Shown here: positions 1 to 64,000 of the stretch, in pieces
Layout of the letters: every line of letters starts with the position of its first letter
Position numbering within the stretch: position 1 is the first letter of the stretch
Source of the DNA: a virus
Taxonomy: Duplodnaviria > Heunggongvirae > Uroviricota > Caudoviricetes
Reading direction: 5' to 3' (one strand)
IMG/VR virus record: IMGVR_UViG_3300018475_000095
Length of the DNA: 64,000 nucleotides
Notes under the pieces: generated by a model
What the model was told of the DNA's origin: nothing
The model's database searches: none
What the model saw: only the letters and a program-made list of their open reading frames with translations
Program-made: the position numbers and the translations under genes

Positions 1-468
1 TATTTTACAGTCATCTAAACGATCAAATTCTTCATATATATCTTGCTCAGTTAATTGCCAATCAAGTCTTTCTCTCGAATCTTTGTTTATATGATTTATA
101 GGTATATATGCATTTTTTAATCCAGGTGTATAGATACATGGACCCATTAATTTACATGTCAATGGGTCCAAACTATTATCCGTTTCAGTATCTATAGCTA
201 TTGCTTTATTTGATATAGCTTGATTAATATATGAGTGAAGCTCATCTCGGGTTTTTATAACTAGAGTATCATCTTTATATTTACCTAATATCTTTAAAAC
301 ATTTTCAGTTATTATAGATAATCTATCGTCTAAAGATAATTTTTTTGATTTTACTTGTTTTTCTACTACAACTTTTGGCTCTTTTGGTTCTTTAATCTTT
401 TTAATTATTTTTTTAGTCTCTTTTATTTTAGTCTCGACTATAAATTCATCTCCCCACAATGAGTCCAT
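1..468 (-). CDS. Family A DNA polymerase, N-terminal part (3'-5' exonuclease region); runs off the left edge
   Basis: Not in ORF track. ATG at 468 after GGAGG; open frame to base 1: MDSLWGDEF...KAIAIDTETDNSLDPLTCKLMGPCIYTPGLKNAYIPINH, a PolA-type ExoI DTET motif. Confidence 0.8.
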   Translation of the reverse strand, partial: MDSLWGDEFIVETKIKETKKIIKKIKEPKEPKVVVEKQVKSKKLSLDDRLSIITENVLKILGKYKDDTLVIKTRDELHSYINQAISNKAIAIDTETDNSLDPLTCKLMGPCIYTPGLKNAYIPINHINKDSRERLDWQLTEQDIYEEFDRLDDCKI

Positions 469-480
469 ATGTTGTCCTCC

Positions 481-1290
481 TTATTGATCTTCATAGATTC
501 TTCTTGGTTTACCAAATGGTTCATCATCACCTCCAAATACCTCAGTTGGGGTATATGTTCTAGGTGCTTGCACAGGATCAATATTTGGTGTATATGTTCT
601 CATTGGTTGAGGTTGCTCTGGTTGTACGTAAGTTGGAGTATGAGCTGGCTCAACTGGAGTTGTGTTAGCTGATACTGATGCTGATTGATTAACTTCTCCT
701 GAGATCATAGTTTTTAATTGATCATAAGATTTATTTATAATTGCTTTTCCTAAAGCTTTAACATCTTTAAACGCTTCTGGATCTTTTGTATAAATATCAT
801 TTCTGTAGATAGCTGGACTTGCGAACATAATATCATAAGTAGTATCCACAGACCCAGATTCTCCATTTCTTTTAACTTTAAATAAACACTCTGAAAGATC
901 TCCATATTCAGTGCATAAATTAGCCATTGTAGTGATATAAGCGCTAGATCGTTCCCAAAATTTAGGAATACCTTTAAATGTGCCATCTTCTTGTTTTACA
1001 TACTCAACTAAATGAATATAGATTCTTTTTTGTAGTTGTACGCCGGCTGCGCATAATGGACATGCATCTGTTGGTTGATTTAGCTCTCTAATACAATTTA
1101 CCTTTTTAAATTTTCCATCGATAGACATTCCATGAACTAGATTGATATCAAAATCTGCTGGCGATTGATGCATAAATCTTACTACAGCTTCATCCTTATC
1201 ATTCTTTAAAGCAAAATAACCAATTCTAGGTCCTTGATTATTTGCTTGTTGTTTTTGACTTTCATAGTCTTGATAACTTAATTGTCCCAT
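481..1290 (-). CDS. Single-stranded DNA-binding protein (T4 gp32-like)
   Basis: Likely start MGQLSY at 1290 after GGAGG; F.LKNDKDEAVVRF, C..CPLC zinc motif, acidic Pro/Gln-rich tail; sits in replication cluster. Confidence 0.7.
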   Translation of the reverse strand: MGQLSYQDYESQKQQANNQGPRIGYFALKNDKDEAVVRFMHQSPADFDINLVHGMSIDGKFKKVNCIRELNQPTDACPLCAAGVQLQKRIYIHLVEYVKQEDGTFKGIPKFWERSSAYITTMANLCTEYGDLSECLFKVKRNGESGSVDTTYDIMFASPAIYRNDIYTKDPEAFKDVKALGKAIINKSYDQLKTMISGEVNQSASVSANTTPVEPAHTPTYVQPEQPQPMRTYTPNIDPVQAPRTYTPTEVFGGDDEPFGKPRRIYEDQ

Positions 1291-1357
1291 TTTTATTACC
1301 TCCATAAATTTATTCAAACATGGGCTGTTTGCTAATATAATATACATTTATTTTTTA

Positions 1358-2299
1358 CTAAATAATTATAATTTTCAAATTTTCAAACTCTTCTTTTGTT
1401 AAATCATTGACATCTTTACCTCTAGGCAGCTGTTTATATGATATCAAAACATCATCAGGCATTTTTAACTTAAACTTAGCTCTTCCTGCATCACCTGCTG
1501 CATCACCATCAAAACATAAAATATAATTTCTTATCCCACTTCTGGATAAAATTTTATATTGATTAGCAGAACCTGTACCAATTAAAGCAACTGCTGGATA
1601 TCCCCATGATTGTAATGTCAAAGCATTTATTTGACTCTCTGCTATGTAAACTGTTTTGTGTCCTTCTGCTACTACAAAGTTTAGTAAATAAACAGGTTTT
1701 TCTTTATTCTCATCAATCATGAATATTTTAGAATCAATACTTCTCTTTGTTATCATTACTAAGTTATTATGAATATCCCATACTGGGAAACATATCATGC
1801 GAGATTTTTTATCGAACCCAACTTTATATTTATTGATAACATCTCTTGATAGTTTTCTAGTGAACATATAATCATTATAATAATCAAAATCATCTAATAT
1901 TTTTTCATCTAAAAATTGTTGCTTTTTATCTAACTTTATTTCAGGTAAATATTCTTTCTTTTGAATAAAAATATCTCCAAAGCGTTGGTATAGCCACTCC
2001 TCTCCAAAATCTTCAGATTCTTCATTAAAGCAATGTGATACAATACTTGCTAGTGTGCCTACTCTTTTGCATGTAAAACAATGAAATGTACCATAAGTAA
2101 GGGTGTTAGAATCTTCCCCACAATATATTTCACATGATGGATGCTTTTCTTGTCCATTACTGTGAAAAGGACAGGTGATACGAATATTCGTACCCCTGTC
2201 TTGGATTGATTTAAATATATCTTTATTTACTTCTAGTTTTATTTGATTTAATATATCAGGTATGCTCGCATTTATTATTGCATTCTTTATTCTTAACAT
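1358..2299 (-). CDS. dnaG: DNA primase (CHC2 zinc finger + TOPRIM)
   Basis: CPFH...HCFTC zinc finger; YIAESQINAL and ILCFDGDAAG TOPRIM motifs; KDVND. Confidence 0.9.
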   Translation of the reverse strand: MLRIKNAIINASIPDILNQIKLEVNKDIFKSIQDRGTNIRITCPFHSNGQEKHPSCEIYCGEDSNTLTYGTFHCFTCKRVGTLASIVSHCFNEESEDFGEEWLYQRFGDIFIQKKEYLPEIKLDKKQQFLDEKILDDFDYYNDYMFTRKLSRDVINKYKVGFDKKSRMICFPVWDIHNNLVMITKRSIDSKIFMIDENKEKPVYLLNFVVAEGHKTVYIAESQINALTLQSWGYPAVALIGTGSANQYKILSRSGIRNYILCFDGDAAGDAGRAKFKLKMPDDVLISYKQLPRGKDVNDLTKEEFENLKIIII

Positions 2300-2301
2300 A
2301 A

Positions 2302-3576
2302 CTAAAAAGCATTAACTCCTTCATCAGTATCATAATCAAACTCTTTTCTCAATTCTTCGCATTGAGCGGTATTTGTACCATCCTCATCATCTGGAATATA
2401 TACAAAATTTCCTTGATTAAAATCAACCGCGTACCTAAGTTTTTTACCAGATTCAGAATCTCTAGATTTTGTAAGAGACAATGTCATTATTCCATCTTTT
2501 TGTTCAGCAAAAATAATAGTTGTGGAATCCTGACCGATTCTATCCGATTGAGCAATCATATGATTCCCAACGCCGTTTTCGGTGCTTTCTCTATTTTGCT
2601 GAGATACAGTTATAATTGGAATTCTAGTCATTACTTGTAGATTTTTTATATCCCTAGAAATATTTGCAGCTTTTTCAATTGGACTTTTAGCTTTTCTCTC
2701 ATCCTCTAATAAACTATGCTGATCAATACATAAGATATCTAATTTATCTTTTTCTATAAAAGATTTTAAAGCAGATACAGTAGCAGGTCCGCCTAGCATA
2801 TCTGGAGTAGTAACAAAGATACTACCTGCTATTTTGGTCTTTAAATTATCAATATAATCTTTATATTTGGATTGACTGCTGACATTTCCATGAGTTAAAT
2901 CTTTATTTGATATGTGTCCATATAGAGTATCTATTCTATAAGCTACTTTATCGACAGCCATCTCACCTGAATATATACCTACGCGTAACCCTTGTTCGGC
3001 TGCTGCTAAAGCAGTTCGTAATAATAACCAAGTCTTACCATTACCTAATCTAGCTACAATTGTAGCATATTCTTCTTGCCTATCCCATCCTCCAATTATA
3101 TTATCTAATTCTTTAAACCCAGTTCTAACATAAGCTTTTCTAATATCAGAACATTTATCTATATATTTTTCATATCTAGAGATATCATCAATAATGTTGA
3201 CAGATTGCATGCTAGTATTTTCGGATAACTTGCTTGTTGCATTTAAATAAATATTCATAGCTTCATCTACTTTATCATTATTTAAAAGATCTCTTACTTT
3301 ATTAAAAGTCGAAGCTAATGCTCGTCTATTCTTATCTTTATATAATTCATCTAATAAATATTTATTAGATTCTTCTACTTTTATAATATCAAAGTCTTTA
3401 AAATTAGCTAAAAAAGTTTCTTTGTCAGGTATATTTCCATAAGAAGAAAAATGGTTACAAATAAATTTATATTCTTCCTTATAATCTGAGAAGAACTCAT
3501 CATCTAAATTATTACTAGTAAGCATATATGAATCTCTGCTATCTAATAATCTATTTAAGTATTGTAGTTGTATCAT
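2302..3576 (-). CDS. dnaB: Replicative DNA helicase (DnaB family)
   Basis: Walker A ARLGNGKT, YSGEM, ILCIDQHSLL, SQQNRE, IAQSDRIGQDS, KSRD motifs. Confidence 0.9.
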   Translation of the reverse strand: MIQLQYLNRLLDSRDSYMLTSNNLDDEFFSDYKEEYKFICNHFSSYGNIPDKETFLANFKDFDIIKVEESNKYLLDELYKDKNRRALASTFNKVRDLLNNDKVDEAMNIYLNATSKLSENTSMQSVNIIDDISRYEKYIDKCSDIRKAYVRTGFKELDNIIGGWDRQEEYATIVARLGNGKTWLLLRTALAAAEQGLRVGIYSGEMAVDKVAYRIDTLYGHISNKDLTHGNVSSQSKYKDYIDNLKTKIAGSIFVTTPDMLGGPATVSALKSFIEKDKLDILCIDQHSLLEDERKAKSPIEKAANISRDIKNLQVMTRIPIITVSQQNRESTENGVGNHMIAQSDRIGQDSTTIIFAEQKDGIMTLSLTKSRDSESGKKLRYAVDFNQGNFVYIPDDEDGTNTAQCEELRKEFDYDTDEGVNAF

Positions 3577-4244
3577 TACATCATACCTCTCTTATCTTGG
3601 CCTCTCAGTTGAATAATCTTTGAATTATTTATAATACGACTATACAATCTAATTCCTAATTTTGCTTGAATATCATCCGGAAACATATTTGAAGTGTATA
3701 TGTTACTTTTCTTCAGATTCGTCCTATAATCAATCATGTTTAATAAATTCTCATGCTCAAACTCAGTTGCAGATTTAGTTGCGATCTCATCCCATACCAC
3801 TATATCAGCTTTATAGATATTAGATTTTATATGATCTATATAAGCTGAAGGTTGGGATAAACTTTGCTTTAATTCTAAGAAAAATCTTGGCACATTTATA
3901 AATAAACATTTACATTCTAGAGATGCTGTTGGCCATATCTTATTTAAATAAGATTGCAATAATCTGGTCGCCCAGGCTGTCTTACCATTACCGGTTGTAT
4001 CTGAGTAGATATATAAATTATTTCCAGATTTTACAAAAGATTCTATATCTAATTCAATTGATTTTAAAACTTTAAAAGATTCAGTATCTATAGGTTCTGC
4101 AATTAAATTTACATGTAAGCGTTGAGAATCAGAAAGTAAGCTATTATTGTATAAAGTATTTAATTTTATATATTTCACACAAAAATTATCGCAAAATCCT
4201 TGATTAGCATATTTTTTACATTTTGATTTTAACCAACATTCCAT
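3576..4244 (-). CDS. DnaC/IstB-like helicase loader ATPase
   Basis: TGNGKT Walker A, DIVVWDEI Walker B, IYTSN, RLYSRI, GQDKR; directly upstream of DnaB. Confidence 0.85.
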   Translation of the reverse strand: MECWLKSKCKKYANQGFCDNFCVKYIKLNTLYNNSLLSDSQRLHVNLIAEPIDTESFKVLKSIELDIESFVKSGNNLYIYSDTTGNGKTAWATRLLQSYLNKIWPTASLECKCLFINVPRFFLELKQSLSQPSAYIDHIKSNIYKADIVVWDEIATKSATEFEHENLLNMIDYRTNLKKSNIYTSNMFPDDIQAKLGIRLYSRIINNSKIIQLRGQDKRGMM

Positions 4245-4975
4245 TAAAATACTTCTCCTCCAGTTATCGGTGCTCGAGCTGCTGGGGTTGAAATCTGATG
4301 AGTTTTTTTCCAGCTAGTCTCATAATCTTTTTTAAATACATTTATAGCCCAATTAGCATCTCTATATCCATTTACTGTTGCTATTTCAATCAATTTCAAA
4401 GCTAAATCTAAATCTCCTTTCGCATATTCATCAATTGTTCTTTGGAATACTTGTATAGCACTTTTAGATAAAAACCCTTTTGGGTTTGCATAAACGCCGT
4501 CTACCCAATCTTGATAAGCAGTCAATAACTCTTGATTCGGCGCTTTAATAAGATATTTTAACCCTAAAGCTTGTTGTTGTCTTGCTGATATCTTTCCTGT
4601 CTTTAAAGTTTTTGGTAATCGGGTTATTTTAGTCACTTTATTTAAAAGTTTTTCATCTCCATTTGCAATAATGTTTACAAGGCTTACAATATCAAATGAT
4701 ATATGAACAACATTCAACAATGGATTATCCTCTTGTCTAGTTACTAAATTTAGTTCAATTAATTTATCTTCAATTTGAACTTGCTCTTCTACGCTTAATT
4801 GAATTATATTTAATATCGTTTCTCTATTTATTTCAAAAAAGTTATTATCTTGAATATTATTTTTCATTTCATTCATTATATAAGATAAATATATTGATGT
4901 TCTAATACCAAATACTTTTATGAACTCTAGATTAACCATTAAATAATTTTTACTGCATAGTAAATCTAATAGCAT
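4244..4975 (-). CDS. Putative replication initiator/replisome organiser
   Basis: Start MLLDLL at 4975 after GGAGG; N-terminal wHTH-like segment (LSVEEQVQIEDKLIELNLV); precedes loader and helicase. Function inferred from context. Confidence 0.5.
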   Translation of the reverse strand: MLLDLLCSKNYLMVNLEFIKVFGIRTSIYLSYIMNEMKNNIQDNNFFEINRETILNIIQLSVEEQVQIEDKLIELNLVTRQEDNPLLNVVHISFDIVSLVNIIANGDEKLLNKVTKITRLPKTLKTGKISARQQQALGLKYLIKAPNQELLTAYQDWVDGVYANPKGFLSKSAIQVFQRTIDEYAKGDLDLALKLIEIATVNGYRDANWAINVFKKDYETSWKKTHQISTPAARAPITGGEVF

Positions 4976-4991
4976 AATTGCCTCCAATAAT

Positions 4992-5927
4992 TTATCATAC
5001 AATACAGTGATCTGATTCAATTTCTCTTATGTATGATGAAATTCCTTTAAAAATATTTTTTATTAATTTTGATATCTTAACAGGAGATTCATTAATTAAA
5101 ATATCTTTCGCCTGATTCAATTTTAATCGATCAACGGTATATAAAGATGAAAAAATATCACAATAACGCTCATCTAGACTTCTAAGATGTTTAGACAATT
5201 TAACCGCGCTAAATACTTGTTTATATTTTCCATCTTCAGATTTTTTTGATATAAAAGTATCAGTGTTTATAACTCCATCGATAACTAAAGCATCAATATA
5301 TCTATTCTTTTTAATTAATGATGATACTAAATTATAGCACATTGAATTTATTCTAGAATTCTCTGGATCACTAAATGAATCTTGAAGTGTTATATCATCT
5401 GGATCATCAGTAAACATATCATGGATTCGTTTATGCTTCTCGTAATTTATGGATCTATTTTTATTATTTGCTGCTTGATAAAAAATTTGTCGAGTAGATG
5501 CGATACACATATTTATACATTTATCTGGGCCTTTTGGATCTAAATATATATTATTATTAATTTTGCCAGATTGATCCCATTTAGCAACAGTAATTGGATT
5601 TCCATTCTCGTCTAATGTATTAACAACTAGTTTTCTTTTAGATGAATATTTTTTATTCCAAGATTTATGCTCTAATGCATATAAAATAGCATGAGATAAC
5701 CATTCATAACAATCTTCTTTTGTAACATTCGAAGCATGACTCTTTGCATAGTATTTTTTAATCGCTCCCCAGTATCTGCACATTATAGCGGCAACATACC
5801 CTTCTTTTAAATATGGGTTGGTTTCATATTTCTCATATGAACGGACTAATTCATTTTTATCTATAGTTCTCCAATTTTCAATTCTATCAGCAACTGACTC
5901 ATGAATTTTTTTATACTGTAATAACAT
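4992..5927 (-). CDS. Hypothetical protein, possibly sigma-factor-like; ends TGA-TAA (Trp then stop under UGA=Trp)
   Basis: Start MLLQYKK at 5927 after AGGAGG; EDCYEWLSHAILYALE segment weakly resembles sigma region 2. Confidence 0.45.
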
Positions 5928-6026
5928 ATTATACCTCCTATTTATTACACTATATATTATATGATATAATTTTAAAAATGTATACTGATTTACCAAAGTT
6001 TTTTTAAATTTTTTGAATTTTTTATG

Positions 6027-6060
6027 GATAGGTAGGGATTATAATATTTCCCTACCTATC
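6027..6060. terminator. 12-bp perfect inverted repeat after SNF2 gene
   Basis: GATAGGTAGGGA-10 nt-TCCCTACCTATC immediately past the stop at 6067. Confidence 0.7.
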
Positions 6061-6066
6061 TTTATC

Positions 6067-7764
6067 CTAATTATTATTGTTTTTTATAGCTAAATCTTGA
6101 ATGTATTTTCTCAATATATCGATATTTTCTTCTGATATTTCATCATCTATAACATATTCAGATACTGCTTTTTTATCATTTACAATTTCATCGACCCTTT
6201 CATCAATTGTATCTTTTACAATCAATCTATATATAAATACGGTGTCTTTTGTACCTATTCTATGAATTCGATCCTCTGCTTGACTTGTTACTGCATATGT
6301 CCATGGGGTATCTATAAAGATCATATATGAAGCTGAATTTAACGTTATACCAGTTCCACATTTTTGAGATGTAGCTAAAAAGATCTTATGATCTGGATTA
6401 TTTTGAAAATTATCTATATTGTGGCTGATTGTCGCATCATCTATATCCCCAGTATTAACAGTAGGTTTAAGATCTTTTAACATATTTTCTAACTCATATA
6501 TTGCATCTTTAAATACAGAAAATATAACTACTTTATGACCTGATTCGACTATTTCTCTAGCTAATTCGCATGCCCGCTTTAATTTTGCACTTACGATTGG
6601 TAAAGTAGTTAAGGTGCTTGGGGTAGCAGTCGCTTGTCGTAATCTGCTAACCATTGCTAACAAGGCTGTGTTTGTTATCTCTACTTTATCTACCGAATCA
6701 CATATACCTGCTTCAAGATCTGAATAAAATTTTAACTGGTCTTCATTCATTTCTATATATTCAGATATTATTACTTTTGGAGGGAGATTTAACTCATCAG
6801 ACTTTTTTCTCCTTATAGAAAATTTATTTAACTGATCTTTAAGTATATCTAAGTTTCTATAACCAATAAGCGTATTATTAAATGGTCCAGCATATCTAGA
6901 GTAGTAATACTTAAATGTAGAAAAAGGGGATCTTTCAACTCCTATCCATTTTAAAGGGACATAAGCATCCGCAGGATTATTCGTTAATAAAGTTCCAGTT
7001 AACCCTACTTTATAATCAGCTTCTAATTTTAATAAATTATTACCTTGATCAGTATTAACACTTTTGCAAGCATGTATCTCATCTACAACAATCATATCAA
7101 AAGATGTCCTAGATTTTTTAAATGCAGATATTACTTCATCTTTTCTTAAAGTTTCAATATTAGTTATAACAAAAAATTCTTCAATATCAGATAATATATG
7201 TTCGCATCTAGCTTCAACTGATCCAATAACTGATTTTCCTTTTCTATTTATTCTTTCACCTAATATAGTTGCGCTTAGATTACTATGTTTTTTAATTTCT
7301 TTCTTCCAATTATATTTTAAATTATTTATACCACATATTATTAGACAATGCTTTATCTTACCTTGCTTATAGAGTTCTTCTGCTATATGGATTATTTGAT
7401 AAGTCTTACCTAATCCTGCTTCGTCTAATAACAGCCATGATTTATGATTGAGCCCGTATTGTATTCCTTCGAGCTGATAAGCATAAGGTTTCATGTAGTA
7501 ATTAGATGTATCTAGTTCATATGTAGATTCAGTAATTTCATTTTCATACAACAATTTCAAATCAATAGTATCTATAGATGTCAACTTATCTAAGACTGCT
7601 TGCAATTCAGTTAATGGAATTTCTCATTCTTTTGATTTTTTATCATATACTTTAAGATCTAATGTTTTCATATTTTTAACGATATCCGGATGATAGTCAA
7701 ATGATAAAAATAAAGATGTCAATCCAGGTATTTTTTTAGTTGTTCTCTCTTCTATGTAAATCAT
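6067..7764 (-). CDS. SNF2-family helicase with N-terminal HARP-like segment; in-frame TGA (codon 47) read as Trp
   Basis: ATG at 7764 right after upstream stop; frame open except TGA at 7624-7626 in YDKKSKE*EIP; LLLDEAGLGKT, VVDEIH, QAEDRIHRIG motifs. Confidence 0.9.
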
Positions 7765-7766
7765 TC

Positions 7767-8069
7767 TTATCCTTCAAATAATGTCAATCTGTCAGATGGG
7801 TATTTATTAGATATAAAATCATCACTGAAATCATGTTCGATATCATGCGTAACTGAATATTTTATATCTGCTTTGATTAATAATGCGCATCCACAATGTT
7901 CGCAGCAAAATTGTTCTTGCTTATCTGGATATATACCATAATATGTATCTATTTTACCATCTACCGTTCTTTCAATATCTTTTGGTTGACCAATTAATTG
8001 AGATGGTATAAAAATTTCTCCTGGAAGGTATTCCCAATTACATTTTGGGCATCTTATAATGTCATTCAT
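7767..8069 (-). CDS. Small zinc-ribbon protein
   Basis: CPKC...CEHCG pairs; AGGAG RBS. Confidence 0.6.
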   Translation of the reverse strand: MNDIIRCPKCNWEYLPGEIFIPSQLIGQPKDIERTVDGKIDTYYGIYPDKQEQFCCEHCGCALLIKADIKYSVTHDIEHDFSDDFISNKYPSDRLTLFEG

Positions 8070-8113
8070 AATTTTATCTCCTTTAATTATATTATACAGG
8101 GATAGAAAAAGAA

Positions 8114-8147
8114 AAACAATGAAAAATTAATTTTAATTTCATTGTTT
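8114..8147 (-). terminator. Rho-independent terminator at end of tail/baseplate operon
   Basis: AAACAATGAAA/TTTCATTGTTT inverted repeat followed by a T-rich tract on the minus strand. Confidence 0.65.
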
Positions 8148-8167
8148 CTCCTTTTAAAAATAATTAT

Positions 8168-8890
8168 TTATATCTCACCATCATCTATTATAAAATCTTT
8201 ATTTAACCAATCTTCAAACAAAACTGTAGAACTTGAATCATTTGTACTTAAACTACTATTTATTTTTTGAGGTGTCACTTCTATAAAATCTAAATTATAT
8301 CTTATTTTATAATTAAGTTGGGTTGCAACTTTATTAGACTGACTATCAGTACTATCGGAAGATGGGTTTAATAATGCTATAGGTAAAACATAATAAGGAT
8401 TACCACCATCTTCTCCTTCAAGTATACGAGGACTAAGGTTCGAGTTATCTGTTATTTCACTTATTTCTACTGATAATCCATCATAATAGCTAATTGTTTC
8501 ATCATCTAAAGTTGTAAGAGTATCATTACCTACTAATTCTGAAATTTTTATATTGTTTATCTCTTTATCCTTACTATATTGTAATCTTAACTCTACTATA
8601 TATGAGTTACCACTTTGTATGCCATTAGTATATACTTGTGTGTAGTTATTAATTAACTTTATAAAATAACCACCTATATTACATTCCCCTAGTTTTATAG
8701 TAACCTCATCGCTACCGCTGACTGTGTTATGACCATAAATCACACCCAAACCATTTATTATAAAAGATTGCTCATCAGTTAGTCTGTTTATCAAATTAGT
8801 TATATTATATTCAAGATTTAATCTACCTAAAAAATCATCTCTATTTGCTGCTGGATATATCTTTATATCACTACTTTTAAAATTACCCAT
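8168..8890 (-). CDS. Baseplate/tail-associated structural protein
   Basis: Last gene of baseplate operon; 240 aa; position only. Confidence 0.45.
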   Translation of the reverse strand: MGNFKSSDIKIYPAANRDDFLGRLNLEYNITNLINRLTDEQSFIINGLGVIYGHNTVSGSDEVTIKLGECNIGGYFIKLINNYTQVYTNGIQSGNSYIVELRLQYSKDKEINNIKISELVGNDTLTTLDDETISYYDGLSVEISEITDNSNLSPRILEGEDGGNPYYVLPIALLNPSSDSTDSQSNKVATQLNYKIRYNLDFIEVTPQKINSSLSTNDSSSTVLFEDWLNKDFIIDDGEI

Positions 8891-8904
8891 TTAATACCTA
8901 CCTT

Positions 8905-9417
8905 TTAAGCATTCTTTAAATACATAGTCCATTCAACTATTAAACTAGTACCTAATTCTAAATTTAATACTTCAGGTAATTGAACTCTTGCTAATAGAGT
9001 ACTACCTGTTTCTGTTCCAAATAATCCTATTTCATAAATATCTTGGTCATTTACACTGCTATAAGGAACTATACCTTGAAAAGTAACAGACACTTCCGAT
9101 TTTGTCTCTTTTATAGAACTATCATCTCTGATAGGAACTCTGGACATAGTTAAAGGCTCTTTTAGATCAGTACGAGTAAATATATCTTCAGATGTGGTAC
9201 CTTTACCCAAACCTAAATATCTAGGTGAATAATTTACAGTAGAATCATAAGTTCTTTTCAATAAAACCATTGCTATACCAAAGAATAGGTCTCTGGTTGC
9301 TTTATTATTTATAGATACTGTTTTTAGAATTTTTTTACCTCTAACTACTTTTAACTTAACATTGCCTTCTTCTTTAATAGAACTCTTTATACCTATACTA
9401 TTCATTGTTATCTCCAT
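8905..9417 (-). CDS. Tail fibre attachment/baseplate protein
   Basis: YLGLGKG...EIGLFG...LLARV pattern typical of myovirus fibre-proximal proteins. Confidence 0.5.
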   Translation of the reverse strand: MEITMNSIGIKSSIKEEGNVKLKVVRGKKILKTVSINNKATRDLFFGIAMVLLKRTYDSTVNYSPRYLGLGKGTTSEDIFTRTDLKEPLTMSRVPIRDDSSIKETKSEVSVTFQGIVPYSSVNDQDIYEIGLFGTETGSTLLARVQLPEVLNLELGTSLIVEWTMYLKNA

Positions 9418-10144
9418 TTGATGATATTGTAGTTACTGTTGTTGAAAAATCTTGATTAAATGGTTTTAATTTAGCTACATCCACACTAATAACTTCTGTT
9501 GCTATATAATTACTTACAGAATTATTTATTATATTATTTACCTTTAATTCATCATTATCATTTTTTGTTCCTTTATCAACTGAAATAATTGCTGATAAAG
9601 TAGGTGCACCGTTTTTATAGTAGCTTGTTATATCATGTCCCTCAATTTCAGATTTAGTTACATCTCTGTTTGCAATATCATACTTACCTATAGATAAGGT
9701 AAATCCAGTTGGTATGGTATAACTTAGGACATCTTCTAATAATATCTTGTTGACTATAGATTTTTCAGTATAAATTGCAATTTCGCTTCTATTAGGGTCT
9801 ATTTCTATTATACTGTCACCATAGTTATTCTCTGCTTTTAAAATAGTATTCAAAGCTATTTCTATACTTTTTTTACTTCCTTTATATTTTAATATCAAAG
9901 GAAATGCCCTTATAATCTCCCTAAGAGCATAAGTGTTATATTCGCTCTTAGGGAAAAATCCAACTCTAGTGCAGAGCAATGGTAATACTCTATCATTGCA
10001 TTTTAAAGGGTCTAAAAGATTATCTATAGATTTTATACTAAATCTCACACCATTATTTACATAATCATATAATCTTAAAAATAATTGAAAATCTCTTGAT
10101 TCTTTTATATACACTTCAGGTACATTATTCTCTAATCTAAACAT
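9398..10144 (-). CDS. Baseplate wedge protein (P2 gpI-like)
   Basis: LPLLCTRVGF...YKGSKKSIE motif; follows the J-like gene. Confidence 0.65.
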   Translation of the reverse strand: MFRLENNVPEVYIKESRDFQLFLRLYDYVNNGVRFSIKSIDNLLDPLKCNDRVLPLLCTRVGFFPKSEYNTYALREIIRAFPLILKYKGSKKSIEIALNTILKAENNYGDSIIEIDPNRSEIAIYTEKSIVNKILLEDVLSYTIPTGFTLSIGKYDIANRDVTKSEIEGHDITSYYKNGAPTLSAIISVDKGTKNDNDELKVNNIINNSVSNYIATEVISVDVAKLKPFNQDFSTTVTTISSNGDNNE

Positions 10145-10158
10145 TTATTTTATGCTCC

Positions 10159-13100
10159 TTATGTTATACTTGAAGGTGTAACTTTTATTTTAGTATTTCC
10201 AAATTCTATTTTTGGAATAGTATATTGATTATACACATGGTTTATATTGAAATAAGAATTTGCTGAAAGAGGGTTTAATACCTTAGCTATATTAGGAACT
10301 TTATAAGTCCAATCAAAATTCTTATTACCATTGATATTATTTATAGCGATTAAAATGTCTTCAAATCTATCATCAGCATTGTAGTCAAATCCTATTTCTC
10401 TGCTATTTAACTCATCAGTATTAACGCCATTAAATTGTTGTATATATTTTAAACTTATTTTACTTTTATTTTCTGCAGTTAATTGACCGTCTGCAATAGT
10501 AGATTCAAATTTGATTTTTAAAGAACCACCACTTACTATTAAAATATAATTTCCTGATTCTGTAATAGGTTCACTTGTTTTAGAAATGTCAACTATCTTA
10601 TCATTTTCTATAGTTATCATATCTTTATTTATATACCCTCTTTCATTAAATATAGTACATTTAGTATTTGTATCTAATGAAACACTTACTGGTATTAAAT
10701 AATATTTCTTTCTATCAACGGTATCAAAACTATAATTTAAATTATACTCAGTAGACAATACATCCTCTACCACCGCAGATAAAGTTAATAAACCATCAGG
10801 AGATCTTTTAATTTCACTATTTGAAACAGGTGTAGTTGCTTCATAATAATAAGCATTTAATTTATACCCATAAGTATTAGTATCTACATCTAATACTTTC
10901 ATATCTATATCAGTGCCACCAGCAAGAATAACTGGATAACTAAATAAAACATTATTAGCATTAGCTTGTGGGAGTACAATAGTATCATTAGTATCTTTAA
11001 TTTTTAAAACCATATGTTGCCCATCTAATAAAACTTGTGGTTCTATTTGATTAGCATTTATCATTAATCTTGATTGAACTCTTATTCTATATGTTATTAG
11101 ATTGTCTATAGATGATATAGTATCGCTTGTGCCATTTAAAGTATAATTTATTGAAACATTTTTAACAATATCATTGTCTTCTGCATCTTTTCCAATATTA
11201 ATTACTTGCATTTTATTTATAGTACTATCGGTGTCACTTAGTTTTATAGCTTCAGCATTCCTACCTGTTAGCCAAATCTTAGAACCTTCATTTAAATTGA
11301 CTATATAATTTTCTTGTGCTTTAATATCTATATCTAATGATTTCCACTCTATATTAATATCTGTATTAGATTCAGAATTTATTATATCATTAAAGCTTAC
11401 TTCTTTGCAATATAAAGATTTACTGCCTTCGGCTAAATATAATGATGTTCCAGAGCCTAATATGACTAAACTACTGCTTTTACTACTTTTATAAATAAAG
11501 TATTCATTTTCCTGCAATATTCTTTCTTCTGTAGATAAATCTAATATATAATTATTACCTTCTACTTTATTCGTTATAAAATAATAATTTGTTTTTGTAG
11601 GTATTGTGATATTTGAAATTTCTTTTATTTCTATTTTTTGACCAGTTAATAAAGTTCCTGAAGAATTTAATGATATATTTGATATTAATACTTTACCAAC
11701 TAATTTACTGTCTTCATTTAAATTTTGTTTCTCTATAGTAGTATTTGTGGCAGGGTCGAGATAAGTAACTTTTATAACATCACTAGCAACTATAGCATGG
11801 GGCTGATTAGGGGTAGTATAATCAAAGTTAATCTCATATCTAACCCTTGCTTGATATGCCTCTAAAGTTACCAATGATGGAGTGATTATTTGAACTAATT
11901 CATTATCTTTTAACTCTAGCTCACCTTCAGTATTTGGATTAGCAGGTATAGTTAAAGTTGCATAAGTAGTTATAGATTGTATAGGGCCAGCAGGGTTATC
12001 AGAATCACCTTTACCTTTAATCTGACCGAAGTCATATTGAAAATCTTCTTGAAATTTAAATAATTGTGATTTTCCTGACAATATCATTTTAGCTAATGTT
12101 TCATCATTTATTGCATCGGTCTTATCGGAATATAATGGAACATTTCCTAAAGCATTATTTTTAATTAAAGTAGGTTCATATGACGGAATATTTAATGCAA
12201 CATTTCGAATTCTTGAGTCTGCATTTTTAATAGTTTCTATCAAATCATTGTAATCTAATTCTTTACCAAAATCTATTTCTCTTGAATTATAGTTTTTATA
12301 TAAAGCCTGTAAAACATTCTTCTCTATATCACCAGCTTCTGACCTAGATACTTTATAGAATGTTGTTATATTCCCTGTTAAAACACATATATTTTGAATA
12401 CCGAAATATGCACCATTAGGATAACTATAATTATGTTGTATGGATTGTAATGCATCTATGCCCTCTTCTACTCTATATCTAGTCAATACGGTGTTGTCTT
12501 GAATAAATGTTCTATTATAATCTTCTTCAGAAGCCATTGTATTTGATTTGTTTAATAAATACAAAACTATGTCGTATGGTCGCAAAGTTGGAGTGCCGTC
12601 TTTTTCAGTAACATATAATTTTTTGTAACTATCATTCAAATCCCATTGAATTATATAATTAGAATTATTCATATCATTGGTTCTATCTGCAATAACACAA
12701 TTTGAAATCAAATTGCCTTCAGTTGTATTTTCTCCTAGATTATATATAGCAGATTGATAATCTTTTCTAGTTACTAGTGTATTAAAAGTTCCAACTGTTT
12801 TCTTATAATTTCTATATGCTTCATCTAAAGTTTCAATATCTTCACCAGTTGTTGAATTAGAATTAGATATTTTTATATAACTATTGATAATAACATCACT
12901 ATCATTGTTTTTAACTTTAATATCACTTTTAAAAGTGTTTAATACTTGAGATTTAACTGCTCCAGCTGTTCCTTGTGTTGTAGTATAAAATATACTTAAA
13001 CCACTACCTATTAAAGTATCTATATCTTGAGGGAATTGAATGTAACAAGTGTCATTATTTATGGATACACCAAACTTAAATACACGAGAGCCACTTTCAT

Positions 13101-13815
13101 ATTCTGCAAGATTATCTACTATCTTCCAAGTACCTGAATTAGAATCTATCTCATCATTTCTAAAGGATGATGGCTTAAAATTACTCTCTTTACTATCATA
13201 TACAAATATTCCATTTTGAGCAATCATATTATCTGTAAAATAAAGTCTTAAATCTTCATCTAAATTATCTATAGTTATATTATAATTGCCATTTATTTCA
13301 TATTTATGAATACTACCTTGAATAGCTTTAACTGTAACTATACTATTTAATTCTTTTAATTCAGCAGATGTTTCAAGAGTAGTATAGATTTGTTCACCAG
13401 TACTATCTACTATTACTGTACCTGACTCTATATTTATACTAGATATATCTAAACCTTCATTTTTTGAATTTATTTCTTCTATTGAATTTAATAATGAAAA
13501 TGAAATGTCACATATTGCTGATTTATACCAATGCATATTATAACCAGCTAAATCATATAGTTGCCTTGCACTTGCTTGTTGAGTTAAGGACAGTGGGAAT
13601 GCCTCTAATATATTTTTATCACAGTGATAGTTATTTTTATCAGCAATAATTGCATTTTCTTTTAATAAAACAACACCTGGGTCTGATTCATTTGATAGAC
13701 TTGGGTCCCATTTATTTGACAATTTTTTAGCTGTATCTAAAAGTTCAGGATAAATAGTTCTAAAATCACTATTTGTATAACTCATATTGGCTATAATTTT
13801 TTCATTTTCAGTCAT
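10159..13815 (-). CDS. Baseplate wedge protein (gpJ/T4 gp6-like), 1218 aa
   Basis: SYTNSDF...WD...ESDPGVVLL, ETLDEAY...LVTRKDY motifs. Confidence 0.8.
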   Translation of the reverse strand: MTENEKIIANMSYTNSDFRTIYPELLDTAKKLSNKWDPSLSNESDPGVVLLKENAIIADKNNYHCDKNILEAFPLSLTQQASARQLYDLAGYNMHWYKSAICDISFSLLNSIEEINSKNEGLDISSINIESGTVIVDSTGEQIYTTLETSAELKELNSIVTVKAIQGSIHKYEINGNYNITIDNLDEDLRLYFTDNMIAQNGIFVYDSKESNFKPSSFRNDEIDSNSGTWKIVDNLAEYESGSRVFKFGVSINNDTCYIQFPQDIDTLIGSGLSIFYTTTQGTAGAVKSQVLNTFKSDIKVKNNDSDVIINSYIKISNSNSTTGEDIETLDEAYRNYKKTVGTFNTLVTRKDYQSAIYNLGENTTEGNLISNCVIADRTNDMNNSNYIIQWDLNDSYKKLYVTEKDGTPTLRPYDIVLYLLNKSNTMASEEDYNRTFIQDNTVLTRYRVEEGIDALQSIQHNYSYPNGAYFGIQNICVLTGNITTFYKVSRSEAGDIEKNVLQALYKNYNSREIDFGKELDYNDLIETIKNADSRIRNVALNIPSYEPTLIKNNALGNVPLYSDKTDAINDETLAKMILSGKSQLFKFQEDFQYDFGQIKGKGDSDNPAGPIQSITTYATLTIPANPNTEGELELKDNELVQIITPSLVTLEAYQARVRYEINFDYTTPNQPHAIVASDVIKVTYLDPATNTTIEKQNLNEDSKLVGKVLISNISLNSSGTLLTGQKIEIKEISNITIPTKTNYYFITNKVEGNNYILDLSTEERILQENEYFIYKSSKSSSLVILGSGTSLYLAEGSKSLYCKEVSFNDIINSESNTDINIEWKSLDIDIKAQENYIVNLNEGSKIWLTGRNAEAIKLSDTDSTINKMQVINIGKDAEDNDIVKNVSINYTLNGTSDTISSIDNLITYRIRVQSRLMINANQIEPQVLLDGQHMVLKIKDTNDTIVLPQANANNVLFSYPVILAGGTDIDMKVLDVDTNTYGYKLNAYYYEATTPVSNSEIKRSPDGLLTLSAVVEDVLSTEYNLNYSFDTVDRKKYYLIPVSVSLDTNTKCTIFNERGYINKDMITIENDKIVDISKTSEPITESGNYILIVSGGSLKIKFESTIADGQLTAENKSKISLKYIQQFNGVNTDELNSREIGFDYNADDRFEDILIAINNINGNKNFDWTYKVPNIAKVLNPLSANSYFNINHVYNQYTIPKIEFGNTKIKVTPSSIT

Positions 13816-14186
13816 TACTCTACCTCATCTCCTGTCAATTTAATATTATAAGTATCTAATTGATAGTCTAATAAATTTGTTCCTTTTATAGTTATATAAA
13901 CATTGTATTTATCAGATGTAACAGTTATATCTTTCCTTGTAACTAATAATTGTGGTATAAAAGTTTCTATAGTAGTTAATATATCATCTATTATTATGTC
14001 TCTTATTATCACATTATTTTGATCAAATAATAATCTTTTCCACAAAGTGCCAAAGTATGGGTCTCCAAACAATGAGCCTCTATCTGACAACAAAACTAAT
14101 TTCAAATTTTGCACGGTTGCATCATGGTCAGATATAAGTTTAGTAGTCACACTTGAAACCATATCAGGAAAATTTATAGAATACAT
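13815..14186 (-). CDS. Baseplate protein gp25/gpW-like
   Basis: GSLFGDPYFGT...LLF...IETFIPQL motif. Confidence 0.8.
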   Translation of the reverse strand: MYSINFPDMVSSVTTKLISDHDATVQNLKLVLLSDRGSLFGDPYFGTLWKRLLFDQNNVIIRDIIIDDILTTIETFIPQLLVTRKDITVTSDKYNVYITIKGTNLLDYQLDTYNIKLTGDEVE

Positions 14187-14188
14187 TG

Positions 14189-14605
14189 CTAAGACTCCTT
14201 ATTAAGTGTTTCTAATATAAATTGAAAATTATTTTTTAAATCAACTAATTCTTGAAGGTCTTTATAAGTAATAGTACCAATAGTAGTATTCTCACTAAGC
14301 TTAACTATTGAATTTGCTGTTAAACATCCTACTTCTAAATCCATTACAGATGTATTACCTGACTCTTTAAATAAACATCCTAAAATTATTGGTTTACCTG
14401 GGTCAAAGTCTTCAAACCCAACTAATACGATATCACCAACACTAGGATTAAAAGAACATCTTGGTAAAGTACATATTATTGCATTATTTAATTCAGTTGT
14501 AGAAGTTGCTTGACTAAAACCATCAGATGAATCAAATATAGGAATCCTTACTTTCACTTGATAATCAGATACTATATCTTCAATAATAGCTTTAGTAATC
14601 ATCAT
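14189..14605 (-). CDS. Baseplate spike (gpV/gp5-like OB fold)
   Basis: VKVRIP...PSVGDIVLVGFEDFDPGKPIILG motif. Confidence 0.75.
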   Translation of the reverse strand: MMITKAIIEDIVSDYQVKVRIPIFDSSDGFSQATSTTELNNAIICTLPRCSFNPSVGDIVLVGFEDFDPGKPIILGCLFKESGNTSVMDLEVGCLTANSIVKLSENTTIGTITYKDLQELVDLKNNFQFILETLNKES

Positions 14606-15851
14606 CTCCTCCTACTCTTAATAGATTTAAAGTAGTTTTAAACCCACTAGCACTAACATTATCAGTCTGTTTTGTGATTGTATAGTACCCAGATGAATAA
14701 TGCTTATTGCCATAAAATCTACAATCTAAGTATACATAAGACATAAGTATTGCTGGCTTTATTAAGCCTTTAATTGTTAAAGTTACATTTATAGGAAAAC
14801 TAGTCATATTAGTCCACCATGTTTTGTCTGATGCTGTTGTCCTTAATAAATTATTTGAATTAGACAAACTTGGTGAATATTCTGAAACTAAATTTCCATT
14901 ATTATCTATTCTTTGAATATATTTAGGTTGGTCTATTTGATTTGAATAATCATATAATATACTATAGACTTGATTGTCATTTATAGAAAAATTTGTTACA
15001 ATATTTTGGTCTGGATAACCTATATTTATTATGTAAGTATTTAAGGTATCTTTTTTTAAATTACTAGAAATTTTAGTTACTTTAAAGTAAGGCCCATTAT
15101 AATCATTAGTTAAATCATCATATATAGAAATTCTATACATGCTATTTTTTAAAATAGTGTTAGTATCTTGATTTTCTGGAATCATACAGGTAACTAGATA
15201 TTCTAAATATTTTAAAGGAGAGATATTATTCTTTGCTTCTATCACTACGGAAGCATCATCTGATATTATTAGATAATTTTGAAGTACTTTTCCTTTATCT
15301 CGCATCCCATAAAATATTTCTAACAATCCATATGTATTATTATACAGTAATTCTTTTATAACATCAGAAGGTTTAGCAATTTTTCTAGGAAAATTAAAAG
15401 TACCACTAGATGCTTGTAATGCTTTTGAAGTACAAGAAATGTTATATGTTATTTTTGAACCTGAAAAATCGATATTGCTTGTTATATTAGAAATTAAAGC
15501 CTCTTCTCTTTTATAGATGTAAGAAGGTAAAGATAAGTCACCATAACTTAAATATATTGTTCTATCTTTTTTTGCTTTACTAAATACCTTTTCAAGTAAA
15601 TTTGGGTCATCTCCTTTAGCAATAGCATAAACCATAACAAGATTGTATGTATTAACTGCTCCATTTATTTTAGTTACAGTTAAAGAATTCATAAAATTTG
15701 GATATGTTGCTACTAAAGATTTATATTGAGAATTACCTTGTATTATATTTCTGGTTTCTGTGTTATAAATACCAAAAGATATACCAGCAATCTCAGCTAT
15801 AATAAAAGGAGTTTCTACTCTACTTGTTGCTGATAATAAATCTAATGACAT
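14592..15851 (-). CDS. Baseplate hub (gpD/gp27-like)
   Basis: C-terminal LTIKGL...SGYYTITKQTDNVSASGFKTTLNLLR pattern; between LysM gene and spike. Confidence 0.7.
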   Translation of the reverse strand: MSLDLLSATSRVETPFIIAEIAGISFGIYNTETRNIIQGNSQYKSLVATYPNFMNSLTVTKINGAVNTYNLVMVYAIAKGDDPNLLEKVFSKAKKDRTIYLSYGDLSLPSYIYKREEALISNITSNIDFSGSKITYNISCTSKALQASSGTFNFPRKIAKPSDVIKELLYNNTYGLLEIFYGMRDKGKVLQNYLIISDDASVVIEAKNNISPLKYLEYLVTCMIPENQDTNTILKNSMYRISIYDDLTNDYNGPYFKVTKISSNLKKDTLNTYIINIGYPDQNIVTNFSINDNQVYSILYDYSNQIDQPKYIQRIDNNGNLVSEYSPSLSNSNNLLRTTASDKTWWTNMTSFPINVTLTIKGLIKPAILMSYVYLDCRFYGNKHYSSGYYTITKQTDNVSASGFKTTLNLLRVGGDDDY

Positions 15852-16172
15852 CTAATTCTCCTTAAATGATATATCACCTAATGTAGGTAATTTTAATATA
15901 GTTCCTTCTTTTAATTTAGCAAAAGGATCTCTAATCCTATTATAATCAGCTATCACCCAAAAGAAAGTACTGTTACTATAATTATCTAAAGCGATTGAAT
16001 CCAATGTTTCCCCTGACTTTACTTTGTGTAATATAAAAGTAGAAGTCTCATTTAACCAACTAGTTAATCCTTGGATATACTTATTGTCTTCTATATTATA
16101 ATAACATGGGAAACTTGTATATCTACTTAAATAATCATAAGTTTTAAAAAATTTATTAGTTAATAAATCCAT
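15852..16172 (-). CDS. LysM-domain baseplate protein (gpX-like)
   Basis: HKVKSGETLDSIALDNY...FWVIADYNRIRDP...GTILKLP. Confidence 0.85.
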   Translation of the reverse strand: MDLLTNKFFKTYDYLSRYTSFPCYYNIEDNKYIQGLTSWLNETSTFILHKVKSGETLDSIALDNYSNSTFFWVIADYNRIRDPFAKLKEGTILKLPTLGDISFKEN

Positions 16173-16182
16173 TAATATTCTC

Positions 16183-16746
16183 CTATGTTTTCCAAATCTT
16201 TCTTTCTAAAGATGTACTTATTCCTCTCATTAAGCCATTTCTTTGAACAGACTCTGCATCATAAGGAGTAACCTCTTGAACACTAAAGGAAATTCTTACT
16301 TGTTCATATTTATCACCTTTGATAATTGGTTTCTCGAATGTAGTACTTATATCACCTTGAATAACACCTTTAATAAATATCTCATTACCAAATCTAACTG
16401 CAATCATTGGTGGGTCAACCATTTTTGTAGTGCTTGCATATTTAGGTAAAGCAATTGCTTCTAATTGCTTTATTAAAGTATCGACATAATCATCACCAAT
16501 TTCTATGTTGAAATTACTCACCCCATAATTCAATTCACTCATCATATCTCTAAATAATGTCAATTGAACTTGAATTGTTCTAGGACCTGAATGACTATAA
16601 GAATAGATTGGTGCAGACCTTAACATAGGACTTGTTGCATTAAAAGATGCCATATTTGAATTAGTTATAGAATCAGGAAAAGAAGGCAACACTATATATT
16701 GTTGTGTGTGATATAAATAAATATAATTGGAAATTATCTCATACAT
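16183..16746 (-). CDS. Tail tube initiator-like protein
   Basis: ALPKY...DPPMIAVRFGNEIFIKGVI motif; position after the tape measure region. Confidence 0.6.
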   Translation of the reverse strand: MYEIISNYIYLYHTQQYIVLPSFPDSITNSNMASFNATSPMLRSAPIYSYSHSGPRTIQVQLTLFRDMMSELNYGVSNFNIEIGDDYVDTLIKQLEAIALPKYASTTKMVDPPMIAVRFGNEIFIKGVIQGDISTTFEKPIIKGDKYEQVRISFSVQEVTPYDAESVQRNGLMRGISTSLERKIWKT

Positions 16747-18035
16747 TATTCACCCCATTCTTTATCAATTATTTTAAATTGGTCTACAATAAATTCAGTA
16801 TCCTTATCTATAAAACCATTAATATCTTCACAAAGAGGTACTTTATAATATTGTGTAACTAAATTATAGATGTATGCTCTTAAATTATTATTCCATATAT
16901 CTTTTTTATACTCTGCAGAATAACAGTCATTACCTAATTCTTCTTTAGCTTTTGTTGATGAAATGGCTTGTTGAACCCTTAATATATTATCTCTTATTCT
17001 TTCATTTTTAGTTATAACATTATTTAATAAATATTCAACTAACTTATTACTAAATGCATAAGATGTCACTCCTGAATATGTTATGAAAGAAGACACAGGT
17101 TTATATATTTCATTTAATTCTGCATCACTTAATTCATCTAAAGAGTTTAAATAGATATTTGGTAATTTATTAGTATAAGTGTTATTATTTATTAATTTAG
17201 TATTCCAATATATTTGTTTATCAGTAGAAGAAATAGGTCCCTCTATAACAGTTAAACTAGATTTAACATCCTCTGATGCTTGTATTAATAGAACTAAATA
17301 ATCTTCTATTAATTTAGAAGTGGAGTCAATTGAACTCCTTAGATTGTCAGCACCTATATTTAATGAATAAATATAAGGTTGTGTATTAGAAGAATATGTT
17401 ACTATATCACTTTTTACTGGAGTATTATTATTAGTATACTTAACTTCTTTTATACTTATACCATTATAATAAACAGGTTTTATTTTGAAAGGTACTGCAG
17501 AATTAAAATATATTGAATATTGCTTGTTAAATTTAATAGGTACTATATATAGATTTTTACCATCTTTTTTATTATTAGTTGTTGTAATAGAATCATCATT
17601 TAATATTCTTATTTTATCAGACATTTCTCCACTATAACAATTATAAAAAGGCATCAAATCAATTCCATCTAAATCTCTTACCATTCTAAGATATTGACCT
17701 AAATAATAATGTGTATTTGGGTCATATAAAGCAGAATTTGATTGATAATTAGATGTAATACCTGGATACCATTCCCCATCCACATACTTGGATATAACTT
17801 TAAAATAATTACTATCTAATGCTGTCTTTGGGCCTTTATACTCTGCAGTAACATCTAAACTTGAAATATAATCTTGTTCTGCTTTTACTATATATCTATC
17901 ATAAGTAATGTATGTAAATCCTTTTATAATAGATTTACCAGGTCTCCAAATATCTACTGTTGGAATATAAGTATCCCAGAGTAAACATTTTATAAATTTT
18001 GATATTAAATTATCACTGTAATATTTTTGAAACAT
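16746..18035 (-). CDS. Hypothetical tail-associated protein
   Basis: 429 aa ORF translationally coupled within the tail operon. Confidence 0.5.
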   Translation of the reverse strand: MFQKYYSDNLISKFIKCLLWDTYIPTVDIWRPGKSIIKGFTYITYDRYIVKAEQDYISSLDVTAEYKGPKTALDSNYFKVISKYVDGEWYPGITSNYQSNSALYDPNTHYYLGQYLRMVRDLDGIDLMPFYNCYSGEMSDKIRILNDDSITTTNNKKDGKNLYIVPIKFNKQYSIYFNSAVPFKIKPVYYNGISIKEVKYTNNNTPVKSDIVTYSSNTQPYIYSLNIGADNLRSSIDSTSKLIEDYLVLLIQASEDVKSSLTVIEGPISSTDKQIYWNTKLINNNTYTNKLPNIYLNSLDELSDAELNEIYKPVSSFITYSGVTSYAFSNKLVEYLLNNVITKNERIRDNILRVQQAISSTKAKEELGNDCYSAEYKKDIWNNNLRAYIYNLVTQYYKVPLCEDINGFIDKDTEFIVDQFKIIDKEWGE

Positions 18036-18043
18036 TTATTCTC

Positions 18044-19876
18044 CTATATTTGCAATAACCTACCAAAATTTGATGTTGTAAGCATTGTCTCAAAATTTTC
18101 CATTTTAATTAACATTGAATGTACATCTTCTGCAATATTATCTCTAACAACCTCTAATAATTCATCACTTGAAGATATTTCAGTTCCAGTATAAGCTGCT
18201 GCTTGTTTTTGCTCTGATTCAAAAGTTTCTCCAAATGTACTTGTATCTACTGGGCCTATATAAGAACTTTGAGATGTCGTAGCACCTACCGTATATGGGC
18301 TTAATCCTTTACCTCTTGTAGTAGTTTCAGATTGTCTCCAAACATCTAAACTAGTCCCTGCCATATTGCCACCAGTGAGATTACCTATAACCGAAATCAA
18401 AGACATTAAGCCTGATGCCCCAATTACCCCCGTTTTCATTAAATTTGTAGTACTCATAGTACCTACAAATGGGATAGGTATAGGGATATCTATTCCAGAG
18501 GATTGCATTAAACTTGCAACTTCCCAAATGCCATAGAGTGCAGGATTTGTCGCAACTTGAGAACCTATATTAGTCATCAAATTAGATAACACATTGCTTA
18601 CCATATCACTTACAGATGTTCTTTCAGATAGTTTCTCTAATTGATTTCGAGTTTCTGTTATCATTGAACTGTACTCAAACATATTCTCAGATATACTCAT
18701 TAAATCTTCAGTACTTAAATTTAAAATACTTGTCAAATCTGATATAGTCATACCAAACAATCTAGCATACTCGGACCTTACAACTAAATTATCTGTTTGG
18801 GCTATCTCTTGCATGAAGTTGACTAACCCACTCATAACTCTATTAGCACTTTCTGCGGTTAAACCACCTGTTAATAATGTACCAATATCTTGACCTGAAC
18901 GGCTTGCTGCAATAGTAAGTAAATTCATTAATCCTTGGTTTCCAGTTAATGCTCCTACGTTACCACTACCTAAATAACCTAAACCTGTTGCTATACTCTC
19001 TAAAGTTCCTTGAGATACACCAACTGCACTCATCGAACCTAGCCATTTTTGAACTGCAAATTCAAACTCAGAAGCACCTTTATATCCCATTTGGGATTCT
19101 GCCTCTAAAAGCATTGCTGATATATTCTTAGAAGTATTTAAATAAGATGTATCACCAAATGTAGCATTAAGATATTGAGTAAGCAAAGCCTCCATACCTA
19201 ATCTTGCTGTTGTGCTATCTGCTTGTTGTATTCTAATTATTCTTAATAAACTACTATCAAATGCATCAAAAGTATCTGCTATTTTATCTGAAACAGTAGC
19301 TATATAAGAGCGTAATTCTAAATTATAAGTTATACCTGATTCAACAAATTTATTTAAGTTAGAAATCATGTCAGTTTGTCTAACATATGGGCTAGTAGCT
19401 AGATTTCGAGATATATTACTCATTAAACCAGTATAGGTCAAATCACTACCTTGTATTCTAGCACTAATAGTTCCCATATATTTAGAATATACACTTATAT
19501 ATTCATCAATGGATCTACCAGCAGAACCCATAAATTTATTAAAGCTATTCTTTAAGCCATTAGTTAATTTTTCACTGAAATTATTAGCTATATCAGCCAT
19601 AGATGCTTTCATGCTTAAAGCAGTTTTCTTAAATAAATTATTTTCTAGGGATGCAGCTTCTTTTAAAGCATTTATCTTTTCTTGTTTTTCATCATGCTGT
19701 TGTTTTTTAATAAGTTTTGCTTCATACGCATGTGCATAATCAGCAGTACTTTTAACAGCATCTTTTAAGAGTTTTTGAAATTTATCTACTTGCTCTTTTA
19801 TACTATCCTTAGAGGAGTTAGATGTTCCTAATACTTGCCCTAATGTATCAGCGTCATGAATTTTTGCACCTGGCAT
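18044..19876 (-). CDS. Tape measure protein
   Basis: Helical, Ala/Ser/Gly-rich 610 aa protein directly downstream of tail chaperones. Confidence 0.7.
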   Translation of the reverse strand: MPGAKIHDADTLGQVLGTSNSSKDSIKEQVDKFQKLLKDAVKSTADYAHAYEAKLIKKQQHDEKQEKINALKEAASLENNLFKKTALSMKASMADIANNFSEKLTNGLKNSFNKFMGSAGRSIDEYISVYSKYMGTISARIQGSDLTYTGLMSNISRNLATSPYVRQTDMISNLNKFVESGITYNLELRSYIATVSDKIADTFDAFDSSLLRIIRIQQADSTTARLGMEALLTQYLNATFGDTSYLNTSKNISAMLLEAESQMGYKGASEFEFAVQKWLGSMSAVGVSQGTLESIATGLGYLGSGNVGALTGNQGLMNLLTIAASRSGQDIGTLLTGGLTAESANRVMSGLVNFMQEIAQTDNLVVRSEYARLFGMTISDLTSILNLSTEDLMSISENMFEYSSMITETRNQLEKLSERTSVSDMVSNVLSNLMTNIGSQVATNPALYGIWEVASLMQSSGIDIPIPIPFVGTMSTTNLMKTGVIGASGLMSLISVIGNLTGGNMAGTSLDVWRQSETTTRGKGLSPYTVGATTSQSSYIGPVDTSTFGETFESEQKQAAAYTGTEISSSDELLEVVRDNIAEDVHSMLIKMENFETMLTTSNFGRLLQI

Positions 19877-19879
19877 TAT

Positions 19880-20108
19880 CTATCCCCTTTTATTTTTCTC
19901 TTTATACTCTTTTAATTTCTTTTCTTGTTGCTTTGCTTCATCCATTATATAACTTAATATATATTTTCTCTCTGTGGGAGTTATTTTGCCTGTATCACTG
20001 TATGACGTATGTATCATTTTAGATATTATATATCTTTCTTTAACTATTTCTTCATATCTTATTGGTGCATACAGTTTACCATCACTAGTTAATTGAGGGT
20101 CCAAAAAA
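19880..20108 (-). CDS. Frameshift-accessed C-terminal extension of tail assembly chaperone
   Basis: Frame overlaps end of upstream gene, with no SD-linked start before the conserved-looking LDPQLTSDGKLYAPIRYEEIVKE segment. Confidence 0.55.
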
Positions 20109-20846
20109 CTCCCCTGTGATGGGCAAACTTGATTTGTATTCTTTATTACAAGAACTACAATTACAATTAAATGTTGTATCAATACCAATTGCTGTGACTA
20201 AATTTTTAGAATTTTGTAAGATATAATTTGCATCTTGCATTGGCAATTTTCTAACAAAGTTTTCTAATTTAACCTCTGATAATACAACACCATCTATTGA
20301 TTCAATTAAAGACATTATATTAAATAAAATAGCAGGCTCACTGTCTATGTTTGATGAATGTTCTTCAAGTTCTTTACATTTCTTGTTTACTTCATCAAGC
20401 ATTCTTGGAGTCTGCAATTTAAGTTTAACTAATTTTTTAGATCTTGGAAGCTCAAACTCCATATATTTCTTTAATTCATCACTATAAGTATTGACTTTTA
20501 ATTTACTTAAATCAATTGTAAGATGATTTATTGAACCACAGTATGGACAAATACTGTCTATATTGTAATCATCCCCATATGTAACTGCTCTCAATCTATA
20601 TAATAGAAATTGATAATCACCTATGCACATATCATATGCAGATAAACCTGGTTTTTCAATTAAACAATCATCTATTATATTTGAGAACTTTTTATATACA
20701 TAAGGACTTGGTCCTAATCTTTTCATCTCTTCTTCAGTAGTCATACTTCTAATTTTTATATTAGAATTAATTTCTTTTGGGTACACTTTCCCTTTACTAG
20801 GTAGTTGGTACTCTTCTGCTATGGTGTAATCTTCCATTATATTCAT
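20085..20846 (-). CDS. Tail assembly chaperone (T4 gp26-like)
   Basis: LPSKG..Y, IRSMTTEEE, GDYQFLLYRLR..TYG, CPYCG and CSSC zinc pairs; between tube and tape measure genes. Confidence 0.7.
   Translation of the reverse strand: MNIMEDYTIAEEYQLPSKGKVYPKEINSNIKIRSMTTEEEMKRLGPSPYVYKKFSNIIDDCLIEKPGLSAYDMCIGDYQFLLYRLRAVTYGDDYNIDSICPYCGSINHLTIDLSKLKVNTYSDELKKYMEFELPRSKKLVKLKLQTPRMLDEVNKKCKELEEHSSNIDSEPAILFNIMSLIESIDGVVLSEVKLENFVRKLPMQDANYILQNSKNLVTAIGIDTTFNCNCSSCNKEYKSSLPITGEFFGPSIN
20101..20114 (-). other. Putative slippery site GGGGAGTTTTTTGG (+1 or -2 shift)
   Basis: GAG TTT TTT GGA five codons before the TAG stop; downstream frame is offset +1. Confidence 0.55.
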
Positions 20847-20870
20847 CTCCTCTTTTCGGTGTAATAATTA

Positions 20871-21449
20871 TTATTCTATATTATCAGGTGATTCTGGTAT
20901 TGCAAAATCATATTCTATTGTACAAGATATATTTACATCTTGTGCTGTTGAAGAATTATCAAAATCATTTTTGCTTAAATTACTTACCCAACAGCCATAT
21001 AAATGCCAAACTCTTACTACTTGAGCAAAGTCAGTAGTATACTCTACTAGATAAGCTTCTTTTTTATAATCTTTCATTAAGCCATTTCTACCTGTCTTAA
21101 TGTTACCTGATAAATATTGCCAAGCCATTAAAACATCATAAGTTTTAGCACCAACAAAATCATTTAATGAGATTGTCGAATTATTGAAAGTAGGTGTTCC
21201 AGCAGATTTCATAACTGTATTACCTCTTCTAATTTCTAATGGTTGTTGGCTATATGATGGTGGGGTAAATGTTTTTATAGACCATTTTAAAGCATCAGCT
21301 GCATTTACTATTGGTTCACCAGTTGCAACATTAACTAAATTATCCAATCCAGTTACTAAAAATTTAAAAGCATTAGTTTTTTGAGATTCATAAAGTGTTG
21401 GGTTAGCTGTTAAATGGTAAGTGCTTATATCTGTTCTTAAATTATCCAT
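20871..21449 (-). CDS. Tail tube protein (gp19-like)
   Basis: YKKEAYLVEY...WHLYGCWVS...CTIEYD motif; follows sheath gene. Confidence 0.85.
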   Translation of the reverse strand: MDNLRTDISTYHLTANPTLYESQKTNAFKFLVTGLDNLVNVATGEPIVNAADALKWSIKTFTPPSYSQQPLEIRRGNTVMKSAGTPTFNNSTISLNDFVGAKTYDVLMAWQYLSGNIKTGRNGLMKDYKKEAYLVEYTTDFAQVVRVWHLYGCWVSNLSKNDFDNSSTAQDVNISCTIEYDFAIPESPDNIE

Positions 21450-21465
21450 CTATATTTTCTCCTTA

Positions 21466-22692
21466 TTACTCTGCTACTTCTACTGTGCTATCTGTTATAT
21501 TTAATGTTATATCAAAATTTTCTATTGCTTCAACACAATATAATGTAACAACAACTTTTAAAGTAGCTTTCATATTTGATTTAACTCTTTTTATTGAGTA
21601 ATCAGTTAAACCATTTCCTGATACCATTTTATCTAATAATGGAGTAACTTTAGATTTAAAATCTAACCATAATTGCATACTATCTGTTTCAAACATCAAT
21701 TCTTTTGCTGCTGTGTATAATGTTTTCTTTACATCACAAGCAAGCATTCTTATATTTAAGAAAGAACTTGCTACTAAATCATCTTTATCATTTTTATGTA
21801 AAGTTCTATTACCCCAAATACAATAACCATATGGATTTATATATGTTATAGGTACAATTGAAATACCTTTTATTGTTTGAACTGTATCTGCTTCACTACC
21901 TGTAACGGCAACTCTTAATTGTTTTAAATTGTTTATATAACCTCTATTTACACCAGCAATAGCATACCAATTAGGGTAATTAACAGTTGATTTAGCTAAA
22001 CAAGTTAAATATGCAAAAGAGCCAGGTAATTCTATATCTTCATAATTCTTAGTACTGTAAGTACCCCAAGGTGCAATTATTGTGCCATATTTAAGAGTAG
22101 ATTCTTTTGTATCTTCTTTATCTCCACTAATTGTGATTGTGTAGTTATTTTCTAAATCAGTATCTGATATATTAGTAAGTTCTGTTTGAATTTGTGAAAG
22201 TGTCTTTTCTTTATCAACATCTACTAAAGCAATACAATCTCCTCTAGTTGCAGCAATATTTAATATCTTTTTAAATGTTGTGTCATTTATAGTAACTGAA
22301 TAAGTACCTGTTGTTATAAATTTAATGTTGTATGCATTTTTATCAGTTAATTTATCTAACCATATACCTAAACCAGTTAAGATAGTTTGATTAACTTTAT
22401 CATAAGATAGAGGTTGCGTGTCTGTATCGATTACTCTCTCAAAATATACTGGTACACCAGCAGATATCAATTCAGCTGCATATTTAAAAGAAGTATCTTC
22501 TATACCATCTGCATCATTTGTTAAAGTTACTGGGCCACCAAATTTTTCTTTAAAATCATCAATATTGGTAAATCTTGTAGGGTTATGTAAATCACCTTTA
22601 GTTGAAAGTCCTGGAACATATACAGCATTTTCAGTTATATCTATTGTAGCTACATCTGATAAATCTTGTTCTCGTATAACAATATTTGGCAT
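21466..22692 (-). CDS. Tail sheath protein
   Basis: WYAIAGVNRG, IWGNRTL, FLNIRML motifs of contractile sheath C-terminal domain. Confidence 0.9.
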   Translation of the reverse strand: MPNIVIREQDLSDVATIDITENAVYVPGLSTKGDLHNPTRFTNIDDFKEKFGGPVTLTNDADGIEDTSFKYAAELISAGVPVYFERVIDTDTQPLSYDKVNQTILTGLGIWLDKLTDKNAYNIKFITTGTYSVTINDTTFKKILNIAATRGDCIALVDVDKEKTLSQIQTELTNISDTDLENNYTITISGDKEDTKESTLKYGTIIAPWGTYSTKNYEDIELPGSFAYLTCLAKSTVNYPNWYAIAGVNRGYINNLKQLRVAVTGSEADTVQTIKGISIVPITYINPYGYCIWGNRTLHKNDKDDLVASSFLNIRMLACDVKKTLYTAAKELMFETDSMQLWLDFKSKVTPLLDKMVSGNGLTDYSIKRVKSNMKATLKVVVTLYCVEAIENFDITLNITDSTVEVAE

Positions 22693-22711
22693 TTTAAAAT
22701 TTTCTCCTTAA

Positions 22712-23353
22712 TTATTTTCTTATATCTATAGAACCTGATGCAAGCTCTTCTTCAACATCTAGAACTAATTTAACTTCTATGCCTGTATCAATCTTCCAAT
22801 TATCCATTGTCTTATAATCATATAAATAAGCATCTTGTAAAGTGAAATTTATTGTTCTTCGCCTAAATTGGTCATGTATTAATCTTTCACTTATATCTGA
22901 GTTATCTTGAATATCTGGCTGGATGTTTAGATAACTCCTGCTTATTATATTACAACTTTTATAAGGAATTTCTATTTCTAACTTATTGTAATTTATTATG
23001 TTAAATATAAAATTCCTAACATATTCTTCTACTTCTTCTTCATACCTAGCATATATATCTAATTGATAGCTTATTGTTATAGGTATTGCATTTAATTGAT
23101 TTGTCCTATCTATATTTCCTTCTCTTTTTGACCCATCGAATGTTAAAGGTCTTTTGGAAGTAGAAGTAATTGTTACTGGTGAATTTCTACTTAATGAAAC
23201 TAATGGTAATTGAATAGGTTGGTCATTATTTATATCTGCTCTATATCTAAATAAGGTATTAGTCTCATCAACTCCTAATATTGTTAAGGAATCATCTTTA
23301 ATCCATCTTTTAAATTTAGATAAGAGTGCTTTATCATATAAAGTAACACTCAT
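22712..23353 (-). CDS. Tail completion/terminator protein
   Basis: LPLVSLSR, IPITISYQLDIYAR; directly upstream of sheath. Confidence 0.6.
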   Translation of the reverse strand: MSVTLYDKALLSKFKRWIKDDSLTILGVDETNTLFRYRADINNDQPIQLPLVSLSRNSPVTITSTSKRPLTFDGSKREGNIDRTNQLNAIPITISYQLDIYARYEEEVEEYVRNFIFNIINYNKLEIEIPYKSCNIISRSYLNIQPDIQDNSDISERLIHDQFRRRTINFTLQDAYLYDYKTMDNWKIDTGIEVKLVLDVEEELASGSIDIRK

Positions 23354-23787
23354 TATTCAACTCCTAATTTATATTTATTAAAATAAGTATCTATATTATC
23401 TGCTATATCTTGCATTATTTTGGTTAATAAACCATATTTATTAACACTTAAATTTCCATATTCTAATAATTTTAGCAAGGAAATTAATAAAGAATTTGAA
23501 TCTGGTACATTTATATTTCTATTAACAATTATATTAAATATATCTTCATCTAATTCTTCTATAATAAGATTATAAACAGCAGTTAAATAAATATCCCTTA
23601 CTTTGATATATTTATCTCTTAATATGAAATCAATAATTTTATTACTATTGATGTAATTTTCTAATTTATATACTTTTCTCTCATCAAATTGATTTAAAAC
23701 TTCTTTTTGTATCTGTTTAATTATATAATTAACAAAAGGTACTCTATCTTTAGATTCTACATTTTCTAGATCTAATTCTAGATTCAT
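23353..23787 (-). CDS. Hypothetical protein
   Basis: 144 aa ORF coupled to neighbours by overlapping stop/start. Confidence 0.5.
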   Translation of the reverse strand: MNLELDLENVESKDRVPFVNYIIKQIQKEVLNQFDERKVYKLENYINSNKIIDFILRDKYIKVRDIYLTAVYNLIIEELDEDIFNIIVNRNINVPDSNSLLISLLKLLEYGNLSVNKYGLLTKIMQDIADNIDTYFNKYKLGVE

Positions 23788-24581
23788 TAACTTCTGCTCC
23801 TCAATACATTAGTCATTAATTCTTCTGCTGTATCGCCTTCCTTATAATATTGATTTACTAATGCTGTAGCATCTGTTCTCTTTATACCCATATTTATTAA
23901 ACCATCTGCTATATCATTCTTTATTTGTTCATCAGCAGTATTTATAATTTCAGAAGTTTTAGTATCAACCTCATCATCAGTCATCTTAGGATTATTATCT
24001 TTAAATACTTGTTTTAATCTATTGGAACTTGATTTAGATTTGTACCGAGGTAAATCTAGCTCTTTTGTTTGCCAATTTCTTAAAACATCTTTTATTTGCT
24101 CTGCACTTAATAACTTGCCATCTTTATAAAAATTAGTTATCTTTAAATCTTTATCAGAAAATTTATTTACACCATCTTCTTTTTGTAAATCTGGATTTGA
24201 TGCTAATGTCAATGCTTTTATAGTGTAGTCAATGTCATACTCTGGTCTATTATATAAATCACTTGAATACAACCATTTTTGAACTTTAGAATCTTTTAAA
24301 TTTAATTTATTTTTATCTACAAGTTCTTTTATTAAACTAACTATATTTTTAGGTGCATCAAAATAAATATTTCTTATAAAAGGTATAAACTTATTAGTTA
24401 AATCATTATGTCCATTTTCTAAAATACTATCTATATAAATATCTTTTGCTTTCTTTAAATGTTGAGCATTAGGCAATGAATTTAGAAAATTATTTATATA
24501 ATCAAAACGCTGCCTTCTATCTCTTATTTTATCATACTCATTTGGAGAATCAAATATAGATTTCTCTATTAAAAATCTCAT
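23787..24581 (-). CDS. Hypothetical protein with RuvA C-terminal-like three-helix tail
   Basis: Start MRFLIE at 24581 after AGGAG; C-terminus ADGLINMGIKRTDATALVNQYYKEGDTAEELMTNVLR. Confidence 0.45.
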   Translation of the reverse strand: MRFLIEKSIFDSPNEYDKIRDRRQRFDYINNFLNSLPNAQHLKKAKDIYIDSILENGHNDLTNKFIPFIRNIYFDAPKNIVSLIKELVDKNKLNLKDSKVQKWLYSSDLYNRPEYDIDYTIKALTLASNPDLQKEDGVNKFSDKDLKITNFYKDGKLLSAEQIKDVLRNWQTKELDLPRYKSKSSSNRLKQVFKDNNPKMTDDEVDTKTSEIINTADEQIKNDIADGLINMGIKRTDATALVNQYYKEGDTAEELMTNVLRSRS

Positions 24582-24582
24582 T

Positions 24583-25080
24583 CTACTCCTCCTCATTAAG
24601 TAAGTTAAAACTACTATGCTTATAATTAAATTGACTACTTGAAAATGTGTTTTCAAATTCTGGAACTAATCTGCATGTTATAGAAGCTGGATATATTTGT
24701 ATAGTAGACATTTGTGTTACTCTAAATAATCTACCACTAGCACAATCTATACCACTTGGTATTATAAATAAAGCACCTGCTTGTATCCCTTCTAAATCAT
24801 AAGGAACACTTATAATAGCTTCACCTTCAACTAATTCAGCATCCCAACCTAATTTTTTCATCGTCTTCTGGTCTATATGCTCTTCAAAAATACAATCAAC
24901 TACTTCTGGTTTTTGATAATTGCTTTCTATCTCTGTATAGATAGTCCAATGTTTACCAGGTTGTGGAGCTCTATATACTACCTTTATTCCGATTAAACCA
25001 CACATTTCTTTAAAATATGTTCTATGAATTTTTATATTATTATTGAGAAGAAGTCCATATTTTTCGTTTTCACTAATCAT
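24583..25080 (-). CDS. Head closure/neck protein (gp14-like)
   Basis: FKEM..LIGIKVVYRAP, KKLGWDAE, GALFIIPSG; start MISENEK after GAGGAG. Confidence 0.55.
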   Translation of the reverse strand: MISENEKYGLLLNNNIKIHRTYFKEMCGLIGIKVVYRAPQPGKHWTIYTEIESNYQKPEVVDCIFEEHIDQKTMKKLGWDAELVEGEAIISVPYDLEGIQAGALFIIPSGIDCASGRLFRVTQMSTIQIYPASITCRLVPEFENTFSSSQFNYKHSSFNLLNEEE

Positions 25081-25900
25081 TGAACTCCTCCTCATCTTCT
25101 ATTTCAATTTCTTCCTGACCTTGTAATTGTTGTTTAGGAGCAAATCTAACACCTTGTTTATTATCTTTTTGGAATCTACTTCTTTCAATAGCTGCTTTAT
25201 TTGCAATATCTATATCTTGTTGTTCTGTTCCTAATTCATCTTCTTCAGTATCAAACATACTTGCTTGAGTAGGTTCTTCATATTTTTTATTATATATTGC
25301 TGGATATATGATTCTTTGATAAAGTCTTGGTTGTGATTTTTCCATATATTTGACATAATTTACAATCACACTTGCAACTTTAATAATCCAACTTGAATTA
25401 CCTAATACTAATAAAACATGCTTACAAGCTGCTCCTAATTTATTATCAGGATTTGTTATATTTGCTGGACGAAGTTCTGGTTCACCATCATTGTATTTAT
25501 CTACTGTTGCCCAATAATTAAATCTATACTTGAAATCTGGGCAACTGCAATGTAAATAAACATCACCTCTATTAAAAGCTACTGTTAATGTTTTTATAAC
25601 AACTCTAAGATTTAAGTCTTCATTATTATTTCTCATCAACTCTTTTAAAGTATCTATAAAATGACCATAAGAAATTTTAACAATATAGTTATCAGTTTCA
25701 CCTTTAACTTCTATTCCAACTGTTAAGATACCTTCTTTAAATAAGGTATTCATATCTATTCTATTGTATGAACGATTACTTGAGGAGATTTTAGACTTTA
25801 ATCTTTTTTCATATCTAGTCTTTCCATCTCCCTTTTCTCGCTCACCTCTTTTAGATTGGGATATAAGTTCATTTCTTGATTTTTCTAATAAAATACTCAA
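25073..25900 (-). CDS. SWIM zinc-finger protein
   Basis: CSCPDF...CKHV SWIM signature; TTG start after AAGGAG; acidic tail. Confidence 0.6.
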   Translation of the reverse strand: MSILLEKSRNELISQSKRGEREKGDGKTRYEKRLKSKISSSNRSYNRIDMNTLFKEGILTVGIEVKGETDNYIVKISYGHFIDTLKELMRNNNEDLNLRVVIKTLTVAFNRGDVYLHCSCPDFKYRFNYWATVDKYNDGEPELRPANITNPDNKLGAACKHVLLVLGNSSWIIKVASVIVNYVKYMEKSQPRLYQRIIYPAIYNKKYEEPTQASMFDTEEDELGTEQQDIDIANKAAIERSRFQKDNKQGVRFAPKQQLQGQEEIEIEDEEEFND

Positions 25901-25923
25901 ACCTATATCCTCCTTATTTTCTA

Positions 25924-27174
25924 TTATCTAGAAACTCTTCCATATAATCTTTGAGATTTATTTGTTGAAGCATCTTTACCTCTATAATTATATGTTAAAG
26001 ATTCCATCATTAATTTATTTCCTTGTTTACTTCCTGTTAAAGTAAATGATTTTTTACCTTTAGCAAATTGTTTATTTTCACCTAAAAATTTCAATTTACC
26101 TGTTTTAGATATTGTATGAGCTTCAAATATGAAATTTGTTTTTGCTTCTTTTCCTGATTTAAAAGTAATTAAACCTTCTAATTTAAGTTTATTACCTTTT
26201 AAAGATCCTTGAGTTGTTTTAAATGATTTTACATTTTCATAAACTCTCTTTAAATATTTTTCTCCAAGAGCATCGAAATCAGATTCTTCAAATTCATCAA
26301 AATCTACTTCTTCAAAATCTTCTTCACCTTCAACTTCAAATTTTTCTTCTGTTTCTGGCTCTACTGGGGCGATAACTTCTTCTGTTTCTTCAACCTCTAC
26401 AGTTTCTTTTGGTTCTGTTGTAACAACTACTTTACCATTTTCATCTTGTTCCATTGTAACTCTATCTGATTCTGTTTCAATGTCTACTTTTTCAACTTCT
26501 TCATTTACAGATTCAAATTTACCCGCTGCTACTTCATAATCACCATGATCATCTTTTACAATTTGGAAACCAGCTTTCTTAACTAATCTATTAGTTCTTC
26601 CAGATATTCTACCATATTTTTTCATATCATAATCTACCCATTTTTGAGCATCTTCTATAGATACAGCTTCTGGTTTATCATCTTCTTTCAATGAAGACAT
26701 TTTTCTCATACCTTTTCTTGTTTTAATAGATTCATCTATCTCTTCTTCTGATTCTATCTCAACTTCTTTTTCTTCAATATCAGCATGTTCTTCATCTTCA
26801 TGGTCACAATGTGGACAATATTCTGCTACTTGACCAATAACTTTAAACCCTTCATTTGATTGACAATAAGGGCAAGCTTCTTCAAGATTTGCTAATTGAA
26901 CTTCTTCGTCAATAACAACTTCTTCTGGATCTTTATAAAGTTTTGAGTGACAAACTTCACAATCTAAAATTGCTTTGCCTAAATAAGAATCTTTTAATTC
27001 TTCTTCTGTTTGTGCTAATGGGTCAATTATATCTTCAAATTCTTCTATTTCGTTTGCTTTAGCAAAATCGCTTGCTTGTTCTATTCCAGCATCTGTGATT
27101 TCAAAAACATCTTCATTAAGTTCTAAGTCTTTTAATGCTTGGAAAGCTTCTGTTAAATAATTTTTTTCTTTCAT
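25924..27174 (-). CDS. Acidic, zinc-ribbon-containing putative head protein
   Basis: CEVC, CPYC and CPHC motifs; very Glu-rich; within head operon. Confidence 0.45.
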   Translation of the reverse strand: MKEKNYLTEAFQALKDLELNEDVFEITDAGIEQASDFAKANEIEEFEDIIDPLAQTEEELKDSYLGKAILDCEVCHSKLYKDPEEVVIDEEVQLANLEEACPYCQSNEGFKVIGQVAEYCPHCDHEDEEHADIEEKEVEIESEEEIDESIKTRKGMRKMSSLKEDDKPEAVSIEDAQKWVDYDMKKYGRISGRTNRLVKKAGFQIVKDDHGDYEVAAGKFESVNEEVEKVDIETESDRVTMEQDENGKVVVTTEPKETVEVEETEEVIAPVEPETEEKFEVEGEEDFEEVDFDEFEESDFDALGEKYLKRVYENVKSFKTTQGSLKGNKLKLEGLITFKSGKEAKTNFIFEAHTISKTGKLKFLGENKQFAKGKKSFTLTGSKQGNKLMMESLTYNYRGKDASTNKSQRLYGRVSR

Positions 27175-27230
27175 TTAACTACTTTTCTCCTTAAAAGTAT
27201 TTTCTTTCATATCATCTAAATATCTAAGTA

Positions 27231-27938
27231 TTAATCTAATGGGTGCATTAGATTTGAATTATTGACTAATTCTTCTCTAAGAGCTGTTAATTCAGTATTA
27301 CCTTCTTCTAACATCTGCTCACCATCCATAGTCCATAATGCATTTGATTGAGTATATCTTGTTCTAATTCTACCTAATGCAATCTTTCCTTGAGCAACTG
27401 ATAGTCTACATAATTTATCAATCCAATAATCAGATACAATTTCATTTACATCATCATATCTAGGTACATATTCTATTGTTATTTGCTCTGGATTATCAAA
27501 AGCACAGTTGATATATAAAAAGTTTTTTGATTTATCATAATGAAAATCTAAATCAGTTGAGATTGTATTTCTAATTTGCATTGCTGTATTCCAAGCTGCA
27601 AAATTATAAGCAAAATCTGGACTATAATACCCATTTCCTGCTCCACTTAACATCTGCCATTGAGCCATGTACATTGGGTCTTGACCGCCAGATGTTTGTG
27701 CAGCACTACCATATCCTTTAGTCCTATATACTCTATAGACTGAACTTACCTTCTGGTCAGATAAATCAATACATCTATGATAAGGGATAGTTGCTAATTT
27801 AGTGGTATTTATATATCTTTGAATTTCTCTTAAAGAAATATTTATTAATTGTTTTAAGGCTTCATCATCTAATTCTAAATCTAAAAGTCCACCAGATAAT
27901 TGAAATTTTAAGTTATCTACATAACCTTGCATATCCAT
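27231..27938 (-). CDS. Neck/head-tail adaptor (gp13-like)
   Basis: LDLELDDEAL..., KIALGRIRTRY...MDGEQMLEEG..EL..LREEL pattern. Confidence 0.7.
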   Translation of the reverse strand: MDMQGYVDNLKFQLSGGLLDLELDDEALKQLINISLREIQRYINTTKLATIPYHRCIDLSDQKVSSVYRVYRTKGYGSAAQTSGGQDPMYMAQWQMLSGAGNGYYSPDFAYNFAAWNTAMQIRNTISTDLDFHYDKSKNFLYINCAFDNPEQITIEYVPRYDDVNEIVSDYWIDKLCRLSVAQGKIALGRIRTRYTQSNALWTMDGEQMLEEGNTELTALREELVNNSNLMHPLD

Positions 27939-27966
27939 TAAATGATTAAAACCTCCTTATATTATT

Positions 27967-28028
27967 TCAAGATAATTGGATTTGAACCAATATCTCAATC
28001 ATTGTGTTTTACCTTAAACTATATCTTC
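27967..28028 (-). ncRNA. tRNA-like element lacking the anticodon loop
   Basis: GAAGATA/TATCTTG acceptor stem (6 of 7 pairs), T8A9, D arm GTTT-AAGGTA-AAAC, T arm ATTGG-TTCAAAT-CCAAT; only CAATGATTG where a 17-nt anticodon arm belongs; no encoded CCA. Confidence 0.7.
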
Positions 28029-28042
28029 AAAAAGATAAGACT

Positions 28043-28069
28043 GGCTGATTGGAGGTAAATCAACCAGCC
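28043..28069 (-). terminator. Terminator-like hairpin after decoration gene
   Basis: GGCTGGTTG/CAATCAGCC stem (one G-U) followed by TCTTATCTTTTT. Confidence 0.6.
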
Positions 28070-28095
28070 TCACTTTATTTTTTATTTTTTAAAAT

Positions 28096-28533
28096 TTATG
28101 GAGTTACTACTATTTCTTCTTGAGTAACTTCTAAACCTTCAGTTGCTTGTGCTAAGTAATATAATACTTGACCAACATTTGTAGCTGTTAATTGAACTTC
28201 ATCCCCAGCTGCTATATCATATTGGAAATTTTCTCTATAAGGAATAAATCCAATTATTTTTGCTGAAGTGTTATTTAATGTAATTAATGCTGGAGTATTT
28301 AATTTAATAGTTGTATCATCTTCTGTGTAAGTTTCTACTACTGTAACTTCTAAGCCTGTTGTAGCTTGATTTAAATAATATAATACTTGACCTGATGTTT
28401 TAACTTCAAATTCTAATGCTTGACCAGCTGCTAATTTAGTTGTAAAGTTTTCTTTATAAGCTTGAAATGTTTTAGCAAATTCTGAAGTGTTAGCAATTCT
28501 TATAATTGCTGGAGCTGTAACTATCATTTCCAT
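28096..28533 (-). CDS. Probable capsid decoration protein with internal duplication
   Basis: Two similar halves (GQVLYYLNQATTGLEVT / GQVLYYLAQATEGLEVT); directly after major capsid gene. Confidence 0.55.
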   Translation of the reverse strand: MEMIVTAPAIIRIANTSEFAKTFQAYKENFTTKLAAGQALEFEVKTSGQVLYYLNQATTGLEVTVVETYTEDDTTIKLNTPALITLNNTSAKIIGFIPYRENFQYDIAAGDEVQLTATNVGQVLYYLAQATEGLEVTQEEIVVTP

Positions 28534-28568
28534 TCTCTCTTTCTCTCCTTAATTTTATATAAGTTTTT

Positions 28569-28596
28569 GATTAGCTAGTTTTTAAACTAGCTAATC
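28569..28596. terminator. 13-bp inverted repeat downstream of major capsid gene
   Basis: GATTAGCTAGTTT-TT-AAACTAGCTAATC. Confidence 0.55.
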
Positions 28597-28620
28597 TTAT
28601 CTTATATTTATATACAGTAA

Positions 28621-29928
28621 TTAGGCAGTAACTCTACCTGAAACTAATAGATCTTTGTTAAGAAGTCTTAAGTCATACATTGTAGAGAAGCCTTGGCTCA
28701 TACCACCATCAGCATATCCTAATAATTGAGTTGGGATAACTGGCATATATGGAGCATAAACTGCTGCTGATGTTTCTAAATCTGAACCATTAACACCAAG
28801 AACAAATTTACCTGGTTCGATGTTTGGAGTAACATATACTTTTAATCCATCTAATGTACCAGCAAAGTAAGGACCATTAACTGTTGATGCTGGTGCTGCT
28901 GAGAATGCTTTAACCATAGATAAGATAGGTAAGATGTTTGAAGCTACTAACATATAGTTAGGTGCAAATCTTTTTGTTCTATCATAGATTTTTTGTTTAG
29001 CAATTGCAACTATTTCAGTAAATCCTTCATAGTGTTCCATTTTGCTTACGCCAATTGGTAATGTTTTAGACCATACTAAATCACCATCTGCATCTGCATT
29101 GTTGATTAATAAGTCTGTAACTTCTGTATCGATTTCATAATTTAATTGTCCAACAGCTTTTTGAGCTAATTGATCACCAAGATCGAAACCATAATCTTGT
29201 TTTGCTTGGTAGTTAGCGATTTGTGAGTAGTAAATAGCAATTCTTCTTGCTTTAGCTGCTAAAGCGATGCTTTCCATTCTAGCATTTAAAATTGGTAAAT
29301 CGTTTTGTGGGATTACAACGTTATCATAAACATATCTAACTTTGAATTCTGCATCTTGTTGAACTCCATCACCTGCTAATGTAACAGCACCTGTTTTAGC
29401 ATCGTCAACTGTGATTGTAACACCTGCTGCACCAACTACTTCTGGTTTAACTGTTTCTGTATTAACAACTGGGAACCAAGCTAATGTTGCTTTTCCTTGT
29501 GCATCTACTTTAACTGTTTCAACTACTCTTTCTGATGTATAATTAACATCTACTTTACCAAGTCTGAATGGATCGTTGAATACTTGACCTTGAGTTGTTT
29601 CACCTTTATTTGAACCAGCTGTGTATTGAACATAAGTGATATATCCAGTCATACTTGACATTGGTTGTACCATAACTAAATCAAATGCGATTAAATCTGG
29701 TAATGCTACTGTAACTAAGTTTAATGTAAATTTCTTGAAATCTCCTAAGTTAGCTCTTTGAGTACCTACTGAGTTTTCAAAAGCTTCGTTCATGAATTTT
29801 GATGTGTTTTCTAAACATTTTGCAATAACTAATTTTTTATGTTGAGGCATAGCTTCACTGTGTGATTTGCTATAAACACTTTCTGAAATTGCAAGTCTTT
29901 TAGAATAAGCTTCTAATAATGTTGCCAT
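28621..29928 (-). CDS. Major capsid protein (T4 gp23-like)
   Basis: LIAFDLVMVQPMSSMTG, EIDTEV, GSDLETSAAVYAPY motifs. Confidence 0.9.
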   Translation of the reverse strand: MATLLEAYSKRLAISESVYSKSHSEAMPQHKKLVIAKCLENTSKFMNEAFENSVGTQRANLGDFKKFTLNLVTVALPDLIAFDLVMVQPMSSMTGYITYVQYTAGSNKGETTQGQVFNDPFRLGKVDVNYTSERVVETVKVDAQGKATLAWFPVVNTETVKPEVVGAAGVTITVDDAKTGAVTLAGDGVQQDAEFKVRYVYDNVVIPQNDLPILNARMESIALAAKARRIAIYYSQIANYQAKQDYGFDLGDQLAQKAVGQLNYEIDTEVTDLLINNADADGDLVWSKTLPIGVSKMEHYEGFTEIVAIAKQKIYDRTKRFAPNYMLVASNILPILSMVKAFSAAPASTVNGPYFAGTLDGLKVYVTPNIEPGKFVLGVNGSDLETSAAVYAPYMPVIPTQLLGYADGGMSQGFSTMYDLRLLNKDLLVSGRVTA

Positions 29929-29947
29929 TTTAATTTTCTCCTATTTA

Positions 29948-31435
29948 TTATTTTAAATTTGCGAGTCTTAATAAACTATCATCTACTATATCGTTTGGAT
30001 TAGTTTTTAATAAAGGCTCTTTACTTTCTTGTATTTTTATTCTTCCTTTTTGTAAGTCTAAAGGTAAACTACTTACTGTTAAATTAAAATTACTTAAACT
30101 TTCACATATTTCATCTATATCACTAAACGAATAATTTTCTGAAAGTTTGTTTTTAATTTCATTAGCATTTATACCTAATCTTAAAGCTTGAGATTCAATA
30201 TATTTATTCACTGCAGTTTTAGCAGTTTTTCTATATTGCTCAACTAATTTATTGGCATTAGCTAATTTTGAATTATATTCATTTGTTTTAATAGTAAGAT
30301 TTTTCTTAACTTCTTCTAAGCTTTCATTTAAAGAATTTTCTCTTTCTATTGATTCTTGTTTAAAGGATTTAAATTCTTCATTCAAGTCTCTTATCATAGT
30401 TTCTTTTTCTTTTAATTTATTTGCTTGAGATGAAATTGATTCATTTAAACTAGATTGTCGATTTATATCAATTCTACGTTTTTCAACAAGTTTTTGATAT
30501 TTATCTTGTTCTTGTTTAATTATTAAATCTTTTTGATTTAATTCTTCGGTAAGTTTCTCAACTTTCCCTTGTAATGCTTTCGCATTAGTCACACTTTCAC
30601 TCAAATTTCTGACAGCATTTTTAAGTTTTACTATTTCCTCTTCATACTTGGCTTCTTTCGCATAGCAAACTGATAGCTTTTCTTGGAGTCCAGTCATGTG
30701 AGCTTCAAGTTTTCTTTGTGCAAGAAGAGACTCTTGCAAGTCTTTAACCATACTAGCTCCAGTATCTTTGGCTGCTAATTCTGATTTATCTATAACCTTT
30801 TCAGGTGTATATTCAATATTTAATTTATCGAGAGTTTCTTTCATTACAACTCTTTCATCTTCTGTTGCTCTATCTAATTGTTCACATAAAGCTTGTTTTA
30901 ATGATTTACCATTTTGTACTGATTCAACCATTTTAAGTCTTGCTGATTTAACTGCAGGTAATAAAACAATATCCCATGCCTCTAATTTATAAGTATCTTC
31001 ATCGACATGTTCACCATCCATTGCTTCATAAGTTTCGCCAGAGCCTCTAGAACTAATACCTAATTTATATCCATATTTTGCTAATGTAGCAACTATTCTT
31101 CCATTAGGTGTATCAAGAATATCTAAATAAGCTTCCAATTGACCATCTTTATTCTTTTTTGGTTTTTCAGGCATACAAACTGCAACTTGCGATAGATCTG
31201 TTTCTTCTCTATCAGAAGGGTGATTTAATTCGCCAAGCAACCCACCGCATTCAAAATATTCATTAACTATTGGATCATTGAAAACTTTTTCCCAAAGAGC
31301 ATCATCATATTTTCTACCATTACGAGTTGGATTAACAACATCAGCAACAGTGCCATATAATCTTCCTAGGATAGCTTCACCTTTTGAATTTTGTTTTACA
31401 CTATCGTCTAACTTTAATTCTTCTTTCTTAACCAT
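29948..31435 (-). CDS. Prohead protease (gp21-like) fused to coiled-coil scaffold
   Basis: NPTRNGRKY, LGELNHP, LGISSRGSG, WDIVLLPA, then a long coiled coil with repeated LxES sites. Confidence 0.9.
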   Translation of the reverse strand: MVKKEELKLDDSVKQNSKGEAILGRLYGTVADVVNPTRNGRKYDDALWEKVFNDPIVNEYFECGGLLGELNHPSDREETDLSQVAVCMPEKPKKNKDGQLEAYLDILDTPNGRIVATLAKYGYKLGISSRGSGETYEAMDGEHVDEDTYKLEAWDIVLLPAVKSARLKMVESVQNGKSLKQALCEQLDRATEDERVVMKETLDKLNIEYTPEKVIDKSELAAKDTGASMVKDLQESLLAQRKLEAHMTGLQEKLSVCYAKEAKYEEEIVKLKNAVRNLSESVTNAKALQGKVEKLTEELNQKDLIIKQEQDKYQKLVEKRRIDINRQSSLNESISSQANKLKEKETMIRDLNEEFKSFKQESIERENSLNESLEEVKKNLTIKTNEYNSKLANANKLVEQYRKTAKTAVNKYIESQALRLGINANEIKNKLSENYSFSDIDEICESLSNFNLTVSSLPLDLQKGRIKIQESKEPLLKTNPNDIVDDSLLRLANLK

Positions 31436-31468
31436 TCTGATAAATTTCCTGTAATTATTTTAGTTTTC

Positions 31469-31482
31469 TAATAAATTTAGCA
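31469..31482 (-). promoter_or_regulatory. Putative phage late promoter motif TGCTAAATTTATTA (copy 1)
   Basis: Exact 14-mer also at 51396 and 58771, each just upstream of a structural gene start. Confidence 0.55.
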
Positions 31483-31530
31483 TAAAATAATTGTATTTTA
31501 TTTTAAATAATAAATTTAACAGTATTATAA

Positions 31531-31698
31531 TTAAAAACTTGATAATTTATTATTAATATTTACTTTTATTTCTTTAGCTGTTTCTTCTTTAATTTCAGTA
31601 ACTTCTACTTTAGCTCTTTTAATTTTCTTTTCTTCTTTTTTTGCTTGTTTAGCTAATTTCTTCTCTAATTTTTTTGCAATTTTCATTTCTGTATTCAT
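31531..31698 (-). CDS. Small Lys-rich protein
   Basis: Start MNTEMK at 31698 after GGAGAG; 55 aa. Confidence 0.45.
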   Translation of the reverse strand: MNTEMKIAKKLEKKLAKQAKKEEKKIKRAKVEVTEIKEETAKEIKVNINNKLSSF

Positions 31699-31709
31699 TT
31701 TTCTCTCTC

Positions 31710-32162
31710 CTATTCCTTTATACTTTCTAATGCTTTTAAATCTACTTTTATAATTCTTAATAGTCGTAAACAATTGGTTAAATCATAAGTTTTGAAATAA
31801 TTATTTAACACAGCTGTTATTTCAGAACTTCTAGCATGTTTTAAAAACATTTGTTTATCTTCAACTTGTCTTGCGTATAATAATATTTGAGTTAACATTG
31901 ATGAAAGAGTAGTTAAAACTTCATTTGTATCCTCTATTTCTTTAACTATATTTTTATAAAGATTAGATTTTTTATTATTGTAATTTTTTCTTAGTCTTTC
32001 ATAAAATGCAGCAACATCTAATTGCCTATTATCATTTATAAATTTAATAACAGATAAAGGTAAATTAAGAGATGAAATTAGTTCTTTAGTTGCTTCAGTA
32101 GTATCTATTCCTTTTTCTTCAATATCTGCTAATAAAATTAAACAATCATTTTTAGTTATCAT
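31710..32162 (-). CDS. Hypothetical protein downstream of portal
   Basis: Start MITKND after AAGGAG; 150 aa. Confidence 0.55.
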   Translation of the reverse strand: MITKNDCLILLADIEEKGIDTTEATKELISSLNLPLSVIKFINDNRQLDVAAFYERLRKNYNNKKSNLYKNIVKEIEDTNEVLTTLSSMLTQILLYARQVEDKQMFLKHARSSEITAVLNNYFKTYDLTNCLRLLRIIKVDLKALESIKE

Positions 32163-32197
32163 TGTATTATCTCCTTCCAATATAATTGGCTAGTTTA

Positions 32198-34072
32198 TTA
32201 AAATTCTAAATTATTATCTGTAAAATCTTCGCCTTCACCCGCTTCTTCAGGTGTTGGTAAAATATCTTCTTCCTCTTCTGGAGAAATTTCAGTTTCAGTC
32301 TCTAATCCTAATTCAGTGTCTAAGTCTAATGGTTCATTTTCTCCAAGTCCAATATCACTGCCTATGTTACTAGAACTACCTAATCCTAAATCTTCTTCCT
32401 CTTGAGAAGTTTCACTTAATCCTGGTTGCTCTAATTCATCTATCTGTTCTTCTAATAAGCTTGTTATATCTGAATCTGATATAACATTAGATAAAAGTAT
32501 TTTTAATATTTTAAGTTTTGTTGCTGGATTATCTACATCAGTTAAAAGATCCATGACATCTCTTACGATACCAATTCTTCCAACAGTATTTTCTCTTCTA
32601 TCAATTTCTTCTTGAGTTGTTGGTGGTTGCATTTTAATAGTAAACTTACCTAAGTAAGATTGTAAGCCTTTATCTATTAACATTAAATTAATAACATCAG
32701 TTATGCCTTGAATAACAGTGTTTTGGATTCTCTTTATTGCTTTAGCATATCTTGAAGATATAATTGCTAAAGATTGACCACCACTAAATCCTGCACCATC
32801 ATCAGTAAACCCAAAATATTGTTTAGGTACCCTTAATGCACCATAATATTTATTAGTAAAATAATCAACATCAGGTAATTGACCTACATTTACATCTCCA
32901 CCTATTTGGTTTGCTGTAATTGAACCCTGGCCATTATGAGTTGGTACATAAATATTATTTTCAATAGGTCCTGGGTTAGTGTAATCAGACATTGAATTAC
33001 CAGCATCAATTGCTGATTTTTGTTCTATTAATTGTTTTATACCTGCTAAATAACCTCTGACATCTTCTTTTGGCATATCACCAATTTCAACATTGATCAC
33101 TCTTGTAATAGATGATTTAGTTATTCTGTTTAATAGCATTGAGTTTTCTAATAAAGATAATTCACGCCATATTTTAAATACGTTGTATAAAAGGGACTGA
33201 CCACGTTTGACGGTGTACTCTGTACCATTATCTTTCTGTAAAGCATTGTCATCTCTAAATAATTTTACTTTTTCAGGTATTCTTGATGTGTTGTCTTCGA
33301 GAGCGGCATGAACAAATTTATCTCCATTATAAATATTTATATCATCTTTTTGGAATCTATAACTATAAGAAGTTGTTATTAAATTATTTTTATTCTTTGC
33401 TATTGTTCCGATATCTGTTTGTATAAAGCCAGCTGTTTTGCCAAATCTAGTTAATTCAAAAGTTGTAGCGGGATTTGGAACTGCTTCTATATAATGTACA
33501 TAATGATCAGTTGTTTTATAAAGATTTATATCTATAGCTTCTTTAAGAGATTTTCTCTTTTGAATATCTTCATCAGTTTCTTTATTTGCATTTGTATTGA
33601 AGAACTCGTCATTATTATATTCAGATTCTTTAAATAATTCCCAATAAATATCACCATATTTAATCAATGAGTAAACCCATTTATAAATATTTTTATCTAC
33701 CTTTAAACTTTTTAATAGATAAGTAATATATTTATTTACATTTGCATCATCAGATTCTGACCAAACAATTTCTCCATTTTCATTATATTCAGTAGCATCT
33801 TCTGCATATGTTTCTAATACAGCAGCAACTGTTGGATCATCACCCATCGTATCTAATAATTGGTATAGCTGATCTCGTGTCTGACTTGCTTGGTCAAATG
33901 AATTGATTGCAGATATATCTATTTTGCTACTATCACCTATCTCTGCTATTACCGAAGCAATACCTCGCTCTGCTAGATCAGTATCACTTTGTTGAGGTTT
34001 AGGAATAGGTCTTATCTTTTTATTATAATTAACTTCATCATCTATTACAGCTGAATCTATTTCATTAGGCAT
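32198..34072 (-). CDS. Portal protein (T4 gp20-like)
   Basis: DPTVAAVLETYAEDAT, LIKYGD, LSLLENSMLLNRITKS, DVDYF..KYYGALRVP motifs; next to terminase. Confidence 0.9.
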   Translation of the reverse strand: MPNEIDSAVIDDEVNYNKKIRPIPKPQQSDTDLAERGIASVIAEIGDSSKIDISAINSFDQASQTRDQLYQLLDTMGDDPTVAAVLETYAEDATEYNENGEIVWSESDDANVNKYITYLLKSLKVDKNIYKWVYSLIKYGDIYWELFKESEYNNDEFFNTNANKETDEDIQKRKSLKEAIDINLYKTTDHYVHYIEAVPNPATTFELTRFGKTAGFIQTDIGTIAKNKNNLITTSYSYRFQKDDINIYNGDKFVHAALEDNTSRIPEKVKLFRDDNALQKDNGTEYTVKRGQSLLYNVFKIWRELSLLENSMLLNRITKSSITRVINVEIGDMPKEDVRGYLAGIKQLIEQKSAIDAGNSMSDYTNPGPIENNIYVPTHNGQGSITANQIGGDVNVGQLPDVDYFTNKYYGALRVPKQYFGFTDDGAGFSGGQSLAIISSRYAKAIKRIQNTVIQGITDVINLMLIDKGLQSYLGKFTIKMQPPTTQEEIDRRENTVGRIGIVRDVMDLLTDVDNPATKLKILKILLSNVISDSDITSLLEEQIDELEQPGLSETSQEEEDLGLGSSSNIGSDIGLGENEPLDLDTELGLETETEISPEEEEDILPTPEEAGEGEDFTDNNLEF

Positions 34073-34090
34073 CTATCTATAAATCTCCTT

Positions 34091-37000
34091 TTAACCTCAG
34101 AATATAATCCCATCTCTTAATGCAGATGGCTTATAAGGTGTAGCTGAACCAAATCCAAAATCTATTGGTTTAAACGCATTAGAATTAGATTGGTTATTTT
34201 CTTTAAATTTAGCATTATTTTCTTGTTTATTTTCAATAGAACTGCTTTTATCTAATATTTTTTGCTTTTGTTTTGATAGAGGATCTAGTAAATTTTTTAT
34301 CTCTTCTTCAAATTCTATATTTATTTGTTTTTTAGTATAACTATCATTTGCTGTAGCATTACTTACTTGTAATGTTGTATCTAAACTTTCTCCGAAATCA
34401 AAAGCAAATTGTTCTGCATTTTTAGATGCATTAAATAATGCTCCACATACAGCATCGCACACGTCTTTTCGTCCACCATCAGGGTGATCTACTTTTCCAG
34501 TATTTATATTTCTTTCTAGATCTATAATTTCATCAATTAAAGTTTTAGAATCATATATTTCTAGTCTTTTCTCATAAATTGTAGATTTAAAATTTTGATA
34601 AGGTTTACATATATGATCTGAATCTACTCTATCAACAGATAAAACACTATACTTATATCCTTTAGCAAGTAATGCTTGACCTGTATCATAACTTTGGAAA
34701 GTATCTGTCGTGATACCTTGAATATTAAATCCTTGTTCTTTTAACCAATAAATAAAATTTCTATTCTTTTCAAAAGATATTTGATATCCTTTTGGTGCTT
34801 TAATCGAAACTGAAAAAGCAAGAGTATAAAATAAATCATTTGATTGATTTTCAGTTGTACTTAGTTTTTTACCTTTAATCCAAACACCTGCAATACCAGT
34901 CATATCTCCGCTTACTGACATATCTAGATGAATAAACAAAGGTCTACTCTTTAATCTTTTATTTACTTTACTTAAATCAAATAAATCATAGTATTGTATC
35001 TTATCTTCTTGACTATTTCCTATTTCTAATATATCTTTAATAAATGGATTTTGTAATTCAAGATTTTTAATTTCTTGTACTGCAACACCAGAAATATATT
35101 TACTAATTTCACTTGATGATATACCAGCAAAGTCACATAATGCTCTTTCAATATCATCTAAAAAGTTTGATTTAAAATCTATAGGAACTTCAATTATTTT
35201 ATAGCCTTTATCTCTCCATATATCTACATCATCATTAGTAGGTATAACTTGAGACATCAAGAACTTATTTCCTAAAGCTACATTAAATGTTTCTTCTTTA
35301 TAAGTACCTTTTGGCTTAACTTTCCAAACAGGTTCATCAACAATTAAAACATTTTCTTTCTCAGATTTTAATTTCTTTTTAATATGCTCTTCAAGGAATG
35401 ATTTTTCACTTCGTTTCGAAGATGCTAAAGCAAGTAAAGTAGGATTTATACCTTTATAAATAAACCTTGTTTTCATACCCCCAATAGCGGTATCAATCAT
35501 ATTAATTGCTTTTTCTTTTTGTTTATCTATATCTTGATTTCTCATAAATGAAATTTCATCAAAGAAAGCAAAGAAAATAGGCAAACCAATCAAGTCATCT
35601 GCTTGGGAACCAATTATTATATTGATATAATCAGGTGGAACCCATTTTAAATTAGTCCTACCTTCCATAGTTCCTCTTGCCATAAACCATGGTGAAAGTT
35701 TTACTGTGTTTTGAAATTTACTAATACCAATTTCTTCTGCTAAAGCTAATTTAATATTCATAAAAGCAAAACATATTTTTTCAGTTGGTTTTAAGTGAAA
35801 AAATTCAATTGGGTTTTTCAAGCACATTATCCTGTACATTAGATAACAAGCAACAGCAACAGCGATTTCGGAATTATGTGTAACTATACAATTATCAGTT
35901 AAATACAAATGATCATCACTATTAATCATTATGCATTGACATTCAACTTTTCTAGACAATTCAATTGATTCTATAGCTCTACTAGGATTTAAAGAATTAG
36001 GATTAATTCTAGATAGTTTTCGTGATAATTTAAATGGTTTTATTTCTTTAGGTAATTTTATAGAGATAGTATAGCTTGTATTACATTCTATAACTTTCCC
36101 ATCTTTTTTATATTTACCTGTAACTTCTTTGTATTGAGCTACACCACCTAATGATTGTACTAGATAAATAAAATTGTCACAAAGTTGTGAACTGATTGTA
36201 TTAAATTGGATTGTTGATCCATTTTTTGTTATTGTACCATCAGTATCCATTAATCCTTGTAATAATTCAATTCTATCTTCGACTGAGCTATGTAAATAAA
36301 TATTTGGTATAAATTTATCAGCTGAAGATTTTATCAGATTTAAATCATGTAATGCTTCAACAAAAGGATTTGGTTCGGCGACAGGATTACCTTTAGGACC
36401 AACAGTAAATTTTTTTACTTTTTGAGAAAATATATATCCATACTTACATGATGGTAATGGGCTTATTTTTATGTTATCAAATGTTTTATCTAATTTATTT
36501 GATATATAATCGATTAATTCTTTATCTGCACTTGTTAATGAACATGAGTTTCTTCGGATACAGCCATCGCCTAAAATTACCCCTAATATATATGGATCAA
36601 TTAGTAGTTCTTTTTTCTCAAACTCAATTGGCTTAGTTACAGGTATATAATAAAGATGTTCTTTATATTTACCTTGTTTTACCTTAATTAATGGTTTGTC
36701 GAATAACTCTTGCAAATGAATAGTTTTCTTATACTTATAATTATTTTTTGGCAAAATTGTCCAAAGATGTTCTTTACAACATTCAGTAGTTGTTTTATCT
36801 GTAAAAGTTATTTTATAAACATCTTTAACACCTTGCGGAAAAATATGAGTGACGATATGTGGCTTACCATCCGCTCCAATTACATTCATACCAGGTTTAA
36901 TTGATCCCATAGGAATAAACCCATCAGATGTCATAACTTTACTATCTAATGGTTGTGCTTTACCTAAACCTCTTGCTCCTGATTCAATAAATGTATTTAC

Positions 37001-37276
37001 ACTAGTTGAAATATTATCCGGAAATAATTTTTTTAATTTTTCTCTTCAAAAAGGATATAATTTAGATTTACCTTCAGCATCATGTCAAGCATGTCCTAAA
37101 TAATTATTGTCATCTAAGAATGTTTCTATGTCTACGGGTATCTCGTTATAATCTGCGTATTTTAAATCTTCAAATACTTTAGAGGTACCTTCTTTTGAAA
37201 ATTCTTCTAAAATACTTAAAGCTAATTTTTTCTCTTCTTCTGAAAGATTATTTAATTCATCGAAATTATAAGTCAT
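34091..37276 (-). CDS. Terminase large subunit, 1061 aa precursor with intein; three in-frame TGA read as Trp
   Basis: One frame from ATG 37276 (AAGGAG) to TAA 34091 apart from TGA at 37085, 37046 and 34097; Walker A GARGLGK|S, FFDEIS Walker B, HLDMS and KDVCDAVCG nuclease motifs. Confidence 0.9.
35873..36958 (-). mobile_element. Class-3-type intein with LAGLIDADG homing endonuclease (362 aa)
   Basis: Starts Ala (GLGK|AQPLDSKV), ends VTHN|S; block B HLW, block F CQCI, block G T (WCT triad); LGVILGDG and LQGLMDTDG LAGLIDADG motifs. Confidence 0.9.
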
Positions 37277-37301
37277 TGGCTACATAATCTCCTTATCTTA
37301 T

Positions 37302-38081
37302 TTAGTTATCAAATTTAAACATTTCACGTTCTCTAGGAGATAATTCAGACATTAAATCTTCAATATCTAATAAATCTTCTAAGTCATCTTTTTCTCTATC
37401 TGGATCTATATTTATTAGGTCATCTTCTATTTCATAACTTACATTATCTACTTGAATTATTATAGAAGGTTTCTTAGTTAATATAATATCCAAATCTTCA
37501 TAATCATAGTAATCTTTTAATTCTCTGTCTAAATGGTATCTTATTTCTTCGATAGCATCTTCATAACTGTCAAAAGTAAATTCCAATGCTCTATTAGTTA
37601 ATCTATTCAAACCTCTGAATATAGCTTGTTGTTTTTTATATTCCTTACCTTCAAGAGTTTCTCTTACAACTAGCACTGGATATTTCTTATCCCAACCAAA
37701 TAATTCTCCAAGAGTAAACATTCTATGTCTACCTTCTTGCATATTTTCAGCATAATTTAAAACTGTTATAGGAAATTTTTTCTTTTGTTTTAAGATAACA
37801 TTTTTTAAATGTTCAAGATCTTCTGATTCACGTTGAATTTGTTTATATTGCTTTTCAAAAGTGCTATCGAATATTTCTGCACATGCTTCAAAATATTCTC
37901 TAGGGCTAAGCATTTCAATAGAAGAAGTTGTTTTAAAATATTTATTTGTATTTTCTGGATCTCGTAAATAATCTGTATACTTTGACATTTCACTTTTTGT
38001 TACATCAAAATATTGATTATTTTCTATGTTACCAGTTCCATAATCATTTAAGTAAATTCTATTTTCTTTTAAAAATTTCAT
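37302..38081 (-). CDS. Protein with ParB/Srx-like motif
   Basis: PITVL...QEGRHR...YPVLVV ParB-N-type signature. Confidence 0.5.
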   Translation of the reverse strand: MKFLKENRIYLNDYGTGNIENNQYFDVTKSEMSKYTDYLRDPENTNKYFKTTSSIEMLSPREYFEACAEIFDSTFEKQYKQIQRESEDLEHLKNVILKQKKKFPITVLNYAENMQEGRHRMFTLGELFGWDKKYPVLVVRETLEGKEYKKQQAIFRGLNRLTNRALEFTFDSYEDAIEEIRYHLDRELKDYYDYEDLDIILTKKPSIIIQVDNVSYEIEDDLINIDPDREKDDLEDLLDIEDLMSELSPREREMFKFDN

Positions 38082-39385
38082 TAAAATACCTCTGTAATAA
38101 GAGCATCGTTTAATCTATCATTAAAAATGCTTTCGTCAAATTCCATTCAACTGTATTGAGGTTCTCTAAAATAGAAATCTTCTGCTGTATAATTAACAAA
38201 AGCTTCTTCTGTTGAACAACCTTTTATATAATCATATAGATCTAAAATATCTTTGTCTGTTAAATAGATTTCATAATGTTGAGTTTCTTGATTTGCTTTA
38301 TACTTAAAAGGTATAGCCTTATCTAAAGCTTTATTAAAATCCTTAACACATGCTTCTTGACTACCTACATTATATGCATCATTTACAGCCATATTGATAG
38401 CATCATGTAAAGCATCATTTTCATTTAATTCATTAATTAAATTATCTAAAGAAATATTATGATCTTTTAGTATTTCTTTATTTGTGTCATTTAAGTAAGT
38501 GGTGATAAAATCTAATTCTTCCGCTGAATATCAATAAGGTGTTCAATCTCATTGTTCATAAATATCACCGGTCATACAAGAAAGTAAAAAATCTTCTGAC
38601 CAAGTTCTGTTAGAAAGCCCTTCAGCTAATTTACTCATTCTAACATCTAAAATAGAATAATTATCATCGAAAGGTTTCAACCCTTCTAATTTCTCTCTGA
38701 TTAAAGGTTTATAAAAATTATATAAATTTTCATTACCTGAAGTTACAAAGAAAGATTTTACATCGATAGGATCATCATCCATATCCATAAAAGAACCTGA
38801 CTCAAAATGAAATTGATATTTATCATTAGTTCTTTTATTTATGTTTATATACAAAGGTCCTTGATCAGTATACATATCATAATAATAGTCACTTGAAGTT
38901 GATGCAGTACACCAACTTGTATCTCTACCTAACTTACAACTAGCTTCATAAGTTTTAGGAATATATACTTTTCAATTAGAGTCTTCATAAACTAATTCAG
39001 CGTCTTTTTCAATATCAGAAGCTCTTACAGCTTTTTGAGTCTGTCTTAATTCTTGTCTTTGAGATAGTTCTTTATATGAATTTTTATCATTTAGATAGTT
39101 ATCTAAATCTTCAAGAGATTTAAAAGTCATTATATCTTTATTTTTAAGATTTTTCTTATTCTCTTCAAATCTTTTTAATATATCGGTAACATGCCCAATA
39201 TTATCTAGTTTGTTTTTATTAGCAAGACTTAAAATCCATTTAGCATAAGTTCCTGCAATATCACCACCTTTATATGTAGGATCTAGTTGAATTAATGCTA
39301 AATATTTTTTATCATCAATTTTTGGAAAATATTTTTTTAAATCTCATATATCTTCCAATAATAATTCTTCTCTTAAAAATCGCAT
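38081..39385 (-). CDS. 434-aa phage protein hidden by six in-frame TGA (Trp); WCT-motif, PcfJ-like (tentative)
   Basis: ATG 39385 after AGAGGA; TGA at 39344, 38972, 38549, 38543, 38531 and 38147 all in frame; ends TAA overlapping next ATG (TAATG); joins track ORFs 38549..38875 and 38147..38392. Confidence 0.8.
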
Positions 39386-40449
39386 TGTTTAAAATCCTCT
39401 ACAAAAGTATCATACACCTCAGTTAATTTATAACTTTTATCAAATATAATTTGTTTATAATTATTTGCTTTACAATCAATTAAAATTCTAACTTTTTGTT
39501 TCTTATTATTTTTATTAACTATATAATATTTATGAATAATAATTCTACTTCCTAAATATGTTCTAGTTTTAATATCTAAATTATAATCAATAATTAAATC
39601 TTTATAAGCAGATTTCTTTTTATTTAATATATACAGTATTTTTTCTTTAATTTCTTCTAACTTTACTTCTTTAGGTTGCTTTCTATCTGATATCTTTGTT
39701 AATATCTTTTTTAATATAATTGCTACTATTAAAATTAAAATATAAACTATTAGTGCAATTGGAGGACCATTTCCCTCTTTACCAAAGAATATGTCTAACC
39801 CAGGTATTCTCATAAATAATAACATGCAATATAAACCTATGAATTTACATATTGCATTTACTATAACATAAAATGAAAAATTCATTTTAATTGAACCTAC
39901 TACTAATGATATTAAATCATCTGGGAATATAGGAAATAAAACAGTAGCACCATATATCCATTTACCTGTCTTACTATTTAATTTTTTACTCCATAATTCA
40001 TAATCTTCATTAGAACCTGCTACCCATTTTATAGCTGGTTTACCGAATGTTCTTCCTATCCAGTATGATGCTATAGCACCTGTTATAGTGGCAGAGCATA
40101 CAAATACAACAAAAAATAAAGTAGTTAGACTAAATAAATTTGCTATCTCATTTCCATTAGCAACTAAATTAGGTATTTGATTACAAGCTACCAAAATAGG
40201 TAATGCTGGAATTGGAATTATAGCTACTTGAGCAAACATAATCACTCAGATTATTGCATACACCAACCAACCAGACTTACCTTCTATAAGACCAGAACCA
40301 AAAAATTCTTCTATTGCAGGTATCTCAAATATACCTTCTGATATAGCCATAAATGCCATGCATATTATAATAACTCTTAAAGCTTTCTGCCACTGCTCTA
40401 TAGTTACTTTGTTTAATAATTTTTTTATTATATTATCTTCTCTTTTCAT
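39373..40449 (-). CDS. DedA/VTT (TVP38/TMEM64-like) membrane protein; in-frame TGA at 40246
   Basis: Track ORFs 40246..40449 and 39373..40245 are one frame joined by TGA (YAII*VIMFAQV); GAIASYWIGR.FG and LFPIFPDDLI motifs. Confidence 0.8.
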
Positions 40450-40525
40450 ATTATTCTCACTTAATTTAACATATCTAGATTTAATGAAACTATACTTGCT
40501 TATAATTTATATTAAAAATAATAAA

Positions 40526-40564
40526 AAGTCTTTAGAATTACTTAAAAACAAGTTCTAAAGACTT
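40526..40564 (-). terminator. Terminator after holin
   Basis: AAGTCTTTAGAA/TTCTAAAGACTT 12-bp stem followed by T tract on the minus strand. Confidence 0.7.
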
Positions 40565-40570
40565 CTTTAA

Positions 40571-40954
40571 TTAAAAACTAGATAAAGTTTGTTTAGATGA
40601 TTTAACCTCAACTTCAATACCTTGTTCTTTTGCTATTTGTTTAACTTGTTCAGATACTCCATAAACTGCTGCTTCTATCAATGTTTTTAAATGTGGGTTA
40701 TTAGTCATATTAGGGAATTTAGCTAATACTTCATTTAAAACATATTCATATTTTTCTTTACCAGTTTTCTTTCCTAAATTTGGGTAAAGTTGTTCTGCTG
40801 CTTTTACTGCATTTGTTATGAAATTATCTACTCGTTTATCTTGAATCTTTGCTTTTAATTTTGCAAATAAAATAGAACCAAAAGTTGTAATTAAAGTAGC
40901 AATAACAACGCCTGCTATTTTAACTCCATAATCTAAAATTATTGACCAATCCAT
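40571..40954 (-). CDS. Holin (LL-H family-like)
   Basis: One N-terminal TM helix then AVKAAEQLY...GKEKYEYV...IEAAVY. Confidence 0.7.
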   Translation of the reverse strand: MDWSIILDYGVKIAGVVIATLITTFGSILFAKLKAKIQDKRVDNFITNAVKAAEQLYPNLGKKTGKEKYEYVLNEVLAKFPNMTNNPHLKTLIEAAVYGVSEQVKQIAKEQGIEVEVKSSKQTLSSF

Positions 40955-41706
40955 TATCTATCTCCCTTAATTTTATTTGCTACATTTTCAATAAATTTAG
41001 CATCTTCTAATTCTTTCTTTCTAATTATTTCTCTTCTAGTAGTGAAATCACATTCTATATTTCCCAACATTGGTAATAAACTTGCTACTAATATAATTAA
41101 GAAATAAGCCGCTACATTCCAAGATACACAGAAGCAAATCAAAGAAAGAACAATAACTTCAGGGAATAATATTTCAACTAACTTTAACATATTAGTAAAA
41201 ACTATTGAACTTCTTCCTACTACATTCATTTCTTTTGCATTTTCATAAGATTGAATTTTTCTATTTATTACCTTGGCTATTTTGCCTGCAACTAAATGAG
41301 ATAAGAATAATAAACCAAAGCAAACTACGATACCACTTTTTCTAAGTTTTGTTAAATCAAAATTCTGTATTTCAATATCACTATAAATAAATGCTACTAT
41401 TGAAAATATTACAGCTATGATTGCCATCAACCAGGTGTTTAAATGAGTAAAGAAATTTTTAACTTTTGCAGAGTATCTTTTAAAACAAAATTTCTTTATC
41501 AAATAAAATATCAATAATAAACTTGCTGCAGCTATTGTTATCCAAAATATAACATTATTTGGTATTGCAGAAGTTATTTTGGTACCAATTTCTGTTATTC
41601 TTAATGTAGGTAAAGCAAACCAACAAGTACCTACTGTAGTTGCTAATCCTAATATAATATTTAAAATATTTATAAATATAAATAAAAATCCTTTAAATAT
41701 TTTCAT
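40954..41706 (-). CDS. Multi-pass membrane protein
   Basis: About six hydrophobic segments; coupled to the holin gene. Confidence 0.6.
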   Translation of the reverse strand: MKIFKGFLFIFINILNIILGLATTVGTCWFALPTLRITEIGTKITSAIPNNVIFWITIAAASLLLIFYLIKKFCFKRYSAKVKNFFTHLNTWLMAIIAVIFSIVAFIYSDIEIQNFDLTKLRKSGIVVCFGLLFLSHLVAGKIAKVINRKIQSYENAKEMNVVGRSSIVFTNMLKLVEILFPEVIVLSLICFCVSWNVAAYFLIILVASLLPMLGNIECDFTTRREIIRKKELEDAKFIENVANKIKGDR

Positions 41707-41715
41707 CTTAATCTC

Positions 41716-42318
41716 CTAATTTGATTCTTGATACTCTATAACTAAATGTGTTATAGGTTCATTTATTATATCTATACTATCAAAGAAATATTGAGTTATC
41801 GTATCCCCAGACGCTGTTGAACTTGAACCCGACAGGATAGCTTTAAACACTCCACCTGTTTTATCTAGCACTAAATTCATAACTCCTGTATTACCTGTAT
41901 CAGAAGAGATAAATTTAACTGATTTTGTAGTTCCATTATCTGGCTCAACAGCTGTTGGTCTAAAGGTAATAAAAGTTTCATTTGATAACAAAGTAACATT
42001 TTCTTGTGATGCTGATAAACTTCCTGATAAAGAATTTGTTAATTTAAACCTATTACCGCTGATATCATTAGTTAATTTAAATCCAATAAATAGTAAAGTT
42101 CCACCGTTTGATGGATTTGTATAACTTAAGATTTCTTCCAGATATTCGTTTAAAGTATCTTTATCATAATGAGTAACACCTATGCCAATGCTTTTATCTA
42201 TAGATTGATCTTCATCTGGAGTACCATATAAAGTATTATCATCTAATTCATTATTTAATTTCTTTTGATTATATAATTCTTCTGATAAGTAAACTATCCC
42301 TTTAAAATTTTCTGCCAT
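41716..42318 (-). CDS. Tail fibre/adhesin-associated protein
   Basis: N-terminus MAENFKGIVYLS...TLYGTPD parallels MTQNFKGIVRLS...TLYITPD of 57602..58759. Confidence 0.5.
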   Translation of the reverse strand: MAENFKGIVYLSEELYNQKKLNNELDDNTLYGTPDEDQSIDKSIGIGVTHYDKDTLNEYLEEILSYTNPSNGGTLLFIGFKLTNDISGNRFKLTNSLSGSLSASQENVTLLSNETFITFRPTAVEPDNGTTKSVKFISSDTGNTGVMNLVLDKTGGVFKAILSGSSSTASGDTITQYFFDSIDIINEPITHLVIEYQESN

Positions 42319-42327
42319 TTATTACCC

Positions 42328-42813
42328 CTATATTTTTATTATAGTATCAAAATCTATGTTAAAAGTTATAGGCACTTCTCGCATACCCCCATATCCATCG
42401 TATCTTACATACCAATTGGTTTTATCCCCATTGAAAGAAGTATCAGAAAAAATACCCATACTAACTAATGCATATATTTTATCATCATCTTGATTATACC
42501 AAACTCTATTATAATTTTCTTCTTGAAAAAAAGAATCATTTACATCTGTTATTATTCTTTTTCCAATTAAAGTTATACCTTTTGTCATTGATGATATATC
42601 ATTTTGTAAACAATATTCTTTAAATAAAGTATTAGTAAAAGGCTGTTCTGATCTATTTACTATTATAGCAGAGCATCTTTGGTGGCTGGAATATTCACCT
42701 GGTTCTTCTGTCTCTAAATTTAAATCCAAATAGTGAACATATATATTACTTCCTTCAACATCTTTAGATGTACTTATCCCTGCTATTTTATCTTTTCCTA
42801 AATATACTGCCAT
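42328..42813 (-). CDS. Hypothetical fibre-cluster protein
   Basis: Short N-terminal MAVYLGKDKIAG motif like other fibre-cluster genes. Confidence 0.4.
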   Translation of the reverse strand: MAVYLGKDKIAGISTSKDVEGSNIYVHYLDLNLETEEPGEYSSHQRCSAIIVNRSEQPFTNTLFKEYCLQNDISSMTKGITLIGKRIITDVNDSFFQEENYNRVWYNQDDDKIYALVSMGIFSDTSFNGDKTNWYVRYDGYGGMREVPITFNIDFDTIIKI

Positions 42814-42825
42814 CTAATTCTCCTT

Positions 42826-43725
42826 TTAAACACAGAAAGCAAATGAGATACCTGCTGCATTTCTAGCACCCAACATTTGTGGAGCTCCTGAACATCTGAA
42901 GAAATACATAGTTGCACCACCTTCACTACCTGATGGTGTAAGAAAAGCTATACTAGGTATCGAACGTAGCCACCAGCCTCTGGTTAATGTTGTTCCATTA
43001 ACATGTGTTTTTACTCTATCTGAATTAATTTTATCCACCCAATATTCATAAATATGGCCCTCATTAATACCACCTTCAACACCTTCACTAACAGTAAGAT
43101 TATTGCCTATATTAGCATTTTCTCCATATAACTCAATTGCACTTAATAAGAATATATTACAACTTTGGGTTATTACTGCACTATAATTTGCACCACCACC
43201 ATTTGCTGCTTTTTTATAAACGGGCTTAATAATTGATTTCCATTCGTCTGGTAATAAGTTATAAATCGTTGGTAAATCTTGTGTAGCAAAATTACTGTTA
43301 AAATAGCCACCCGCATTTGTATGCCCACCTACACTCATACCATAATCAGTATTTAAACAATTTTTCATACCTAAAGTTATACCAGCTTTACCTGTACCAT
43401 CACTTTTATCATCATGATTAAAACCTAAGAACCCAACCTCTATCACTTCACCATTTGTTAAAGTTATAGGCTTTGTATCAGTTTGCAAGTCCCAACCAAA
43501 TGTCTGTTTAACTTGAGTTGAATTATAGTTATTTTCTGATATATAAGCACTAACCGCACTTATTTGCTCTGGGGTGTTATTTGCAAATATTGGGTCAAAT
43601 TCAGGTGTAGGTGGTTGAGGAGATAATCCTTCTAACCAAAATGTTGCAAGAGAACCATCTGGAGTGTTAAAAGTTACTTTATTCACATTTTCAAATTTAT
43701 TCCCTGCTATTATTATATTTGACAT
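42826..43725 (-). CDS. Putative receptor-binding protein with DUF6273/CLec-like C-terminal domain
   Basis: IFLLSAIELYG...YEYW...WWLRS...GISFAFCV terminal pattern, same class as the DGR target. Confidence 0.6.
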   Translation of the reverse strand: MSNIIIAGNKFENVNKVTFNTPDGSLATFWLEGLSPQPPTPEFDPIFANNTPEQISAVSAYISENNYNSTQVKQTFGWDLQTDTKPITLTNGEVIEVGFLGFNHDDKSDGTGKAGITLGMKNCLNTDYGMSVGGHTNAGGYFNSNFATQDLPTIYNLLPDEWKSIIKPVYKKAANGGGANYSAVITQSCNIFLLSAIELYGENANIGNNLTVSEGVEGGINEGHIYEYWVDKINSDRVKTHVNGTTLTRGWWLRSIPSIAFLTPSGSEGGATMYFFRCSGAPQMLGARNAAGISFAFCV

Positions 43726-43740
43726 CTTATTCTCCTTTAA

Positions 43741-44610
43741 TTAAATTGCAAAATAGGTTTTTACACCTGCAATTGTATTAGTTGATAACCAAATCAATCT
43801 AGCAGACCATTGTAAATTCATAAAATAATATACTTCACTTACTGGATTTAGATAAGGTGTTCTCAATAGTTGAATTATTGCTATTGAATCAGATGATGTA
43901 GGTCCTAACATATTTTTAATTCTACCTGGGTCCGTAACAGGCACAGAAGTTAAAGTTCTACCATTATAATAATAGTCAAATAAATGCCCTTCTTGTGCAT
44001 AATAAGCATTGGTAACATCAATTGATATTTCAGATGCTGCTGCACAGAACATCTTATTATTACTATAACTGATTTCAGTTGAGCCATCTCCTATAGTAGA
44101 TGCTATTTTTACCTCACTTACAATTTCTTGCCATTCAGCTGGTAATAAATTAAATGCTTCTGGCATTGAAACAGTATTTGCTAATGAGGTTGCCCAACCT
44201 CCTGTGTTTCCAGAAGATAAATCAGAATGTTTACCTGTGATAGCAGGAACATCATAATTTACACCATTAATTTCAGTTACTTCACAAAGCATAAATACAC
44301 CGTTAGATGTCCCACCATTGACTTTTTCGTATCTTGCTCTTTGTTTATCAACTAGTTTTAATTGCCTAATTTTACCATCAGTGCAATTAATATTTATAAT
44401 ATCGCCATCTACTGAAGACCAAGTATCAGGCACCATATCATGATCAAAAGCAAATTTGATAACTTTAGGGCTATTATTTGATAAAATAGGATCAATATAA
44501 GGTGGTATATCACTCTCTTCAATAAAAGTAACAGTTTCACCTAAATCATTTTTAAAATTTAATTTAGATATATTATTATAAATTTTACCATTAATTATTA
44601 TATCTTTCAT
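43741..44610 (-). CDS. Paralogous putative receptor-binding protein (DUF6273/CLec-like)
   Basis: Shares N-terminus and LLP.EW...MFCAAASEI...LLRTP...YFAI with its neighbour. Confidence 0.55.
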   Translation of the reverse strand: MKDIIINGKIYNNISKLNFKNDLGETVTFIEESDIPPYIDPILSNNSPKVIKFAFDHDMVPDTWSSVDGDIININCTDGKIRQLKLVDKQRARYEKVNGGTSNGVFMLCEVTEINGVNYDVPAITGKHSDLSSGNTGGWATSLANTVSMPEAFNLLPAEWQEIVSEVKIASTIGDGSTEISYSNNKMFCAAASEISIDVTNAYYAQEGHLFDYYYNGRTLTSVPVTDPGRIKNMLGPTSSDSIAIIQLLRTPYLNPVSEVYYFMNLQWSARLIWLSTNTIAGVKTYFAI

Positions 44611-44611
44611 C

Positions 44612-44899
44612 TTATATTAACCTCTCTACTGTTGGTTGTTCTATGGTAATATCTTGCCAAGAATCACCTAACCAAACATATGTATGACCTTTTATATAAG
44701 TTCCATCATCAATACATACATATGTATTATTTGCTCTTAAAAAAGCAGATAAAGAATTATCTAACAAAGCTTCATTCATTATACTATTAGATATACTATT
44801 TTCAGGTAAATCTTTTATTATATAAATTTTATCTGGGTCTATTAATTGCTGTTTTACTTGTTCAAGATTACCTTCCACTATTCCTTTTAAAAATGTCAT
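44612..44899 (-). CDS. Small fibre adaptor module (paralog family of four)
   Basis: YVCIDDGTYIKGHTYVWLGDSWQDIT motif shared with 47032, 53065 and 62764. Confidence 0.55.
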   Translation of the reverse strand: MTFLKGIVEGNLEQVKQQLIDPDKIYIIKDLPENSISNSIMNEALLDNSLSAFLRANNTYVCIDDGTYIKGHTYVWLGDSWQDITIEQPTVERLI

Positions 44900-44908
44900 T
44901 TATTTCTC

Positions 44909-46981
44909 CTATAAATTTTCAATGCCTGCGGCTTCTATAAACTCTTCATAAGTATAATTATATCTAATTGGTGCGTATGAGCCATTTCCTAGTTTATTAA
45001 ATTCAGTTGGCAATACAGATGATTTACTTGAAGAAGCTGTGTATATAACTGCATTGTCTTCATGTATACCAAAAAAGCTATTTAAAAATCTTTGGTCTGC
45101 ATATTGGTTTGTTTGAGGATTAAATGTTGTTATATTAGCTAAATCATAAAAATAAATATTTAATGGTTTTTCAGGTTCATAAGCTGATCTATAAAAGCAG
45201 TTAGCACCGATAGATTTAACAGTTGCAGGAACGATAATTAAATCTAACTTAGCACAAGGTCCAAAAGCATCCACTGCAATAGATGTAACTCCATCTGGTA
45301 TAATTATTCTTTGTATAGTATGGTCACAGTAGATTGCATGCTTTCCTATTGTTTTTAAGTTACTTGGTAATTGAAGAGATGTTAGATTTGTGCTTGTAAA
45401 ACACCTTTCACCAAGACTCAGCATAGAATCTGGAAGTAAAACATTTTCTAAATCAAAACAAGAATCAAATAAATAATTGGAACTATTTACATGACAAGCA
45501 GATATGTCTACTGATTTCAATGATTCGCAATAATAAAACGCTCCTTGGTTTATATTTCCACCTAAAACAACTAAATTTGTTAAAGAGTTAGGTAAATAAT
45601 AAGTTGTAGAGTAGTTATTGTAGTTACGAGCATCATAAGTTAAATCACTTGATGCAGTCCCGCTGAATAAAATAGCAAATGCTGTATCTGTAGAATAGGT
45701 TGTAGCAGTTCCAGTTGTCCCAACAAATGGTATAGTTAAGTTAGTCAAAGATGTACAATTTTTTAAAAGACCCGCTGTTAAACTAATAATAGATGTAGGT
45801 ATATATAAATCTGTCAAGCCACTGCAACCAGAGAATACATAATTGCCCAAAGATGTAATTGTATCTGGTATAGTTATATTTTTAAATCCTGTACAATTAT
45901 TAAAAGCATAACTTCCAATAGATGTAACAGAACTTGGTAGATTTAACTCTGTTAAAGATGTACAACCACTAAATGCATAATCACCGATACTTATTAAATT
46001 ATCATGCATATTTACATTAGTTAGATTAGTACAATTTTGAAAAGCATAATTACTTATATTAGTTATATTATTTGGAATTGTTATAGAAGATATATTTGAG
46101 CAACCTGAAAAAGCAAAATTTCCTATTGTGCTCAATGTTTCACATACACTTAAATCTATATTTTTTAATATAGTACAATTTTGAAAAGCTTTATCTGCTA
46201 TACCAGTAACTATATAATCAGCACCAGATTCGAAAGTACTTCTATACCCTATCATTTCTATTAATGTATCTACTGGCTGTGACATCATTTTGGATTGTAA
46301 CTCTGAGTAATTATTAAATTGCTGTTCACCAAAATACACAGGATAAGATAGTAATCTTGGTATATTCCAAAGAGCACCTGTTGAACCTTCTTTAGCTTTA
46401 AAAGATATTAATTTTGCGTCAGTTGGAAAATCAGTAGTTAAATTATTATATAATTCACTTGCCGTAGCGTATGTTTTTGAATTGGTAGAATTACTTAAAG
46501 TTATGTCATAGATTGCATCTTCACCGTTACTTATTATATTAGACCATATCCAGTTATAGCTATAATTTAAATCAGCACCTATAATTGTCTCAACTGAACC
46601 AATACTATATGTTCTAGGGATTACAATATTTTCATCTTCTCCTATATAATCAGTTATCAACCCTGCATCATTAAACATAAATAAACTTGCGTCTGTTGTG
46701 TAAGCATCATCACTTATAGCATCTATTGATATATTGTTTCCAAAATTAACTACAAAAGAAGAATTTATTTTTATTGATTTATTATTTAATTTAGCTTTTG
46801 ATAAAAAGTAACCATCATCAGGTGTAATTTCTATAGTGTAGTTTCCTAGAGATAACACTTTTTTACCCTGAGATATTTCATGTCCGTTCTCGTCTTTAAC
46901 TACAACAGATGTGTACTCAGAATTGATTATTAAATCACCTCTATAATTATCTGTTATTTGACTGCCTAATTTAATATTCAT
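44909..46981 (-). CDS. BspA/TpLRR (LRR_5) leucine-rich-repeat protein
   Basis: Repeats such as ITIPNNITNISNYAFQNCTNLT and LPSSVTSIGSYAFNNC. Confidence 0.9.
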   Translation of the reverse strand: MNIKLGSQITDNYRGDLIINSEYTSVVVKDENGHEISQGKKVLSLGNYTIEITPDDGYFLSKAKLNNKSIKINSSFVVNFGNNISIDAISDDAYTTDASLFMFNDAGLITDYIGEDENIVIPRTYSIGSVETIIGADLNYSYNWIWSNIISNGEDAIYDITLSNSTNSKTYATASELYNNLTTDFPTDAKLISFKAKEGSTGALWNIPRLLSYPVYFGEQQFNNYSELQSKMMSQPVDTLIEMIGYRSTFESGADYIVTGIADKAFQNCTILKNIDLSVCETLSTIGNFAFSGCSNISSITIPNNITNISNYAFQNCTNLTNVNMHDNLISIGDYAFSGCTSLTELNLPSSVTSIGSYAFNNCTGFKNITIPDTITSLGNYVFSGCSGLTDLYIPTSIISLTAGLLKNCTSLTNLTIPFVGTTGTATTYSTDTAFAILFSGTASSDLTYDARNYNNYSTTYYLPNSLTNLVVLGGNINQGAFYYCESLKSVDISACHVNSSNYLFDSCFDLENVLLPDSMLSLGERCFTSTNLTSLQLPSNLKTIGKHAIYCDHTIQRIIIPDGVTSIAVDAFGPCAKLDLIIVPATVKSIGANCFYRSAYEPEKPLNIYFYDLANITTFNPQTNQYADQRFLNSFFGIHEDNAVIYTASSSKSSVLPTEFNKLGNGSYAPIRYNYTYEEFIEAAGIENL

Positions 46982-47031
46982 CTATTATCCTCTTATAACA
47001 TAAGTTAAGTATTTCTATAAAACTATTTTAA

Positions 47032-47679
47032 TTATATTCTTGTTATTGTTAATGCATTTAATACTTCTAATGCTGTTATATTATTTTCAGTAGTAGTTAA
47101 CCCAACTGCTTGTAACTGCTCTGAATCATTTCTTGTTATAGTTACATTATCAACTTCTGCTTTAATTTCTTTATATGTACCATCATCAGAAAGATATTTA
47201 GTTCCATCTCCATTATTAATTAAAACGGATGTAGTAGTTTCTAATATAGAGATGTCTTGTTCTATGTTAGATATATCTCTTTCTGCTTCAACTATATCTG
47301 ATTGCACAGTATTTAGACCATTAATCAAATCATCTAATGAGCTATCTATCTGACTAAATTTTTGTGCTATATTTGTCCCAGTGCTGTCGGTTTCTGCTGA
47401 TGTTTTTGTTATGTCTTCCCAAGAATCCCCAGTAAATTTATATAAATTTCCTTTTATATACGTTCCATCATCAGCACACACAAAGACTTCATTTTTATTC
47501 ACAAAAGCTCTTATGAGAACATTATTTAAAATCTCTTGCATTTGATCATTTGTTATACCACTATTAGATGGAAAATCTTTAACTATATAAAGTTTGTCTT
47601 TATCTAGAGTTTCATTTTCAATTATTTGATTTATATCACCGTCAGATATACCTTTTAAATATTGCTCTGTAATAGTCAT
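47032..47679 (-). CDS. Fibre adaptor protein with coiled coil
   Basis: DDGTYIKG..YKFTGDSWEDIT module, heptad segment, GDGTKYLSDDGTYK and VDNVTITRN..LQAVG fibre motifs. Confidence 0.55.
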   Translation of the reverse strand: MTITEQYLKGISDGDINQIIENETLDKDKLYIVKDFPSNSGITNDQMQEILNNVLIRAFVNKNEVFVCADDGTYIKGNLYKFTGDSWEDITKTSAETDSTGTNIAQKFSQIDSSLDDLINGLNTVQSDIVEAERDISNIEQDISILETTTSVLINNGDGTKYLSDDGTYKEIKAEVDNVTITRNDSEQLQAVGLTTTENNITALEVLNALTITRI

Positions 47680-47691
47680 TTATGAATTCCT

Positions 47692-48051
47692 TTATAATTT
47701 TATATTGATTGTTAAATTATCTGTTACGCTTTCTATAAAAATGTTTCCATTAGAGTACACTATAGGTGTAATATTTAAGTTACCCATAAGTATCTCAACT
47801 ACAGCATTACTAATATCATAGCCCTCAAATGCAGTTATAGTAGCAGAAAAAGATTTTCTATCTAAGATATAATTAACTAATGTAGAACTAAAACAATTAG
47901 TTAAATTATAATCAACTTTAAATACTTTTCTAGCTTCTGCAATAATAGTTATATTACCATCTAATGGGCTGACTAAAATAGATGCAGCTTCACATTCTTC
48001 TGGTATTATTAACTTATTTTCAGCAAATAGTTGAATATTAATTCTCTTCAT
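47692..48051 (-). CDS. Small beta-rich protein with N-terminal INIQLFAE motif
   Basis: MKRINIQLFAENK; C-terminal part resembles bacterial B-repeat modules. Confidence 0.45.
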   Translation of the reverse strand: MKRINIQLFAENKLIIPEECEAASILVSPLDGNITIIAEARKVFKVDYNLTNCFSSTLVNYILDRKSFSATITAFEGYDISNAVVEILMGNLNITPIVYSNGNIFIESVTDNLTINIKL

Positions 48052-50917
48052 TTCCTACCTCTTCTTTTACTCTATACCAATAAGAAGTGACATAGTCACT
48101 TTTAAAATATTGAGCATTTAAACTTGCATCAGTTAAATCCACTTCTTCCCCACCAGTGTAATTTACATTAGTAGTCCTGTACCATCTACCTTCTCCTAAT
48201 ATATTTAATGTTGTAAGATTAGGACAATTATTAAAGCAATTATTTCCTATTTTTTCAACATTCTCATTAATAGTAATTTGTGTTAAATTTGCACAGTTAC
48301 TAAATGCACTTCCTTTTATAATTTTTACAGATAAAGGTAAATTTGCAGATGTAAAAGTACAATAACTAAAAGTTTGATAACCGATCTCTTCTAAAGATTC
48401 AAATCCATCTGGTTTAATACCAGATGATTGAAAACAATAATCTTTTGCTACTTTCAATTTAGGGGCTGTAACACTACTGAATTTATTACTACTAAACACA
48501 TAGTTACCAGCAGTGATTAAATTTGGGAAAGTAGCTACTTTATTTAAAGTTGAACTAACACCTGAAAAACATGAATTATCTAAAAATTCTAATTGGTTAT
48601 TAGATGGTATATTTAAAGATGTTATATAAGTTATATAATCTGTAGCTCTTTCTCCTATATATCTTAAACTTGATGGTATAGCCAAAGAAGTTATTCCTGC
48701 ATCCATGAATGATAATCCAGTTATACCTAAGAGACCATTAGGTAAAGAAACAGTTCTCAAAGCGGTTGCATCATGAAATCCTTCATGAATAAATTTACAA
48801 GAAGAATGAACGGTCATCGAAGAAGGAGTACTTGTTCTTCCTATCATTATAAAGTAAGCGTTTGAAACACTTCTTAAATACTTACCATATGAATATGTTG
48901 TATAAGGTAAACTTGTACATCCTCTAAATGCATAATTCCCTATATAAGTTATAGTATCTGGGATTCTTATATTAGATAATGATGAGCAGTTGTAAAACAT
49001 GTCATATGGAATAGATGTCATACTATCTGGCAAGGTTGCACTTCTTAAAGATGTTTGGCCCTCAAAAGTTCTTCCATAGTGATAATCAGGGTTACATCCA
49101 TCTTCAAAAGTACAAGAAATTAAGGTTGGGGTATAAGAACTAGTACCTTTTCCCATAACATAGTCTCCTAAATATTTTAAAGATTTAGGAAAGGTTATTG
49201 TTGTTAATTTATTCTGATATGCTAAAGCATAGCTATCAATCTTATTTATATTAGAATCTGCTTCAAAAACAAATGAAGATAAATTTATGCAACTTACAAA
49301 TGCATGTTGTTCTATGGTTTCAACACTCTTTGGTATAATTATTGAACTCAAATTTGGACAGTTGCTAAAACATGAAGTGCCTATAGTTTTACAAGAAGAA
49401 TTTATTTCGAATGTGCAAGTAACTATATTTGATTCCCTGAACGCTGCAGACCCTAATGACTCAACAGTATTAGGTATATTGATAGAACTTATCTTAGATA
49501 AATAAAAAGCAGAGCTTCCAATCTTTTTTATACCCATATCTAAAGGTATGATACTATTTTTTGTGCCTAATAATAAAATATTATTTGTAGTATCTATAAG
49601 ACAATTATTAACTGACACAAAATTTTTATTATGTAATACTTCTATAGTTTCTAAACTAGATGTATCACTAAAAATTCTCTCAGGTATTTCTTCTATGTTA
49701 CTTAATATGGTTAAATTTTTTACATTATTAGAAAAAGCATTTGCTCTAATTGCTTTTACTTTAAATTCAGATCCTTTGCCATAGGAATCAATAACCCCTT
49801 CAAAATTTATAGCAGTAGGAGATGTGTTACGCCACTCTATATATAAATTAGAATAAGTATCATATCTCACATCATTATAGTAAACAGGGTATATTAAAGC
49901 GTTAGCTATAGAATAATAAGCATTATTATTAGTTACATCGAATGAAATTAATTCAGCATCCTGATCTGGAAAATCAATATTTATACTATCATAAAAATCC
50001 ACTCCAGTGGTGTAAGTAATTTCTTTAGTTGAATTTTTTACAGTTATATTATTTGTATAATTTCTAAAGGAATAAATTTGAGAATAATCAAATTTACAAG
50101 TACTCACTGATATTTGATCAACGATAGAATAAGATCTTGGTATAACTATATTTTCTGAAGAGCCTACATATTTTGTTAAAGTATTCCCATCAAATTCAAA
50201 CAATGCAGGGTCTGTAGCTTCTGGGTCAAAAAATACTGATATTTCACTTATATCAACACCATTTTTTAATACTTTTATATTATCAAAATAATAACCTTCA
50301 GGAGCAATTAATTCACTCGAGTATTCATTTTTAATACTTAAAGCTGGGTTTTCTTCTAGTTCACAATCAGTTAATATAGCTTCTATTGAATAAGCGGTTA
50401 TAGATGCTTTATTTGTATTACCTAAATTATCTTTTGCCCAAACATAATAAGTACCTAAAGAATCAACTTCATACTCTCCTTCTAATTGTGTTTCAAGCCA
50501 GTAATCAGGTACCTCAGCATCTCTAGTTATATTATACCCAATGATTGGACTTTCATCAAAAATAGACCATTTAAAAGTAGTATTAGATATAGGAATAATA
50601 CTTATATTTAGGCCAACCGCTTCTACTGCTTCGCATATTATGTTTATATTTAAATCATTTTCAGGAAAAGTGCCGGGTTTATATAGAAATTTTTCACCAT
50701 TATTATATGGTATATTATTTATAAATATAGTTCTAATTTTAAAATCAGTATTAGGAATAGCATTTATAGTATAACTCTCATTATAAATCAACTTATTATT
50801 TCCAGGAGTAATTATATTGCCATTTGAATCTATTAATTCTATAATGGCATTTAATGCTTGCTCATTTAAATTACCTTTTAAATTAGATACTACTTTATCA
50901 CCTATTATAAATGCCAT
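48038..50917 (-). CDS. Large BspA/TpLRR protein (959 aa)
   Basis: Many xIPxxxxxIxxxAFxxCxxL repeats; N-terminal Ig-like modules (YYVWAKDNLGN). Confidence 0.9.
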   Translation of the reverse strand: MAFIIGDKVVSNLKGNLNEQALNAIIELIDSNGNIITPGNNKLIYNESYTINAIPNTDFKIRTIFINNIPYNNGEKFLYKPGTFPENDLNINIICEAVEAVGLNISIIPISNTTFKWSIFDESPIIGYNITRDAEVPDYWLETQLEGEYEVDSLGTYYVWAKDNLGNTNKASITAYSIEAILTDCELEENPALSIKNEYSSELIAPEGYYFDNIKVLKNGVDISEISVFFDPEATDPALFEFDGNTLTKYVGSSENIVIPRSYSIVDQISVSTCKFDYSQIYSFRNYTNNITVKNSTKEITYTTGVDFYDSINIDFPDQDAELISFDVTNNNAYYSIANALIYPVYYNDVRYDTYSNLYIEWRNTSPTAINFEGVIDSYGKGSEFKVKAIRANAFSNNVKNLTILSNIEEIPERIFSDTSSLETIEVLHNKNFVSVNNCLIDTTNNILLLGTKNSIIPLDMGIKKIGSSAFYLSKISSINIPNTVESLGSAAFRESNIVTCTFEINSSCKTIGTSCFSNCPNLSSIIIPKSVETIEQHAFVSCINLSSFVFEADSNINKIDSYALAYQNKLTTITFPKSLKYLGDYVMGKGTSSYTPTLISCTFEDGCNPDYHYGRTFEGQTSLRSATLPDSMTSIPYDMFYNCSSLSNIRIPDTITYIGNYAFRGCTSLPYTTYSYGKYLRSVSNAYFIMIGRTSTPSSMTVHSSCKFIHEGFHDATALRTVSLPNGLLGITGLSFMDAGITSLAIPSSLRYIGERATDYITYITSLNIPSNNQLEFLDNSCFSGVSSTLNKVATFPNLITAGNYVFSSNKFSSVTAPKLKVAKDYCFQSSGIKPDGFESLEEIGYQTFSYCTFTSANLPLSVKIIKGSAFSNCANLTQITINENVEKIGNNCFNNCPNLTTLNILGEGRWYRTTNVNYTGGEEVDLTDASLNAQYFKSDYVTSYWYRVKEEVGNEEN

Positions 50918-50919
50918 TA

Positions 50920-51378
50920 TTATTCTCCTTGCTCATTATATCTAGTTATTGTTAACCCAGCATGAATAGTATTACCTTTTATACTATCTGTCCCATTATA
51001 GATAACCCCTATTGCTTGTAAATCATCTTCTAGATTTTTAGTTATAGTATTATTGTCGATATTTACTGAAACATCTATAGTATTATTTTCATTATCTACG
51101 ATAACAGAAGCTGTGTTATTTGAAGATTTTCCTGTGTAAGCATCTACTTCAGAAAGCTCTATTTTTACATCTGTCTGGCCATCAAAAACAAATTCTTCTT
51201 TGTCTCCTGTTGAACTATTTTTTACAATAGTTAAATTACCTGGTGTCTTTAATACTTGACCACTTATTTCATTATTTTTATTATCTATATTTAATTTTAA
51301 AGTACCATCTGTATTTTTATATGAATACTTTTTAATTATAGTTTCAGAATTTAATTTTACATATAAGCAATTACTCAT
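50920..51378 (-). CDS. Fibre-associated protein
   Basis: IDNNTITKNLEDDLQAIG motif shared with 47032 and 57602. Confidence 0.45.
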   Translation of the reverse strand: MSNCLYVKLNSETIIKKYSYKNTDGTLKLNIDNKNNEISGQVLKTPGNLTIVKNSSTGDKEEFVFDGQTDVKIELSEVDAYTGKSSNNTASVIVDNENNTIDVSVNIDNNTITKNLEDDLQAIGVIYNGTDSIKGNTIHAGLTITRYNEQGE

Positions 51379-51395
51379 TAATATACCTCATTATA

Positions 51396-51409
51396 TAATA
51401 AATTTAGCA
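51396..51409 (-). promoter_or_regulatory. Putative late promoter motif TGCTAAATTTATTA (copy 2)
   Basis: Exact copy 17 nt upstream of ATG 51378. Confidence 0.55.
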
Positions 51410-51419
51410 GGAATAAAAA

Positions 51420-51791
51420 TTACTCCTGCATCCAAAATTCTGTTTTATCAATTATTGTAATAACGTCATAGTCATTTTCTGCTACATATTTTCTCAATTT
51501 TATTTGGTAATAATATTTACCAGGAATTAAAGCAACTGTATCTTCAGGTTCTATTTTTATCAAAATATTTCCACAATCATCATATTTTAAGGTATTTTTA
51601 TTATACTTCTTCTTAACTAACGCACACTCGAATGGTTGATTTGGTTCCATTATACCTAAATATAATTCATCTTTTTCATCTATATCATATCTAGTAGGGC
51701 ATAAATCACTCCCCTCATTTATAAATAAAGGATATTTAGCACTATCACCTCTAGTTAATTCAATCATATTATTTGAAACATTAGTTGACAT
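51420..51791 (-). CDS. BppU-like baseplate upper protein N-terminal domain
   Basis: IELTRGDS...IKIEPEDTVALIPGKYYYQIKL pattern. Confidence 0.65.
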   Translation of the reverse strand: MSTNVSNNMIELTRGDSAKYPLFINEGSDLCPTRYDIDEKDELYLGIMEPNQPFECALVKKKYNKNTLKYDDCGNILIKIEPEDTVALIPGKYYYQIKLRKYVAENDYDVITIIDKTEFWMQE

Positions 51792-52381
51792 TACTTTAAT
51801 CTCCTATAATTTTCTAAATCTTTTTCTCTTGCATTATCTAATAATTCTTTTGAGCTCATAAGTTTTGTTGCTCTTAATTTTAATAATGCTTGTTTATTCT
51901 CAATTCTTTGCTGTTTAGTTTCTTTCCATCTTTGTAAAACTTTTGTAGCAGAGAAAGATAAAACAGAAAATAGAGTTGCTGTATAAAATGTATTCATATC
52001 AGTTGCTGATTTTATAAAACCTAATGGACTTATTAAATTAAATAACCAATTAGATATTGCATTTCCAGTAACTGAATCTAAATTAAATATAACTAATAAA
52101 CCAGTTATTATGAATACTGAAAAATATACCCAATCAATTGATGATTGTTGTTTTATATTCTTTTTAGATAATTTCACTATTTTAATATCCTTATAAACTT
52201 TTTTAAACTCTTCTGATACTTCTACTGATTTTTCTTTGTTATGTATTTTTACACCAAAGAATGATAAGAATTTTAAAAACCATTTAGTTACTAAACCTAG
52301 TAACTTTTTTATTGCTTGCGTAATATGTCCAAAGGTAAAAAATAATATAACTAATAATATTGTTGATATAGCTGCTATCAT
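51791..52381 (-). CDS. Membrane protein (3 predicted TM segments)
   Basis: Hydrophobic segments at N-terminus and middle; basic C-tail. Confidence 0.5.
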   Translation of the reverse strand: MIAAISTILLVILFFTFGHITQAIKKLLGLVTKWFLKFLSFFGVKIHNKEKSVEVSEEFKKVYKDIKIVKLSKKNIKQQSSIDWVYFSVFIITGLLVIFNLDSVTGNAISNWLFNLISPLGFIKSATDMNTFYTATLFSVLSFSATKVLQRWKETKQQRIENKQALLKLRATKLMSSKELLDNAREKDLENYRRLK

Positions 52382-52382
52382 T

Positions 52383-52904
52383 TTATTTACCTCTTAAATA
52401 TTCTTCTATATACCCTGCACATGAATATTCATAATAAGTTAGACCTCTAAAATCTTGGTCTGCTATTGCTAATGCTACTTGTTTAAAATAATCTATACCA
52501 CTTTCATATAAAATTAACCAAGCATAATAGTTAGTAAACCTTTCATCAACTGTATAATATTTTAGATGAGTTATCTCATGGGTTAAAGTGAAAGTATACA
52601 TTTCTAAACTTAAACCAAATTCTATATCTATATGGAAAGTAATTAAATTTGCTTTACCTAAAACATTTCCTGGTAAATCTTTTTTTGATAAAGAATAATT
52701 TACATTTGTTAATTTATCTATTTCTTCTTTAATTATTTCTTCATTCCAGTTAAGTGGTCTTATTATATTATAATCTAATTTTGCCCAAGTATAATCCTTA
52801 TAAGGCAACATATGTATAAATTTTATTCTTACAATAAAACAAGATGCGAATATCAATAAAGCAATTGCTAATGAATCTATTATGCCCCATATTTTTTTAA
52901 ACAT
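52383..52904 (-). CDS. Membrane-anchored zinc metallopeptidase-like protein
   Basis: N-terminal TM/signal, TLTHEITHL (HExxH), downstream DERFT; start MFKKIW at 52904. Confidence 0.55.
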   Translation of the reverse strand: MFKKIWGIIDSLAIALLIFASCFIVRIKFIHMLPYKDYTWAKLDYNIIRPLNWNEEIIKEEIDKLTNVNYSLSKKDLPGNVLGKANLITFHIDIEFGLSLEMYTFTLTHEITHLKYYTVDERFTNYYAWLILYESGIDYFKQVALAIADQDFRGLTYYEYSCAGYIEEYLRGK

Positions 52905-53044
52905 AATAATACCCATGTTTCATATATTACTAAGCTAGGTGCATATACTAACCAAAAATTTAATGGTGTAGTCATTGTAAATGCAATTGCTGTCATTGCT
53001 ATTAAAAATAAAATTCTGAATATTTTGTGTTTTAATTTAGTCAT
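52880..53044 (-). CDS. 54-aa two-TM protein (below track cutoff)
   Basis: ATG 53044; MTKLKHKIFRILFLIAMTAIAFTMTTPLNFWLVYAPSLVIYETWVLLCLKKYGA; TAA 52880. Confidence 0.5.
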   Translation of the reverse strand: MTKLKHKIFRILFLIAMTAIAFTMTTPLNFWLVYAPSLVIYETWVLLCLKKYGA

Positions 53045-53064
53045 CTTAAAATTGTCCTTTTAAA

Positions 53065-54099
53065 TTATTCTACTACTGCAACTGTATCACTTATCGTTGC
53101 TTGTGCTGTTGTCAATTGTATTATTTCAATTCCAGTTGATGTTGCTACTGTAAATTCAAAATAATTTCCCATATTATAATCAAAATATAATATAGTGCCT
53201 AAGAATGTACTATTTTCACTATATACATAACCACTCAATGGGTAATCAACTGCCCCTGTTATCATATTTATTAATTGTCCATAAGTAGTTACTAAAACAT
53301 TACTTCTATTTAAACCAACTACTCTAGCATTTATTTGTTGGCCAGAATCATTTGTGCCATTTATTGAGACATTATGCTTATATAAAGCAGCCTCTGCTTT
53401 TGTTGCAACTTGTTGACCATTTTGGTAGATAGTTTTACCATATATATTATTCCAAGGTAAAGCGGAAGTACCTAAATCAGCTGTACTTGTATTTGCTCTA
53501 ATAGAACTAGCTTGAAGAATTATTTGGTCTGTTGCTTTATTTAAATGCACACCCTGATTACTATTAGATAAAGTTATATTTCCCATCTGGAATGAGAATC
53601 TAGCAGTATCTTCATCCCCATTTTCATCTGTTATTGTACTTTCCCAATTCCATCCATCTTCAGTGAATACTTGAAAAGTATCACAATCTAAACTTAAGTC
53701 AGTAGCTCCTTCACCTATATGCAATGGTTTATTACTTTTTAAATATGCTACATCTGATACCGAATCAACGCTAAAGGTTAATTGACCACTATCTGAAACT
53801 AATGAGGAACTCCCTGTAGCACCAATACTACTTGAAATATCTATCCAGTTAGAGCTTGTTGTATCTTTATTAAATTTATATATATGTCCTTGCAAGTAGG
53901 TGCCAGAATCTTTACATATAAACACATCTCCTGTCTTGTATAAACTAGATTCTATGGTTGTAGCTAATTCCATATCCGCATTAGAGATACTATAATTAGG
54001 TAAATCTATTATAAAATATTTTTTACTTGAATCAATAGAAGATAAAGCTAAATATTGAGCTTTTGTACCATACCAATCTGCTTTATTAAGAACTTTCAT
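53065..54099 (-). CDS. Tail fibre protein with adaptor module and DLG...PWNNIYGK repeat
   Basis: KDSGTYLQGHIYKF...WIDIS module; TADLGTSALPWNNIYGKTIYQNGQQV fibre motif. Confidence 0.6.
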   Translation of the reverse strand: MKVLNKADWYGTKAQYLALSSIDSSKKYFIIDLPNYSISNADMELATTIESSLYKTGDVFICKDSGTYLQGHIYKFNKDTTSSNWIDISSSIGATGSSSLVSDSGQLTFSVDSVSDVAYLKSNKPLHIGEGATDLSLDCDTFQVFTEDGWNWESTITDENGDEDTARFSFQMGNITLSNSNQGVHLNKATDQIILQASSIRANTSTADLGTSALPWNNIYGKTIYQNGQQVATKAEAALYKHNVSINGTNDSGQQINARVVGLNRSNVLVTTYGQLINMITGAVDYPLSGYVYSENSTFLGTILYFDYNMGNYFEFTVATSTGIEIIQLTTAQATISDTVAVVE

Positions 54100-54102
54100 T
54101 TA

Positions 54103-54351
54103 CTACTCCTTAATTTCTTCGAATATGTCGTCAAAGCCTTCTTTCTCAATTTTAGTTTCTAGAGAGAAGTTAGGTTTGAATCCATAACCCATAAACATAT
54201 TATTAACGTATTCGTTACTCAAGTACCACTTATTGTTTGTATAAATAAAAGTACCCTCATTATCAATTAATGTTAATTCATTACCATTTGCTAATATATT
54301 ATTAGATATATTTTTAAAAGGTATTTTTATTTCGTCTTTTACCTTGAACAT
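54103..54351 (-). CDS. 82-aa hypothetical protein overlapping 3' end of DGR RT
   Basis: ATG 54351 after AAGGAG; overlaps RT by 38 nt. Confidence 0.5.
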   Translation of the reverse strand: MFKVKDEIKIPFKNISNNILANGNELTLIDNEGTFIYTNNKWYLSNEYVNNMFMGYGFKPNFSLETKIEKEGFDDIFEEIKE

Positions 54352-55327
54352 GTATATACTCCTTTATATAACCTTCAAATGAACCTTTATAATTGGTGTA
54401 TTGGTTGCTATTTATCCCATATTTTGATCTAAGGTATTTCTCTTTTCTAAATAAGTTCTTTCGAGTTTTATATGAATTTTTATTTGTTATTTTACCATTA
54501 GATTGTAAACGGAATTGAATTTTTAACCAAGTAAATTGTTTTAATTTACTGATAGTTGTCTTATTTTTATTTATAATTATTTTTAATTTATTACAAACTT
54601 CGTATATTACTCGCAGACAGTTTTTTAATTCTTCTTTACTACTGCATATCAGATAACAATCATCTACATATCTACCATAAAATTTAATATGTAATTTTTC
54701 TTTGATTAAATGATCTAACTCATTAACATAGAACAAAGAATTTATCTGCGAAATTTCGCTTCCTAATGCTATTCCTTTCTCTCTACTGGCTTTCTCTATA
54801 AAATGTTTATACAGATTATATATCTTATCGTCTTTTATATAATTTCTTGCTTTACTTAATAGAATATTATGATCTATATTATCAAAATATTTGCTAAAAT
54901 CTATCTTTAATATATAACCTTCATTAGTATGATATCTTTTATAGTATTTATTTAAATGTACAAATAATCTATCTAAAGTAAATATATAGCCTTTACCATT
55001 TATTGTAGCTCCATTATCATATATTAAGGATCTTCCGAGTAGATTGTTTAAGTAATATCTACATAAGCATTTTTGTACAATTCTTTCACTAATATGTGCA
55101 GCTTTTATATTTCTAGTTCTTCCTCTGCAGCTTTTAGTGAATTCAAAGTATCCAGGTGATTTGTAACTCCCAGCATGCAATTGTCTAAATATTCTATTTA
55201 CTAATCTATGCTTTTGAATTTCAAAATTTTGGATGCTTTGCTTTCATCTAACATTTCTAAAGCATAGATTAGCACAAACCAATAAATTTTTATATGTAAA
55301 AACTTCTTTAAAAGTTTTATTTTTCAA
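54314..55327 (-). CDS. DGR reverse transcriptase, 337 aa; in-frame TGA (Trp) at 55244
   Basis: TTG start 5 nt after AGGAGA; NVR*KQSIQ; AAHISERIVQK, YDNGA..GKG, LKIDFSKYFDNIDH, LGSEISQ, YGRYVDD motifs. Confidence 0.93.
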
Positions 55328-55481
55328 TATAATCTCCTATGTAATATTAGTTACTCCTAATCTTGAGTAAAATATATTAGGAGGTTTTTATTTTTAGCTT
55401 TTAATTGCTATGGAAGTGCGGTTCCTTTTATTAATTTAGCCGGTTTCAATAAATATCTACTATGTCTGGCATTATTTAAGT

Positions 55482-55588
55482 AAAATCAGAGAGGAACATA
55501 ATTACTATTCGTCATATTGTTGTTGTTCGAATAACCATTGTTGTTCCAATTACAGAAATTGTTCGAAGAAGAGTTAACGTAAGGGTAT
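55482..55588 (-). repeat. DGR template repeat (TR), 107 bp
   Basis: Aligns gaplessly to 56072..56178 (offset 590); 13 AAY codons in the VR frame; 16 mismatches, all at TR adenines. Confidence 0.97.
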
Positions 55589-55607
55589 AATCAACCGCAC
55601 ACCAATG

Positions 55608-56003
55608 TTATTTTGAAACTCGTTTCTTATCCGAGTTTATAACACCTTTAATTAATTTTTCTAGGTAGTCAGTTTTTTCAAATATCTTATTAAGCATTCC
55701 ATCTGTGATAGTATTATTATACTCCAATATGCATTCAAATTCAATAGAGAATAAATTTAAAGTGTGTAGAGCTTCTGTCAATAATTCTCTTCGTTTTTCA
55801 AAACTTGTTGTCAAATCACATTGATTAGCAAGTACGCAACATTGCATAACTCTATCTATTAATTTAAATGTTGATTGTAGCCCATAGAAAGTATATTTTT
55901 TAGAGAATTTATTAACAATAGTGCTTGCTACTAATTTTCTAAGCATAACACTTTCATAAACATATTGAGTTTTACTTAATGTTCTCATATACGATGGAAC
56001 CAT
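55608..56003 (-). CDS. avd: Accessory variability determinant (Avd-like four-helix bundle), 131 aa
   Basis: ATG 56003 after AAAGGA; between VR and TR; ANQCDL...KRRELLTEAL..L...LIKGVINSDKKR pattern. Confidence 0.85.
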   Translation of the reverse strand: MVPSYMRTLSKTQYVYESVMLRKLVASTIVNKFSKKYTFYGLQSTFKLIDRVMQCCVLANQCDLTTSFEKRRELLTEALHTLNLFSIEFECILEYNNTITDGMLNKIFEKTDYLEKLIKGVINSDKKRVSK

Positions 56004-56028
56004 GTTAAAATTTCCTTTTATATACTCA

Positions 56029-56050
56029 CTGTTCACCTTTCGGCGAACAG
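56029..56050 (-). other. DGR target-recognition hairpin with GAAA loop downstream of VR/IMH
   Basis: CTGTTCGCC-GAAA-GGTGAACAG, 13 nt past the target stop codon. Confidence 0.85.
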
Positions 56051-56063
56051 ATTATTTAGATTA

Positions 56064-57374
56064 TTAGATTGAAAAGCAGAGAGGAACAGAAAAACTAGTC
56101 GTCATATTGGTGTTGGACGAATAACCATGGATGTACCAAGTACAGAAATAGTTCGAAGAAGAGGGAACGTAAGGGGATCTAAGCCATCTAGCACTACTTG
56201 AGAATCTAAATAATATCTCGTTATAATTCTTAAATGCTTTAAATGTTTCTCCTTCAAGCCAGAATTTAGAGTAATCATCAAATCTCTTAGTGTCACCAAA
56301 TATATTGCTATCACTAGGTAGCCACATATAATCTTGAGTTGTTAATATTAAATCATCTGTGCTCACTGTAACCCCAGCACCACAACCTTGCCATGTTTTG
56401 ATATTTTTTAATCTTGGGCTAACTGTTCCTAATTGTTCTTTTAATGAAGCTAAGAACACACCATCTTCAGCAATTTCTGTTTTCTTGTAATATTTTGTTT
56501 CATTATTGTACTCATCTGGTAATAATACAGGAACAAATGTAGAAGCTTCTATTTCGTATTTATAATATGTACCATTTGTTGAATCAGTAACTGTCCAATC
56601 ATATATGTATTGAGTAGCGCCTGCTGGTAATGAATTTGTTCTTGGTATGCATCCCATCCAAGATATACCATTACTATTTGTTCCAGATGTATTAAACATT
56701 TTATATGTGCTATTGAAATTATAATAACAAAATATTAAGTTATTTTCTTCATCTATATGCACTAAATAAGCTCTGCTATATTCACTTGTTGCTCCTTTAG
56801 CCATAAAATTAGTTTGCATGTATTCAAATCCATCAAATTCAAATACATATTCTCCAAATCCTGCTTCAGAAATTTCCTGCAATTCTTCCCATGTATATTT
56901 TAAAGATTTATAAGTTGGTATGTAATTACCTATTGCAGATTTAGTTACTTCATTATAGTATTTCATAGTGCATTTGTATTGACCAACACCTTGTACATTG
57001 ATACTATTTTGCCATTTTTCTTCAGAATCTCTGGTTGCTTTTATTATATACTCACCATCATCAGTAACTGAAAACGCTACCACATAAGCTTCATCAGCAT
57101 TTGTTAGTGTTTGTAGTAAACTATCATCTTTGTACAAAGTAAAAGTTGTATTAGGTAGGTCTGCTGCTGTAATTATTCTATCCCCAGTTGCTTTTAATTC
57201 CGTAGTATTTATGATAGTTTGACCTGTTATATTGTTTATATTACCAATAATAGCAGGAATACTTGAACTATCTGGAATAGTTATACCTTTTGCTTTTAAA
57301 TTCTTAACGCCATCTTGTCTTGCAGTTTCTAAAATTGATGTAACTTTAAAAAGTTGACTTGCTGTCATTGTCAT
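56064..57374 (-). CDS. DGR target: putative receptor-binding protein with CLec/DUF6273-like C-terminal domain
   Basis: C-terminal VR; MWLPSDSNIFG...RWLRSP...VPLCFSI; start MTMTASQ after GGAGG. Confidence 0.9.
   Translation of the reverse strand: MTMTASQLFKVTSILETARQDGVKNLKAKGITIPDSSSIPAIIGNINNITGQTIINTTELKATGDRIITAADLPNTTFTLYKDDSLLQTLTNADEAYVVAFSVTDDGEYIIKATRDSEEKWQNSINVQGVGQYKCTMKYYNEVTKSAIGNYIPTYKSLKYTWEELQEISEAGFGEYVFEFDGFEYMQTNFMAKGATSEYSRAYLVHIDEENNLIFCYYNFNSTYKMFNTSGTNSNGISWMGCIPRTNSLPAGATQYIYDWTVTDSTNGTYYKYEIEASTFVPVLLPDEYNNETKYYKKTEIAEDGVFLASLKEQLGTVSPRLKNIKTWQGCGAGVTVSTDDLILTTQDYMWLPSDSNIFGDTKRFDDYSKFWLEGETFKAFKNYNEILFRFSSSARWLRSPYVPSSSNYFCTWYIHGYSSNTNMTTSFSVPLCFSI
56072..56178 (-). 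repeat. DGR variable repeat (VR)
   Basis: Encodes SPYVPSSSNYFCTWYIHGYSSNTNMTTSFSVPLCF at the C-terminus of the target. Confidence 0.97.
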
Positions 57375-57375
57375 A

Positions 57376-57600
57376 TTAATTATTTCCTCCAAATGCTAAT
57401 GTAGATAAAATACTGGATAATTCTTCTAAATTTTCTTCTGAATAATCCTGTTCATTTATCGTGTAATTTGTTTTATATAATTTAAAAGTCATATCATAAA
57501 ATTGAACAGCATCTTTAAATGTCATATCTCCCATTGAAACACATGACATAAGATTAAAGGTACTTCCAGAAGATGGACTTTTTACTATAACTTGTCCCAT
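57376..57600 (-). CDS. 74-aa hypothetical protein upstream of DGR target
   Basis: Start MGQVIVK at 57600 after GGAGG; coupled to neighbours. Confidence 0.5.
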   Translation of the reverse strand: MGQVIVKSPSSGSTFNLMSCVSMGDMTFKDAVQFYDMTFKLYKTNYTINEQDYSEENLEELSSILSTLAFGGNN

Positions 57601-57601
57601 T

Positions 57602-58759
57602 TTACACCTCCCAGTCACTTGCTAGGGCATCGTAGATATTATCACAAGTTAGATTTACGGACCCATTTGTTAAGCCAACTGCTTGAATGCTATCCGAGTT
57701 ATTTCTTGTTATAGTTGTGTTGTCTATATTTACAGAAGAACTATTTTCCCAAGTTGGTTCTTGATCTGGGCCGTTACTTGTTAGTACTTGACCAGATGTC
57801 CCTGAATTAACTGGAGCAATACTAGATTGATGTGTACTTATTTCTCCTGTAGCTTCTACTTCTGCTATTGTAAAGTAATTTGGTTGGAATGATAACTCAT
57901 TTGTTAACAAATCTATTTTTCCACCAATTAAATACAATAAATTGGTATTTGTCTTGTAAGTTAATATTGAATCATTTGCTGTTAGATTATTATCTGAGTT
58001 ATAAATAACTCCACTTATCGAATATAATTTATTTACTTCTAAATCATTGTATAAATTAATAGGAGTATCTTCGGTACCATTTAATTGTAGTAAAGCATCT
58101 GGCAAGTCTATCCAGGTTGGTGCAGCACTAGAGCCATTCGATTGCAATACCTGTCCTGTAATACCACTTGAAGTTGGAGCATAGATCATAATATTATTTT
58201 CACCATACTTTCCATTAAACATATTTATTGCGCAACCAGAACCTCCGCTAGTCATATATCCATTCTCATTGATATCAAAATATGATGAACCACCTAAACA
58301 TCGATTAAACCCATTAATAGAATAAATATAATTAAATGAAACTAGACTAGTACTATCTAATCTAAAAATAAATAGAGAATTATCTATAATATAAGTAGGA
58401 TTACTTTGAGAAGATGTCCCTACTATATAACCTTGTACATTATATAATTTATTTATTTCTAGGTTTTTACAATTTACAGGATTTGAACGTGTACCTGTTA
58501 TTACTTCTACCCCACTAATGGTTTTATAACTACCATCATTAGATAAAAATTGAGTACCATCTCCAGATATATCTATAACTTCTACTTTATCTTTATCTTC
58601 TTGAGTAAAATCAATAGTTGAATCTGGTGTTATATATAAAGTAGATGTTGGGTCAAATGTTAAAGTAGAACCATCTTTTAAGGTAAGAGTTCCTGTTGTA
58701 GATAATGTTAAATAATTTTCATTAGATAGTCTTACTATTCCTTTAAAATTTTGAGTCAT
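57602..58759 (-). CDS. Tail fibre protein with tandem GTSGQVL.SNG...PTW repeats
   Basis: SGITGQVLQSNGSSAAPTW and SGTSGQVLTSNGPDQEPTW; GDGTQFLSNDGSYK; IDNTTITRN..IQAVG; start MTQNFKG after AAGGAG. Confidence 0.75.
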   Translation of the reverse strand: MTQNFKGIVRLSNENYLTLSTTGTLTLKDGSTLTFDPTSTLYITPDSTIDFTQEDKDKVEVIDISGDGTQFLSNDGSYKTISGVEVITGTRSNPVNCKNLEINKLYNVQGYIVGTSSQSNPTYIIDNSLFIFRLDSTSLVSFNYIYSINGFNRCLGGSSYFDINENGYMTSGGSGCAINMFNGKYGENNIMIYAPTSSGITGQVLQSNGSSAAPTWIDLPDALLQLNGTEDTPINLYNDLEVNKLYSISGVIYNSDNNLTANDSILTYKTNTNLLYLIGGKIDLLTNELSFQPNYFTIAEVEATGEISTHQSSIAPVNSGTSGQVLTSNGPDQEPTWENSSSVNIDNTTITRNNSDSIQAVGLTNGSVNLTCDNIYDALASDWEV

Positions 58760-58770
58760 TATTTTCTCCT

Positions 58771-58784
58771 TAATAAATTTAGCA
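58771..58784 (-). promoter_or_regulatory. Putative late promoter motif TGCTAAATTTATTA (copy 3)
   Basis: Exact copy abutting the RBS of ATG 58759. Confidence 0.55.
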
Positions 58785-58791
58785 GATATCT

Positions 58792-59304
58792 CTAACAACT
58801 AAGTATACTTAACCCATAATTTCTATCACTACTTGATAATGCAAGTTCATTAAAATCACAACCAATAGCATATTTTTCACTTACTACATGTTGATAATTA
58901 AGTGATAATCCATAAATGTTATTTTCTGCTATTTCAAATGACCCTACTGCATCAATAGTTTCAAAAGGGCACTGTATTCTTGAATTTGAAATACCTATTA
59001 CTTTACAAGGAAGATATGTTCTTTGAGTATCATTTAATAATTGTAAATTAATGTTATAAGGCTCTATTTCCATTACATTTGGGTCATATCCGTATGATGG
59101 CACACTTGCACCTAATGTATACCCAATATATTTTAAAGTAAAACTTACGGATTTGTTTTCATTAAATTTTGTTTGTAATAAATTATATATTTCTGGAATA
59201 GTTGAAGTATCAGTTTTTAATATATCTATTTTTGAGCTTAAAGGTATACTAACACCATCTACTTCAAACTCGCTTATTGGTGTTGTCGTGTCTAAATTAC
59301 TCAT
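58792..59304 (-). CDS. Hypothetical fibre-cluster protein
   Basis: N-terminal EVDGVSIPL resembles TVDGVTMEL of the neighbouring gene. Confidence 0.45.
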   Translation of the reverse strand: MSNLDTTTPISEFEVDGVSIPLSSKIDILKTDTSTIPEIYNLLQTKFNENKSVSFTLKYIGYTLGASVPSYGYDPNVMEIEPYNINLQLLNDTQRTYLPCKVIGISNSRIQCPFETIDAVGSFEIAENNIYGLSLNYQHVVSEKYAIGCDFNELALSSSDRNYGLSILSC

Positions 59305-59316
59305 TTATTATCTCCC

Positions 59317-60945
59317 TTATATTTTTCCTATATAGTATTTTACTAGTTTTATTGTATTAGTATCAATATTATATTCGAATGTTTTTGGTTGACTACTCTT
59401 TTTACTTGACCATAGATTAACAAGATTATCTTTGATAAAGTATCTATCTAACTGACTACCTGAACTAGTTAATAATCTTTCTATACTATGTTCACTTTCA
59501 TTGTATAGAAATAATGGTGCTGAATATACGCTGTTAGTATTGAATAATATAATATTTTCATTAGGCTTGATTAAATTATCAAATATATTAGTATAAGTTG
59601 ACACCTCTAGCAATACATTAAGTTCTTTAGATGTTTTGTTAAAAAACCAAATCTTTGAACCATTATATTGCTCTATTAATGCACCATTTTTTGTGTTTAA
59701 CCCATACATGTTATACTCATCTGTTAATAGAGGAGTAATAGTATTAGTACTATCATCATATAAAAACAAACCTGTCCCATAATATGAACTTGAATTAGAT
59801 AGCAACAACAAGTCACTTGATACTACATGTCGATTACTGTAACCATATCCATCTTGATATATTTGACTTATAGTATTGTTGGTATTATTATAAAAATAAA
59901 TCCCTTTAACATTTGAAGAACTACTGCTGATTATTGCGTTACCACTTTCTAATACTGTGCAACTATTAAAATTATAACCTTCTTCAAATATTTTATTAAA
60001 AGTCATATCATTCGCTTTATATAAATAAACACCTTGAGTATTTGAGTTTGATCTACTTACTATAAAATCCCCATTTAATAGAGGTTTCACTACTGTGAAC
60101 TCAGTTTGATCTGCATAGTTGGCTGTTAGAAATCTAGTTGTAGTTTTGGTTTCTTTATAATATACTAGCAAACCACCAGCAGCACCTGAAATAGAACTTG
60201 TACCGACTAAATTACCATCAGATAGCGGTGTCCAAGTTAATCTAGCTATCATAGAGTCTAATTCTGTCGCTATTTTTAAATTAAAATCAAACAACCATAA
60301 ACCAATACTTGCAGATGAACTATAAGAGCATAAAGTATCACCATTTTCTAATTCATAAAAATTATTTACTGTATCTGAACCAATATGAGTTAATGTTTTT
60401 GTTTCATTATTATAATAACATAAACCTACATTTTGTAAATTTTGAGAACTAAATAAATAATCTCCATTTTTAAGAGTATGCCCAATATTAATATTATAAT
60501 AACTTGAAGAACCTTCTATTTGAGTTAAGTTTATACCATCAAAATGAAGTAGACCCGTATTTGAAGACTTACTAGATAATAAAACCCCATCTGATACTTC
60601 ATAAAATGAATTCCATTGAGCCTCATTCCTTAATTTAGTAAATTTATCAGTGTCTATATTATAAACCCATAATCCAACATCAGCTGAAGTAGTACTCATC
60701 AATATAGTATTTTTATATATAAATGTAACAATGCCATAACTACCTTCTGATTGGAACTCTTCAGGTAGCTCAACTTCAATCTCCTGACCTTCAGTACCAA
60801 CAAAAGTAGCAACCATTTTTTGAGTACCATCTTCTAAAAGTACACTTTCAAGGTTATAATCACCACCGAGAACTTTAGGTTTAAGCTCCATTGTAACGCC
60901 ATCTACTGTTATCTTTTTAACTTTTTTATTTAAATCTGTTATCAT
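59317..60945 (-). CDS. Beta-propeller-like repeat protein (diverged paralog of 61124..62758)
   Basis: Repeats G(L/I)(Y/W)(L/F)Y....(N/K)TI...; shared GDYN...ELPE.F linker and KYYIGK(I/V) end. Confidence 0.65.
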   Translation of the reverse strand: MITDLNKKVKKITVDGVTMELKPKVLGGDYNLESVLLEDGTQKMVATFVGTEGQEIEVELPEEFQSEGSYGIVTFIYKNTILMSTTSADVGLWVYNIDTDKFTKLRNEAQWNSFYEVSDGVLLSSKSSNTGLLHFDGINLTQIEGSSSYYNINIGHTLKNGDYLFSSQNLQNVGLCYYNNETKTLTHIGSDTVNNFYELENGDTLCSYSSSASIGLWLFDFNLKIATELDSMIARLTWTPLSDGNLVGTSSISGAAGGLLVYYKETKTTTRFLTANYADQTEFTVVKPLLNGDFIVSRSNSNTQGVYLYKANDMTFNKIFEEGYNFNSCTVLESGNAIISSSSSNVKGIYFYNNTNNTISQIYQDGYGYSNRHVVSSDLLLLSNSSSYYGTGLFLYDDSTNTITPLLTDEYNMYGLNTKNGALIEQYNGSKIWFFNKTSKELNVLLEVSTYTNIFDNLIKPNENIILFNTNSVYSAPLFLYNESEHSIERLLTSSGSQLDRYFIKDNLVNLWSSKKSSQPKTFEYNIDTNTIKLVKYYIGKI

Positions 60946-60948
60946 TTA

Positions 60949-61122
60949 CTACTCCATTATTTCTGGTTTTGTATCTGAAAAATGTTCAGTCTCCATATCA
61001 CAATAAATTTTGCCACGCATACCATTATTCTTATACTCAACGAAGTTATAACCCCATTTTTCAACATTTTGATATATTTGTATTATTTCATTTGTTTCGT
61101 TGTTAATTAAATATATTTCCAT
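60949..61122 (-). CDS. 57-aa protein (below track cutoff)
   Basis: ATG 61122 after GGAAGG; MEIYLINNETNEIIQIYQNVEKWGYNFVEYKNNGMRGKIYCDMETEHFSDTKPEIME; TAG 60949. Confidence 0.55.
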   Translation of the reverse strand: MEIYLINNETNEIIQIYQNVEKWGYNFVEYKNNGMRGKIYCDMETEHFSDTKPEIME

Positions 61123-61123
61123 A

Positions 61124-62758
61124 TTACACCTTCCCTATATAGTATTTTGCGAATTTGGCAGTTTTTGTTGTAGCATTATAATAGATTATATATGGGTTTA
61201 AAGACTTATTGCTTGACTCAATATAACAGTTATCACCATCTTCTATAAACGTATTCCATAAGCTAAATTGGCTGTTTAATATCGTTGCTGTTTTAGTATC
61301 ACTATTGTATAATAAAAGTCCTCGCCCATCCGTACCATATCTACCCGAAGAGCCAATTAAACAATCATTACCCACTAATTTAAAATTTCTCCAACCAGTT
61401 TCCCTACTATATATTTTACTTATTTCTTTTAATATACTATCATATAGTAAAAGCCCAGCATTAGCAGTTGTTGTAGCAATTAAACAATCATTACCTACAA
61501 TTTGAAAATATAGCCAAGCACCGCTAGTGTATTTTTGAGTTATAGTTTTAGTCAAACCATCATAGACTACCACACCAGTATTAGTTGTAGCACTACAAAG
61601 TAAAACATCATTACCGACAACTTGAACATATTGCCAATAAGAACCAATAGTATATTTTTGTTCAATTGTTTTAGTGGCTCCATCATATAATAATATTCCT
61701 GTAGAACTACAACTTATTACAACATCATTATTAACTGGAGTAAACAAATACCAATCATCACTGCTAGTATATTTTTGAATAAAGCTTTTATCTATTCCAT
61801 CGTATAACAAAATACCATTTCTAGACCTGCCACCAATTAAAACATCATCGCCAATCTTTTGAAAATAAGCCCAAGCACCGATATCGTATTTTTGTTCAAT
61901 TGTTTTAATTGAACCATCATAAAATAATATTCCTGTATCAGCCGTATCATTTCCAATCCAACAATTGCTACCATCTACATAAAAATGATTCCAATTTAGA
62001 AAGTTTGTATACTTTTGTTCTAAGGTCTTTGTTATTTTATTATAAAGTAAAATTCCAGTAGCATATAATCCACTAATTAAAACATCATCGCCTATTTCAG
62101 TAAACTTATCCCAGTGATATCCTGATGGATGTTTTAGTTCAATTGTTTTTGTAGCACTATCGTATAGCAAAAGCCCTACTCCATAACCACTATGATTAAG
62201 ACTATTGCTAATAAAGCAATCATTATCTATTATCTTAAAAGTGTCCCAATGATATCCTGATGCATAGTTTAGTTCTATTGTTTTGGTAGTGTTATTAAAT
62301 AATAATACTCCGACAGAAGACGAGATATTTCCTCCAATTAAACAATCGTTACCTACCATCTGGAAATATCGCCAACTAGAACCAATAGTATATTTTTGTT
62401 CAATCGTGTTAGTACTTACAGTATATACCCAAACGCCGATATCAGTTATATTACTGCTAATTAAAATCGTATCTTTATTTACAATAAAATAATATAAGGT
62501 TGTCATATTTGCAAACGCTTCAGGTAGATCAATAGTTATATCTCCAGTTGGTGTAGAAATAATAAGTTCACATTCATCGCCATCTATGATTTGGTCTATA
62601 TTATAATCACCAGTAACAATATTTACATCAACAGAAGATAAACCATTATAACCAGGGTCTGGAGTAACTGTTATATTATTTTCAGTAACAGTTTTTTCTT
62701 GTAAATTTTTTAACTCTAAAGCCGCTCCAACTTTATTATTATTAAAATATATTGGCAT
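61124..62758 (-). CDS. Beta-propeller-like protein with about ten 40-45 aa repeats
   Basis: Repeat consensus GILLYDGxTKTIEQKYTxGxxWxYFQxVGNDCLI. Confidence 0.8.
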   Translation of the reverse strand: MPIYFNNNKVGAALELKNLQEKTVTENNITVTPDPGYNGLSSVDVNIVTGDYNIDQIIDGDECELIISTPTGDITIDLPEAFANMTTLYYFIVNKDTILISSNITDIGVWVYTVSTNTIEQKYTIGSSWRYFQMVGNDCLIGGNISSSVGVLLFNNTTKTIELNYASGYHWDTFKIIDNDCFISNSLNHSGYGVGLLLYDSATKTIELKHPSGYHWDKFTEIGDDVLISGLYATGILLYNKITKTLEQKYTNFLNWNHFYVDGSNCWIGNDTADTGILFYDGSIKTIEQKYDIGAWAYFQKIGDDVLIGGRSRNGILLYDGIDKSFIQKYTSSDDWYLFTPVNNDVVISCSSTGILLYDGATKTIEQKYTIGSYWQYVQVVGNDVLLCSATTNTGVVVYDGLTKTITQKYTSGAWLYFQIVGNDCLIATTTANAGLLLYDSILKEISKIYSRETGWRNFKLVGNDCLIGSSGRYGTDGRGLLLYNSDTKTATILNSQFSLWNTFIEDGDNCYIESSNKSLNPYIIYYNATTKTAKFAKYYIGKV

Positions 62759-62763
62759 TTATC

Positions 62764-63081
62764 CTAATCCTCCACTATAACTGCTTTTGGTAATAATGCA
62801 TCTATTTCTGATTTAGTGTATGCATAGCTTATATCTTCCCAACTATTACCAGTGAACTTGTAAACATGCCCACTTAAATATATGCCATCATCATAACAAA
62901 TAAATATACTACCCACATCATATAAAGAAGCTTCAGTAGATGTTGCTAGTTCCATATCAGCACTACTTATTCCAAATGTAGCTAAGTCGGTTATGTAATA
63001 AGATTTATTTGTTTCTATTTCTGCTAGTTGTAAGAATTTTTCCTTTGTTCCTACCCAAGCTTGTTTATTTAATTGTTCCAT
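62764..63081 (-). CDS. Small fibre adaptor module (paralog family of four)
   Basis: ISSADMELATSTEASLY...CYDDGIYLSGHVYKFTGNSWEDIS, close to the N-terminus of 53065..54099. Confidence 0.6.
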   Translation of the reverse strand: MEQLNKQAWVGTKEKFLQLAEIETNKSYYITDLATFGISSADMELATSTEASLYDVGSIFICYDDGIYLSGHVYKFTGNSWEDISYAYTKSEIDALLPKAVIVED

Positions 63082-63172
63082 TATTTTACCTTTTTAATTA
63101 ATTTTATATATAACACTTTTATAAATATGCTGTAAAATGACTTTACATGTTATAGAGCTTATGATTGAAAAT

Positions 63173-64000
63173 TTAACTATAATTTATTTCACTTTTCTTA
63201 TAGATATGATTTGCAACAATATTCCATGGAGCGGTAGAAATCCATTCATCATATAAACTATCTGGTACAATAATTTTATAATTGGTTGATAGATATGTAT
63301 CACTAAAACTAGAACAGGTTGGAACCACTGTATTTTTAGAAAAGTCTATAATTTGAATTCTCTCTAAGTAATTAAAAGGAGTGCTACCGACATCAGTTAT
63401 ATCACCTTCAAATATAATTTTTGTTAAATTATAACAATTTCGGAATTGTGTACTAGCGTACAAACTAGTTACTGTAGCAGGAAAAACAAGAGTCTCATCT
63501 GGTGAAAAACTTATCGCTGGCACACTTGTAATACAACCCAAGTCAACTATATGAGTTCCTTCAGTGAGAGTTTGTAGTATAGAGTCTGTCCCATAGTTTT
63601 CTCTAGGCCAATTAAGCCTTGCAACAGAATTTCTTATAGATGCTAATCGCAAATAGTGACCAGTCGTATTACATTTATCAAATACTAATGTGGGGTATTT
63701 GATAATGCCCGATGGTGCGATATTAGCAGAAAGTGTAAAAACTGCCGTAGATGGAATAACTAGGTCATTAGCATTCGTTAAAATGTTTTGAAAAGACTCC
63801 AATCCAGCGGGATATATAACCGCTTTCGGAAATACATAATTAAAGTGACCAGTTATATGACTTTTTATCTTTGCTCCCAATGATAGTTCTGTTAAATTTG
63901 AACAATTATAGCGATGACCTATGTTCATTAAAGTTTCTGGCCCATTATCACTCGATGTAAAATACAATTTTCTTATAGCATGTGATGACAATATATATTC
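63173..64000 (-). CDS. LRR-type protein, C-terminal part (begins beyond right edge)
   Basis: VFPATVTSL...FRNCYNLTKIIFEG...VPTC...KIIVPDSLYDEWISTAPW cap typical of BspA-like proteins; frame open to the window end. Confidence 0.7.
   Translation of the reverse strand, partial: EYILSSHAIRKLYFTSSDNGPETLMNIGHRYNCSNLTELSLGAKIKSHITGHFNYVFPKAVIYPAGLESFQNILTNANDLVIPSTAVFTLSANIAPSGIIKYPTLVFDKCNTTGHYLRLASIRNSVARLNWPRENYGTDSILQTLTEGTHIVDLGCITSVPAISFSPDETLVFPATVTSLYASTQFRNCYNLTKIIFEGDITDVGSTPFNYLERIQIIDFSKNTVVPTCSSFSDTYLSTNYKIIVPDSLYDEWISTAPWNIVANHIYKKSEINYS

Follow-up and report, generated by a model that had tools for sequence, protein, structure and literature searches.

In Mycoplasma and Spiroplasma (genetic code 4), UGA is the major tryptophan codon genome-wide, it is read by a tRNA-Trp with the anticodon UCA, and RF2 is absent. 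Opal suppressors of Escherichia coli derive from tRNA-Trp. Among phages, reading of TGA as tryptophan was described by Borges et al., in a study reportedly published in Nat Microbiol in 2022. The Agate, Jade and Sapphire clades are TGA-recoded (“code 4”) animal-gut phages of about 127-210 kb, with in-frame TGA codons at tryptophan positions, phage TGA suppressor tRNAs and closely related phages with the standard code (bioRxiv 10.1101/2021.08.26.457843). In these clades, TGA was lost as a stop codon before or alongside recoding, and the recoded genes include homing endonuclease genes and those of membrane proteins near the lysis cassette (bioRxiv 10.1101/2021.08.26.457843). The screen used by Borges et al. 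was based on a coding-density gain exceeding 5% in contigs of at least 100 kb (bioRxiv 10.1101/2021.08.26.457843). Blocks in which TAG is read as glutamine or TGA as tryptophan, in a code differing from that of the host and with suppressor tRNAs, have been described in crAss-like and Lak phages (PMC7886860; PMC9523058).

We analysed a 64-kb stretch of phage DNA (the window) and about 38 kb of the same genome walked outside it. The genome is about 154 kb long: the loci L036-L046 come from a contig of 154,409 bp that shares 12.3 kb with the window at 99.98% identity. No GenBank phage was matched in a megablast search with 20 kb. Judging from its sequence, this phage very probably decodes UGA as tryptophan (probability of about 0.85).

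In-frame TGA codons and stop codon usage

Thirteen in-frame TGA codons (low coordinates 4995, 7624, 34097, 37046, 37085, 38147, 38531, 38543, 38549, 38972, 39344, 40246 and 55244) were found, all of them where the first-pass annotation had placed them, distributed over six minus-strand ORFs that are uninterrupted when translated with table 4. These genes, with an intein and a holin gene referred to below, are:

4992..5927, minus strand: conserved gene, function unassigned; 310 aa from Met 5927, plus one residue if TGA 4995-4997 is read
6067..7764, minus strand: SNF2-family helicase, 565 aa (Pfam SNF2-rel_dom, Helicase_C, HARP)
34091..37276, minus strand: large terminase (TerL), 1061 aa; TGA-bearing
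35873-36958, minus strand: LAGLIDADG intein, 362 aa, in the P-loop of TerL
38081..39385, minus strand: P0001, conserved phage protein, 434 aa; six TGA and three TGG codons
39373..40449, minus strand: DedA/VTT-domain membrane protein, 358 aa (Pfam VTT_dom)
40571-40954: holin (phrog_6918); the DedA gene lies directly downstream
54314..55327, minus strand: reverse transcriptase (RT), retron/DGR type, 337 aa from TTG 55327 (Pfam RVT_1)

As that annotation had also stated, table 11 breaks the genes for the terminase, the SNF2 helicase, the DedA protein and the RT, and hides the whole 434-aa gene, whereas readthrough restores tight gene packing, with SD-like motifs before the new starts. Coding density in the 64-kb window increased from 94.6% with table 11 to 97.0% with table 4 (+2.5 points). 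The 68 ORF ends obtained with table 11 comprised 45 TAA, 19 TAG and 4 TGA codons, and all four TGA ends were among the 13 sites, two lying inside the 434-aa gene and two having a TAA either immediately or one codon further on. TGA closes no other gene of the window, in agreement with the earlier claim that the remaining genes end in TAA or TAG. Between zero and two of the 67 genes in the window terminate in TGA, versus 19/44 and 4/16 (25-43%) of the called genes in standard-code relatives and 0/12 of those in the recoded relative L009. Two or fewer such ends among 67 genes would be expected with P~1e-6 at p=0.25.

The 67 table-4 ORFs contain 175 TGG codons, such that TGA accounts for 13 of 188 tryptophan codons (7%), and TGA-bearing genes make up 6/67 (9%) of those in the window. 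Ten of the 13 TGA codons are clustered within 6.4 kb, just downstream of the holin gene (DedA, P0001 and TerL), and the baseplate, tail, capsid and portal genes have none (0/54 tryptophan codons). The TGA-bounded fragments generated under code 11 match exactly on 24-25 independent contigs (JGI, Logan and ENA assemblies); this recurrence argues against the consensus or assembly error that had been raised as an alternative in the first-pass annotation. TGG/TGA polymorphism between strains was suspected for split Metallophos and Rad50 genes, for a TerL piece of 526 aa and for an SNF2 variant of 458 aa. None of these was a recoding event: L041 and L042 differ by only one mismatch and two gaps, the TerL piece merely stops early, and the SNF2 variant frameshifts near its end.

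The host itself might use code 4 (TGA as tryptophan, no RF2), with the phage following its host and a UCA tRNA (see below) only boosting supply. In favour of this, TGA is at no point required as a stop, and phages sharing the code of a code 25 host have been described (bioRxiv 10.1101/2021.08.26.457843). However, 93% of the tryptophan codons are still TGG despite a GC content of 28%, the opposite of the situation in long-established code-4 genomes, and the six TGA-bearing genes of 67 contrast with about 90% in phages matched to recoded hosts (bioRxiv 10.1101/2021.08.26.457843). Furthermore, relatives from the same family do use TGA as a stop, at the frequencies given above, and the phage has its own dedicated decoder tRNA for UGA. 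A code-4 host is, on these grounds, improbable.

Tryptophan in the homologous columns

The first-pass annotation had predicted that homologs would carry tryptophan at the TGA columns. Tryptophan in homologs, or TGG in relatives, was found at 10 of the 13 (SNF2 W47, RT W28, TerL W64, W77 and W1060, DedA W68, and P0001 W14, W138, W279 and W413), and glycine was not the conserved residue. Homologs did not settle the other three sites (TGA 4995, P0001 W281 and P0001 W285). The standard-code relatives L008 and L010 had no in-frame TGA.

The SNF2 codon (7624-7626), corresponding to W47 in the N-terminal HARP-like domain, is aligned with a tryptophan that is invariant across 29 homolog clusters, with identities down to 31%; under code 11, this gene is called as 46-aa and 512-aa pieces in many assemblies. 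The RT codon (55244-55246), corresponding to W28, lies within a V-x-W-K-x-S motif, and its tryptophan is invariant in 32 homologs, including JGI standard-code calls and a Spirochaetia protein from NCBI. TerL has three TGA codons: 37085-37087 (W64), which is TGG in L005, L001 and L003; 37046-37048 (W77), which is TGG in L010 and L001; and the penultimate codon, 34097-34099 (W1060), for which the standard-code relative L010 has TGG as its final codon. In the DedA gene, TGA 40246-40248 (W68) is TGG in L005 and L001, and the reverse exchange is seen at W61, which is TGG here and TGA in those two relatives.

P0001 has six TGA codons, at 39344 (W14), 38972 (W138), 38549 (W279), 38543 (W281), 38531 (W285) and 38147 (W413), and 322 homologs. 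W138 is tryptophan in 35/38 homologs and W413 in 36/38, W14 and W279 are tryptophan in the closest relatives, and TGA and TGG are exchanged among relatives at all four of these columns. The W285 column is aromatic, mostly tyrosine, and the W281 column is variable, with glycine in some homologs. No Pfam or PHROG family matched this protein, and a single-protein scan of IMG/VR gave no close relative. Its AF2 model (pLDDT 88) had no clear fold in the PDB: Foldseek against the PDB returned nothing with E<0.3, and the best VIA-align Z score, 5.9, involved small sub-domains only. Against AFDB clusters, the model matched only uncharacterised proteins and, weakly, PcfJ-like proteins. In the 4992..5927 gene, TAA (4992-4994) directly follows TGA 4995-4997; homologs begin at query residue 24 and their C-termini are not conserved, so the terminal TGA is uninformative.

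The same alignments bear on the suggestion that the TGA codons are true stops, the six genes being split, truncated, decaying or expressed via rare natural leakage at UGA. The table-11 fragments do still begin with start codons, and TAA follows almost at once after two of the TGAs. Nevertheless, the genes affected include essential ones, and TerL would lose its N-terminal 114 residues, including part of the P-loop. The frames are open and conserved on either side of the TGAs, which occupy tryptophan columns and exchange with TGG, and 24-25 assemblies share this fixed state. Leakage at the percent level could not pass six TGAs in a single conserved gene. We consider true termination at these codons highly improbable.

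A UCA tRNA and a possible decoding mechanism

A search for a tRNA-Trp(UCA) in the rest of the genome, as proposed in the first-pass annotation, identified a 97-nt tRNA with the anticodon UCA outside the window (L046 15311-15407, ARAGORN; Rfam tRNA score of 38 bits), about 33 kb before its start. Its acceptor stem is AGGGG (5') paired with CCCCU (3'), with the discriminator base G. An A1-U72-type AGGGG acceptor and a discriminator G are hallmarks of bacterial tRNA-Trp. At the position of the variable arm, the tRNA has an extra hairpin, the loop of which (CUCCAAA) copies the CCA anticodon loop of tRNA-Trp. This two-arm motif was found on 17 IMG/VR phage contigs, often adjoining a tRNA-Trp(CCA), and we found no description of a tRNA combining a UCA anticodon with a CCA-loop hairpin. 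We infer from these features that the UCA tRNA is of the tryptophan type. A recent origin by duplication of the tRNA-Trp(CCA) of the same phage seems unlikely: with the additional arm removed, the two have 42/74 identities, which is no particular resemblance.

Decoding of TGA as glycine (code 25), selenocysteine or cysteine is extremely improbable: ARAGORN labels the UCA tRNA “SeC” because of its UCA anticodon and long extra arm, but the acceptor stem, the discriminator base and the CCA loop are those described above, the conserved columns contain tryptophan, without G, C or U at P0001 138 and 413, SNF2 47 and RT 28, and glycine occurs only in some homologs at the variable position 281 of P0001.

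Decoding of UGA as tryptophan could proceed as follows. The host would use the standard code, and its TrpRS would charge the UCA tRNA, with the CCA arm perhaps serving as a recognition decoy. Once expressed, the charged tRNA would outcompete RF2 at UGA, and the full-length products of five TGA-bearing genes (TerL, P0001, DedA, SNF2 and RT) would be made only after the tRNA had become charged and active.

Because TGA is a minor tryptophan codon concentrated in few genes, the phage appears to be at an early, or a deliberately restricted, stage of the switch from TGA to tryptophan known in gut phages. We propose, tentatively, that the sparse, clustered TGAs might constitute a deliberate translational gate rather than the outcome of drift; production of TerL (DNA packaging), P0001, the DedA protein encoded beside the holin gene, the SNF2 helicase and the DGR-type RT would await the active two-armed tRNA, and the virion structural genes would be exempt. 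A related and equally tentative possibility is that the genome provides a snapshot of incipient code change, below the reach of coding-density screens. If this were true, many phages considered to use the standard code could be cryptically recoded.

Comparison with known recoded systems

Table 4 is the right choice for the annotation of this phage. With so few of its codons recoded, the phage would be assigned to the standard code by the usual coding-density screens, and surveys may, as a result, undercount recoded phages. With TGA stops purged, a suppressor present and only 7% of the tryptophan codons converted, the phage provides a useful intermediate for studies of how code change starts, and follow-up data may be obtainable, since the same genome has been assembled repeatedly (at least 24 contigs) from available metagenomes. 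Samples containing it include the JGI metagenomes 3300018493, 3300018494 and 3300024268 and the SRR703xxxx runs.

The first-pass annotation had described the recoding as “code 4-like”. The assignment of TGA to tryptophan is supported by the homolog columns, the TGA/TGG exchanges, the lack of TGA stops and the UCA tRNA, but its extent was overstated. The phage resembles Mycoplasma and Spiroplasma in its use of UGA as tryptophan and of the anticodon UCA; TGA does not predominate, however (13 TGA versus 175 TGG), and UGA is a rare tryptophan codon, present in few genes and with a phage-borne decoder. Like the opal suppressors of E. coli, the tRNA has a Trp-type body reading UGA, but it differs from them in having a true UCA anticodon and an extra CCA-loop hairpin. 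A code probably differing from that of the host, a suppressor tRNA and recoding confined to part of the genome are shared with the crAss-like and Lak phages; this phage is instead a T4-like myovirus (Gp23/Portal_T4), the stop codon concerned differs from that in most of those phages, and its recoded genes lie dispersed, not in a single uninterrupted late block.

The features shared with the Agate, Jade and Sapphire clades are as follows: a large gut phage with TGA at tryptophan sites, a suppressor tRNA, no TGA stops, standard-code relatives and a recoded membrane protein near the lysis genes (here DedA, by the holin). The proportion of genes affected is nonetheless 9%, whereas the clade means range from 26 to 71% (bioRxiv 10.1101/2021.08.26.457843). 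The coding-density gain of 2.5 points, computed on the 64-kb window, lies below the threshold of more than 5% used by Borges et al., and structural genes, typically recoded in their phages, have no TGA here in the capsid and tail. TGA-to-Trp gut phages are already known (Borges et al., bioRxiv 10.1101/2021.08.26.457843), and the present phage is a further, unusually sparse case.

Layout of the window and its in-frame TGA codons

The window has a GC content of 28.3%, with all sizeable ORFs on the minus strand. The phage is T4-like, given the Gp23, Portal_T4 and gp13 domains carried by its relatives.

[quoted passage not shown]
Low end of the window: replication module (SSB-like protein, primase, DnaB-like helicase, helicase loader, SNF2 helicase)
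4992-5996 (minus): ORF; one TGA, the last sense codon
6067-7764 (minus): SNF2 helicase; one TGA
~8.2-34 kb: myovirus structural block (baseplate wedge and hub, tail tube, sheath, head-tail adaptor, major head protein, prohead protease, portal)
After the structural block: third module (large terminase, two genes without a family match, DedA/VTT membrane protein)
34091-37276 (minus): large terminase (TerL); three TGAs
38081-39385 (minus): gene for P0001, a conserved 434-aa phage protein; six TGAs
39373-40449 (minus): DedA; one TGA
40571-40954: holin, third module
44.9-51 kb: large genes without annotated function, two matching PHROG families of unknown function
54314-55327 (minus): reverse transcriptase (RT), last annotated member of the third module; one TGA

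Under table 4, all 13 in-frame TGA codons proposed in the first-pass annotation were recovered to the nucleotide, in six genes. Readthrough had also been described as restoring SD-linked starts and TAATG coupling; SD-like motifs do precede the restored starts, and the gene junctions abut or overlap. There is a 13-nt overlap between the P0001 and DedA genes, and one base of a TAATG motif is common to the P0001 stop and the next start; the SNF2 start lies two bases beyond the preceding stop. Coding density was 97.0% for table 4 gene calls versus 94.6% for table 11 (standard code).

The other roughly 60 genes checked in the first-pass annotation were stated to end in TAA or TAG, and the table 11 ORFs agree (45 TAA, 19 TAG), the four apparent TGA stops all belonging to the 13 in-frame sites. 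At most two of the 67 genes of the window end in TGA (P ~1e-6 at p=0.25); the corresponding counts were 19 of 44 and 4 of 16 genes in the standard-code relatives L008 and L010, respectively, and 0 of 12 in the recoded relative L009. In a wider survey of 102 kb (the window and a further 38 kb obtained by walking), all 121 table 4 ORFs terminated in TAA or TAG, with very few TGAs near the C-terminus.

The assemblies indicate that the in-frame TGAs are not an artefact. Three independent assembly collections contain the exact TGA-bounded table 11 fragments, on 24-25 contigs: a 945-aa piece of TerL, pieces of 108 and 81 aa of P0001, the 288-aa RT and the 512-aa SNF2. Overlapping loci from other samples match the window at 99.98-100% identity. 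The same genome was repeatedly assembled as contigs of 154,387-154,576 bp (JGI, ENA, Logan).

TerL is interrupted by an intein of 362 aa that includes a LAGLIDADG endonuclease (35873-36958, minus strand), inserted directly after the P-loop lysine (GARGLGK/A...THN/SEIAVA) and beginning with Ala, not Cys or Ser; TerL of the relatives L005 and L010 lacks it. In L001, a related 82.6-kb contig, the terminase frame (11705-13818) slips by one base precisely where the intein would be inserted (GARGLG-N...), which may reflect either a misassembly or a genuine frameshift. Immediately ahead of the window start (L036, 11832-15549), the family-A DNA polymerase is split into pieces of 448 and 331 aa flanking a 311-aa LAGLIDADG-type gene, suggesting an intron or intein-like insertion. 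A short table 4 ORF with two TGAs between RT and the next gene (55408-55605, minus strand) is probably a DGR template-repeat region, not a gene.

Tryptophan at the TGA columns

Database searches with P0001 gave 322 homologs (E ≤ 0.001), 38 of which were aligned. Tryptophan occupied column 138 in 35 of the 38 and column 413 in 36; column 279 contained W or F, and the closest relatives had W at column 14. Column 285 was mostly Y (W in four homologs) and column 281 was variable. As some close relatives are themselves recoded, codons were also compared in the DNA of six relatives. In the standard-code relatives L008 and L010, which contain no in-frame TGA, columns 138 and 413 are both TGG, as is column 279 in L010. 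Among the closer relatives L001, L002, L005 and L009, TGA and TGG interchange freely at columns 14, 138, 158, 279 and 413. Fusions of the N-terminal ~210 residues of this family to leucine-rich-repeat (LRR_5) domains also occur, and one homolog, from a PA5oct-like jumbo phage, is annotated as a structural protein.

DedA W68 is encoded by TGA here and in L002 and by TGG in L005 and L001, the reverse of the pattern at W61 (TGG here, TGA in L005 and L001). TerL W64 and W77 correspond to TGG in three and two relatives, respectively. The TGA at the penultimate TerL codon, W1060 (...GIIFWG), close as it is to the terminus, is also a sense codon: in the standard-code relative L010 the aligned codon is TGG, the last before the stop (...GIIVW). 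Tryptophan at SNF2 position 47 was invariant in 29 homolog clusters, the most distant of them at 31% identity, and RT W28 was invariant across 32 homologs, including JGI table 11 calls and a bacterial NCBI protein. Homolog C-termini differ at the terminal TGA at 4995, making that column uninformative. The proposal that the TGA sites are tryptophan columns was directly supported at 10 of the 13 sites; of the other three, one falls in an aromatic column and two carry no information. Gly, Cys and Sec had no support. The interpretation that TGA is recoded to tryptophan in this phage is supported.

A two-armed tRNA with a UCA anticodon

No tRNA gene was found in the window. Walking outward past the window start, along contig ERZ27248457:k141_2053462 (99.98% identity to the window, identical overlaps), led to a cluster of 16 tRNAs including tRNA-Trp(CCA). 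The search for a tRNA(UCA) outside the window, advised in the first-pass annotation, yielded a 97-nt tRNA with anticodon TCA and Trp-type features (15311-15407 of L046, a locus on the 154,409-bp contig), standing apart ~3.3 kb past the end of the cluster. It scored 38 bits as a tRNA in Rfam and was labeled "SeC" by ARAGORN, owing to its long arm. Its sequence and fold give an acceptor stem AGGGG.../...CCCCU and discriminator G, both in keeping with the identity elements of bacterial tRNA-Trp. The anticodon arm has the loop CUUCAAA, and the variable-arm position bears a 6-bp hairpin with the loop CUCCAAA, that of the Trp(CCA) tRNA. This second arm could present to TrpRS the CCA anticodon that it normally reads. 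Without the extra arm, the molecule has no notable similarity to the phage's own tRNA-Trp. The two-arm motif was found on 17 IMG/VR phage contigs (~13-177 kb), often adjoining tRNA-Trp(CCA).

Several of these contigs (L054, L055, L056, L061, L062) also encode a tmRNA, and L059 and L060 encode a CUA-anticodon tRNA. Just upstream of the tRNA cluster, L046 contains two tRNA-like genes missed by ARAGORN (8091-8209 and 8412-8545; Rfam 40.6 and 38.5 bits), with 54-60-nt insertions in the anticodon region, and a weak 66-nt tRNA-like match (7961-8026).

Distribution of recoded codons and comparison with known gut phages

The first-pass reading of a code 4-like genome is supported for the recoding itself, but its extent is only partial, the 67 genes containing 175 TGG and 13 TGA codons. 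When 13 TGAs were assigned at random among the 188 Trp codons (20,000 trials), no trial confined them to as few as six genes, 0.005% placed six in one gene and none placed 10 within 6.4 kb. None of the 54 Trp codons in the structural block is TGA (P = 0.01). The dense cluster (DedA, P0001, TerL) begins right after the holin, and a GIY-YIG/NUMOD3 endonuclease in the walked region is also interrupted by TGA. A host natively using code 4 is unlikely: TGG is overwhelmingly used for tryptophan despite the AT-rich genome, and TGA serves as a stop codon in relatives from the same family.

TGA-to-Trp recoding with suppressor tRNAs has already been described in large animal-gut phages, in work which also showed that close standard-code relatives have lost TGA stops and that near-identical genomes can differ in code (Borges et al., bioRxiv 10.1101/2021.08.26.457843). 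This phage fits that description; the residual interest lies in the sparseness and clustering of its recoded codons and in the two-armed suppressor tRNA. The published pattern, in which homing endonucleases and the surroundings of lysis cassettes are heavily recoded (10.1101/2021.08.26.457843), is partly matched, with a TGA cluster adjoining the holin and an endonuclease split by TGA, whereas the virion structural genes here are entirely standard and the helicase and RT are recoded. In-frame stops affect 9% of genes in the window, versus 26% for the lowest clade mean quoted by Borges et al., and their screen, requiring a coding-density gain >5% for contigs ≥100 kb (10.1101/2021.08.26.457843), would probably have missed this phage.

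Follow-up and report, generated by a model that had tools for sequence, protein, structure and literature searches.

A large uncultured gut phage encodes, before its neck gene, a 62-nt tRNA-like element that retains the acceptor stem, D arm, T arm and core nucleotides of a tRNA and has lost the anticodon arm. The element is real and lies within the window, i.e. the whole 64,000-nt stretch of IMG/VR record IMGVR_UViG_3300018475_000095 that was analysed (Table 1); its sequence and position, and its conservation and covariation among related phages, were observed directly. The best explanation, to which we assign a probability of about 0.5, is by analogy a cis-acting t-element that would be cut by host RNase P, and perhaps RNase Z, to split the capsid-region mRNA from the neck mRNA.

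Table 1. Positions of the tRNA-like element, the upstream hairpin and the neighbouring genes in the window.
Feature	Position	Strand	Remarks
Anticodon-less tRNA-like element	27967..28028	-	62 nt; Rfam tRNA model match, covariation
Acceptor stem, 5' strand	28028-28022	-	
U8-A9, followed by D arm (4-bp stem, 6-nt loop)	D arm 28019-28006	-	
Anticodon-arm remnant replacing positions 26-44	27996..28005	-	10 nt; 4-16 nt and unconserved in relatives
AGAT variable region, directly before T arm		-	
T arm (perfect 5-bp stem, TTCAAAT loop)	27991-27975	-	
Acceptor stem, 3' strand	27974-27968	-	
Discriminator A	27967	-	
Stable 16-bp hairpin with U-rich tract, terminator-like	28035..28073	-	Anti-Shine-Dalgarno (anti-SD) sequence in loop
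Anti-SD loop motif ACCTCC	28051..28056	-	Complementary to neck-gene ribosome-binding site
U-rich linker, 5' leader of element	28029..28034	-	Predicted RNase P cut 28029/28028 (inferred)
Neck-gene Shine-Dalgarno (SD) sequence	27951..27957	-	GGAGG core 10 nt past discriminator
Neck (head-tail adaptor) gene, T4 gp13-like	27231..27938	-	235 aa; phrog_211, PF26809
145-aa two-repeat protein gene	28096..28533	-	Next gene upstream in every element-bearing locus
Major capsid protein gene, gp23-like	28621..29928	-	phrog_138

The phage genome comprises about 154 kb with 28% G+C and encodes T4-like head genes, including a terminase, portal, protease, gp23-like capsid and gp13-like neck protein. Terminase, SNF2 helicase and reverse transcriptase are complete only in code 4, so that the phage is recoded, as a preliminary description of this DNA had supposed, and reads TGA as tryptophan; TAG recoding was rejected, since TAG, like TAA, acts as a true stop. 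Gut phages of Firmicutes recoded at TGA have been described (10.1101/2021.08.26.457843). Contigs with related neck genes had been binned together with Acholeplasmatales, Lachnospiraceae and other Bacillota, and a Bacillota host is therefore likely. The genes from capsid to neck (27231-36000, minus strand) contain no in-frame TGA and the terminase has some, and close relatives carry three to four TGA codons in the neck gene, i.e. recoding is patchy across the phage family. Two TGA codons are in frame near the start of the large terminase subunit (34091-37279, minus strand), which also contains a homing-endonuclease domain of the LAGLIDADG type, probably an intein.

The RF00005 tRNA model gave a 48.4-bit match at positions 27967-28028, above its gathering score of 29 and with an E of 2.7e-07 calculated over the whole window; this was the only match in the window among 4227 Rfam families, and its alignment shrank the anticodon arm to 3 bp with a 3-nt loop. 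ARAGORN called no tRNA in the window, the element included, and a covariance model search found no second copy there. The acceptor stem, T8-A9, D arm, AGAT region and perfect T arm with TTCAAAT loop listed in the preliminary description were all recovered on the minus strand where it had placed them, with the qualification that the acceptor stem has 6 rather than 7 bp, its first pair being a G-G mismatch; the spacing of about 10 nt between the 3' end and the ribosome-binding site was likewise confirmed. Like canonical tRNAs (RF00005), the element contains acceptor, D and T stems and invariant core nucleotides, including U8, A15-U48 and G46, and a discriminator. It differs in its relaxed D loop, its variable first pair, the absence of an encoded CCA (0 of 19 copies) and the absence of a 5-bp anticodon stem with a 7-nt loop, in place of which 18 copies examined contain an unconserved segment of 4-16 nt. 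Having no anticodon arm, an absence shared by its relatives, the element cannot decode, and it retains those parts of a tRNA, the acceptor/T helix and core, that are read by RNase P and RNase Z; both points had been anticipated from the window alone.

Among 133 distinct neck-gene loci, 18 contain the element, with neck identities to the window as low as 53%, and 115 do not. A covariance model built from 16 copies identified three further copies (57-77 bits) in five new phage lineages picked via the upstream gene. All 19 distinct copies occupy the same position before the neck-gene start, and the covariance model detected the element at no other position in 166 loci. Cloverleaf pairing across the copies is 92%, with changes on both sides of six pairs (four acceptor, one D and one T), and none of 500 shuffles matched this pairing and covariation score; covariation is seen in the acceptor and T stems and is weak in the D stem. 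U8, A14, A15, G46, U48, G53, U54, A58 and C61 are invariant in all 19 copies; contacts within the tRNA core are made at these positions, among them the 15-48 Levitt pair (PMC4201824). The acceptor pair A3-U70 is also invariant. One copy combines a G at position 9 with a changed 12-23 pair, a joint change also exhibited by natural tRNAs. The elbow is relaxed: the D loop of most of the 19 copies contains a single G, C56 is replaced by U in three copies and U55 by G in two. Furthermore, the discriminator varies (A, U or G) and the 1:72 pair varies or is mismatched. The anticodon-region segments (18 compared; 4-16 nt) share neither sequence, stem nor anticodon. Since the body is conserved and this segment drifts, selection maintains the body and disregards the decoding arm.

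These comparisons indicate that the element is conserved and represents neither an assembly error nor a decayed tRNA. A close relative has an element of equal length with a different linker sequence, and a separately deposited contig (possibly from the same source) is identical to the window, so that the 8-nt loss does not stem from assembly; the relatives likewise lack an anticodon arm, and their covarying stems are not those of a randomly decaying sequence. In a neck-gene tree the copies fall into four groups, for which a single clade was not rejected (p-AU 0.48); several independent origins are thus unsupported, and as all copies may share one origin, their counts are not independent. A homologue of the 145-aa gene lies upstream in 18 of 18 element loci, compared with 5 of 108 other loci. 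Exact-pattern scans of viral contigs revealed no intact parent tRNA and, for the element itself, one locus that was already known.

The 145-aa protein consists of two 70-aa repeats with invariant tyrosines and is single-domain in some relatives. Its gene had been described as a decoration gene, for which we found no support: despite a confident model (pLDDT 95), the protein matched no family and had no clear structural counterpart (best Foldseek E 0.14; best Z 4.8, rmsd 2.4 over 61 aligned residues). A weak resemblance to TRAP scored 0.76, below the chance range, so that an RNA-binding role is likewise unsupported. Between the capsid gene and the 145-aa gene lies a perfect 12-bp hairpin (28569-28596), which is terminator-like on the plus strand.

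The hairpin directly upstream of the element had been described as a terminator; a stable hairpin with a U-rich tract is indeed present, but the anti-SD sequence in its loop had been missed, and the structure may have a role beyond termination. Measured in 16 copies, the parts follow one another as 145-aa gene stop, hairpin, U-rich tract, element, 7-15 nt, SD and start, with the neck gene starting 19-31 nt past the discriminator. Element and anti-SD hairpin form one module of about 140 nt. The hairpin loop contains CCTCC in 13 of 19 element copies, and the other six keep the element without an anti-SD loop. As the same hairpin precedes the neck gene in at least 16 element-less relatives, two of them with the 145-aa gene, the hairpin looks older, and the tRNA mimic would have been inserted into its linker. 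In 28 of 29 hairpins, CCTCC ends 0-1 nt from the stem's 3' arm, a geometry matching that of an H-type pseudoknot formed with the downstream SD, and the loop could form 4-9 bp with its own SD. Pairing with the own SD was not significantly better than with a permuted SD across all hairpins (p=0.16); the SD reads GGAGG in all 13 element loci with an anti-SD loop and in one of six without, these loci being related and not independent. Taken from sequence, it is plausible that the anti-SD loop locks the neck-gene SD via a pseudoknot. The CCTCC-loop hairpin had no match in Rfam, and an exact-pattern scan of viral contigs for it yielded none. Hairpins of this family also precede the neck gene in L072, L083, L105, L110, L126, L136, L145, L178, L219, L241 and L242; they occur without the tRNA-like element, and the context of CCTCC often resembles the 3' end of 16S rRNA.

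Translational locks of T4 late genes pair the SD within the stem of a hairpin and are bypassed by an internal late promoter. The phage module is similar in that an upstream anti-SD sequence could mask the ribosome site of a late gene in long transcripts, and it differs in presenting the anti-SD sequence in a hairpin loop and in that no promoter motif was found between this loop and the neck SD. The motif GCTAAATT, a candidate late promoter of the phage family, occurs in intergenic regions before genes at 31481 and 51408 (minus strand) and, in about 20 relatives, ahead of the neck gene, and is absent from all 18 element loci; relatives with this motif appear to handle the capsid/neck boundary differently. 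A sigma-70 promoter within the D arm was rejected, since the TATAAT-like word is not conserved and promoter-like matches were at the level of shuffled sequences.

Plant mitochondrial t-elements are non-canonical tRNA-like folds in long transcripts that adjoin a gene and retain the T arm and acceptor (PMC1920247), and have been proposed or shown to guide RNase Z or RNase P to the sites at which mRNA ends arise (Forner et al. 2007, PMC1920247). The phage element shares with this group a tRNA-like fold with a T arm and acceptor stem adjoining a gene, presumably within a long transcript, as we infer co-transcription from the gene layout. By analogy it would work most like a t-element, with the differences that it resides in a phage late operon, would depend on bacterial host RNase P/Z, has specifically lost the anticodon arm and is coupled to an anti-SD hairpin, and that cleavage at its borders, the defining trait of t-elements, is here a prediction. 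Among the functions considered in the preliminary description, an mRNA processing signal would best account for the fixed position, the conserved leader and the absence of CCA.

In such a scheme, the element in those late polycistronic transcripts that extend beyond the 145-aa gene and the terminator-like hairpin would adopt in vivo the acceptor/T helix and core known from tRNAs. RNase P of the host would cleave it at the 5' end (28029/28028), and a cut by RNase Z may follow 3' of the discriminator (27967). The upstream capsid-region mRNA would thereby end in a stable hairpin, and the neck mRNA would gain a defined 5' end, with either a leader of about 28 nt or the tRNA-like fold as a cap, so that expression of the low-copy neck protein could be tuned separately from that of the abundant capsid proteins. 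Cleavage would, in most lineages, also part the anti-SD loop from the neck SD and could turn translation on. As a more tentative extension, the anti-SD loop might silence the neck SD across the folded mimic until a cut by RNase P (or Z) removes the lock.

As regards recognition by RNase P, the copies retain the 12-bp helix and T loop, and A(-2) is present in 17 and U(-1) in 14 of the 19 copies, although the leader is generally AU-rich, which weakens the A(-2)U(-1) counts. Against recognition, G(+1) is present in only six copies and RCCA in none, and the copy in the window has U(-2) and a G-G first pair. C74, which may hinder RNase Z, occurs in 8 of 19 copies. Bacterial RNase P recognises its substrates by measuring the 12-bp acceptor/T helix and by contacting the T loop, with a preference for A(-2)U(-1); it cuts some bacterial mRNAs and phage RNAs, and non-tRNA substrates are considered unlikely to compete well with pre-tRNAs (PMC10731613). 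In Firmicutes, RNase Z trims CCA-less tRNA precursors (PMC8549757). Points against the processing reading are the relaxed elbow, the extended T hairpin computed as the preferred fold of most copies (see below), and the fact that most relatives (115 of 133) manage without the element.

Alternatively, the element might remain uncut and act as a structural part of the neck 5' leader, i.e. a protein-binding operator, a 5' stabiliser or a two-state switch setting the distance between anti-SD and SD, which we regard as rather unlikely. Because AGAT and the T stem resemble the 5' acceptor strand, AGAT can pair with the 3' acceptor strand to extend the T hairpin, and this fold is the ViennaRNA minimum in 14 of 16 copies (acceptor-stem probability 0.00-0.23), with tertiary contacts lying outside the ViennaRNA score. 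The extended hairpin is 98.8% paired across copies, nearly all of which can form both folds, and in one locus (L065) both partners change with the 3' strand. Furthermore, the cloverleaf joins its own ends, which would leave an effective linker like that of the element-less relatives with an anti-SD hairpin. However, only one of six extension pairs shows changes on both sides, compared with four of seven acceptor pairs, so that covariation favours the acceptor stem over the extended hairpin; alternation between the two folds is conceivable. An uncut element would also leave the conserved leader and the 7+5-bp helix length unexplained, and 6 of 19 copies keep the element in the absence of an anti-SD loop.

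Comparable doubt attaches to a function in trans, in which RNase P and RNase Z would excise a free RNA of about 62 nt from an abundant late transcript as a decoy or sponge for tRNA-binding host factors, such as tRNA-targeting defence nucleases or toxins, uncharged-tRNA sensors or modification enzymes. Phage tRNAs neutralise Retron-Eco7 and PARIS (PMC12673091), which provides a precedent. Similar anticodon-less folds are located in tRNA clusters of unrelated phages (L002, L005, L013, L020, L021, L030, L046, L052 and L055), one of them scoring 62.7 bits with the element model, and a place behind the capsid genes would be expected to provide high late expression. In contrast, the element is present as a single copy fixed to one intergenic spot 7-15 nt before the SD, with no phage-family promoter motif found beside it, and the elbow is relaxed at G18/G19 and C56. 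The anticodon loop, which anticodon nucleases generally read, is missing here.

Two readings without present function, a decayed tRNA and a relic suppressor tRNA, had been raised in the preliminary description; both, the latter as a TGA-suppressor tRNA-Trp, are largely refuted by the covariation. The phage does use TGA as tryptophan, and in-frame TGA occurs in 11 of 18 element loci versus 39 of 115 others, the element loci being mutually related. Nevertheless, the stems are kept by compensatory changes at 53-77% neck identity and only the anticodon segment drifts; none of the 18 segments contains a TCA or CCA triplet, let alone UCA in a 7-nt loop, 7 of 18 element loci lack a nearby in-frame TGA, and many recoded relatives lack the element. 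Equally improbable are a mini-tRNA that is aminoacylated for a role outside the ribosome and an integration site acting at the DNA level: tRNA 3' halves are commonly copied by integration sites, and the helix with its invariant A3-U70 is retained, but variation in the discriminator and the 1:72 pair argues against a charged species, CCA is not encoded, and both halves covary as RNA, which is unexpected for an attachment core.

The element was also compared with other tRNA-like RNAs. YrlA RNAs contain tRNA-like D and T arms without decoding function, and some are phage-encoded, and one YrlA RNA is cut by RNase P (PMC4201824). They are permuted, with the T arm first and a closed acceptor stem-loop that separates the T arm from the D arm, contain a Ro60-binding module and adjoin a Ro60 gene, here taken as within 4 kb (PMC4201824), unlike the element, in which 5' acceptor strand, D arm, T arm and 3' acceptor strand follow each other with open ends. 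No YrlA match was found among the 4227 Rfam families; the neighbours of the element are head/neck genes or unknowns, with no Ro60 match among the ORFs scanned in the window. Thus, the element is not a YrlA RNA, and its topology disagrees with the Y-RNA-like mimic suggested earlier. Phage and messenger RNAs with a 12-bp helix, with or without a T loop, share the helix and a single-stranded leader; they are either free RNAs or hairpins of a simple kind, and several have a 3' RCCA, whereas the element has a full D arm and core, no RCCA and a location in a virion-gene intergenic region.

In a pattern scan, 55 viral contigs, representing 32 distinct cores, contained a D arm connected to a T arm by just 10-22 nt, and the anticodon-less fold class is therefore widespread. 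These folds (L002-L056) derive from many unrelated phages and occur in tRNA clusters or alone, 3-50 nt before a gene on the same strand; two of them were called by ARAGORN. tRNA-like processing signals are already known from plant mitochondria. A literature search, from which subscription journals were mostly absent, and a survey of structured phage RNAs (PMC10690425) yielded no anticodon-less tRNA mimics in phage operons, and what appears to be new here is the coupling of a tRNA mimic to an anti-SD loop before a virion gene. If the element is cut as predicted, phages would split a late message by tRNA punctuation as known from mitochondria, using host RNase P/RNase Z. The stoichiometry of virion proteins would then be subject to a further, so far unrecognised level of control, and a function would be assigned to phage tRNA look-alikes that are missed by ARAGORN and filed as tRNA by Rfam. 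If the anti-SD lock also operates, host tRNA maturation would serve as a translational on-switch or timer for head completion. The module is small and self-contained, and natural variants with or without the loop or the insert provide ready controls.

Elsewhere in the window, the phage encodes a diversity-generating retroelement (54314-57392, minus strand). Its reverse transcriptase (54314-55336; Pfam RVT_1) is complete only with TGA read as tryptophan, the template repeat is located at about 55482-55588, and the variable repeat, which changes at adenines, at about 56072-56178, at the end of an ORF spanning 56064-57392; an additional ORF (55608-56036) occupies the place expected for the accessory protein. 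Furthermore, long ORFs contain diverged coding repeat arrays at 61355-62427 (spacing of about 120 nt) and at 45263-49341 (69-nt spacing), the latter resembling the leucine-rich repeats of surface proteins.

What the first reader, a model, noticed from the sequence alone, without database searches (positions are those of the whole stretch)
34091..40449. TGA-Trp codons are rare and clustered: possible translational gate on packaging and DGR activity
By hand count there are about 170 TGG Trp codons versus 13 TGA, the opposite of what AT pressure gives in long-established code-4 genomes such as Mycoplasma. Ten of the 13 fall in 34.1-40.2 kb. The capsid/tail block (8.2-34 kb, about 55 Trp) has none, and the 22 kb fibre block has only the one in the RT. 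Where present, TGAs often sit near the N-terminus (terminase codons 64 and 77, SNF2 codon 47, RT codon 28, 38081-gene codon 14), so failed readthrough would abolish the protein. Inference: either a recent or incomplete reassignment in which abundant proteins avoid UGA, or a switch in which UGA decoding licenses DNA packaging and receptor mutagenesis. This differs from the structural/lysis-gene enrichment reported for many recoded gut phages.
Basis: inference. Interest (0 to 1): 0.78.

Follow-up and report, generated by a model that had tools for sequence, protein, structure and literature searches.

The report
Sparse, clustered TGA-tryptophan codons in phage
This animal-gut phage reads the stop codon TGA as tryptophan but uses it rarely and mostly in four neighbouring genes; close relatives use TGA far more often and in most late genes, so the cluster looks like a leftover of selection against TGA, not a dedicated switch on DNA packaging.

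Summary

**Counts.** On the code-4 gene chain I count 177 TGG and 14 in-frame TGA.
- 12 are real Trp codons: terminase (TerL) 64, 77, 1060; the 434-aa gene 14, 138, 279, 281, 285, 413; the VTT membrane protein 68; SNF2 47; RT 28.
- One is a TGA-TAA tandem at a gene end. One is an ORF-start artefact.
- Ten lie in 34.1-40.4 kb (permutation p below 5e-6). The structural block has 0 of 54. Other NNR codon pairs are 81-90% A-ending.

**Relatives argue against a gate.**
- The TGA share of Trp is 6% here, and about 19%, 33%, 40% and 71% in four related lineages.
- There TGA also sits in the portal, prohead protease, neck and fibre-block genes, but never in the major capsid protein.
- TGA and TGG swap at conserved Trp columns at about the synonymous rate.
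- TerL and VTT are not consistently enriched in relatives (CMH p=0.08).
- At eight columns the window has TGG where every other lineage group has TGA, and never the reverse. The low density looks secondary.
- The six-TGA gene is an accessory gene missing from three relatives.

**Best reading.** Known suppressor-tRNA recoding (Borges et al.) held low by selection against costly TGA. Earlier notes of this scan record the same recoding elsewhere in this genome.

The parts
34091..37276 (-). Large terminase (TerL), 1061 aa. TGA=Trp at codons 64 (37085-37087), 77 (37046-37048) and 1060 (34097-34099). Codons 64 and 77 lie upstream of the Walker A motif.
   Evidence: PHROG terminase hits. The N-terminal 105 aa are 83% identical to relatives, where W64/W77 are TGG or TGA. 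The C-terminal F-W-G end is conserved, and L089 has TGG at that Trp.
35873..36958 (-). LAGLIDADG intein, residues 107-468. It is inserted between the GK of the TerL P-loop and the following Ser, starts with Ala and ends with His-Asn. Its one Trp is TGG.
   Evidence: Pfam LAGLIDADG_3 and Hom_end. Alignment with the intein-less TerL of L008 and L090. Boundaries.
37302..38081 (-). 259-aa protein of unknown function directly upstream of TerL. Its one Trp is TGG here and TGA in relative L006.
38081..39385 (-). 434-aa accessory protein (P0002) with six TGA=Trp codons: 14, 138, 279, 281, 285, 413. Window coordinates: 39344-39346, 38972-38974, 38549-38551, 38543-38545, 38531-38533, 38147-38149. It also has three TGG. 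The N-terminal half is conserved and the C-terminal half is fast-evolving.
   Evidence: 322 homologues. TGA columns 138 and 413 are near-invariant Trp. Relatives carry 5/7, 1/6 and 2/6 TGA. The gene is absent between VTT and TerL in L089, L090 and L091. AF2 model has pLDDT 87, with no PDB fold match.
39373..40449 (-). 358-aa membrane protein with a VTT (DedA/SNARE-associated) domain. TGA=Trp at codon 68 (40246-40248); six TGG.
   Evidence: Pfam VTT_dom. W68 is TGG in L003/L008 and TGA in L005/L090. Other Trp columns toggle.
40571..40954 (-). Holin (Holin_LLH family), one gene upstream of the cluster. Its single Trp is TGG in all six lineages.
40954..41706 (-). 250-aa protein, apparently multi-pass membrane, upstream of the holin. 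It has 4 TGG here. Relatives have TGA at W55 and other columns.
   Evidence: The membrane character is read by eye from the hydrophobic consensus.
32198..34072 (-). T4-type portal (gp20). 0/4 TGA here, 3/4 in L090, 5/5 in L091.
28621..29928 (-). Major capsid protein (gp23 family). Trp is always TGG in the window and in L003, L089, L090 and L091.
6067..7764 (-). SNF2 helicase with an N-terminal HARP domain. TGA=Trp at codon 47 (7624-7626). It lies beside primase, DnaB-like helicase and helicase-loader genes.
54314..55327 (-). DGR reverse transcriptase. TGA=Trp at codon 28 (55244-55246).
   Evidence: PHROG alignment covers residues 3-327. Codon 28 aligns to a near-invariant Trp. The equivalent Trp is TGA in L093.
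4995..4997 (-). TGA immediately followed by TAA at the end of gene 4992-5996. It is either a stop or one extra Trp, so it is not informative.
16750..16752 (-). Not a coding TGA. It lies upstream of the TAATG-coupled start at 16746.

Best explanation
The phage belongs to a clade of roughly 140-155 kb T4-like animal-gut phages that decode UGA as Trp.

**Decoder (not tested here).** Earlier notes report a phage tRNA-Trp(UCA) 57 kb beyond the window. I infer, without a test, that it works in competition with host release factor 2.

**Mutation against selection (inferred).**
- AT-biased mutation keeps turning TGG into TGA.
- Each TGA costs yield and wastes a truncated peptide.
- Selection therefore removes TGA in proportion to how much protein is needed and how much chain is lost on termination.

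**What results in this genome.**
- TGA is absent from the major capsid protein and from the other virion genes of this genome.
- It survives in a few non-virion genes: TerL, RT, SNF2 and a lysis-adjacent membrane protein.
- Within those genes it lies mostly near the 5' end or at the very 3' end.
- It sits at a much higher share (6 of 9 Trp codons) in one fast-evolving accessory gene.

**Why this lineage looks clustered.** This lineage has the lowest TGA density of its clade and has probably lost TGA from protease, neck, membrane and fibre-block genes. The survivors therefore look clustered.

**Shown:** TGA=Trp, the counts, the turnover, the gradient among relatives, and capsid avoidance.
**Inferred:** incomplete suppression, the cost gradient and the direction of change.
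For: - TGA aligns with conserved Trp. No gene ends in TGA.
- TGA makes up 5.9% of Trp codons, against 81-90% A-ending for the K, E, Q, TTR and AGR pairs.
- Synonymous sites are near saturation between lineages, yet portal and capsid Trp codons stay TGG.
- The TGA share of Trp over the orthologous genes is: window 9%, L003 19%, L089 33%, L090 40%, L091 71%.
- In the relatives TGA occurs in portal, protease, neck and fibre-block genes.
- The capsid protein is TGG everywhere (P about 0.006).
- L003 and L008 have identical portal proteins and 97.2% nucleotide identity. Between them 4 of 24 Trp codons in VTT-to-TerL toggle, against 25 of 313 K/E/Q A/G sites. TGA/TGG therefore behaves like a synonymous site in these genes.
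- At 8 columns the window has TGG where every other lineage group has TGA; there are 0 the other way.
- TerL W545 (W183 of the intein-less relatives) was converted to TGG, while the N-terminal codons 64/77 and the terminal codon 1060 remain TGA.
- There is a 5' bias. In the window p is about 1e-4 outside the accessory gene. Over alignment columns of six lineages TGA makes up 24/57 Trp codons in the first fifth against 38/169 elsewhere (p 0.01-0.04).
- The six-TGA gene is accessory and fast-evolving: 59-63% identity against about 90% for its flanks in L005, and 19 non-synonymous against 38 synonymous changes between L003 and L008.
- Borges et al. describe the same general route and pattern for TGA-recoded Agate phages.
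Against: - No measurement of UGA read-through efficiency or of protein abundance exists. The host and its code are unidentified.
- I could not read the suppressor tRNA myself. No genome is held, and no tRNA lies in the window or in the fetched loci.
- A simple codon-bias proxy for expression does not separate TGA-bearing genes from the rest (p=0.53).
- The fibre block holds low-copy virion proteins, yet is almost TGA-free (1/82).
- SSB, which I would expect to be abundant (as T4 gp32 is; my own knowledge), is reported to carry TGA (not verified).
- There is no avoidance of the strong UGA-U termination context: 16% against 22% T after the codon (p=0.20).
- The direction of change (loss in the window lineage) rests on parsimony with a poorly resolved tree and fast-toggling sites.
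- The 5' bias is predicted equally by a gate.
Confidence: 0.55

Rival explanations
1. Translational gate. In-frame UGA near the start of TerL, the lysis-adjacent membrane protein, the 434-aa protein, RT and SNF2 blocks their synthesis until the phage suppressor tRNA has accumulated. This would time packaging, lysis-related functions and DGR activity. It is the Borges-type code-change timing, here reduced to a few checkpoints.
For: - Failure to read codons 64/77 removes everything from the Walker A motif onward.
- All five TGA outside the accessory gene, leaving out the trimmed TerL codon 1060, lie in the first 19% of the ORF.
- Every lineage examined has at least one internal TGA in TerL and in VTT. 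TerL W77 is TGA in 5 of 6 lineages.
- The cluster abuts the holin. Borges et al. found a strongly TGA-recoded transmembrane protein in the Agate lysis cassette and proposed lysis timing.
Against: - Positions toggle. W64 and W77 are both TGG in L003/L004. W183 is TGA in the others but TGG here.
- At the observed per-gene TGA frequencies (0.2-0.4) and 8-9 Trp codons per gene, 'at least one TGA' is expected by chance in 80-95% of lineages (my arithmetic).
- TerL and VTT are not enriched over other late genes in relatives (CMH p=0.08).
- The holin itself is TGG in all lineages.
- Replication-type genes also carry TGA: SNF2 here, and SSB and a homing endonuclease by earlier notes. Decoding must therefore already work before packaging.
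- No promoter or timing evidence was obtainable.
Confidence: 0.25
2. Mosaic origin. The cluster exists mainly because the 434-aa accessory gene, and perhaps its neighbours, was brought in by recombination from a more heavily TGA-recoded relative. On this view the local excess is historical and says nothing about function.
For: - The gene holds 6 of the 10 cluster TGA (P about 3e-6 for 6 of 9 at the genome rate).
- It is absent from L089, L090 and L091.
- It is 63% identical to the L005 copy while the flanking genes are about 90% identical.
- The lysis-to-P0004 block is closest to L005. TerL and the structural genes are closest to L089/L090. This shows mosaicism.
- Relatives with 70% TGA exist.
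Against: - GC and GC3 of the gene are ordinary for this genome (z -0.6 and -0.7).
- Copies in L003/L008 have only 1-2 TGA. The TGA sites here are shared with L005, so the state is old within this sub-lineage.
- The excess remains without this gene (p=0.006).
Confidence: 0.15
3. The host itself uses code 4 (for example a gut mollicute), and the TGA pattern merely follows expression level.
For: The AT-rich genome (28% GC) has no TGA stops. One related lineage reaches 70-77% TGA.
Against: - A TGA share of 6%, against 81-90% for comparable codon pairs, is far from what a settled code-4 genome shows.
- The phage is reported to carry its own UGA-reading tRNA (not verified here).
- Borges et al. predict standard-code Firmicutes or Bacteroidetes hosts for such clades.
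- The holin is of the LL-H family. I associate this family with phages of Gram-positive bacteria (my own knowledge).
Confidence: 0.05

Closest known systems
TGA-to-Trp recoded ('code 4') gut phages of standard-code hosts, especially the Agate clade (Borges et al., bioRxiv 10.1101/2021.08.26.457843)
   Same: - Low-GC phage from animal faeces, about 154 kb, with TGA depleted as a stop.
- In-frame TGA aligns with Trp, and a suppressor tRNA is reported.
- Closely related genomes differ strongly in how far they are recoded.
- A transmembrane protein next to the lysis genes carries TGA.
   Different: - Virion genes here are free of TGA, and overall use is very low (6% of Trp).
- A replication-type gene (SNF2) carries TGA.
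- The comparison with relatives suggests loss, not ongoing gain.
- Membership of the Agate clade itself was not tested; no terminase tree against their set was made.
Block-wise dual coding in crAss-like and other phages
   Same: Recoded codons are confined to part of the genome while the rest reads as standard code.
   Different: - In those phages the recoded block is the whole late or virion module and is dense.
- Here the 'block' is four genes, one of them accessory, and it is not conserved in relatives.
Settled code-4 genomes (Mycoplasma, Spiroplasma; NCBI table 4)
   Same: UGA is decoded as Trp and TGA is not used as a terminator.
   Different: - In those genomes TGA is the majority Trp codon under AT pressure (my own knowledge).
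- Here it is 6%, while other NNR pairs are 81-90% A-ending.
Nonsense-error (processivity) cost models of codon usage (Eyre-Walker 1996; Gilchrist and Wagner 2006; cited from memory, not read here)
   Same: Error-prone codons are tolerated early in a gene and avoided later and in highly expressed genes. This matches the 5' bias and the capsid avoidance.
   Different: - Those models concern ordinary sense codons.
- Here the risky codon is a suppressed stop, and no expression data are available.

Membership tests
TGA-to-Trp recoded phage (code 4 by suppression) | In-frame TGA inside conserved genes, aligned with Trp in homologues | tested here: met
   The 434-aa protein at columns 138 and 413, RT codon 28, the SNF2 HARP Trp, and TerL/VTT Trp columns
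TGA-to-Trp recoded phage (code 4 by suppression) | TGA not used as a terminator | tested here: met
   Stops are 48 TAA and 19 TAG, with none TGA. The one ambiguous case is a TGA-TAA tandem.
TGA-to-Trp recoded phage (code 4 by suppression) | Phage-encoded UGA-reading tRNA | not testable with these tools
No tRNA in the window or in the fetched loci. The rest of the genome is not held.
TGA-to-Trp recoded phage (code 4 by suppression) | Recoded codons concentrated in structural and lysis genes, with replication genes in standard code (usual pattern in Borges et al.) | tested here: not met
   The structural block has 0/54. SNF2 in the replication block has one TGA. Relatives do show TGA in virion genes.
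Agate clade (Borges et al.) | Placement within the Agate clade on a large-terminase tree | not tested
Programmed translational gate (regulatory stop codon) | The regulatory codon is kept at the same position among relatives beyond what shared ancestry gives | tested here: not met
   TGA and TGG toggle at conserved Trp columns, including between strains with identical portal proteins.
Programmed translational gate (regulatory stop codon) | Gated genes are enriched for the codon relative to other genes in every lineage | tested here: not met
   TerL+VTT against other shared genes: p=0.016 in the window, but 1.0, 1.0, 0.06 and 1.0 in L003, L089, L090 and L091. CMH p=0.08.
Programmed translational gate (regulatory stop codon) | Decoding capacity changes during infection and controls protein output | not testable with these tools
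   Needs a time course in an infected host; no host is known.

The most novel reading that the evidence does not exclude
The few TGA that survive in this TGA-depleted lineage are kept on purpose. These are the codons at the 5' ends of TerL (before the Walker A motif), the lysis-adjacent VTT membrane protein, the DGR reverse transcriptase and the SNF2 helicase. They would act as dose or timing checkpoints that tie the output of these enzymes to the level of the phage suppressor tRNA. On this view the window is a minimal, distilled version of code-change regulation, after all dispensable TGA had been purged.
Probability: 0.15. Interest if true: 0.6.

Novelty: new member of a known kind. Interest (0 to 1): 0.35.

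Why it matters
Stop-codon recoding in gut phages is known. How it spreads or recedes within a genome is not settled.

This clade offers a natural series of related genomes, running from 6% to about 70% TGA among Trp codons.
- The gene order of recoding is partly reproducible. The capsid protein is never recoded, while portal, protease, neck and fibre-block genes are recoded only in the denser genomes.
- TGG and TGA exchange quickly at conserved Trp codons.
- One lineage appears to be losing TGA.

This makes two questions testable in principle. Is recoding maintained for regulation, or merely tolerated? Can recoding run backwards?

For annotation, the practical point is that a genome with only a dozen in-frame TGA still needs code 4. 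Otherwise its terminase, RT, SNF2 and several other genes are miscalled.

Tried and rejected
- **Phage GenBank collection.** A distant blastn search of the region gave only a 90-base chance-level match.
- **IMG/VR.** The 434-aa protein alone gave nothing. The window is not in that collection. With the family alignment, 78 loci were found, but they are distant. By ORF coverage most look like standard code and are not syntenic, so I did not use them for codon comparisons.
- **Fold of the 434-aa protein.** The AF2 model is confident (pLDDT 87), but Foldseek against PDB gave no match below E=0.37.
- **Promoters.** The T4 late-promoter motif TATAAATA is mildly over-represented overall (45 against 32 expected). 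I saw no minus-strand site in the intergenic gaps next to the cluster genes. The sigma-70 scan found fewer sites than shuffles. No timing inference was possible.
- **+4 context.** T follows TGA in 16% of cases and TGG in 22% in relatives (p=0.20). In the window it is 1 of 11 against 47 of 177. There is no support for context selection.
- **Expression proxy.** The A-ending fraction of NNR codons does not separate TGA-bearing genes (p=0.53).
- **Foreign-origin test by composition.** GC and GC3 of the six-TGA gene are ordinary. It has no paralogues in the window.
- **Sequencing runs.** No RNA holder is listed. The DNA holders are animal faeces metagenomes of 2018. Contigs laid from four runs were identical to the window, so they show no TGA/TGG polymorphism.
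- **Suppressor tRNA.** No whole genome is held, and the JGI record behind the window cannot be searched. No tRNA lies in any fetched locus.
- **Discarded result.** One of my scripts used a wrong start coordinate for gene 4244-4975 and produced spurious TGA counts. It was corrected, and the figures are not used.

Full report
**What is there**

The window is AT-rich (about 28% GC) and every gene lies on the minus strand. Reading in the direction of transcription, it holds:
- a fibre/LRR and DGR block (64 to 41.7 kb);
- a membrane protein, a holin, a VTT-domain membrane protein, a 434-aa protein of unknown function and a 259-aa protein;
- a large terminase that carries a LAGLIDADG intein;
- a T4-type portal, prohead protease, gp23-type capsid protein, neck and tail genes (34 to 8 kb);
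- a replication block with an SNF2/HARP helicase, a helicase loader, a DnaB-like helicase and a primase.

The portal protein is found, letter for letter, on a 154,272-base JGI metagenome contig. The region occurs in animal faeces metagenomes.

**Check of the observation**

On the code-4 gene chain there are 177 TGG and 14 in-frame TGA. Three needed a closer look.
- The TGA at 16750-16752 is upstream of a TAATG-coupled start, so it is not coding.
- The TGA at 4995-4997 is directly followed by TAA, so it is not informative.
- The TGA at 34097-34099 is TerL codon 1060, two codons before TAA. It is a real Trp codon: the F-W-G end is conserved and relative L089 spells that Trp TGG.

That leaves 12 real TGA codons.
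- The alignments place them on Trp. Columns 138 and 413 of the 434-aa family are near-invariant Trp.
- RT codon 28 is a near-invariant Trp.
- SNF2 codon 47 aligns with the Trp of the HARP domain.
- TerL 64/77 and VTT 68 are TGG-encoded Trp in relatives.

No gene ends in TGA.

Ten of the 12 lie in 34.1-40.4 kb.
- Block counts, TGA/TGG, are 1/25, 0/54, 9/17 (10/17 with TerL codon 1060) and 1/81.
- The clustering is far beyond chance. Fisher p is about 2-4e-7, and none of 200,000 permutations reached the observed scan statistic.
- It survives removal of the six-TGA gene (p=0.006).
- The other two-fold NNR codon pairs are 81-90% A-ending, against 5.9% for Trp.

**Relatives**

Look-ups by the 434-aa protein, the portal and the RT brought in loci of related phages, 3 to 22 kb each. 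On a portal tree they form one well-supported clade. The groups are (window, L089, L090), (L003 = L008) and L091. Five results bear on the interpretation.

1. *TGA density varies widely.* Over the orthologous genes the TGA share of Trp is 9% in the window, 19% in L003, 33% in L089, 40% in L090 and 71% in L091. A second locus of the L091 lineage has 23 TGA and 7 TGG.
2. *In the denser genomes TGA sits in virion genes.*
 - Portal: 3/4 in L090 and 5/5 in L091.
 - Prohead protease: TGA in L003, L089, L090 and L091.
 - The gp13-like neck protein, the membrane protein upstream of the holin, and fibre-block genes also carry it.
 - Only the major capsid protein is TGG in all five lineages (P about 0.006 given each lineage's TGA frequency).
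3. *TerL and VTT are not specially enriched in relatives.* The contrast with other shared genes is significant only in the window (p=0.016). It is absent in L003, L089 and L091. CMH p is 0.08.
4. *Positions are not fixed.* TGA and TGG alternate at the same conserved Trp columns. L003 and L008 encode identical portal proteins and are 97.2% identical in DNA. Between them 4 of 24 Trp codons in VTT-to-TerL differ, against 25 of 313 A/G sites in K, E and Q codons.
5. *Time is not the limit.* Fourfold sites between the window and L003/L008 differ at 42-53%, and G-ending K/E/Q codons are almost wholly turned over. Portal and capsid Trp codons nevertheless stay TGG.

**Direction of change**

At eight Trp columns the window has TGG while every other lineage group with data has TGA. 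Six of these have data from all three groups:
- prohead protease W48;
- TerL W545 (W183 of the intein-less relatives);
- VTT W61;
- W55 of the membrane protein;
- W112 and W152 of gene 51791-52381.

No column shows the reverse. All six TGA of the L003/L008 group that face a window TGG coincide with TGA in both other groups. Independent gains at the observed frequencies would give only about one such column (my arithmetic).

The simplest reading is that the common ancestor already had these TGA and the window lineage converted them to TGG. This is parsimony on a small, partly unresolved tree with fast-changing sites, so I hold it as probable, not shown.

**The six-TGA gene**

The 434-aa protein belongs to a large unnamed family (322 hits at E of 0.001 or better).
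- Its N-terminal half is conserved and its C-terminal half is variable. In other phages the N-terminal half is fused to BspA-type leucine-rich repeats.
- It is absent between VTT and TerL in L089, L090 and L091.
- It is only 59-63% identical to its nearest copies, while its flanks are about 90% identical in L005.
- It has a high non-synonymous rate.
- Its GC and GC3 are ordinary.
- Its predicted fold is confident but matches nothing in PDB by Foldseek.

It is an accessory, fast-evolving gene in which TGA reaches 6 of 9 Trp codons, far above the rest of the genome. It alone makes most of the cluster.

**Position within genes**

Outside that gene, and leaving out the trimmed TerL codon 1060, all five TGA lie in the first 19% of the ORF (p about 1e-4). 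TerL also has its last-but-one codon as TGA.

Pooled over alignment columns of six lineages the 5' bias is weaker but present. TGA makes up 24 of 57 Trp codons in the first fifth, against 38 of 169 elsewhere (p 0.01-0.04).

Both a gate and a cost-of-termination model predict this bias, so it does not separate them.

**Interpretation**

The general phenomenon is known: TGA-to-Trp recoding of low-GC gut phages, with loss of TGA stops and a suppressor tRNA. Borges et al. describe closely related Agate genomes with different codes, and TGA arising in structural and lysis genes. They also describe a strongly recoded transmembrane protein in the lysis cassette. Block-wise coding is also described.

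Virion genes here are indeed TGA-free. But the cluster begins one gene after the holin and includes a membrane protein.

The specific idea of a switch on packaging and DGR is not supported by the relatives. It also sits badly with TGA in SNF2. Earlier unverified notes of this scan report TGA in SSB, a homing endonuclease and an ART-like gene elsewhere in the genome.

My best account, at 0.55, is a balance between AT-biased mutation and selection against a costly, incompletely suppressed codon, in a lineage that has purged most of its TGA. A regulatory gate remains possible at about 0.25. A mosaic origin of the accessory gene as the main cause stands at about 0.15. A code-4 host stands at about 0.05.

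**Limits**
- I could not read the suppressor tRNA or the rest of the genome.
- No host is known, no expression data exist, and only six other lineages were sampled, over 3-22 kb each.
- For RT and SNF2 there is no relative of intermediate TGA density, so conservation of those two codons cannot be judged.

Noticed in passing
window 35873-36958 (minus strand): TerL carries a 362-residue LAGLIDADG intein. It is inserted between the Lys of the Walker A GK and the following Ser. It begins with Ala, not Cys or Ser, and ends in His-Asn. The TerL of L004, L008, L089, L090 and L091 lacks it.
   Followed up: partly
window 38081-39385; alignment A1: The 434-aa protein is part of a large unnamed phage family with an invariant W-C-T-A and Q-F-H core in a conserved N-terminal domain of about 230 aa. 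The C-terminus is hypervariable. In other phages the N-terminal domain is fused to BspA-type LRR domains. The AF2 model is confident, with no Foldseek match in PDB.
   Followed up: partly
window 37302-38081: The 259-aa protein directly upstream of TerL contains an E-G-R-H-R stretch that resembles the ParB/Srx-type nuclease motif. It could be the DNA-recognition partner of the terminase. There is no family hit; this is read by eye only.
   Followed up: no
window 40450-41706: Three membrane-type proteins stand in a row: a 250-aa multi-pass protein, the holin and the VTT protein. No recognisable endolysin is nearby. A gap of about 120 bases between the holin and VTT recurs in L003, L005 and L090.
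   Followed up: no
L089 14736-16872: In this relative the gp23-type capsid gene is split into three ORFs (284, 64 and 119 aa), separated by gaps of about 350-375 bases. This suggests introns or other insertions in the capsid gene.
   Followed up: no
L090 17621-19825; L089 from 21581: The homologue of window gene 25073-25900 carries an intein with an HNH domain in these relatives. Inteins and homing elements seem common in this clade.
   Followed up: no
window 39373-40449, codon 12: Relatives have Trp at this column: TGA in L005, L008, L089 and L090, TGG in L003. The window has Leu TTA, one base away from TGA. This is a possible case of a TGA removed by an amino-acid change.
   Followed up: no
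L021 about 14960-14975: A distant standard-code relative (portal 43% identical) ends its terminase with a TGA-TGA tandem. TGA is therefore a working stop outside the recoded clade.
   Followed up: partly

Follow-up and report, generated by a model that had tools for sequence, protein, structure and literature searches.

The window, a 64,000-nucleotide stretch of phage DNA, very probably carries a complete BPP-1-type DGR belonging to a ~154-kb phage that reads TGA as tryptophan. DGRs are a well-known kind of system; the twist in this one is a reverse transcriptase (RT) that is whole only through the reading of TGA as Trp. The parts of the element, all encoded on the same strand, are as follows.

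54314-55327, minus strand: DGR reverse transcriptase (P0001), 337 aa from a TTG start behind an AGGAG site
55328-55481, minus strand: TR-RT spacer, structured RNA similar to Rfam RT-2
55482-55588, minus strand: template repeat (TR), non-coding, with 35 adenines in 107 nt
55608-56003, minus strand: avd-like accessory gene (P0003), 131 aa
56029-56050, minus strand: GAAA-loop hairpin with a 9-bp stem, 21 nt past the end of the VR
56072-56178, minus strand: variable repeat (VR), its end 6 nt short of the target stop codon
56064-57374, minus strand: DGR target gene (P0002), 436 aa, with residues 400-435 encoded by the VR

The repeat pair and the layout of the element

Read on the minus strand, TR and VR align without a gap over 107 nt and differ at 16 positions, all 16 of which are adenines in the TR (10 A>C and 6 A>T). 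Given that 35 of the 107 TR bases are adenines, the chance that every mismatch would fall on an adenine is P = 9.4e-10. The next two bases upstream (to 55590) mismatch at non-A positions, and the borders given for the repeat are therefore right. An earlier, sequence-only reading of this DNA had counted a gapless 107-bp repeat with 16 mismatches, every one at a TR adenine, together with 13 AAC or AAT codons in the TR; recomputation returned exactly these values, the codons being 7 AAC and 6 AAT in the VR frame, where 21 TR codons contain adenine. The same reading had held that no adenine substitution at those codons can create a stop. This is correct for the AAY codons only, as the TR itself has an in-frame TGA, aligned to a TGC of the VR, at codon 433 in the frame of the target. 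A TGA at this codon is harmless only under code 4, in which it would form a Trp/Cys toggle and not a stop. The relatives L002 and L004 each carry their own TR/VR pair, and in both of them the final TGA/TGC mismatch is found again; it may represent an IMH/IMH* difference. No G+C-rich IMH was evident at the VR 3' end. Scanning both strands of the window with the adenine-masked TR returned no second VR, the next-best site having at least 36 non-adenine mismatches.

A repeat of this length could in principle be an ordinary duplication, the 107-nt copies having diverged under selection as point mutations arose, with no reverse transcription involved, and nothing apart from the repeat itself favours that account. 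It is opposed by the placement of 16 of 16 differences on adenines of one copy (P ~1e-9), by the position of the adenine-bearing copy, which is non-coding and lies between the Avd-like gene and a DGR-type RT, and by the differences between samples described below, which obey the same adenine rule. We regard ordinary duplication as already effectively refuted, with a probability close to nil, and treat the two repeats as the TR and VR of a DGR.

The gene order on the minus strand is target (57374-56064), avd (56003-55608), TR, a spacer of ~150 nt and RT (55327-54314), so that the BPP-1 order of avd, TR, spacer and RT proposed earlier follows from the recomputed coordinates. The GAAA-loop hairpin reported to follow the VR was likewise recovered, at 56029-56050. 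Its predicted fold has an energy of -7.9 kcal/mol (z = -4.4), which 0 of 200 shuffles equalled. In L002 and L004 the equivalent place is taken by hairpins whose stems differ and whose loops are GGAA or GAAA. By analogy with the BPP-1 hairpin/cruciform, the hairpin at 56029-56050 is likely a target-recognition element. In the spacer, the Rfam RT-2 model (RF03077) matched positions 55334-55474 with 28.8 bits (E 4e-4), and the corresponding spacers of L004 and L002 scored 36.4 and 24.4 bits; all three values lie under the gathering score of 40 bits and express a resemblance, not curated membership. Small hairpins are conserved in a three-sequence alignment of the spacer, which is probably the 3' part of the DGR RNA.

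The accessory protein P0003 was modelled as a four-helix bundle (pLDDT 81). Its best Foldseek matches in the PDB were 2rld and 2gsc (TM 0.65-0.85), and the BPP-1 Avd chains 8ub7_B/C matched with TM 0.69-0.80, at weak E-values of 0.015-0.6. No sequence-family match was found in Pfam, NCBIfam or PDB sequences, a word-index search returned no homologues, and a 3-sequence profile compared with PDB sequences gave nothing meaningful. The gene is kept in the same position in L002 (44% identity) and L004 (37% identity). By modelled fold and position only, P0003 would be an Avd-type accessory protein.

The reverse transcriptase, the reading of TGA and natural VR alleles

The RT matches Pfam RVT_1, and its best PDB sequence match is the BPP-1 bRT (8ub7_A), with the GxxxSQ and YxDD motifs aligned. 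The LGSEISQ and YVDD motifs named in the sequence-only reading are both present, and 58-59 of 59 homologues share the LGSxxSQ and YxDD columns. Of 80 columns with a conservation of at least 90% among homologues, the RT conforms at 69 and deviates at 11, among them an E>C change within the ERGK-like motif and a G>A change just ahead of LGSEISQ. Matches of the RT by tblastn included phages Roos, Pioen, Lelie and nd12, at 27-31% identity.

The RT frame contains a single in-frame TGA, at 55244-55246 (codon 28, residue 30 of P0001), in a column that holds Trp in 57 of 58 homologues. PHROG 1423 reverse transcriptase matches residues 6-329 (E 7e-65) and spans this codon. Under code 11 the open reading frame begins only at 55180 and yields 288 aa, with the conserved N-terminal VxWKxS segment lost, and it is as this 288-aa truncated protein that the RT is stored in the public protein collections searched. 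The RT is complete because TGA is read as Trp; the standard code would truncate it. Since the standard-code call is a truncated protein of 288 aa, annotation pipelines can mis-size such RTs. We note that the earlier reading was silent on the TGA that interrupts the RT frame under code 11.

Judged from its coding sequences, the phage uses code 4, with TGA as tryptophan. The standard-code relative L004, whose terminase is 70% identical, has Trp opposite both N-terminal TGAs of the phage terminase, and the frame of a VTT-domain gene runs on through a TGA. TGA is a necessary terminator for 0 ORFs, the two ORFs that end at TGA having a TAA within two codons. Recoding is seen in the terminase and the RT, where TGA stands in frame at conserved Trp residues, and in the ORF statistics, by which TGA is dispensable as a terminator. 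Within the window ~13 in-frame TGAs, concentrated in six genes, stand against a large majority of TGG among Trp codons, and the target gene has no in-frame TGA. In L002, the closest relative, most Trp codons are TGA, the same Trp of the RT among them. No tRNA genes were found in the window.

Copies of the phage from other samples allow the VR to be compared on nearly constant backbones. Over 9311 bases, L007 (from another sample) shows 3 differences to the window, and VR positions 56164-56165, opposite TR adenines, account for two of them. P0171, the target allele on a 154-kb contig from another sample, differs from P0002 at 10 residues, all in 402-429, and all 10 changes, checked at the protein level only, are reachable by altering adenines of the TR codon. 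Three VR alleles are known on these near-identical backbones, with at least 99.97% identity where DNA was compared. The TR is identical in the phage copies whose DNA was compared, and all copies retain the 288-aa code-11 RT call, which means that the TGA has been kept. The sister element behaves in the same way: between L002 and L003 there are 17 differences in 8 kb, 13 of which lie in the VR, all at TR adenines, while the TR is identical. One VR allele dominates: P0002 in exactly this form is indexed in 33 blocks of the collection, which may reflect slow turnover or related samples. Searching the phage collection by blastn with 53000-58800 returned nothing, and no further target copies were found in IMG/VR or JGI metagenome contigs. 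Because otherwise near-identical genomes carry different VR alleles, we conclude at the level of sequence that the DGR is genuine and was very recently active. The earlier description of a complete and apparently active DGR is borne out: all parts are present and the phage VR alleles differ only at TR-adenine codons, with the addition that completeness of the RT needs TGA to be read as Trp.

These alleles also bear on whether the DGR is decaying. If the TGA were a TGG-to-TGA nonsense mutation, then the RT would be a pseudogene and the TR/VR pair a relic of past activity. The code-11 frame that starts at 55180 and lacks the VxWKxS segment, the rarity of TGA for Trp in the window (~13 in frame, mostly in six genes) and the sharing of one VR allele by many assemblies are all in line with decay. 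On the other hand, a terminase with TGAs at Trp means that UGA must be decoded in the phage. The RT of the sister phage has TGA at the same Trp, yet its VR varies between samples, and the VR alleles of the present phage differ among TGA-bearing genomes that are otherwise at least 99.97% identical. There are also zero non-A mismatches, and the RT is without a further lesion. We consider decay very unlikely, and the terminase TGAs, the sister RT and the VR alleles on TGA-bearing genomes led us to reject the RT as a pseudogene. With the RT taken as functional, the UGA at its invariant N-terminal Trp might act as a translational gate, such that full-length RT is made only upon expression of an opal suppressor tRNA. 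We think such a gate improbable; if it existed, mutagenic retrohoming and tropism switching would be tied to the late-stage code switch that licenses the terminase.

The diversified protein

P0002 begins with helices, continues with an Ig-like beta-sandwich (~64-137) and ends in a DUF6273-type domain (~167-436). The last assignment is made because this domain shares homology or fold with bona fide DUF6273 domains. Compared directly with Pfam PF19789 (DUF6273), P0002 gave no match at E <= 0.1, and the precomputed DUF6273 match of the P0171 allele is graded only 'faint'. DUF6273 has been described as C-type-lectin-like (PMC10743442) and is a reported DGR target domain in gut phages, with the VR at its C-terminus (PMC11792537, PMC10743442). 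A target profile found no match among PDB sequences, and Foldseek against the PDB matched only the Ig-like domain; these searches gave no confirmation of the C-type lectin fold that the sequence-only reading expected. Target representatives are few, only 45 among 1.84 billion proteins.

The target is probably a phage surface protein of the tail or fibre. The sequence-only reading had gone further and named it a receptor-binding protein. Diversification of the protein C-terminus by the DGR stands; the receptor-binding role is one that we infer from DUF6273, from automatic names of structural neighbours and from the adhesin/fibre-like gene block that surrounds the gene. Viral protein clusters of the ESM Atlas show DUF6273 joined to BppU_N, collagen and fibre-type modules, structural neighbours in BFVD carry the automatic names tail-collar fibre and receptor-binding protein, and published DUF6273 DGR targets have been interpreted as receptor-binding proteins (PMC10743442, PMC11792537). 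Set against these observations is the reading that the DGR is active but that its target is not the protein that binds the host receptor; examples would be a non-virion protein or an accessory adhesin directed at mucus or other surfaces. Pfam, PHROGs and NCBIfam place neither the target nor its immediate neighbours in a tail family, the Ig-like domain is of a kind seen in decoration proteins and adhesins, and BspA-type LRR proteins are among the neighbours. Moreover, the one DUF6273 domain of solved structure among the matches comes from a bacterial IgA peptidase, where it is N-terminal (PMC12402451). We give this reading an appreciable but clearly minor share of the probability and favour a receptor-binding protein.

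Proposed mechanism and known systems

Following the steps known from BPP-1, the avd-TR-spacer-RT unit would be transcribed, and the RT together with the four-helix Avd-like protein would copy the TR RNA, primed from the structured spacer. The RT would misincorporate opposite TR adenines, and the cDNA would replace the VR at the 3' end of the upstream gene, guided by the shared repeat 3' end and by the GAAA hairpin just downstream. Up to 21 codons, 13 of them AAY, could be diversified in this way, corresponding to ~5e19 possible proteins, and the diversified codons are predicted to form C-terminal strands and loops of the DUF6273 ligand-binding domain. Full-length RT needs one UGA to be decoded as Trp, and the terminase needs UGA decoding too. 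The case leaves the knowledge of how DGRs work unchanged. What it offers is a clean case, from nature, of a DGR at work in a large phage with TGA as Trp, and a small, well-defined DUF6273 target family whose three natural alleles are usable for testing the effects of the VR on binding.

The element resembles the BPP-1 DGR (mtd-avd-TR-spacer-brt) in its adenine-only substitutions, in the GAAA-loop hairpin after the VR, in a four-helix-bundle accessory protein and in an RT with GxxxSQ and YxDD whose best PDB sequence match is bRT itself. In contrast to BPP-1, the target here combines DUF6273 and Ig-like domains instead of being Mtd, and fold searches gave no Mtd match; the Avd-like protein lacks detectable sequence similarity to the Avd family, a G+C-rich IMH is not evident, and the RT gene has a UGA that needs Trp decoding. 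Closer in target are the DUF6273-targeting DGRs of gut Firmicutes phages (Faecalibacterium phages Lelie, Roos and Pioen, and nd4/nd12; PMC11792537, PMC10743442), in which the VR also lies at the C-terminal end of DUF6273. The present phage differs from these in its backbone of ~154 kb, for which the relative L004 shows a portal and protease of T4 type, in a target built of N-terminal helices, Ig-like domain and DUF6273, and in being TGA-recoded.

Persistent infant-gut phages recoded at TAG have DGR RT genes with in-frame TAG (bioRxiv 10.1101/2023.08.07.552389). As here, a recoded stop lies inside the RT, the adjacent target is diversified and the VR changes between samples, whereas the recoded codon is TGA (Trp) in our phage and not TAG (Gln), occurs in the RT as a single codon at an invariant Trp and is missing from the target. 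The report on TGA-recoded gut phages of the Agate and Jade clades (bioRxiv 10.1101/2021.08.26.457843) makes no mention of DGRs or reverse transcriptases. Our window uses TGA sparingly, unlike those phages, but shares with them a large phage with close standard-code (L004) and TGA-recoded (L002) relatives, and in-frame TGAs in packaging and late genes.

Layout of the element and its repeats

The minus strand carries every gene of the 64-kb window, whose G+C content is ~28%. The diversity-generating retroelement (DGR) has the order target, avd-like gene, template repeat (TR), spacer and reverse transcriptase (RT), in agreement with the sequence-only reading:

57374-56064, minus strand: DGR target protein, 436 aa, holding the variable repeat (VR)
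56072-56178, minus strand: VR, aligned to TR without gaps
56029-56050, minus strand: hairpin, 9-bp stem and GAAA loop (fold z = -4.4 against shuffles)
56003-55608, minus strand: avd-like gene, from position and four-helix fold
55482-55588, minus strand: TR, aligned to VR without gaps
~150 nt between TR and RT, minus strand: spacer, below-threshold match to Rfam RT-2 (RF03077)
55327-54314, minus strand: RT, with PHROG RT profile, Pfam RVT_1, LGSEISQ and YVDD

Recomputing the gapless TR/VR alignment returned the coordinates and the count obtained earlier by hand, with 16/16 differences at TR adenines (10 A>C, 6 A>T). Adenines make up 35 of the 107 TR bases, and the chance of 16 random differences all falling on them is 9.4e-10. 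The borders originally proposed are right, since the copies already mismatch at non-adenines two bases further upstream. Read in the target's frame, the 13 AAC/AAT codons reported for the TR resolve into 7 AAC and 6 AAT, and the 21 VR-frame codons with TR adenines allow ~4.8e19 protein variants under code 4 (TGA read as Trp). No second VR was found within the window.

The last mismatch sets TGA in the TR (55486) against TGC in the VR (56076), where the VR codon is Cys433, the conserved Cys of the target's C-terminal LCF motif. The same pair occurs at the TR/VR 3' ends in both samples of a sister phage (L002, ENA ERZ28614111, a 149-kb contig, and L003) and in a standard-code relative (L004, GCA_019971425.1, a 139-kb contig). 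Instead of arising by mutagenesis, this mismatch may reflect a fixed IMH/IMH* difference; the alternative to such a marker is strong selection on the position. A VR copied faithfully from the TR would, under the standard code, cost the target four residues.

The accessory parts recur in the relatives. The GAAA-loop hairpin that had been noticed after the VR has counterparts in L002 and L004, with different stems and loops of GAAA or GGAA, and the sub-threshold RT-2 match lies between TR and RT in 3/3 phages, in a spacer with small conserved hairpins. Sequence-family searches with the avd-like protein gave no match; its gene is kept at the same position in L002 and L004, and its predicted structure is a four-helix bundle whose top-ranking folds in the PDB are 2rld and 2gsc (TM 0.65-0.85) and the bAvd chains of 8ub7 (TM 0.69-0.80).

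The in-frame TGA of the reverse transcriptase

Both motifs expected of the RT, YVDD and LGSEISQ, were found, together with a Pfam RVT_1 match and agreement with 69 of 80 strongly conserved family columns. Its best solved relative by sequence is bRT, the RT from Bordetella phage BPP-1 (8ub7_A), with the GxxxSQ and YxDD motifs aligned. Under code 11, an in-frame TGA at 55244-55246 severs a 5' extension that starts with TTG, preceded by an AGGAG site. The PHROG profile spans the TGA (residues 6-329, E 7e-65), and in an alignment with 59 homologues this column is Trp in 57/58 (VxWKxS motif). This leaves two readings of the TGA, as a nonsense mutation or as a Trp codon. Judged from sequence, the extension clearly belongs to the RT. 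A nonsense mutation would make the RT a pseudogene, and the code 11 ORF indeed begins only at 55180 and has only 288 aa. This reading is very unlikely, however, because the VR has changed since divergence in lineages whose RT genes contain the TGA, and because other genes and relative L002 point to TGA as Trp.

Several results show that the window's phage decodes TGA as Trp. For the terminase large subunit to be open, two N-terminal TGAs (37085-37087, 37046-37048) must be read through, both of them Trp in the 70%-identical terminase of L004, and the genes for a VTT-domain membrane protein and at 38081-39385 are continuous across TGAs. No ORF requires TGA as a terminator, and the two TGA-ending ORFs have a TAA at most two codons away. 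The closest RT relative (P0005, 52% identity) comes from L002. In most L002 genes nearly every Trp codon is TGA, and so is the codon for the same Trp of its RT. L004, with an RT of 50% identity, has no in-frame TGA. No tRNA was found inside the window. In a hypothetical scheme, the single RT UGA may gate RT synthesis to the phase in which a putative suppressor tRNA is present.

L002 and L004 share a DGR layout under opposite codes, with the window's phage intermediate and its TGA sparse; a few L002 genes use TGG only. Among gut phages, the Agate clade is described as having close relatives of both kinds, standard-code and TGA-recoded (bioRxiv 10.1101/2021.08.26.457843). The 434-aa ORF at 38081-39385 (minus strand), open under code 4 only and without a Pfam family, accounts for six of the in-frame TGAs in the window, with three of them inside seven codons (38533-38551). 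Read under code 4, the terminase (34091-37276, minus strand) is 1061 aa long; that of L004 has 691 aa. Their alignment ends immediately past the Walker A motif (GARGLGK). The additional sequence, in which residues 325-407 form a LAGLIDADG homing-endonuclease domain (Pfam LAGLIDADG_3 1e-9, Hom_end 2e-6), looks like an intein at the P-loop.

Natural alleles of the variable repeat

Activity was judged from public assemblies, that is, from consensus sequence. The target's 90% cluster has four members. P0171 (154-kb contig, another ENA sample) differs from the window's target at ten residues, all within 402-429 and none elsewhere in the 436, and at each the old and new residue can be reached by adenine-only changes in the matching TR codon. 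P0172 differs only at residue 404; its DNA (L007, a JGI metagenome) shows 3 differences from the window in 9311 bases. Two of these fall at VR positions 56164-56165, opposite TR adenines 55574-55575, while TR and RT are identical, including the TGA. P0173 carries only K29E, outside the VR, and another copy of the phage (L001, another ENA sample) has the window's VR allele and 2 SNPs in 10.6 kb. As a caveat on activity, that allele is the commonest by far, indexed in 33 blocks of the collection. Between L002 and L003, 13 of 17 differences in 8 kb lie in the VR, 13/13 at TR adenines, and the TR is identical. The fact that VR alleles differ at TR-adenine positions between such near-identical genomes means that retrohoming has occurred since they diverged, in lineages with TGA in the RT gene, and upholds the earlier view of an apparently active DGR.

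The target protein and comparison with known systems

The target belongs to a small family, with 45 representatives found at E <= 1e-3 in a search of 1.84 billion proteins. In the confident model of the target (pLDDT 88), helices at the N-terminus are followed by an Ig-like sandwich at residues 64-137 and by a C-terminal domain at 167-436. Pfam DUF6273 matches 25/32 homologues and not the window's own target; the target's neighbours in ESM Atlas and BFVD are viral proteins with DUF6273, in some of them joined to BppU_N, collagen, LRR or Ig modules, and some bear the automatic names tail-collar fibre or receptor-binding protein. As a DGR target domain, DUF6273 has been published before, with the VR located at the C-terminal end of the domain (PMC11792537). 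It has been described as C-type-lectin-like (PMC10743442), and it is also the name given to the N-terminal domain of a bacterial IgA peptidase (PMC12402451), the only solved DUF6273 domain that was matched. Searches with the target gave no match to Mtd or another C-type lectin fold. The gene is part of a block in which paralogous genes share N-terminal modules and BspA-type LRR proteins also occur. Because of its DUF6273 relatives, the published DGR targets and this gene context, a receptor-binding or adhesin role can reasonably be inferred.

Within this fibre/adhesin block, four minus-strand genes (62764-63081, 53065-54099, 47032-47679 and 44612-44899) have a common N-terminal module of ~85-90 aa (33-53% identity) and unrelated C-termini; the module could serve as a shared attachment domain, with the distal parts exchangeable. 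Two large minus-strand paralogues (48038-50917 and 44909-46981) have leucine-rich repeats of the BspA type (Pfam LRR_5, E 3e-73 and 1e-85), and the DGRs of L002 and L004 are flanked by LRR_5 and DUF285 genes of a similar kind.

In the BPP-1 DGR, TR-spacer RNA is the template of an RT/Avd complex that makes errors specifically at adenines, and the VR is then replaced by the cDNA. By analogy, the window's RT/Avd-like complex would copy its TR-spacer RNA with errors at adenines, and the resulting cDNA would replace the VR of the target gene. Whereas the BPP-1 target is Mtd, the target here joins an Ig-like domain to DUF6273; the Avd-like protein has diverged strongly from that of BPP-1, and the RT gene, unlike its BPP-1 counterpart, needs UGA read as Trp. 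The window's element is a canonical DGR, and recoded stops within DGR RTs, as in-frame TAG codons, have already been published (bioRxiv 10.1101/2023.08.07.552389).

What the first reader, a model, noticed from the sequence alone, without database searches (positions are those of the whole stretch)
55244..55488. The DGR itself depends on UGA readthrough: RT has an internal TGA and TR has TGA in the VR frame
The only SD-linked RT start (TTG 55327, AGGAGA 5 nt upstream) hits TGA at codon 28 (NVR*KQSIQ), so under code 11 no full RT is made. The TR also reads CTC TGA TTT where the VR reads CTC TGC TTT (Cys). If that A is copied unchanged, the target gains a stop under code 11 but a Trp under code 4, giving a W/C toggle at the end of the lectin-like fold. 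This suggests a DGR adapted to a recoded translation system. Caveat: the site may lie in the IMH*/IMH region and never be transferred.
Basis: partly seen in the sequence, partly recalled or inferred. Interest (0 to 1): 0.72.

Follow-up and report, generated by a model that had tools for sequence, protein, structure and literature searches.

The report
Ordinary DGR in UGA-recoding phage
A gut phage that reads the stop codon UGA as tryptophan has one such codon in the enzyme of its hypermutation cassette, so the enzyme needs readthrough like ten other phage genes, but the proposed Trp/Cys switch in the target protein does not occur.

Summary
Both TGAs are real. RT codon 28 sits at a Trp found in 116/116 homologues, in the N-terminal extension, so full RT needs UGA read as Trp. 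This is genome-wide: terminase, helicase and other genes carry such TGAs (22 TGA vs 314 TGG in 116 kb), and the genome encodes a UCA-anticodon tRNA with Trp identity bases. The DGR is active: VR-only alleles occur in near-identical genomes that keep the TGA.

The W/C toggle is not supported. The TR adenine is a fixed TR/VR end mismatch. VR has C there in 58/64 related DGRs (39/43 in MAGs), against about 8% at mutable adenines. The Cys is unchanged in 38/38 target sequences, and DGRs where TGA is a true stop show the same TR TGA. Spacer pairing places this A at the predicted cDNA start, outside the transferred stretch.

Recoded stops in DGR RTs are published (amber, Zeta crAss-like phages), and this scan noted one in another genome. 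A selected gate on hypermutation is possible but weakly supported.

The parts
56064..57374 (-). DGR target gene, 436 aa, VR at the C-terminus (homologues carry DUF6273); no in-frame TGA, 9 TGG
56072..56178 (-). Variable repeat (VR)
   Evidence: 16 mismatches to TR, all at TR adenines; alleles P0122, P0123, L086
56076..56078 (-). Cys433 codon TGC in the constant IMH end; C56076 is the fixed partner of TR A55486
   Evidence: Cys in 38/38 target sequences; C in 58/64 and 39/43 related VRs
56029..56050 (-). DNA hairpin downstream of VR (IMH-type cruciform)
   Evidence: z -3.8
55608..56003 (-). Avd-like accessory gene, 131 aa
   Evidence: position between VR and TR; ESM Atlas feature hit 0.91 to a cluster with bAvd in 16% of members; structure hit to the IVP helical bundle, TM 0.78; Pfam and PHROGs silent
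55593..55600 (-). Upstream strand of the predicted cPRT-Stop duplex (pairs with 55416-55423)
   Evidence: exact 8-bp complementarity read; lead from e1-5435667; analogy
55482..55588 (-). Template repeat (TR)
55486..55488 (-). TR TGA; A55486 is the IMH* end adenine and predicted first templated base (BPP-1 TR117 position)
   Evidence: BPP-1 geometry
55424..55430 (-). Predicted primer strand of the spacer: 55430-55426 pairs with TR 55481-55485; priming A55426 followed by GG
   Evidence: weak in the window alone (5 bp), supported by locus-specific pairing across 40 DGRs
55416..55423 (-). Spacer strand of the predicted cPRT-Stop duplex, two nt after the priming A as in BPP-1
54314..55327 (-). DGR reverse transcriptase, 337 aa with UGA=Trp (GxxxSQ and YVDD motifs)
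55244..55246 (-). In-frame TGA at RT codon 28 = invariant Trp of the VxWK motif in the N-terminal extension
34091..37276 (-). Terminase large subunit with intein; TGA at codons 64, 77 and 1060 (context: essential gene read through)
   Evidence: Trp in 12/22, 22/22 and 17/18 relatives
6067..7764 (-). SNF2 helicase, TGA at codon 47 inside the HARP domain (context)
38081..40449 (-). 434-aa gene with six TGA and VTT/DedA gene with one TGA (context)

Best explanation
This is a standard, active phage DGR (target-avd-TR-RT) in a 154-kb gut phage that reads UGA as Trp sparsely across its genome, most likely through its own UCA tRNA. A TGG-to-TGA change at the invariant RT Trp28 is tolerated, as in about ten other genes, so RT is made only when UGA is decoded. 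Shown: the codon, its conservation, the tRNA gene and VR diversification. Inferred: the tRNA is the decoder, and RT output is lower or delayed. The TR TGA has nothing to do with translation, since TR acts as RNA. Its A is the conserved TR-end adenine. The bases after it pair with the spacer, whose A55426 is predicted to prime cDNA, making A55486 the first templated base. cDNA joins VR upstream of it, so VR keeps C and Cys433. The pairing is inferred from covariation and BPP-1 geometry; non-transfer is shown by population data.
For: W28 in 116/116 homologues. The N-terminal segment aligns with bRT from residue 10, beside template-contacting Lys29. Terminase TGAs lie at conserved Trp. UCA tRNA with A1-U72, G2-C71, G3-C70, G73 at L097:15312-15405, linked to the window by overlapping loci at 99.98-100% identity. 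VR-only alleles: P0122 has 10 changes, all compatible with TR adenines, on a contig that still has the truncated RT call; L086 differs at two TR-A positions. End adenine gives C in 58/64 VRs vs 174/2019 at internal adenines, and C in 27/29 at synonymous Gly/Arg sites; 39/43 in GTDB MAGs. TR TGA with VR TGC occurs where TGA is a real stop (L313, L220, L257) and in L021, which has no in-frame TGA in 21 kb. Own vs cross-locus TR:spacer pairing 4.53 vs 2.35 of 6 bp, 0/5000 permutations. The BPP-1 transfer boundary (107-112) lies upstream of the cDNA start (117).
Against: No expression or proteomic data. Host and its code unknown. Two VRs (L009, L147) carry A at the end site, so rare transfer or mutation happens. 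The related loci are not phylogenetically independent, so the P values overstate confidence. The window's own template:primer duplex is only 5 bp (shuffle p 0.55). Only contigs, not reads, were available.
Confidence: 0.82

Rival explanations
1. Selected gate: the TGA at W28 is kept so that hypermutation switches on only once the phage suppressor tRNA is available.
For: TGA is only 7% of Trp codons while other A/G codon pairs are 81-89% A-ending, so decoding is costly or limited. The first Trp is TGA in 8 of 11 TGA genes, expected 4.2, p 0.017. A relative with 52% identical RT (L019) has TGA at the same codon.
Against: The first-Trp test is post hoc and some N-terminal extensions are unverified; the relative-position test is not significant (p 0.07). 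L019 uses TGA for 64% of Trp, so sharing is expected. Close relative L021 and 78/78 MAG RTs use TGG. The tree does not resolve shared descent of the TGA.
Confidence: 0.15
2. The host itself uses code 4 (Mycoplasmatales or recoded Eggerthellaceae), so UGA is an ordinary Trp codon and nothing depends on the phage tRNA.
For: No clear TGA stop among the window's genes; TGA also occurs in replication and recombination genes. Gut code-4 lineages exist (PMC13695967).
Against: Strong TGA avoidance at 28% GC; the phage carries its own UCA tRNA; relatives range from no TGA to 64% TGA; nearest DGR RTs lie in Clostridia MAGs (indirect).
Confidence: 0.13
3. One reading: TR A55486 is copied or mutated into VR, giving Trp/Cys variation that only a code-4 phage tolerates.
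For: The mismatch is at a TR adenine; two related VRs show A at this site.
Against: Cys in 38/38, including 15/15 alleles of a heavily recoded relative whose target has 9 TGA. Never G at the site in either VR set. Same TR TGA in code-11 loci.
Confidence: 0.03
4. The RT is a nonsense-inactivated pseudogene, or a short RT from 55180 does the job.
For: Automatic gene callers report only 288 aa.
Against: Frame otherwise intact. VR alleles arise in genomes differing by 1-3 bases per 11 kb that keep the TGA. No SD at 55180. The lost segment is the Avd- and template-binding extension.
Confidence: 0.03

Closest known systems
Bordetella phage BPP-1 DGR (mtd-avd-TR-brt; PDB 8ub7; Handa et al. 10.1101/344556 and 10.1101/2023.10.23.563531; Guo et al. 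PMC3240598)
   Same: Gene order, A-specific TR/VR differences, constant IMH end, post-VR hairpin, best sequence and fold match of the RT, predicted primer A + 2-nt linker + cPRT-Stop duplex.
   Different: Predicted first templated base is A, not G; IMH is AT-rich; DUF6273-type target; RT has an in-frame UGA.
[quoted passage not shown]
   Same: DGR RT interrupted by a reassigned stop codon in a phage with suppressor tRNA; seven RT genes reported.
   Different: Amber/Gln in crAss-like phages there; opal/Trp at one invariant residue in a Gp23-capsid phage here.
TGA-to-Trp alternatively coded gut phages, Agate and Jade clades (Borges et al. 10.1101/2021.08.26.457843)
   Same: Low GC, in-frame TGA at Trp, suppressor tRNA, TGA depleted as stop, relatives with and without recoding, large genome.
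   Different: TGA is sparse (7%), absent from capsid, tail and fibre genes, present in terminase, helicase, RecU and RT; clade membership not tested.
Bacillota phage DGRs with DUF6273 targets (PMC11792537)
   Same: VR at the C-terminus of DUF6273 in homologues of the target.
   Different: The window's own allele does not reach the Pfam threshold; lytic-type recoded phage rather than a prophage.

Membership tests
DGR | DGR-class RT with GxxxSQ and YxDD motifs | tested here: met
   best PDB match bRT by sequence (5e-31) and by fold
DGR | TR/VR pair differing at TR adenines | tested here: met
   16/16 mismatches
DGR | Accessory avd gene | tested here: inconclusive
   right size and place; Atlas lead (bAvd in 16% of cluster, IVP-like fold), no Pfam hit
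DGR | IMH/IMH* constant end and downstream hairpin | tested here: met
DGR | C-type lectin or Ig fold carrying the VR | tested here: inconclusive
   model pLDDT 51, unusable; DUF6273 in homologues
DGR | Ongoing VR diversification | tested here: met
   three VR alleles in this phage; hypervariable VRs in two relatives
DGR | Cis-primed mutagenic reverse transcription | not testable with these tools
   RNA architecture predicted only
TGA-recoded (code 4) gut phages | In-frame TGA at conserved Trp positions | tested here: met
   RT W28; terminase W77 and W1060
TGA-recoded (code 4) gut phages | Phage-encoded UGA suppressor tRNA | tested here: met
   L097:15311-15407, anticodon TCA, Trp identity bases; function untested
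TGA-recoded (code 4) gut phages | Recoding enriched in structural and lysis genes | tested here: inconclusive
   terminase yes; capsid, tail and fibre genes none; helicase and RecU yes
TGA-recoded (code 4) gut phages | Host uses the standard code | not testable with these tools
   no host link found
Agate clade | Terminase phylogeny with the reference genomes | not tested

The most novel reading that the evidence does not exclude
The UGA at the invariant first Trp of the RT is a selected translational gate that ties receptor hypermutation to the phage's suppressor tRNA, as part of a genome-wide habit of recoding the first Trp of chosen genes.
Probability: 0.15. Interest if true: 0.65.

Novelty: new member of a known kind. 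Interest (0 to 1): 0.3.

Why it matters
It is a clean case of an active DGR whose RT cannot be made without stop-codon readthrough. Standard gene calling truncates such RTs, so they look dead. The VR alleles also give in-vivo evidence that UGA readthrough works in this phage. A useful by-product is a testable map of the priming site for a large group of Bacillota-type DGRs: the TR-end adenine as first templated base and a spacer A followed by GG as primer. This explains the A/C mismatch near the VR end and warns against counting it as a mutable site. The paper I read reports conserved cPRT-Stop and Avd-binding elements but not this mapping; my literature search was limited. If gating were shown, it would link two phage strategies, recoding and hypermutation.

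Tried and rejected
No whole genome held; ENA/NCBI loci could not be searched as handles; an exact DNA search of metagenome contigs found nothing. The genome was walked by protein look-ups instead: 116 of 154 kb seen, so RF1 or TrpRS genes in the remaining 38 kb are not excluded. A GGQ motif scan of the 116 kb showed no release-factor-like gene.

Sequencing runs: no RNA holder listed. Only contigs were available, and no variant letters were seen in four runs. One run's contigs break across the VR (56040-56171), which proves nothing.

The AlphaFold model of the target C-terminus was too poor to search. The target alignment found no viral contigs. No close cultured phage (capsid at most 33% identical). 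The promoter scan was at chance level. The RT tree could not resolve shared origin of the TGA. tRNA clusters of five IMG/VR relatives showed no UCA tRNA in the loci scanned (incomplete).

The anticodon-less tRNA-like element at 27967-28028 was considered as the decoder and rejected: no UCA, no Trp identity bases. Automatic VR-frame calls were wrong for some loci and were re-read for the TGA loci.

Full report
OBSERVATION. On the minus strand lie a 436-aa target gene (57374-56064), an avd-like gene (56003-55608), a TR (55588-55482) and an RT (55327-54314). TR and VR align over 107 nt with 16 mismatches, all at TR adenines. The RT starts at a TTG with an SD and meets TGA at codon 28; code 11 leaves a 288-aa ORF from 55180 without SD. 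TR has TGA where VR has TGC.

THE RT TGA IS TRP. In 120 homologues the column is W in all 116 that cover it. The profile aligns with BPP-1 bRT from residue 7; W28 falls next to bRT Lys29. In the cryo-EM work this N-terminal extension binds Avd, and Lys29 contacts the first template base (10.1101/2023.10.23.563531). The model of the full-length protein is confident through this segment and its top fold matches are bRT. The short ORF therefore lacks a needed part (inference).

THE CODE IS GENOME-WIDE. The window belongs to a 154.4-kb phage from animal faecal metagenomes. In-frame TGAs interrupt the terminase at conserved Trp positions (22/22 and 17/18 relatives), the HARP domain of the helicase, a VTT protein and a 434-aa gene. 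Over 116 kb I count 22 TGA and 314 TGG; three of the 22 are doubtful terminal or start calls. Other A/G codon pairs are 81-89% A-ending, so TGA is strongly avoided. Relatives range from no in-frame TGA (L021) to 64% TGA (L019). This fits the alternatively coded gut phages of Borges et al.. At the genome rate, a two-Trp gene carries a TGA 13% of the time, so the RT codon needs no special cause.

THE DGR WORKS. The target cluster holds three VR alleles. P0122 differs at 10 residues, all in the VR and all reachable from TR adenines, on a contig that still has the truncated RT call. L086 differs from the window at two adjacent TR-A positions and one base elsewhere in 11 kb. Retrohoming thus occurred in genomes carrying the TGA, which argues against a pseudogene.

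THE TOGGLE FAILS. Cys433 is unchanged in 38/38 target sequences, including 15 hypervariable alleles of the heavily recoded relative, where Trp would be expected in about three quarters if the site were mutable and unselected. Selection could explain that, so I tested DNA. Among related DGRs with the same TR end, VR has C in 58/64, never G, whereas internal adenines give C in 8.6%. At synonymous Gly/Arg third positions C appears in 27/29. GTDB MAGs repeat this at 39/43, partly overlapping the first set. TR TGA with VR TGC is found where TGA is a real, start-coupled stop (L313, L220, L257) and in L021. The nearest changed adenine is always 12-22 nt upstream. No codon in the transferable TR can mutate to TGA, TGG or a stop. 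Wu et al. describe 3-7 constant residues encoded by IMH (PMC5758913). Two VRs do show A, so the barrier is not absolute. The loci are related, so the P values are upper bounds on confidence.

WHY THE A IS THERE. In 48 TR ends, the bases after this A pair best with a spacer stretch usually ending in A followed by G. Forty of 44 distinct TR ends have an A-GG site at +38 to +79 (background 42%), and own-locus pairing is 4.53 of 6 bp against 2.35 across loci (0/5000 permutations). In BPP-1, TR U118 pairs with priming Sp A56, G57 follows, TR117 is copied first, and the cPRT-Stop duplex starts at Sp59. In the window the same spacing gives A55426, GG, then an 8-bp duplex 55423-55416 with 55600-55593 (lead e1-5435667). 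A55486 is thus the predicted first templated base. In BPP-1 transfer begins 5-10 nt upstream of that base (PMC3240598). This is inference, but it explains the fixed mismatch without reference to the genetic code.

GATING. TGA rarity, a first-Trp bias (8/11, p 0.017, post hoc) and the same codon in L019 leave room for a selected gate. The relative-position test is not significant, L019 is mostly TGA anyway, and L021 and 78 MAG RTs use TGG. I give it 0.15. The dependence on readthrough is real either way; that it is selected is not shown.

KNOWN AND NEW. It is a DGR by the features testable here, and it works like a code-4 gut phage; Agate membership and host code were not tested. Amber codons in seven DGR RT genes are published (PMC12386605), and this scan noted an amber-recoded RT in another genome (e1-1599749). 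I found no report of an opal case, but that is a small step. Verdict: observation confirmed, interpretation half right, new member of a known kind, interest 0.30.

Noticed in passing
window 27967-28028 (-): tRNA-like element (Rfam 48 bits, missed by ARAGORN) with the anticodon arm cut to 9 nt, between head genes; not a UGA decoder. None found in seven relatives' capsid regions.
   Followed up: partly
L097:15312-15405: The UCA tRNA has a long extra arm whose loop carries CCA, mimicking a Trp anticodon arm; already noted as e1-1839485.
   Followed up: partly
window 56089-56176: The VR's 15 internal changes are 9 C, 6 T and no G, whereas G is about half of all changes in related DGRs; L257 also has none. 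Selection or an RT with a different error spectrum.
   Followed up: no
window and L092-L097 (116 kb): The first Trp codon is TGA in 8 of 11 TGA-carrying genes (expected 4.2; post hoc p 0.017).
   Followed up: partly
L009/L010 RT position 85; L136 RT position 19: Other DGR RTs carry an in-frame TAG or TAA; L009 also has A at the VR end site.
   Followed up: no
L045: A capsid relative is TAG-recoded (ORF coverage 0.59 under code 11, 0.90 with TAG read through), so the wider group holds codes 11, 4 and 15.
   Followed up: no
L019:7603-9288: In the heavily recoded relative the DGR target has 9 of 10 Trp as TGA while some neighbouring genes have none; patchy recoding.
   Followed up: no
window 38081-39385: 434-aa gene without family hit holds six TGA against three TGG.
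   Followed up: no
window 34091-37276: Terminase carries a LAGLIDADG intein and two TGAs upstream of it.
   Followed up: no
L097:8091-8209 and 8412-8545: Two over-long tRNA matches missed by ARAGORN, probably intron-containing.
   Followed up: no
ENA ERZ27248314 copy of L094:8022-9893: The SbcC-like gene is called in two pieces in one assembly.
   Followed up: no
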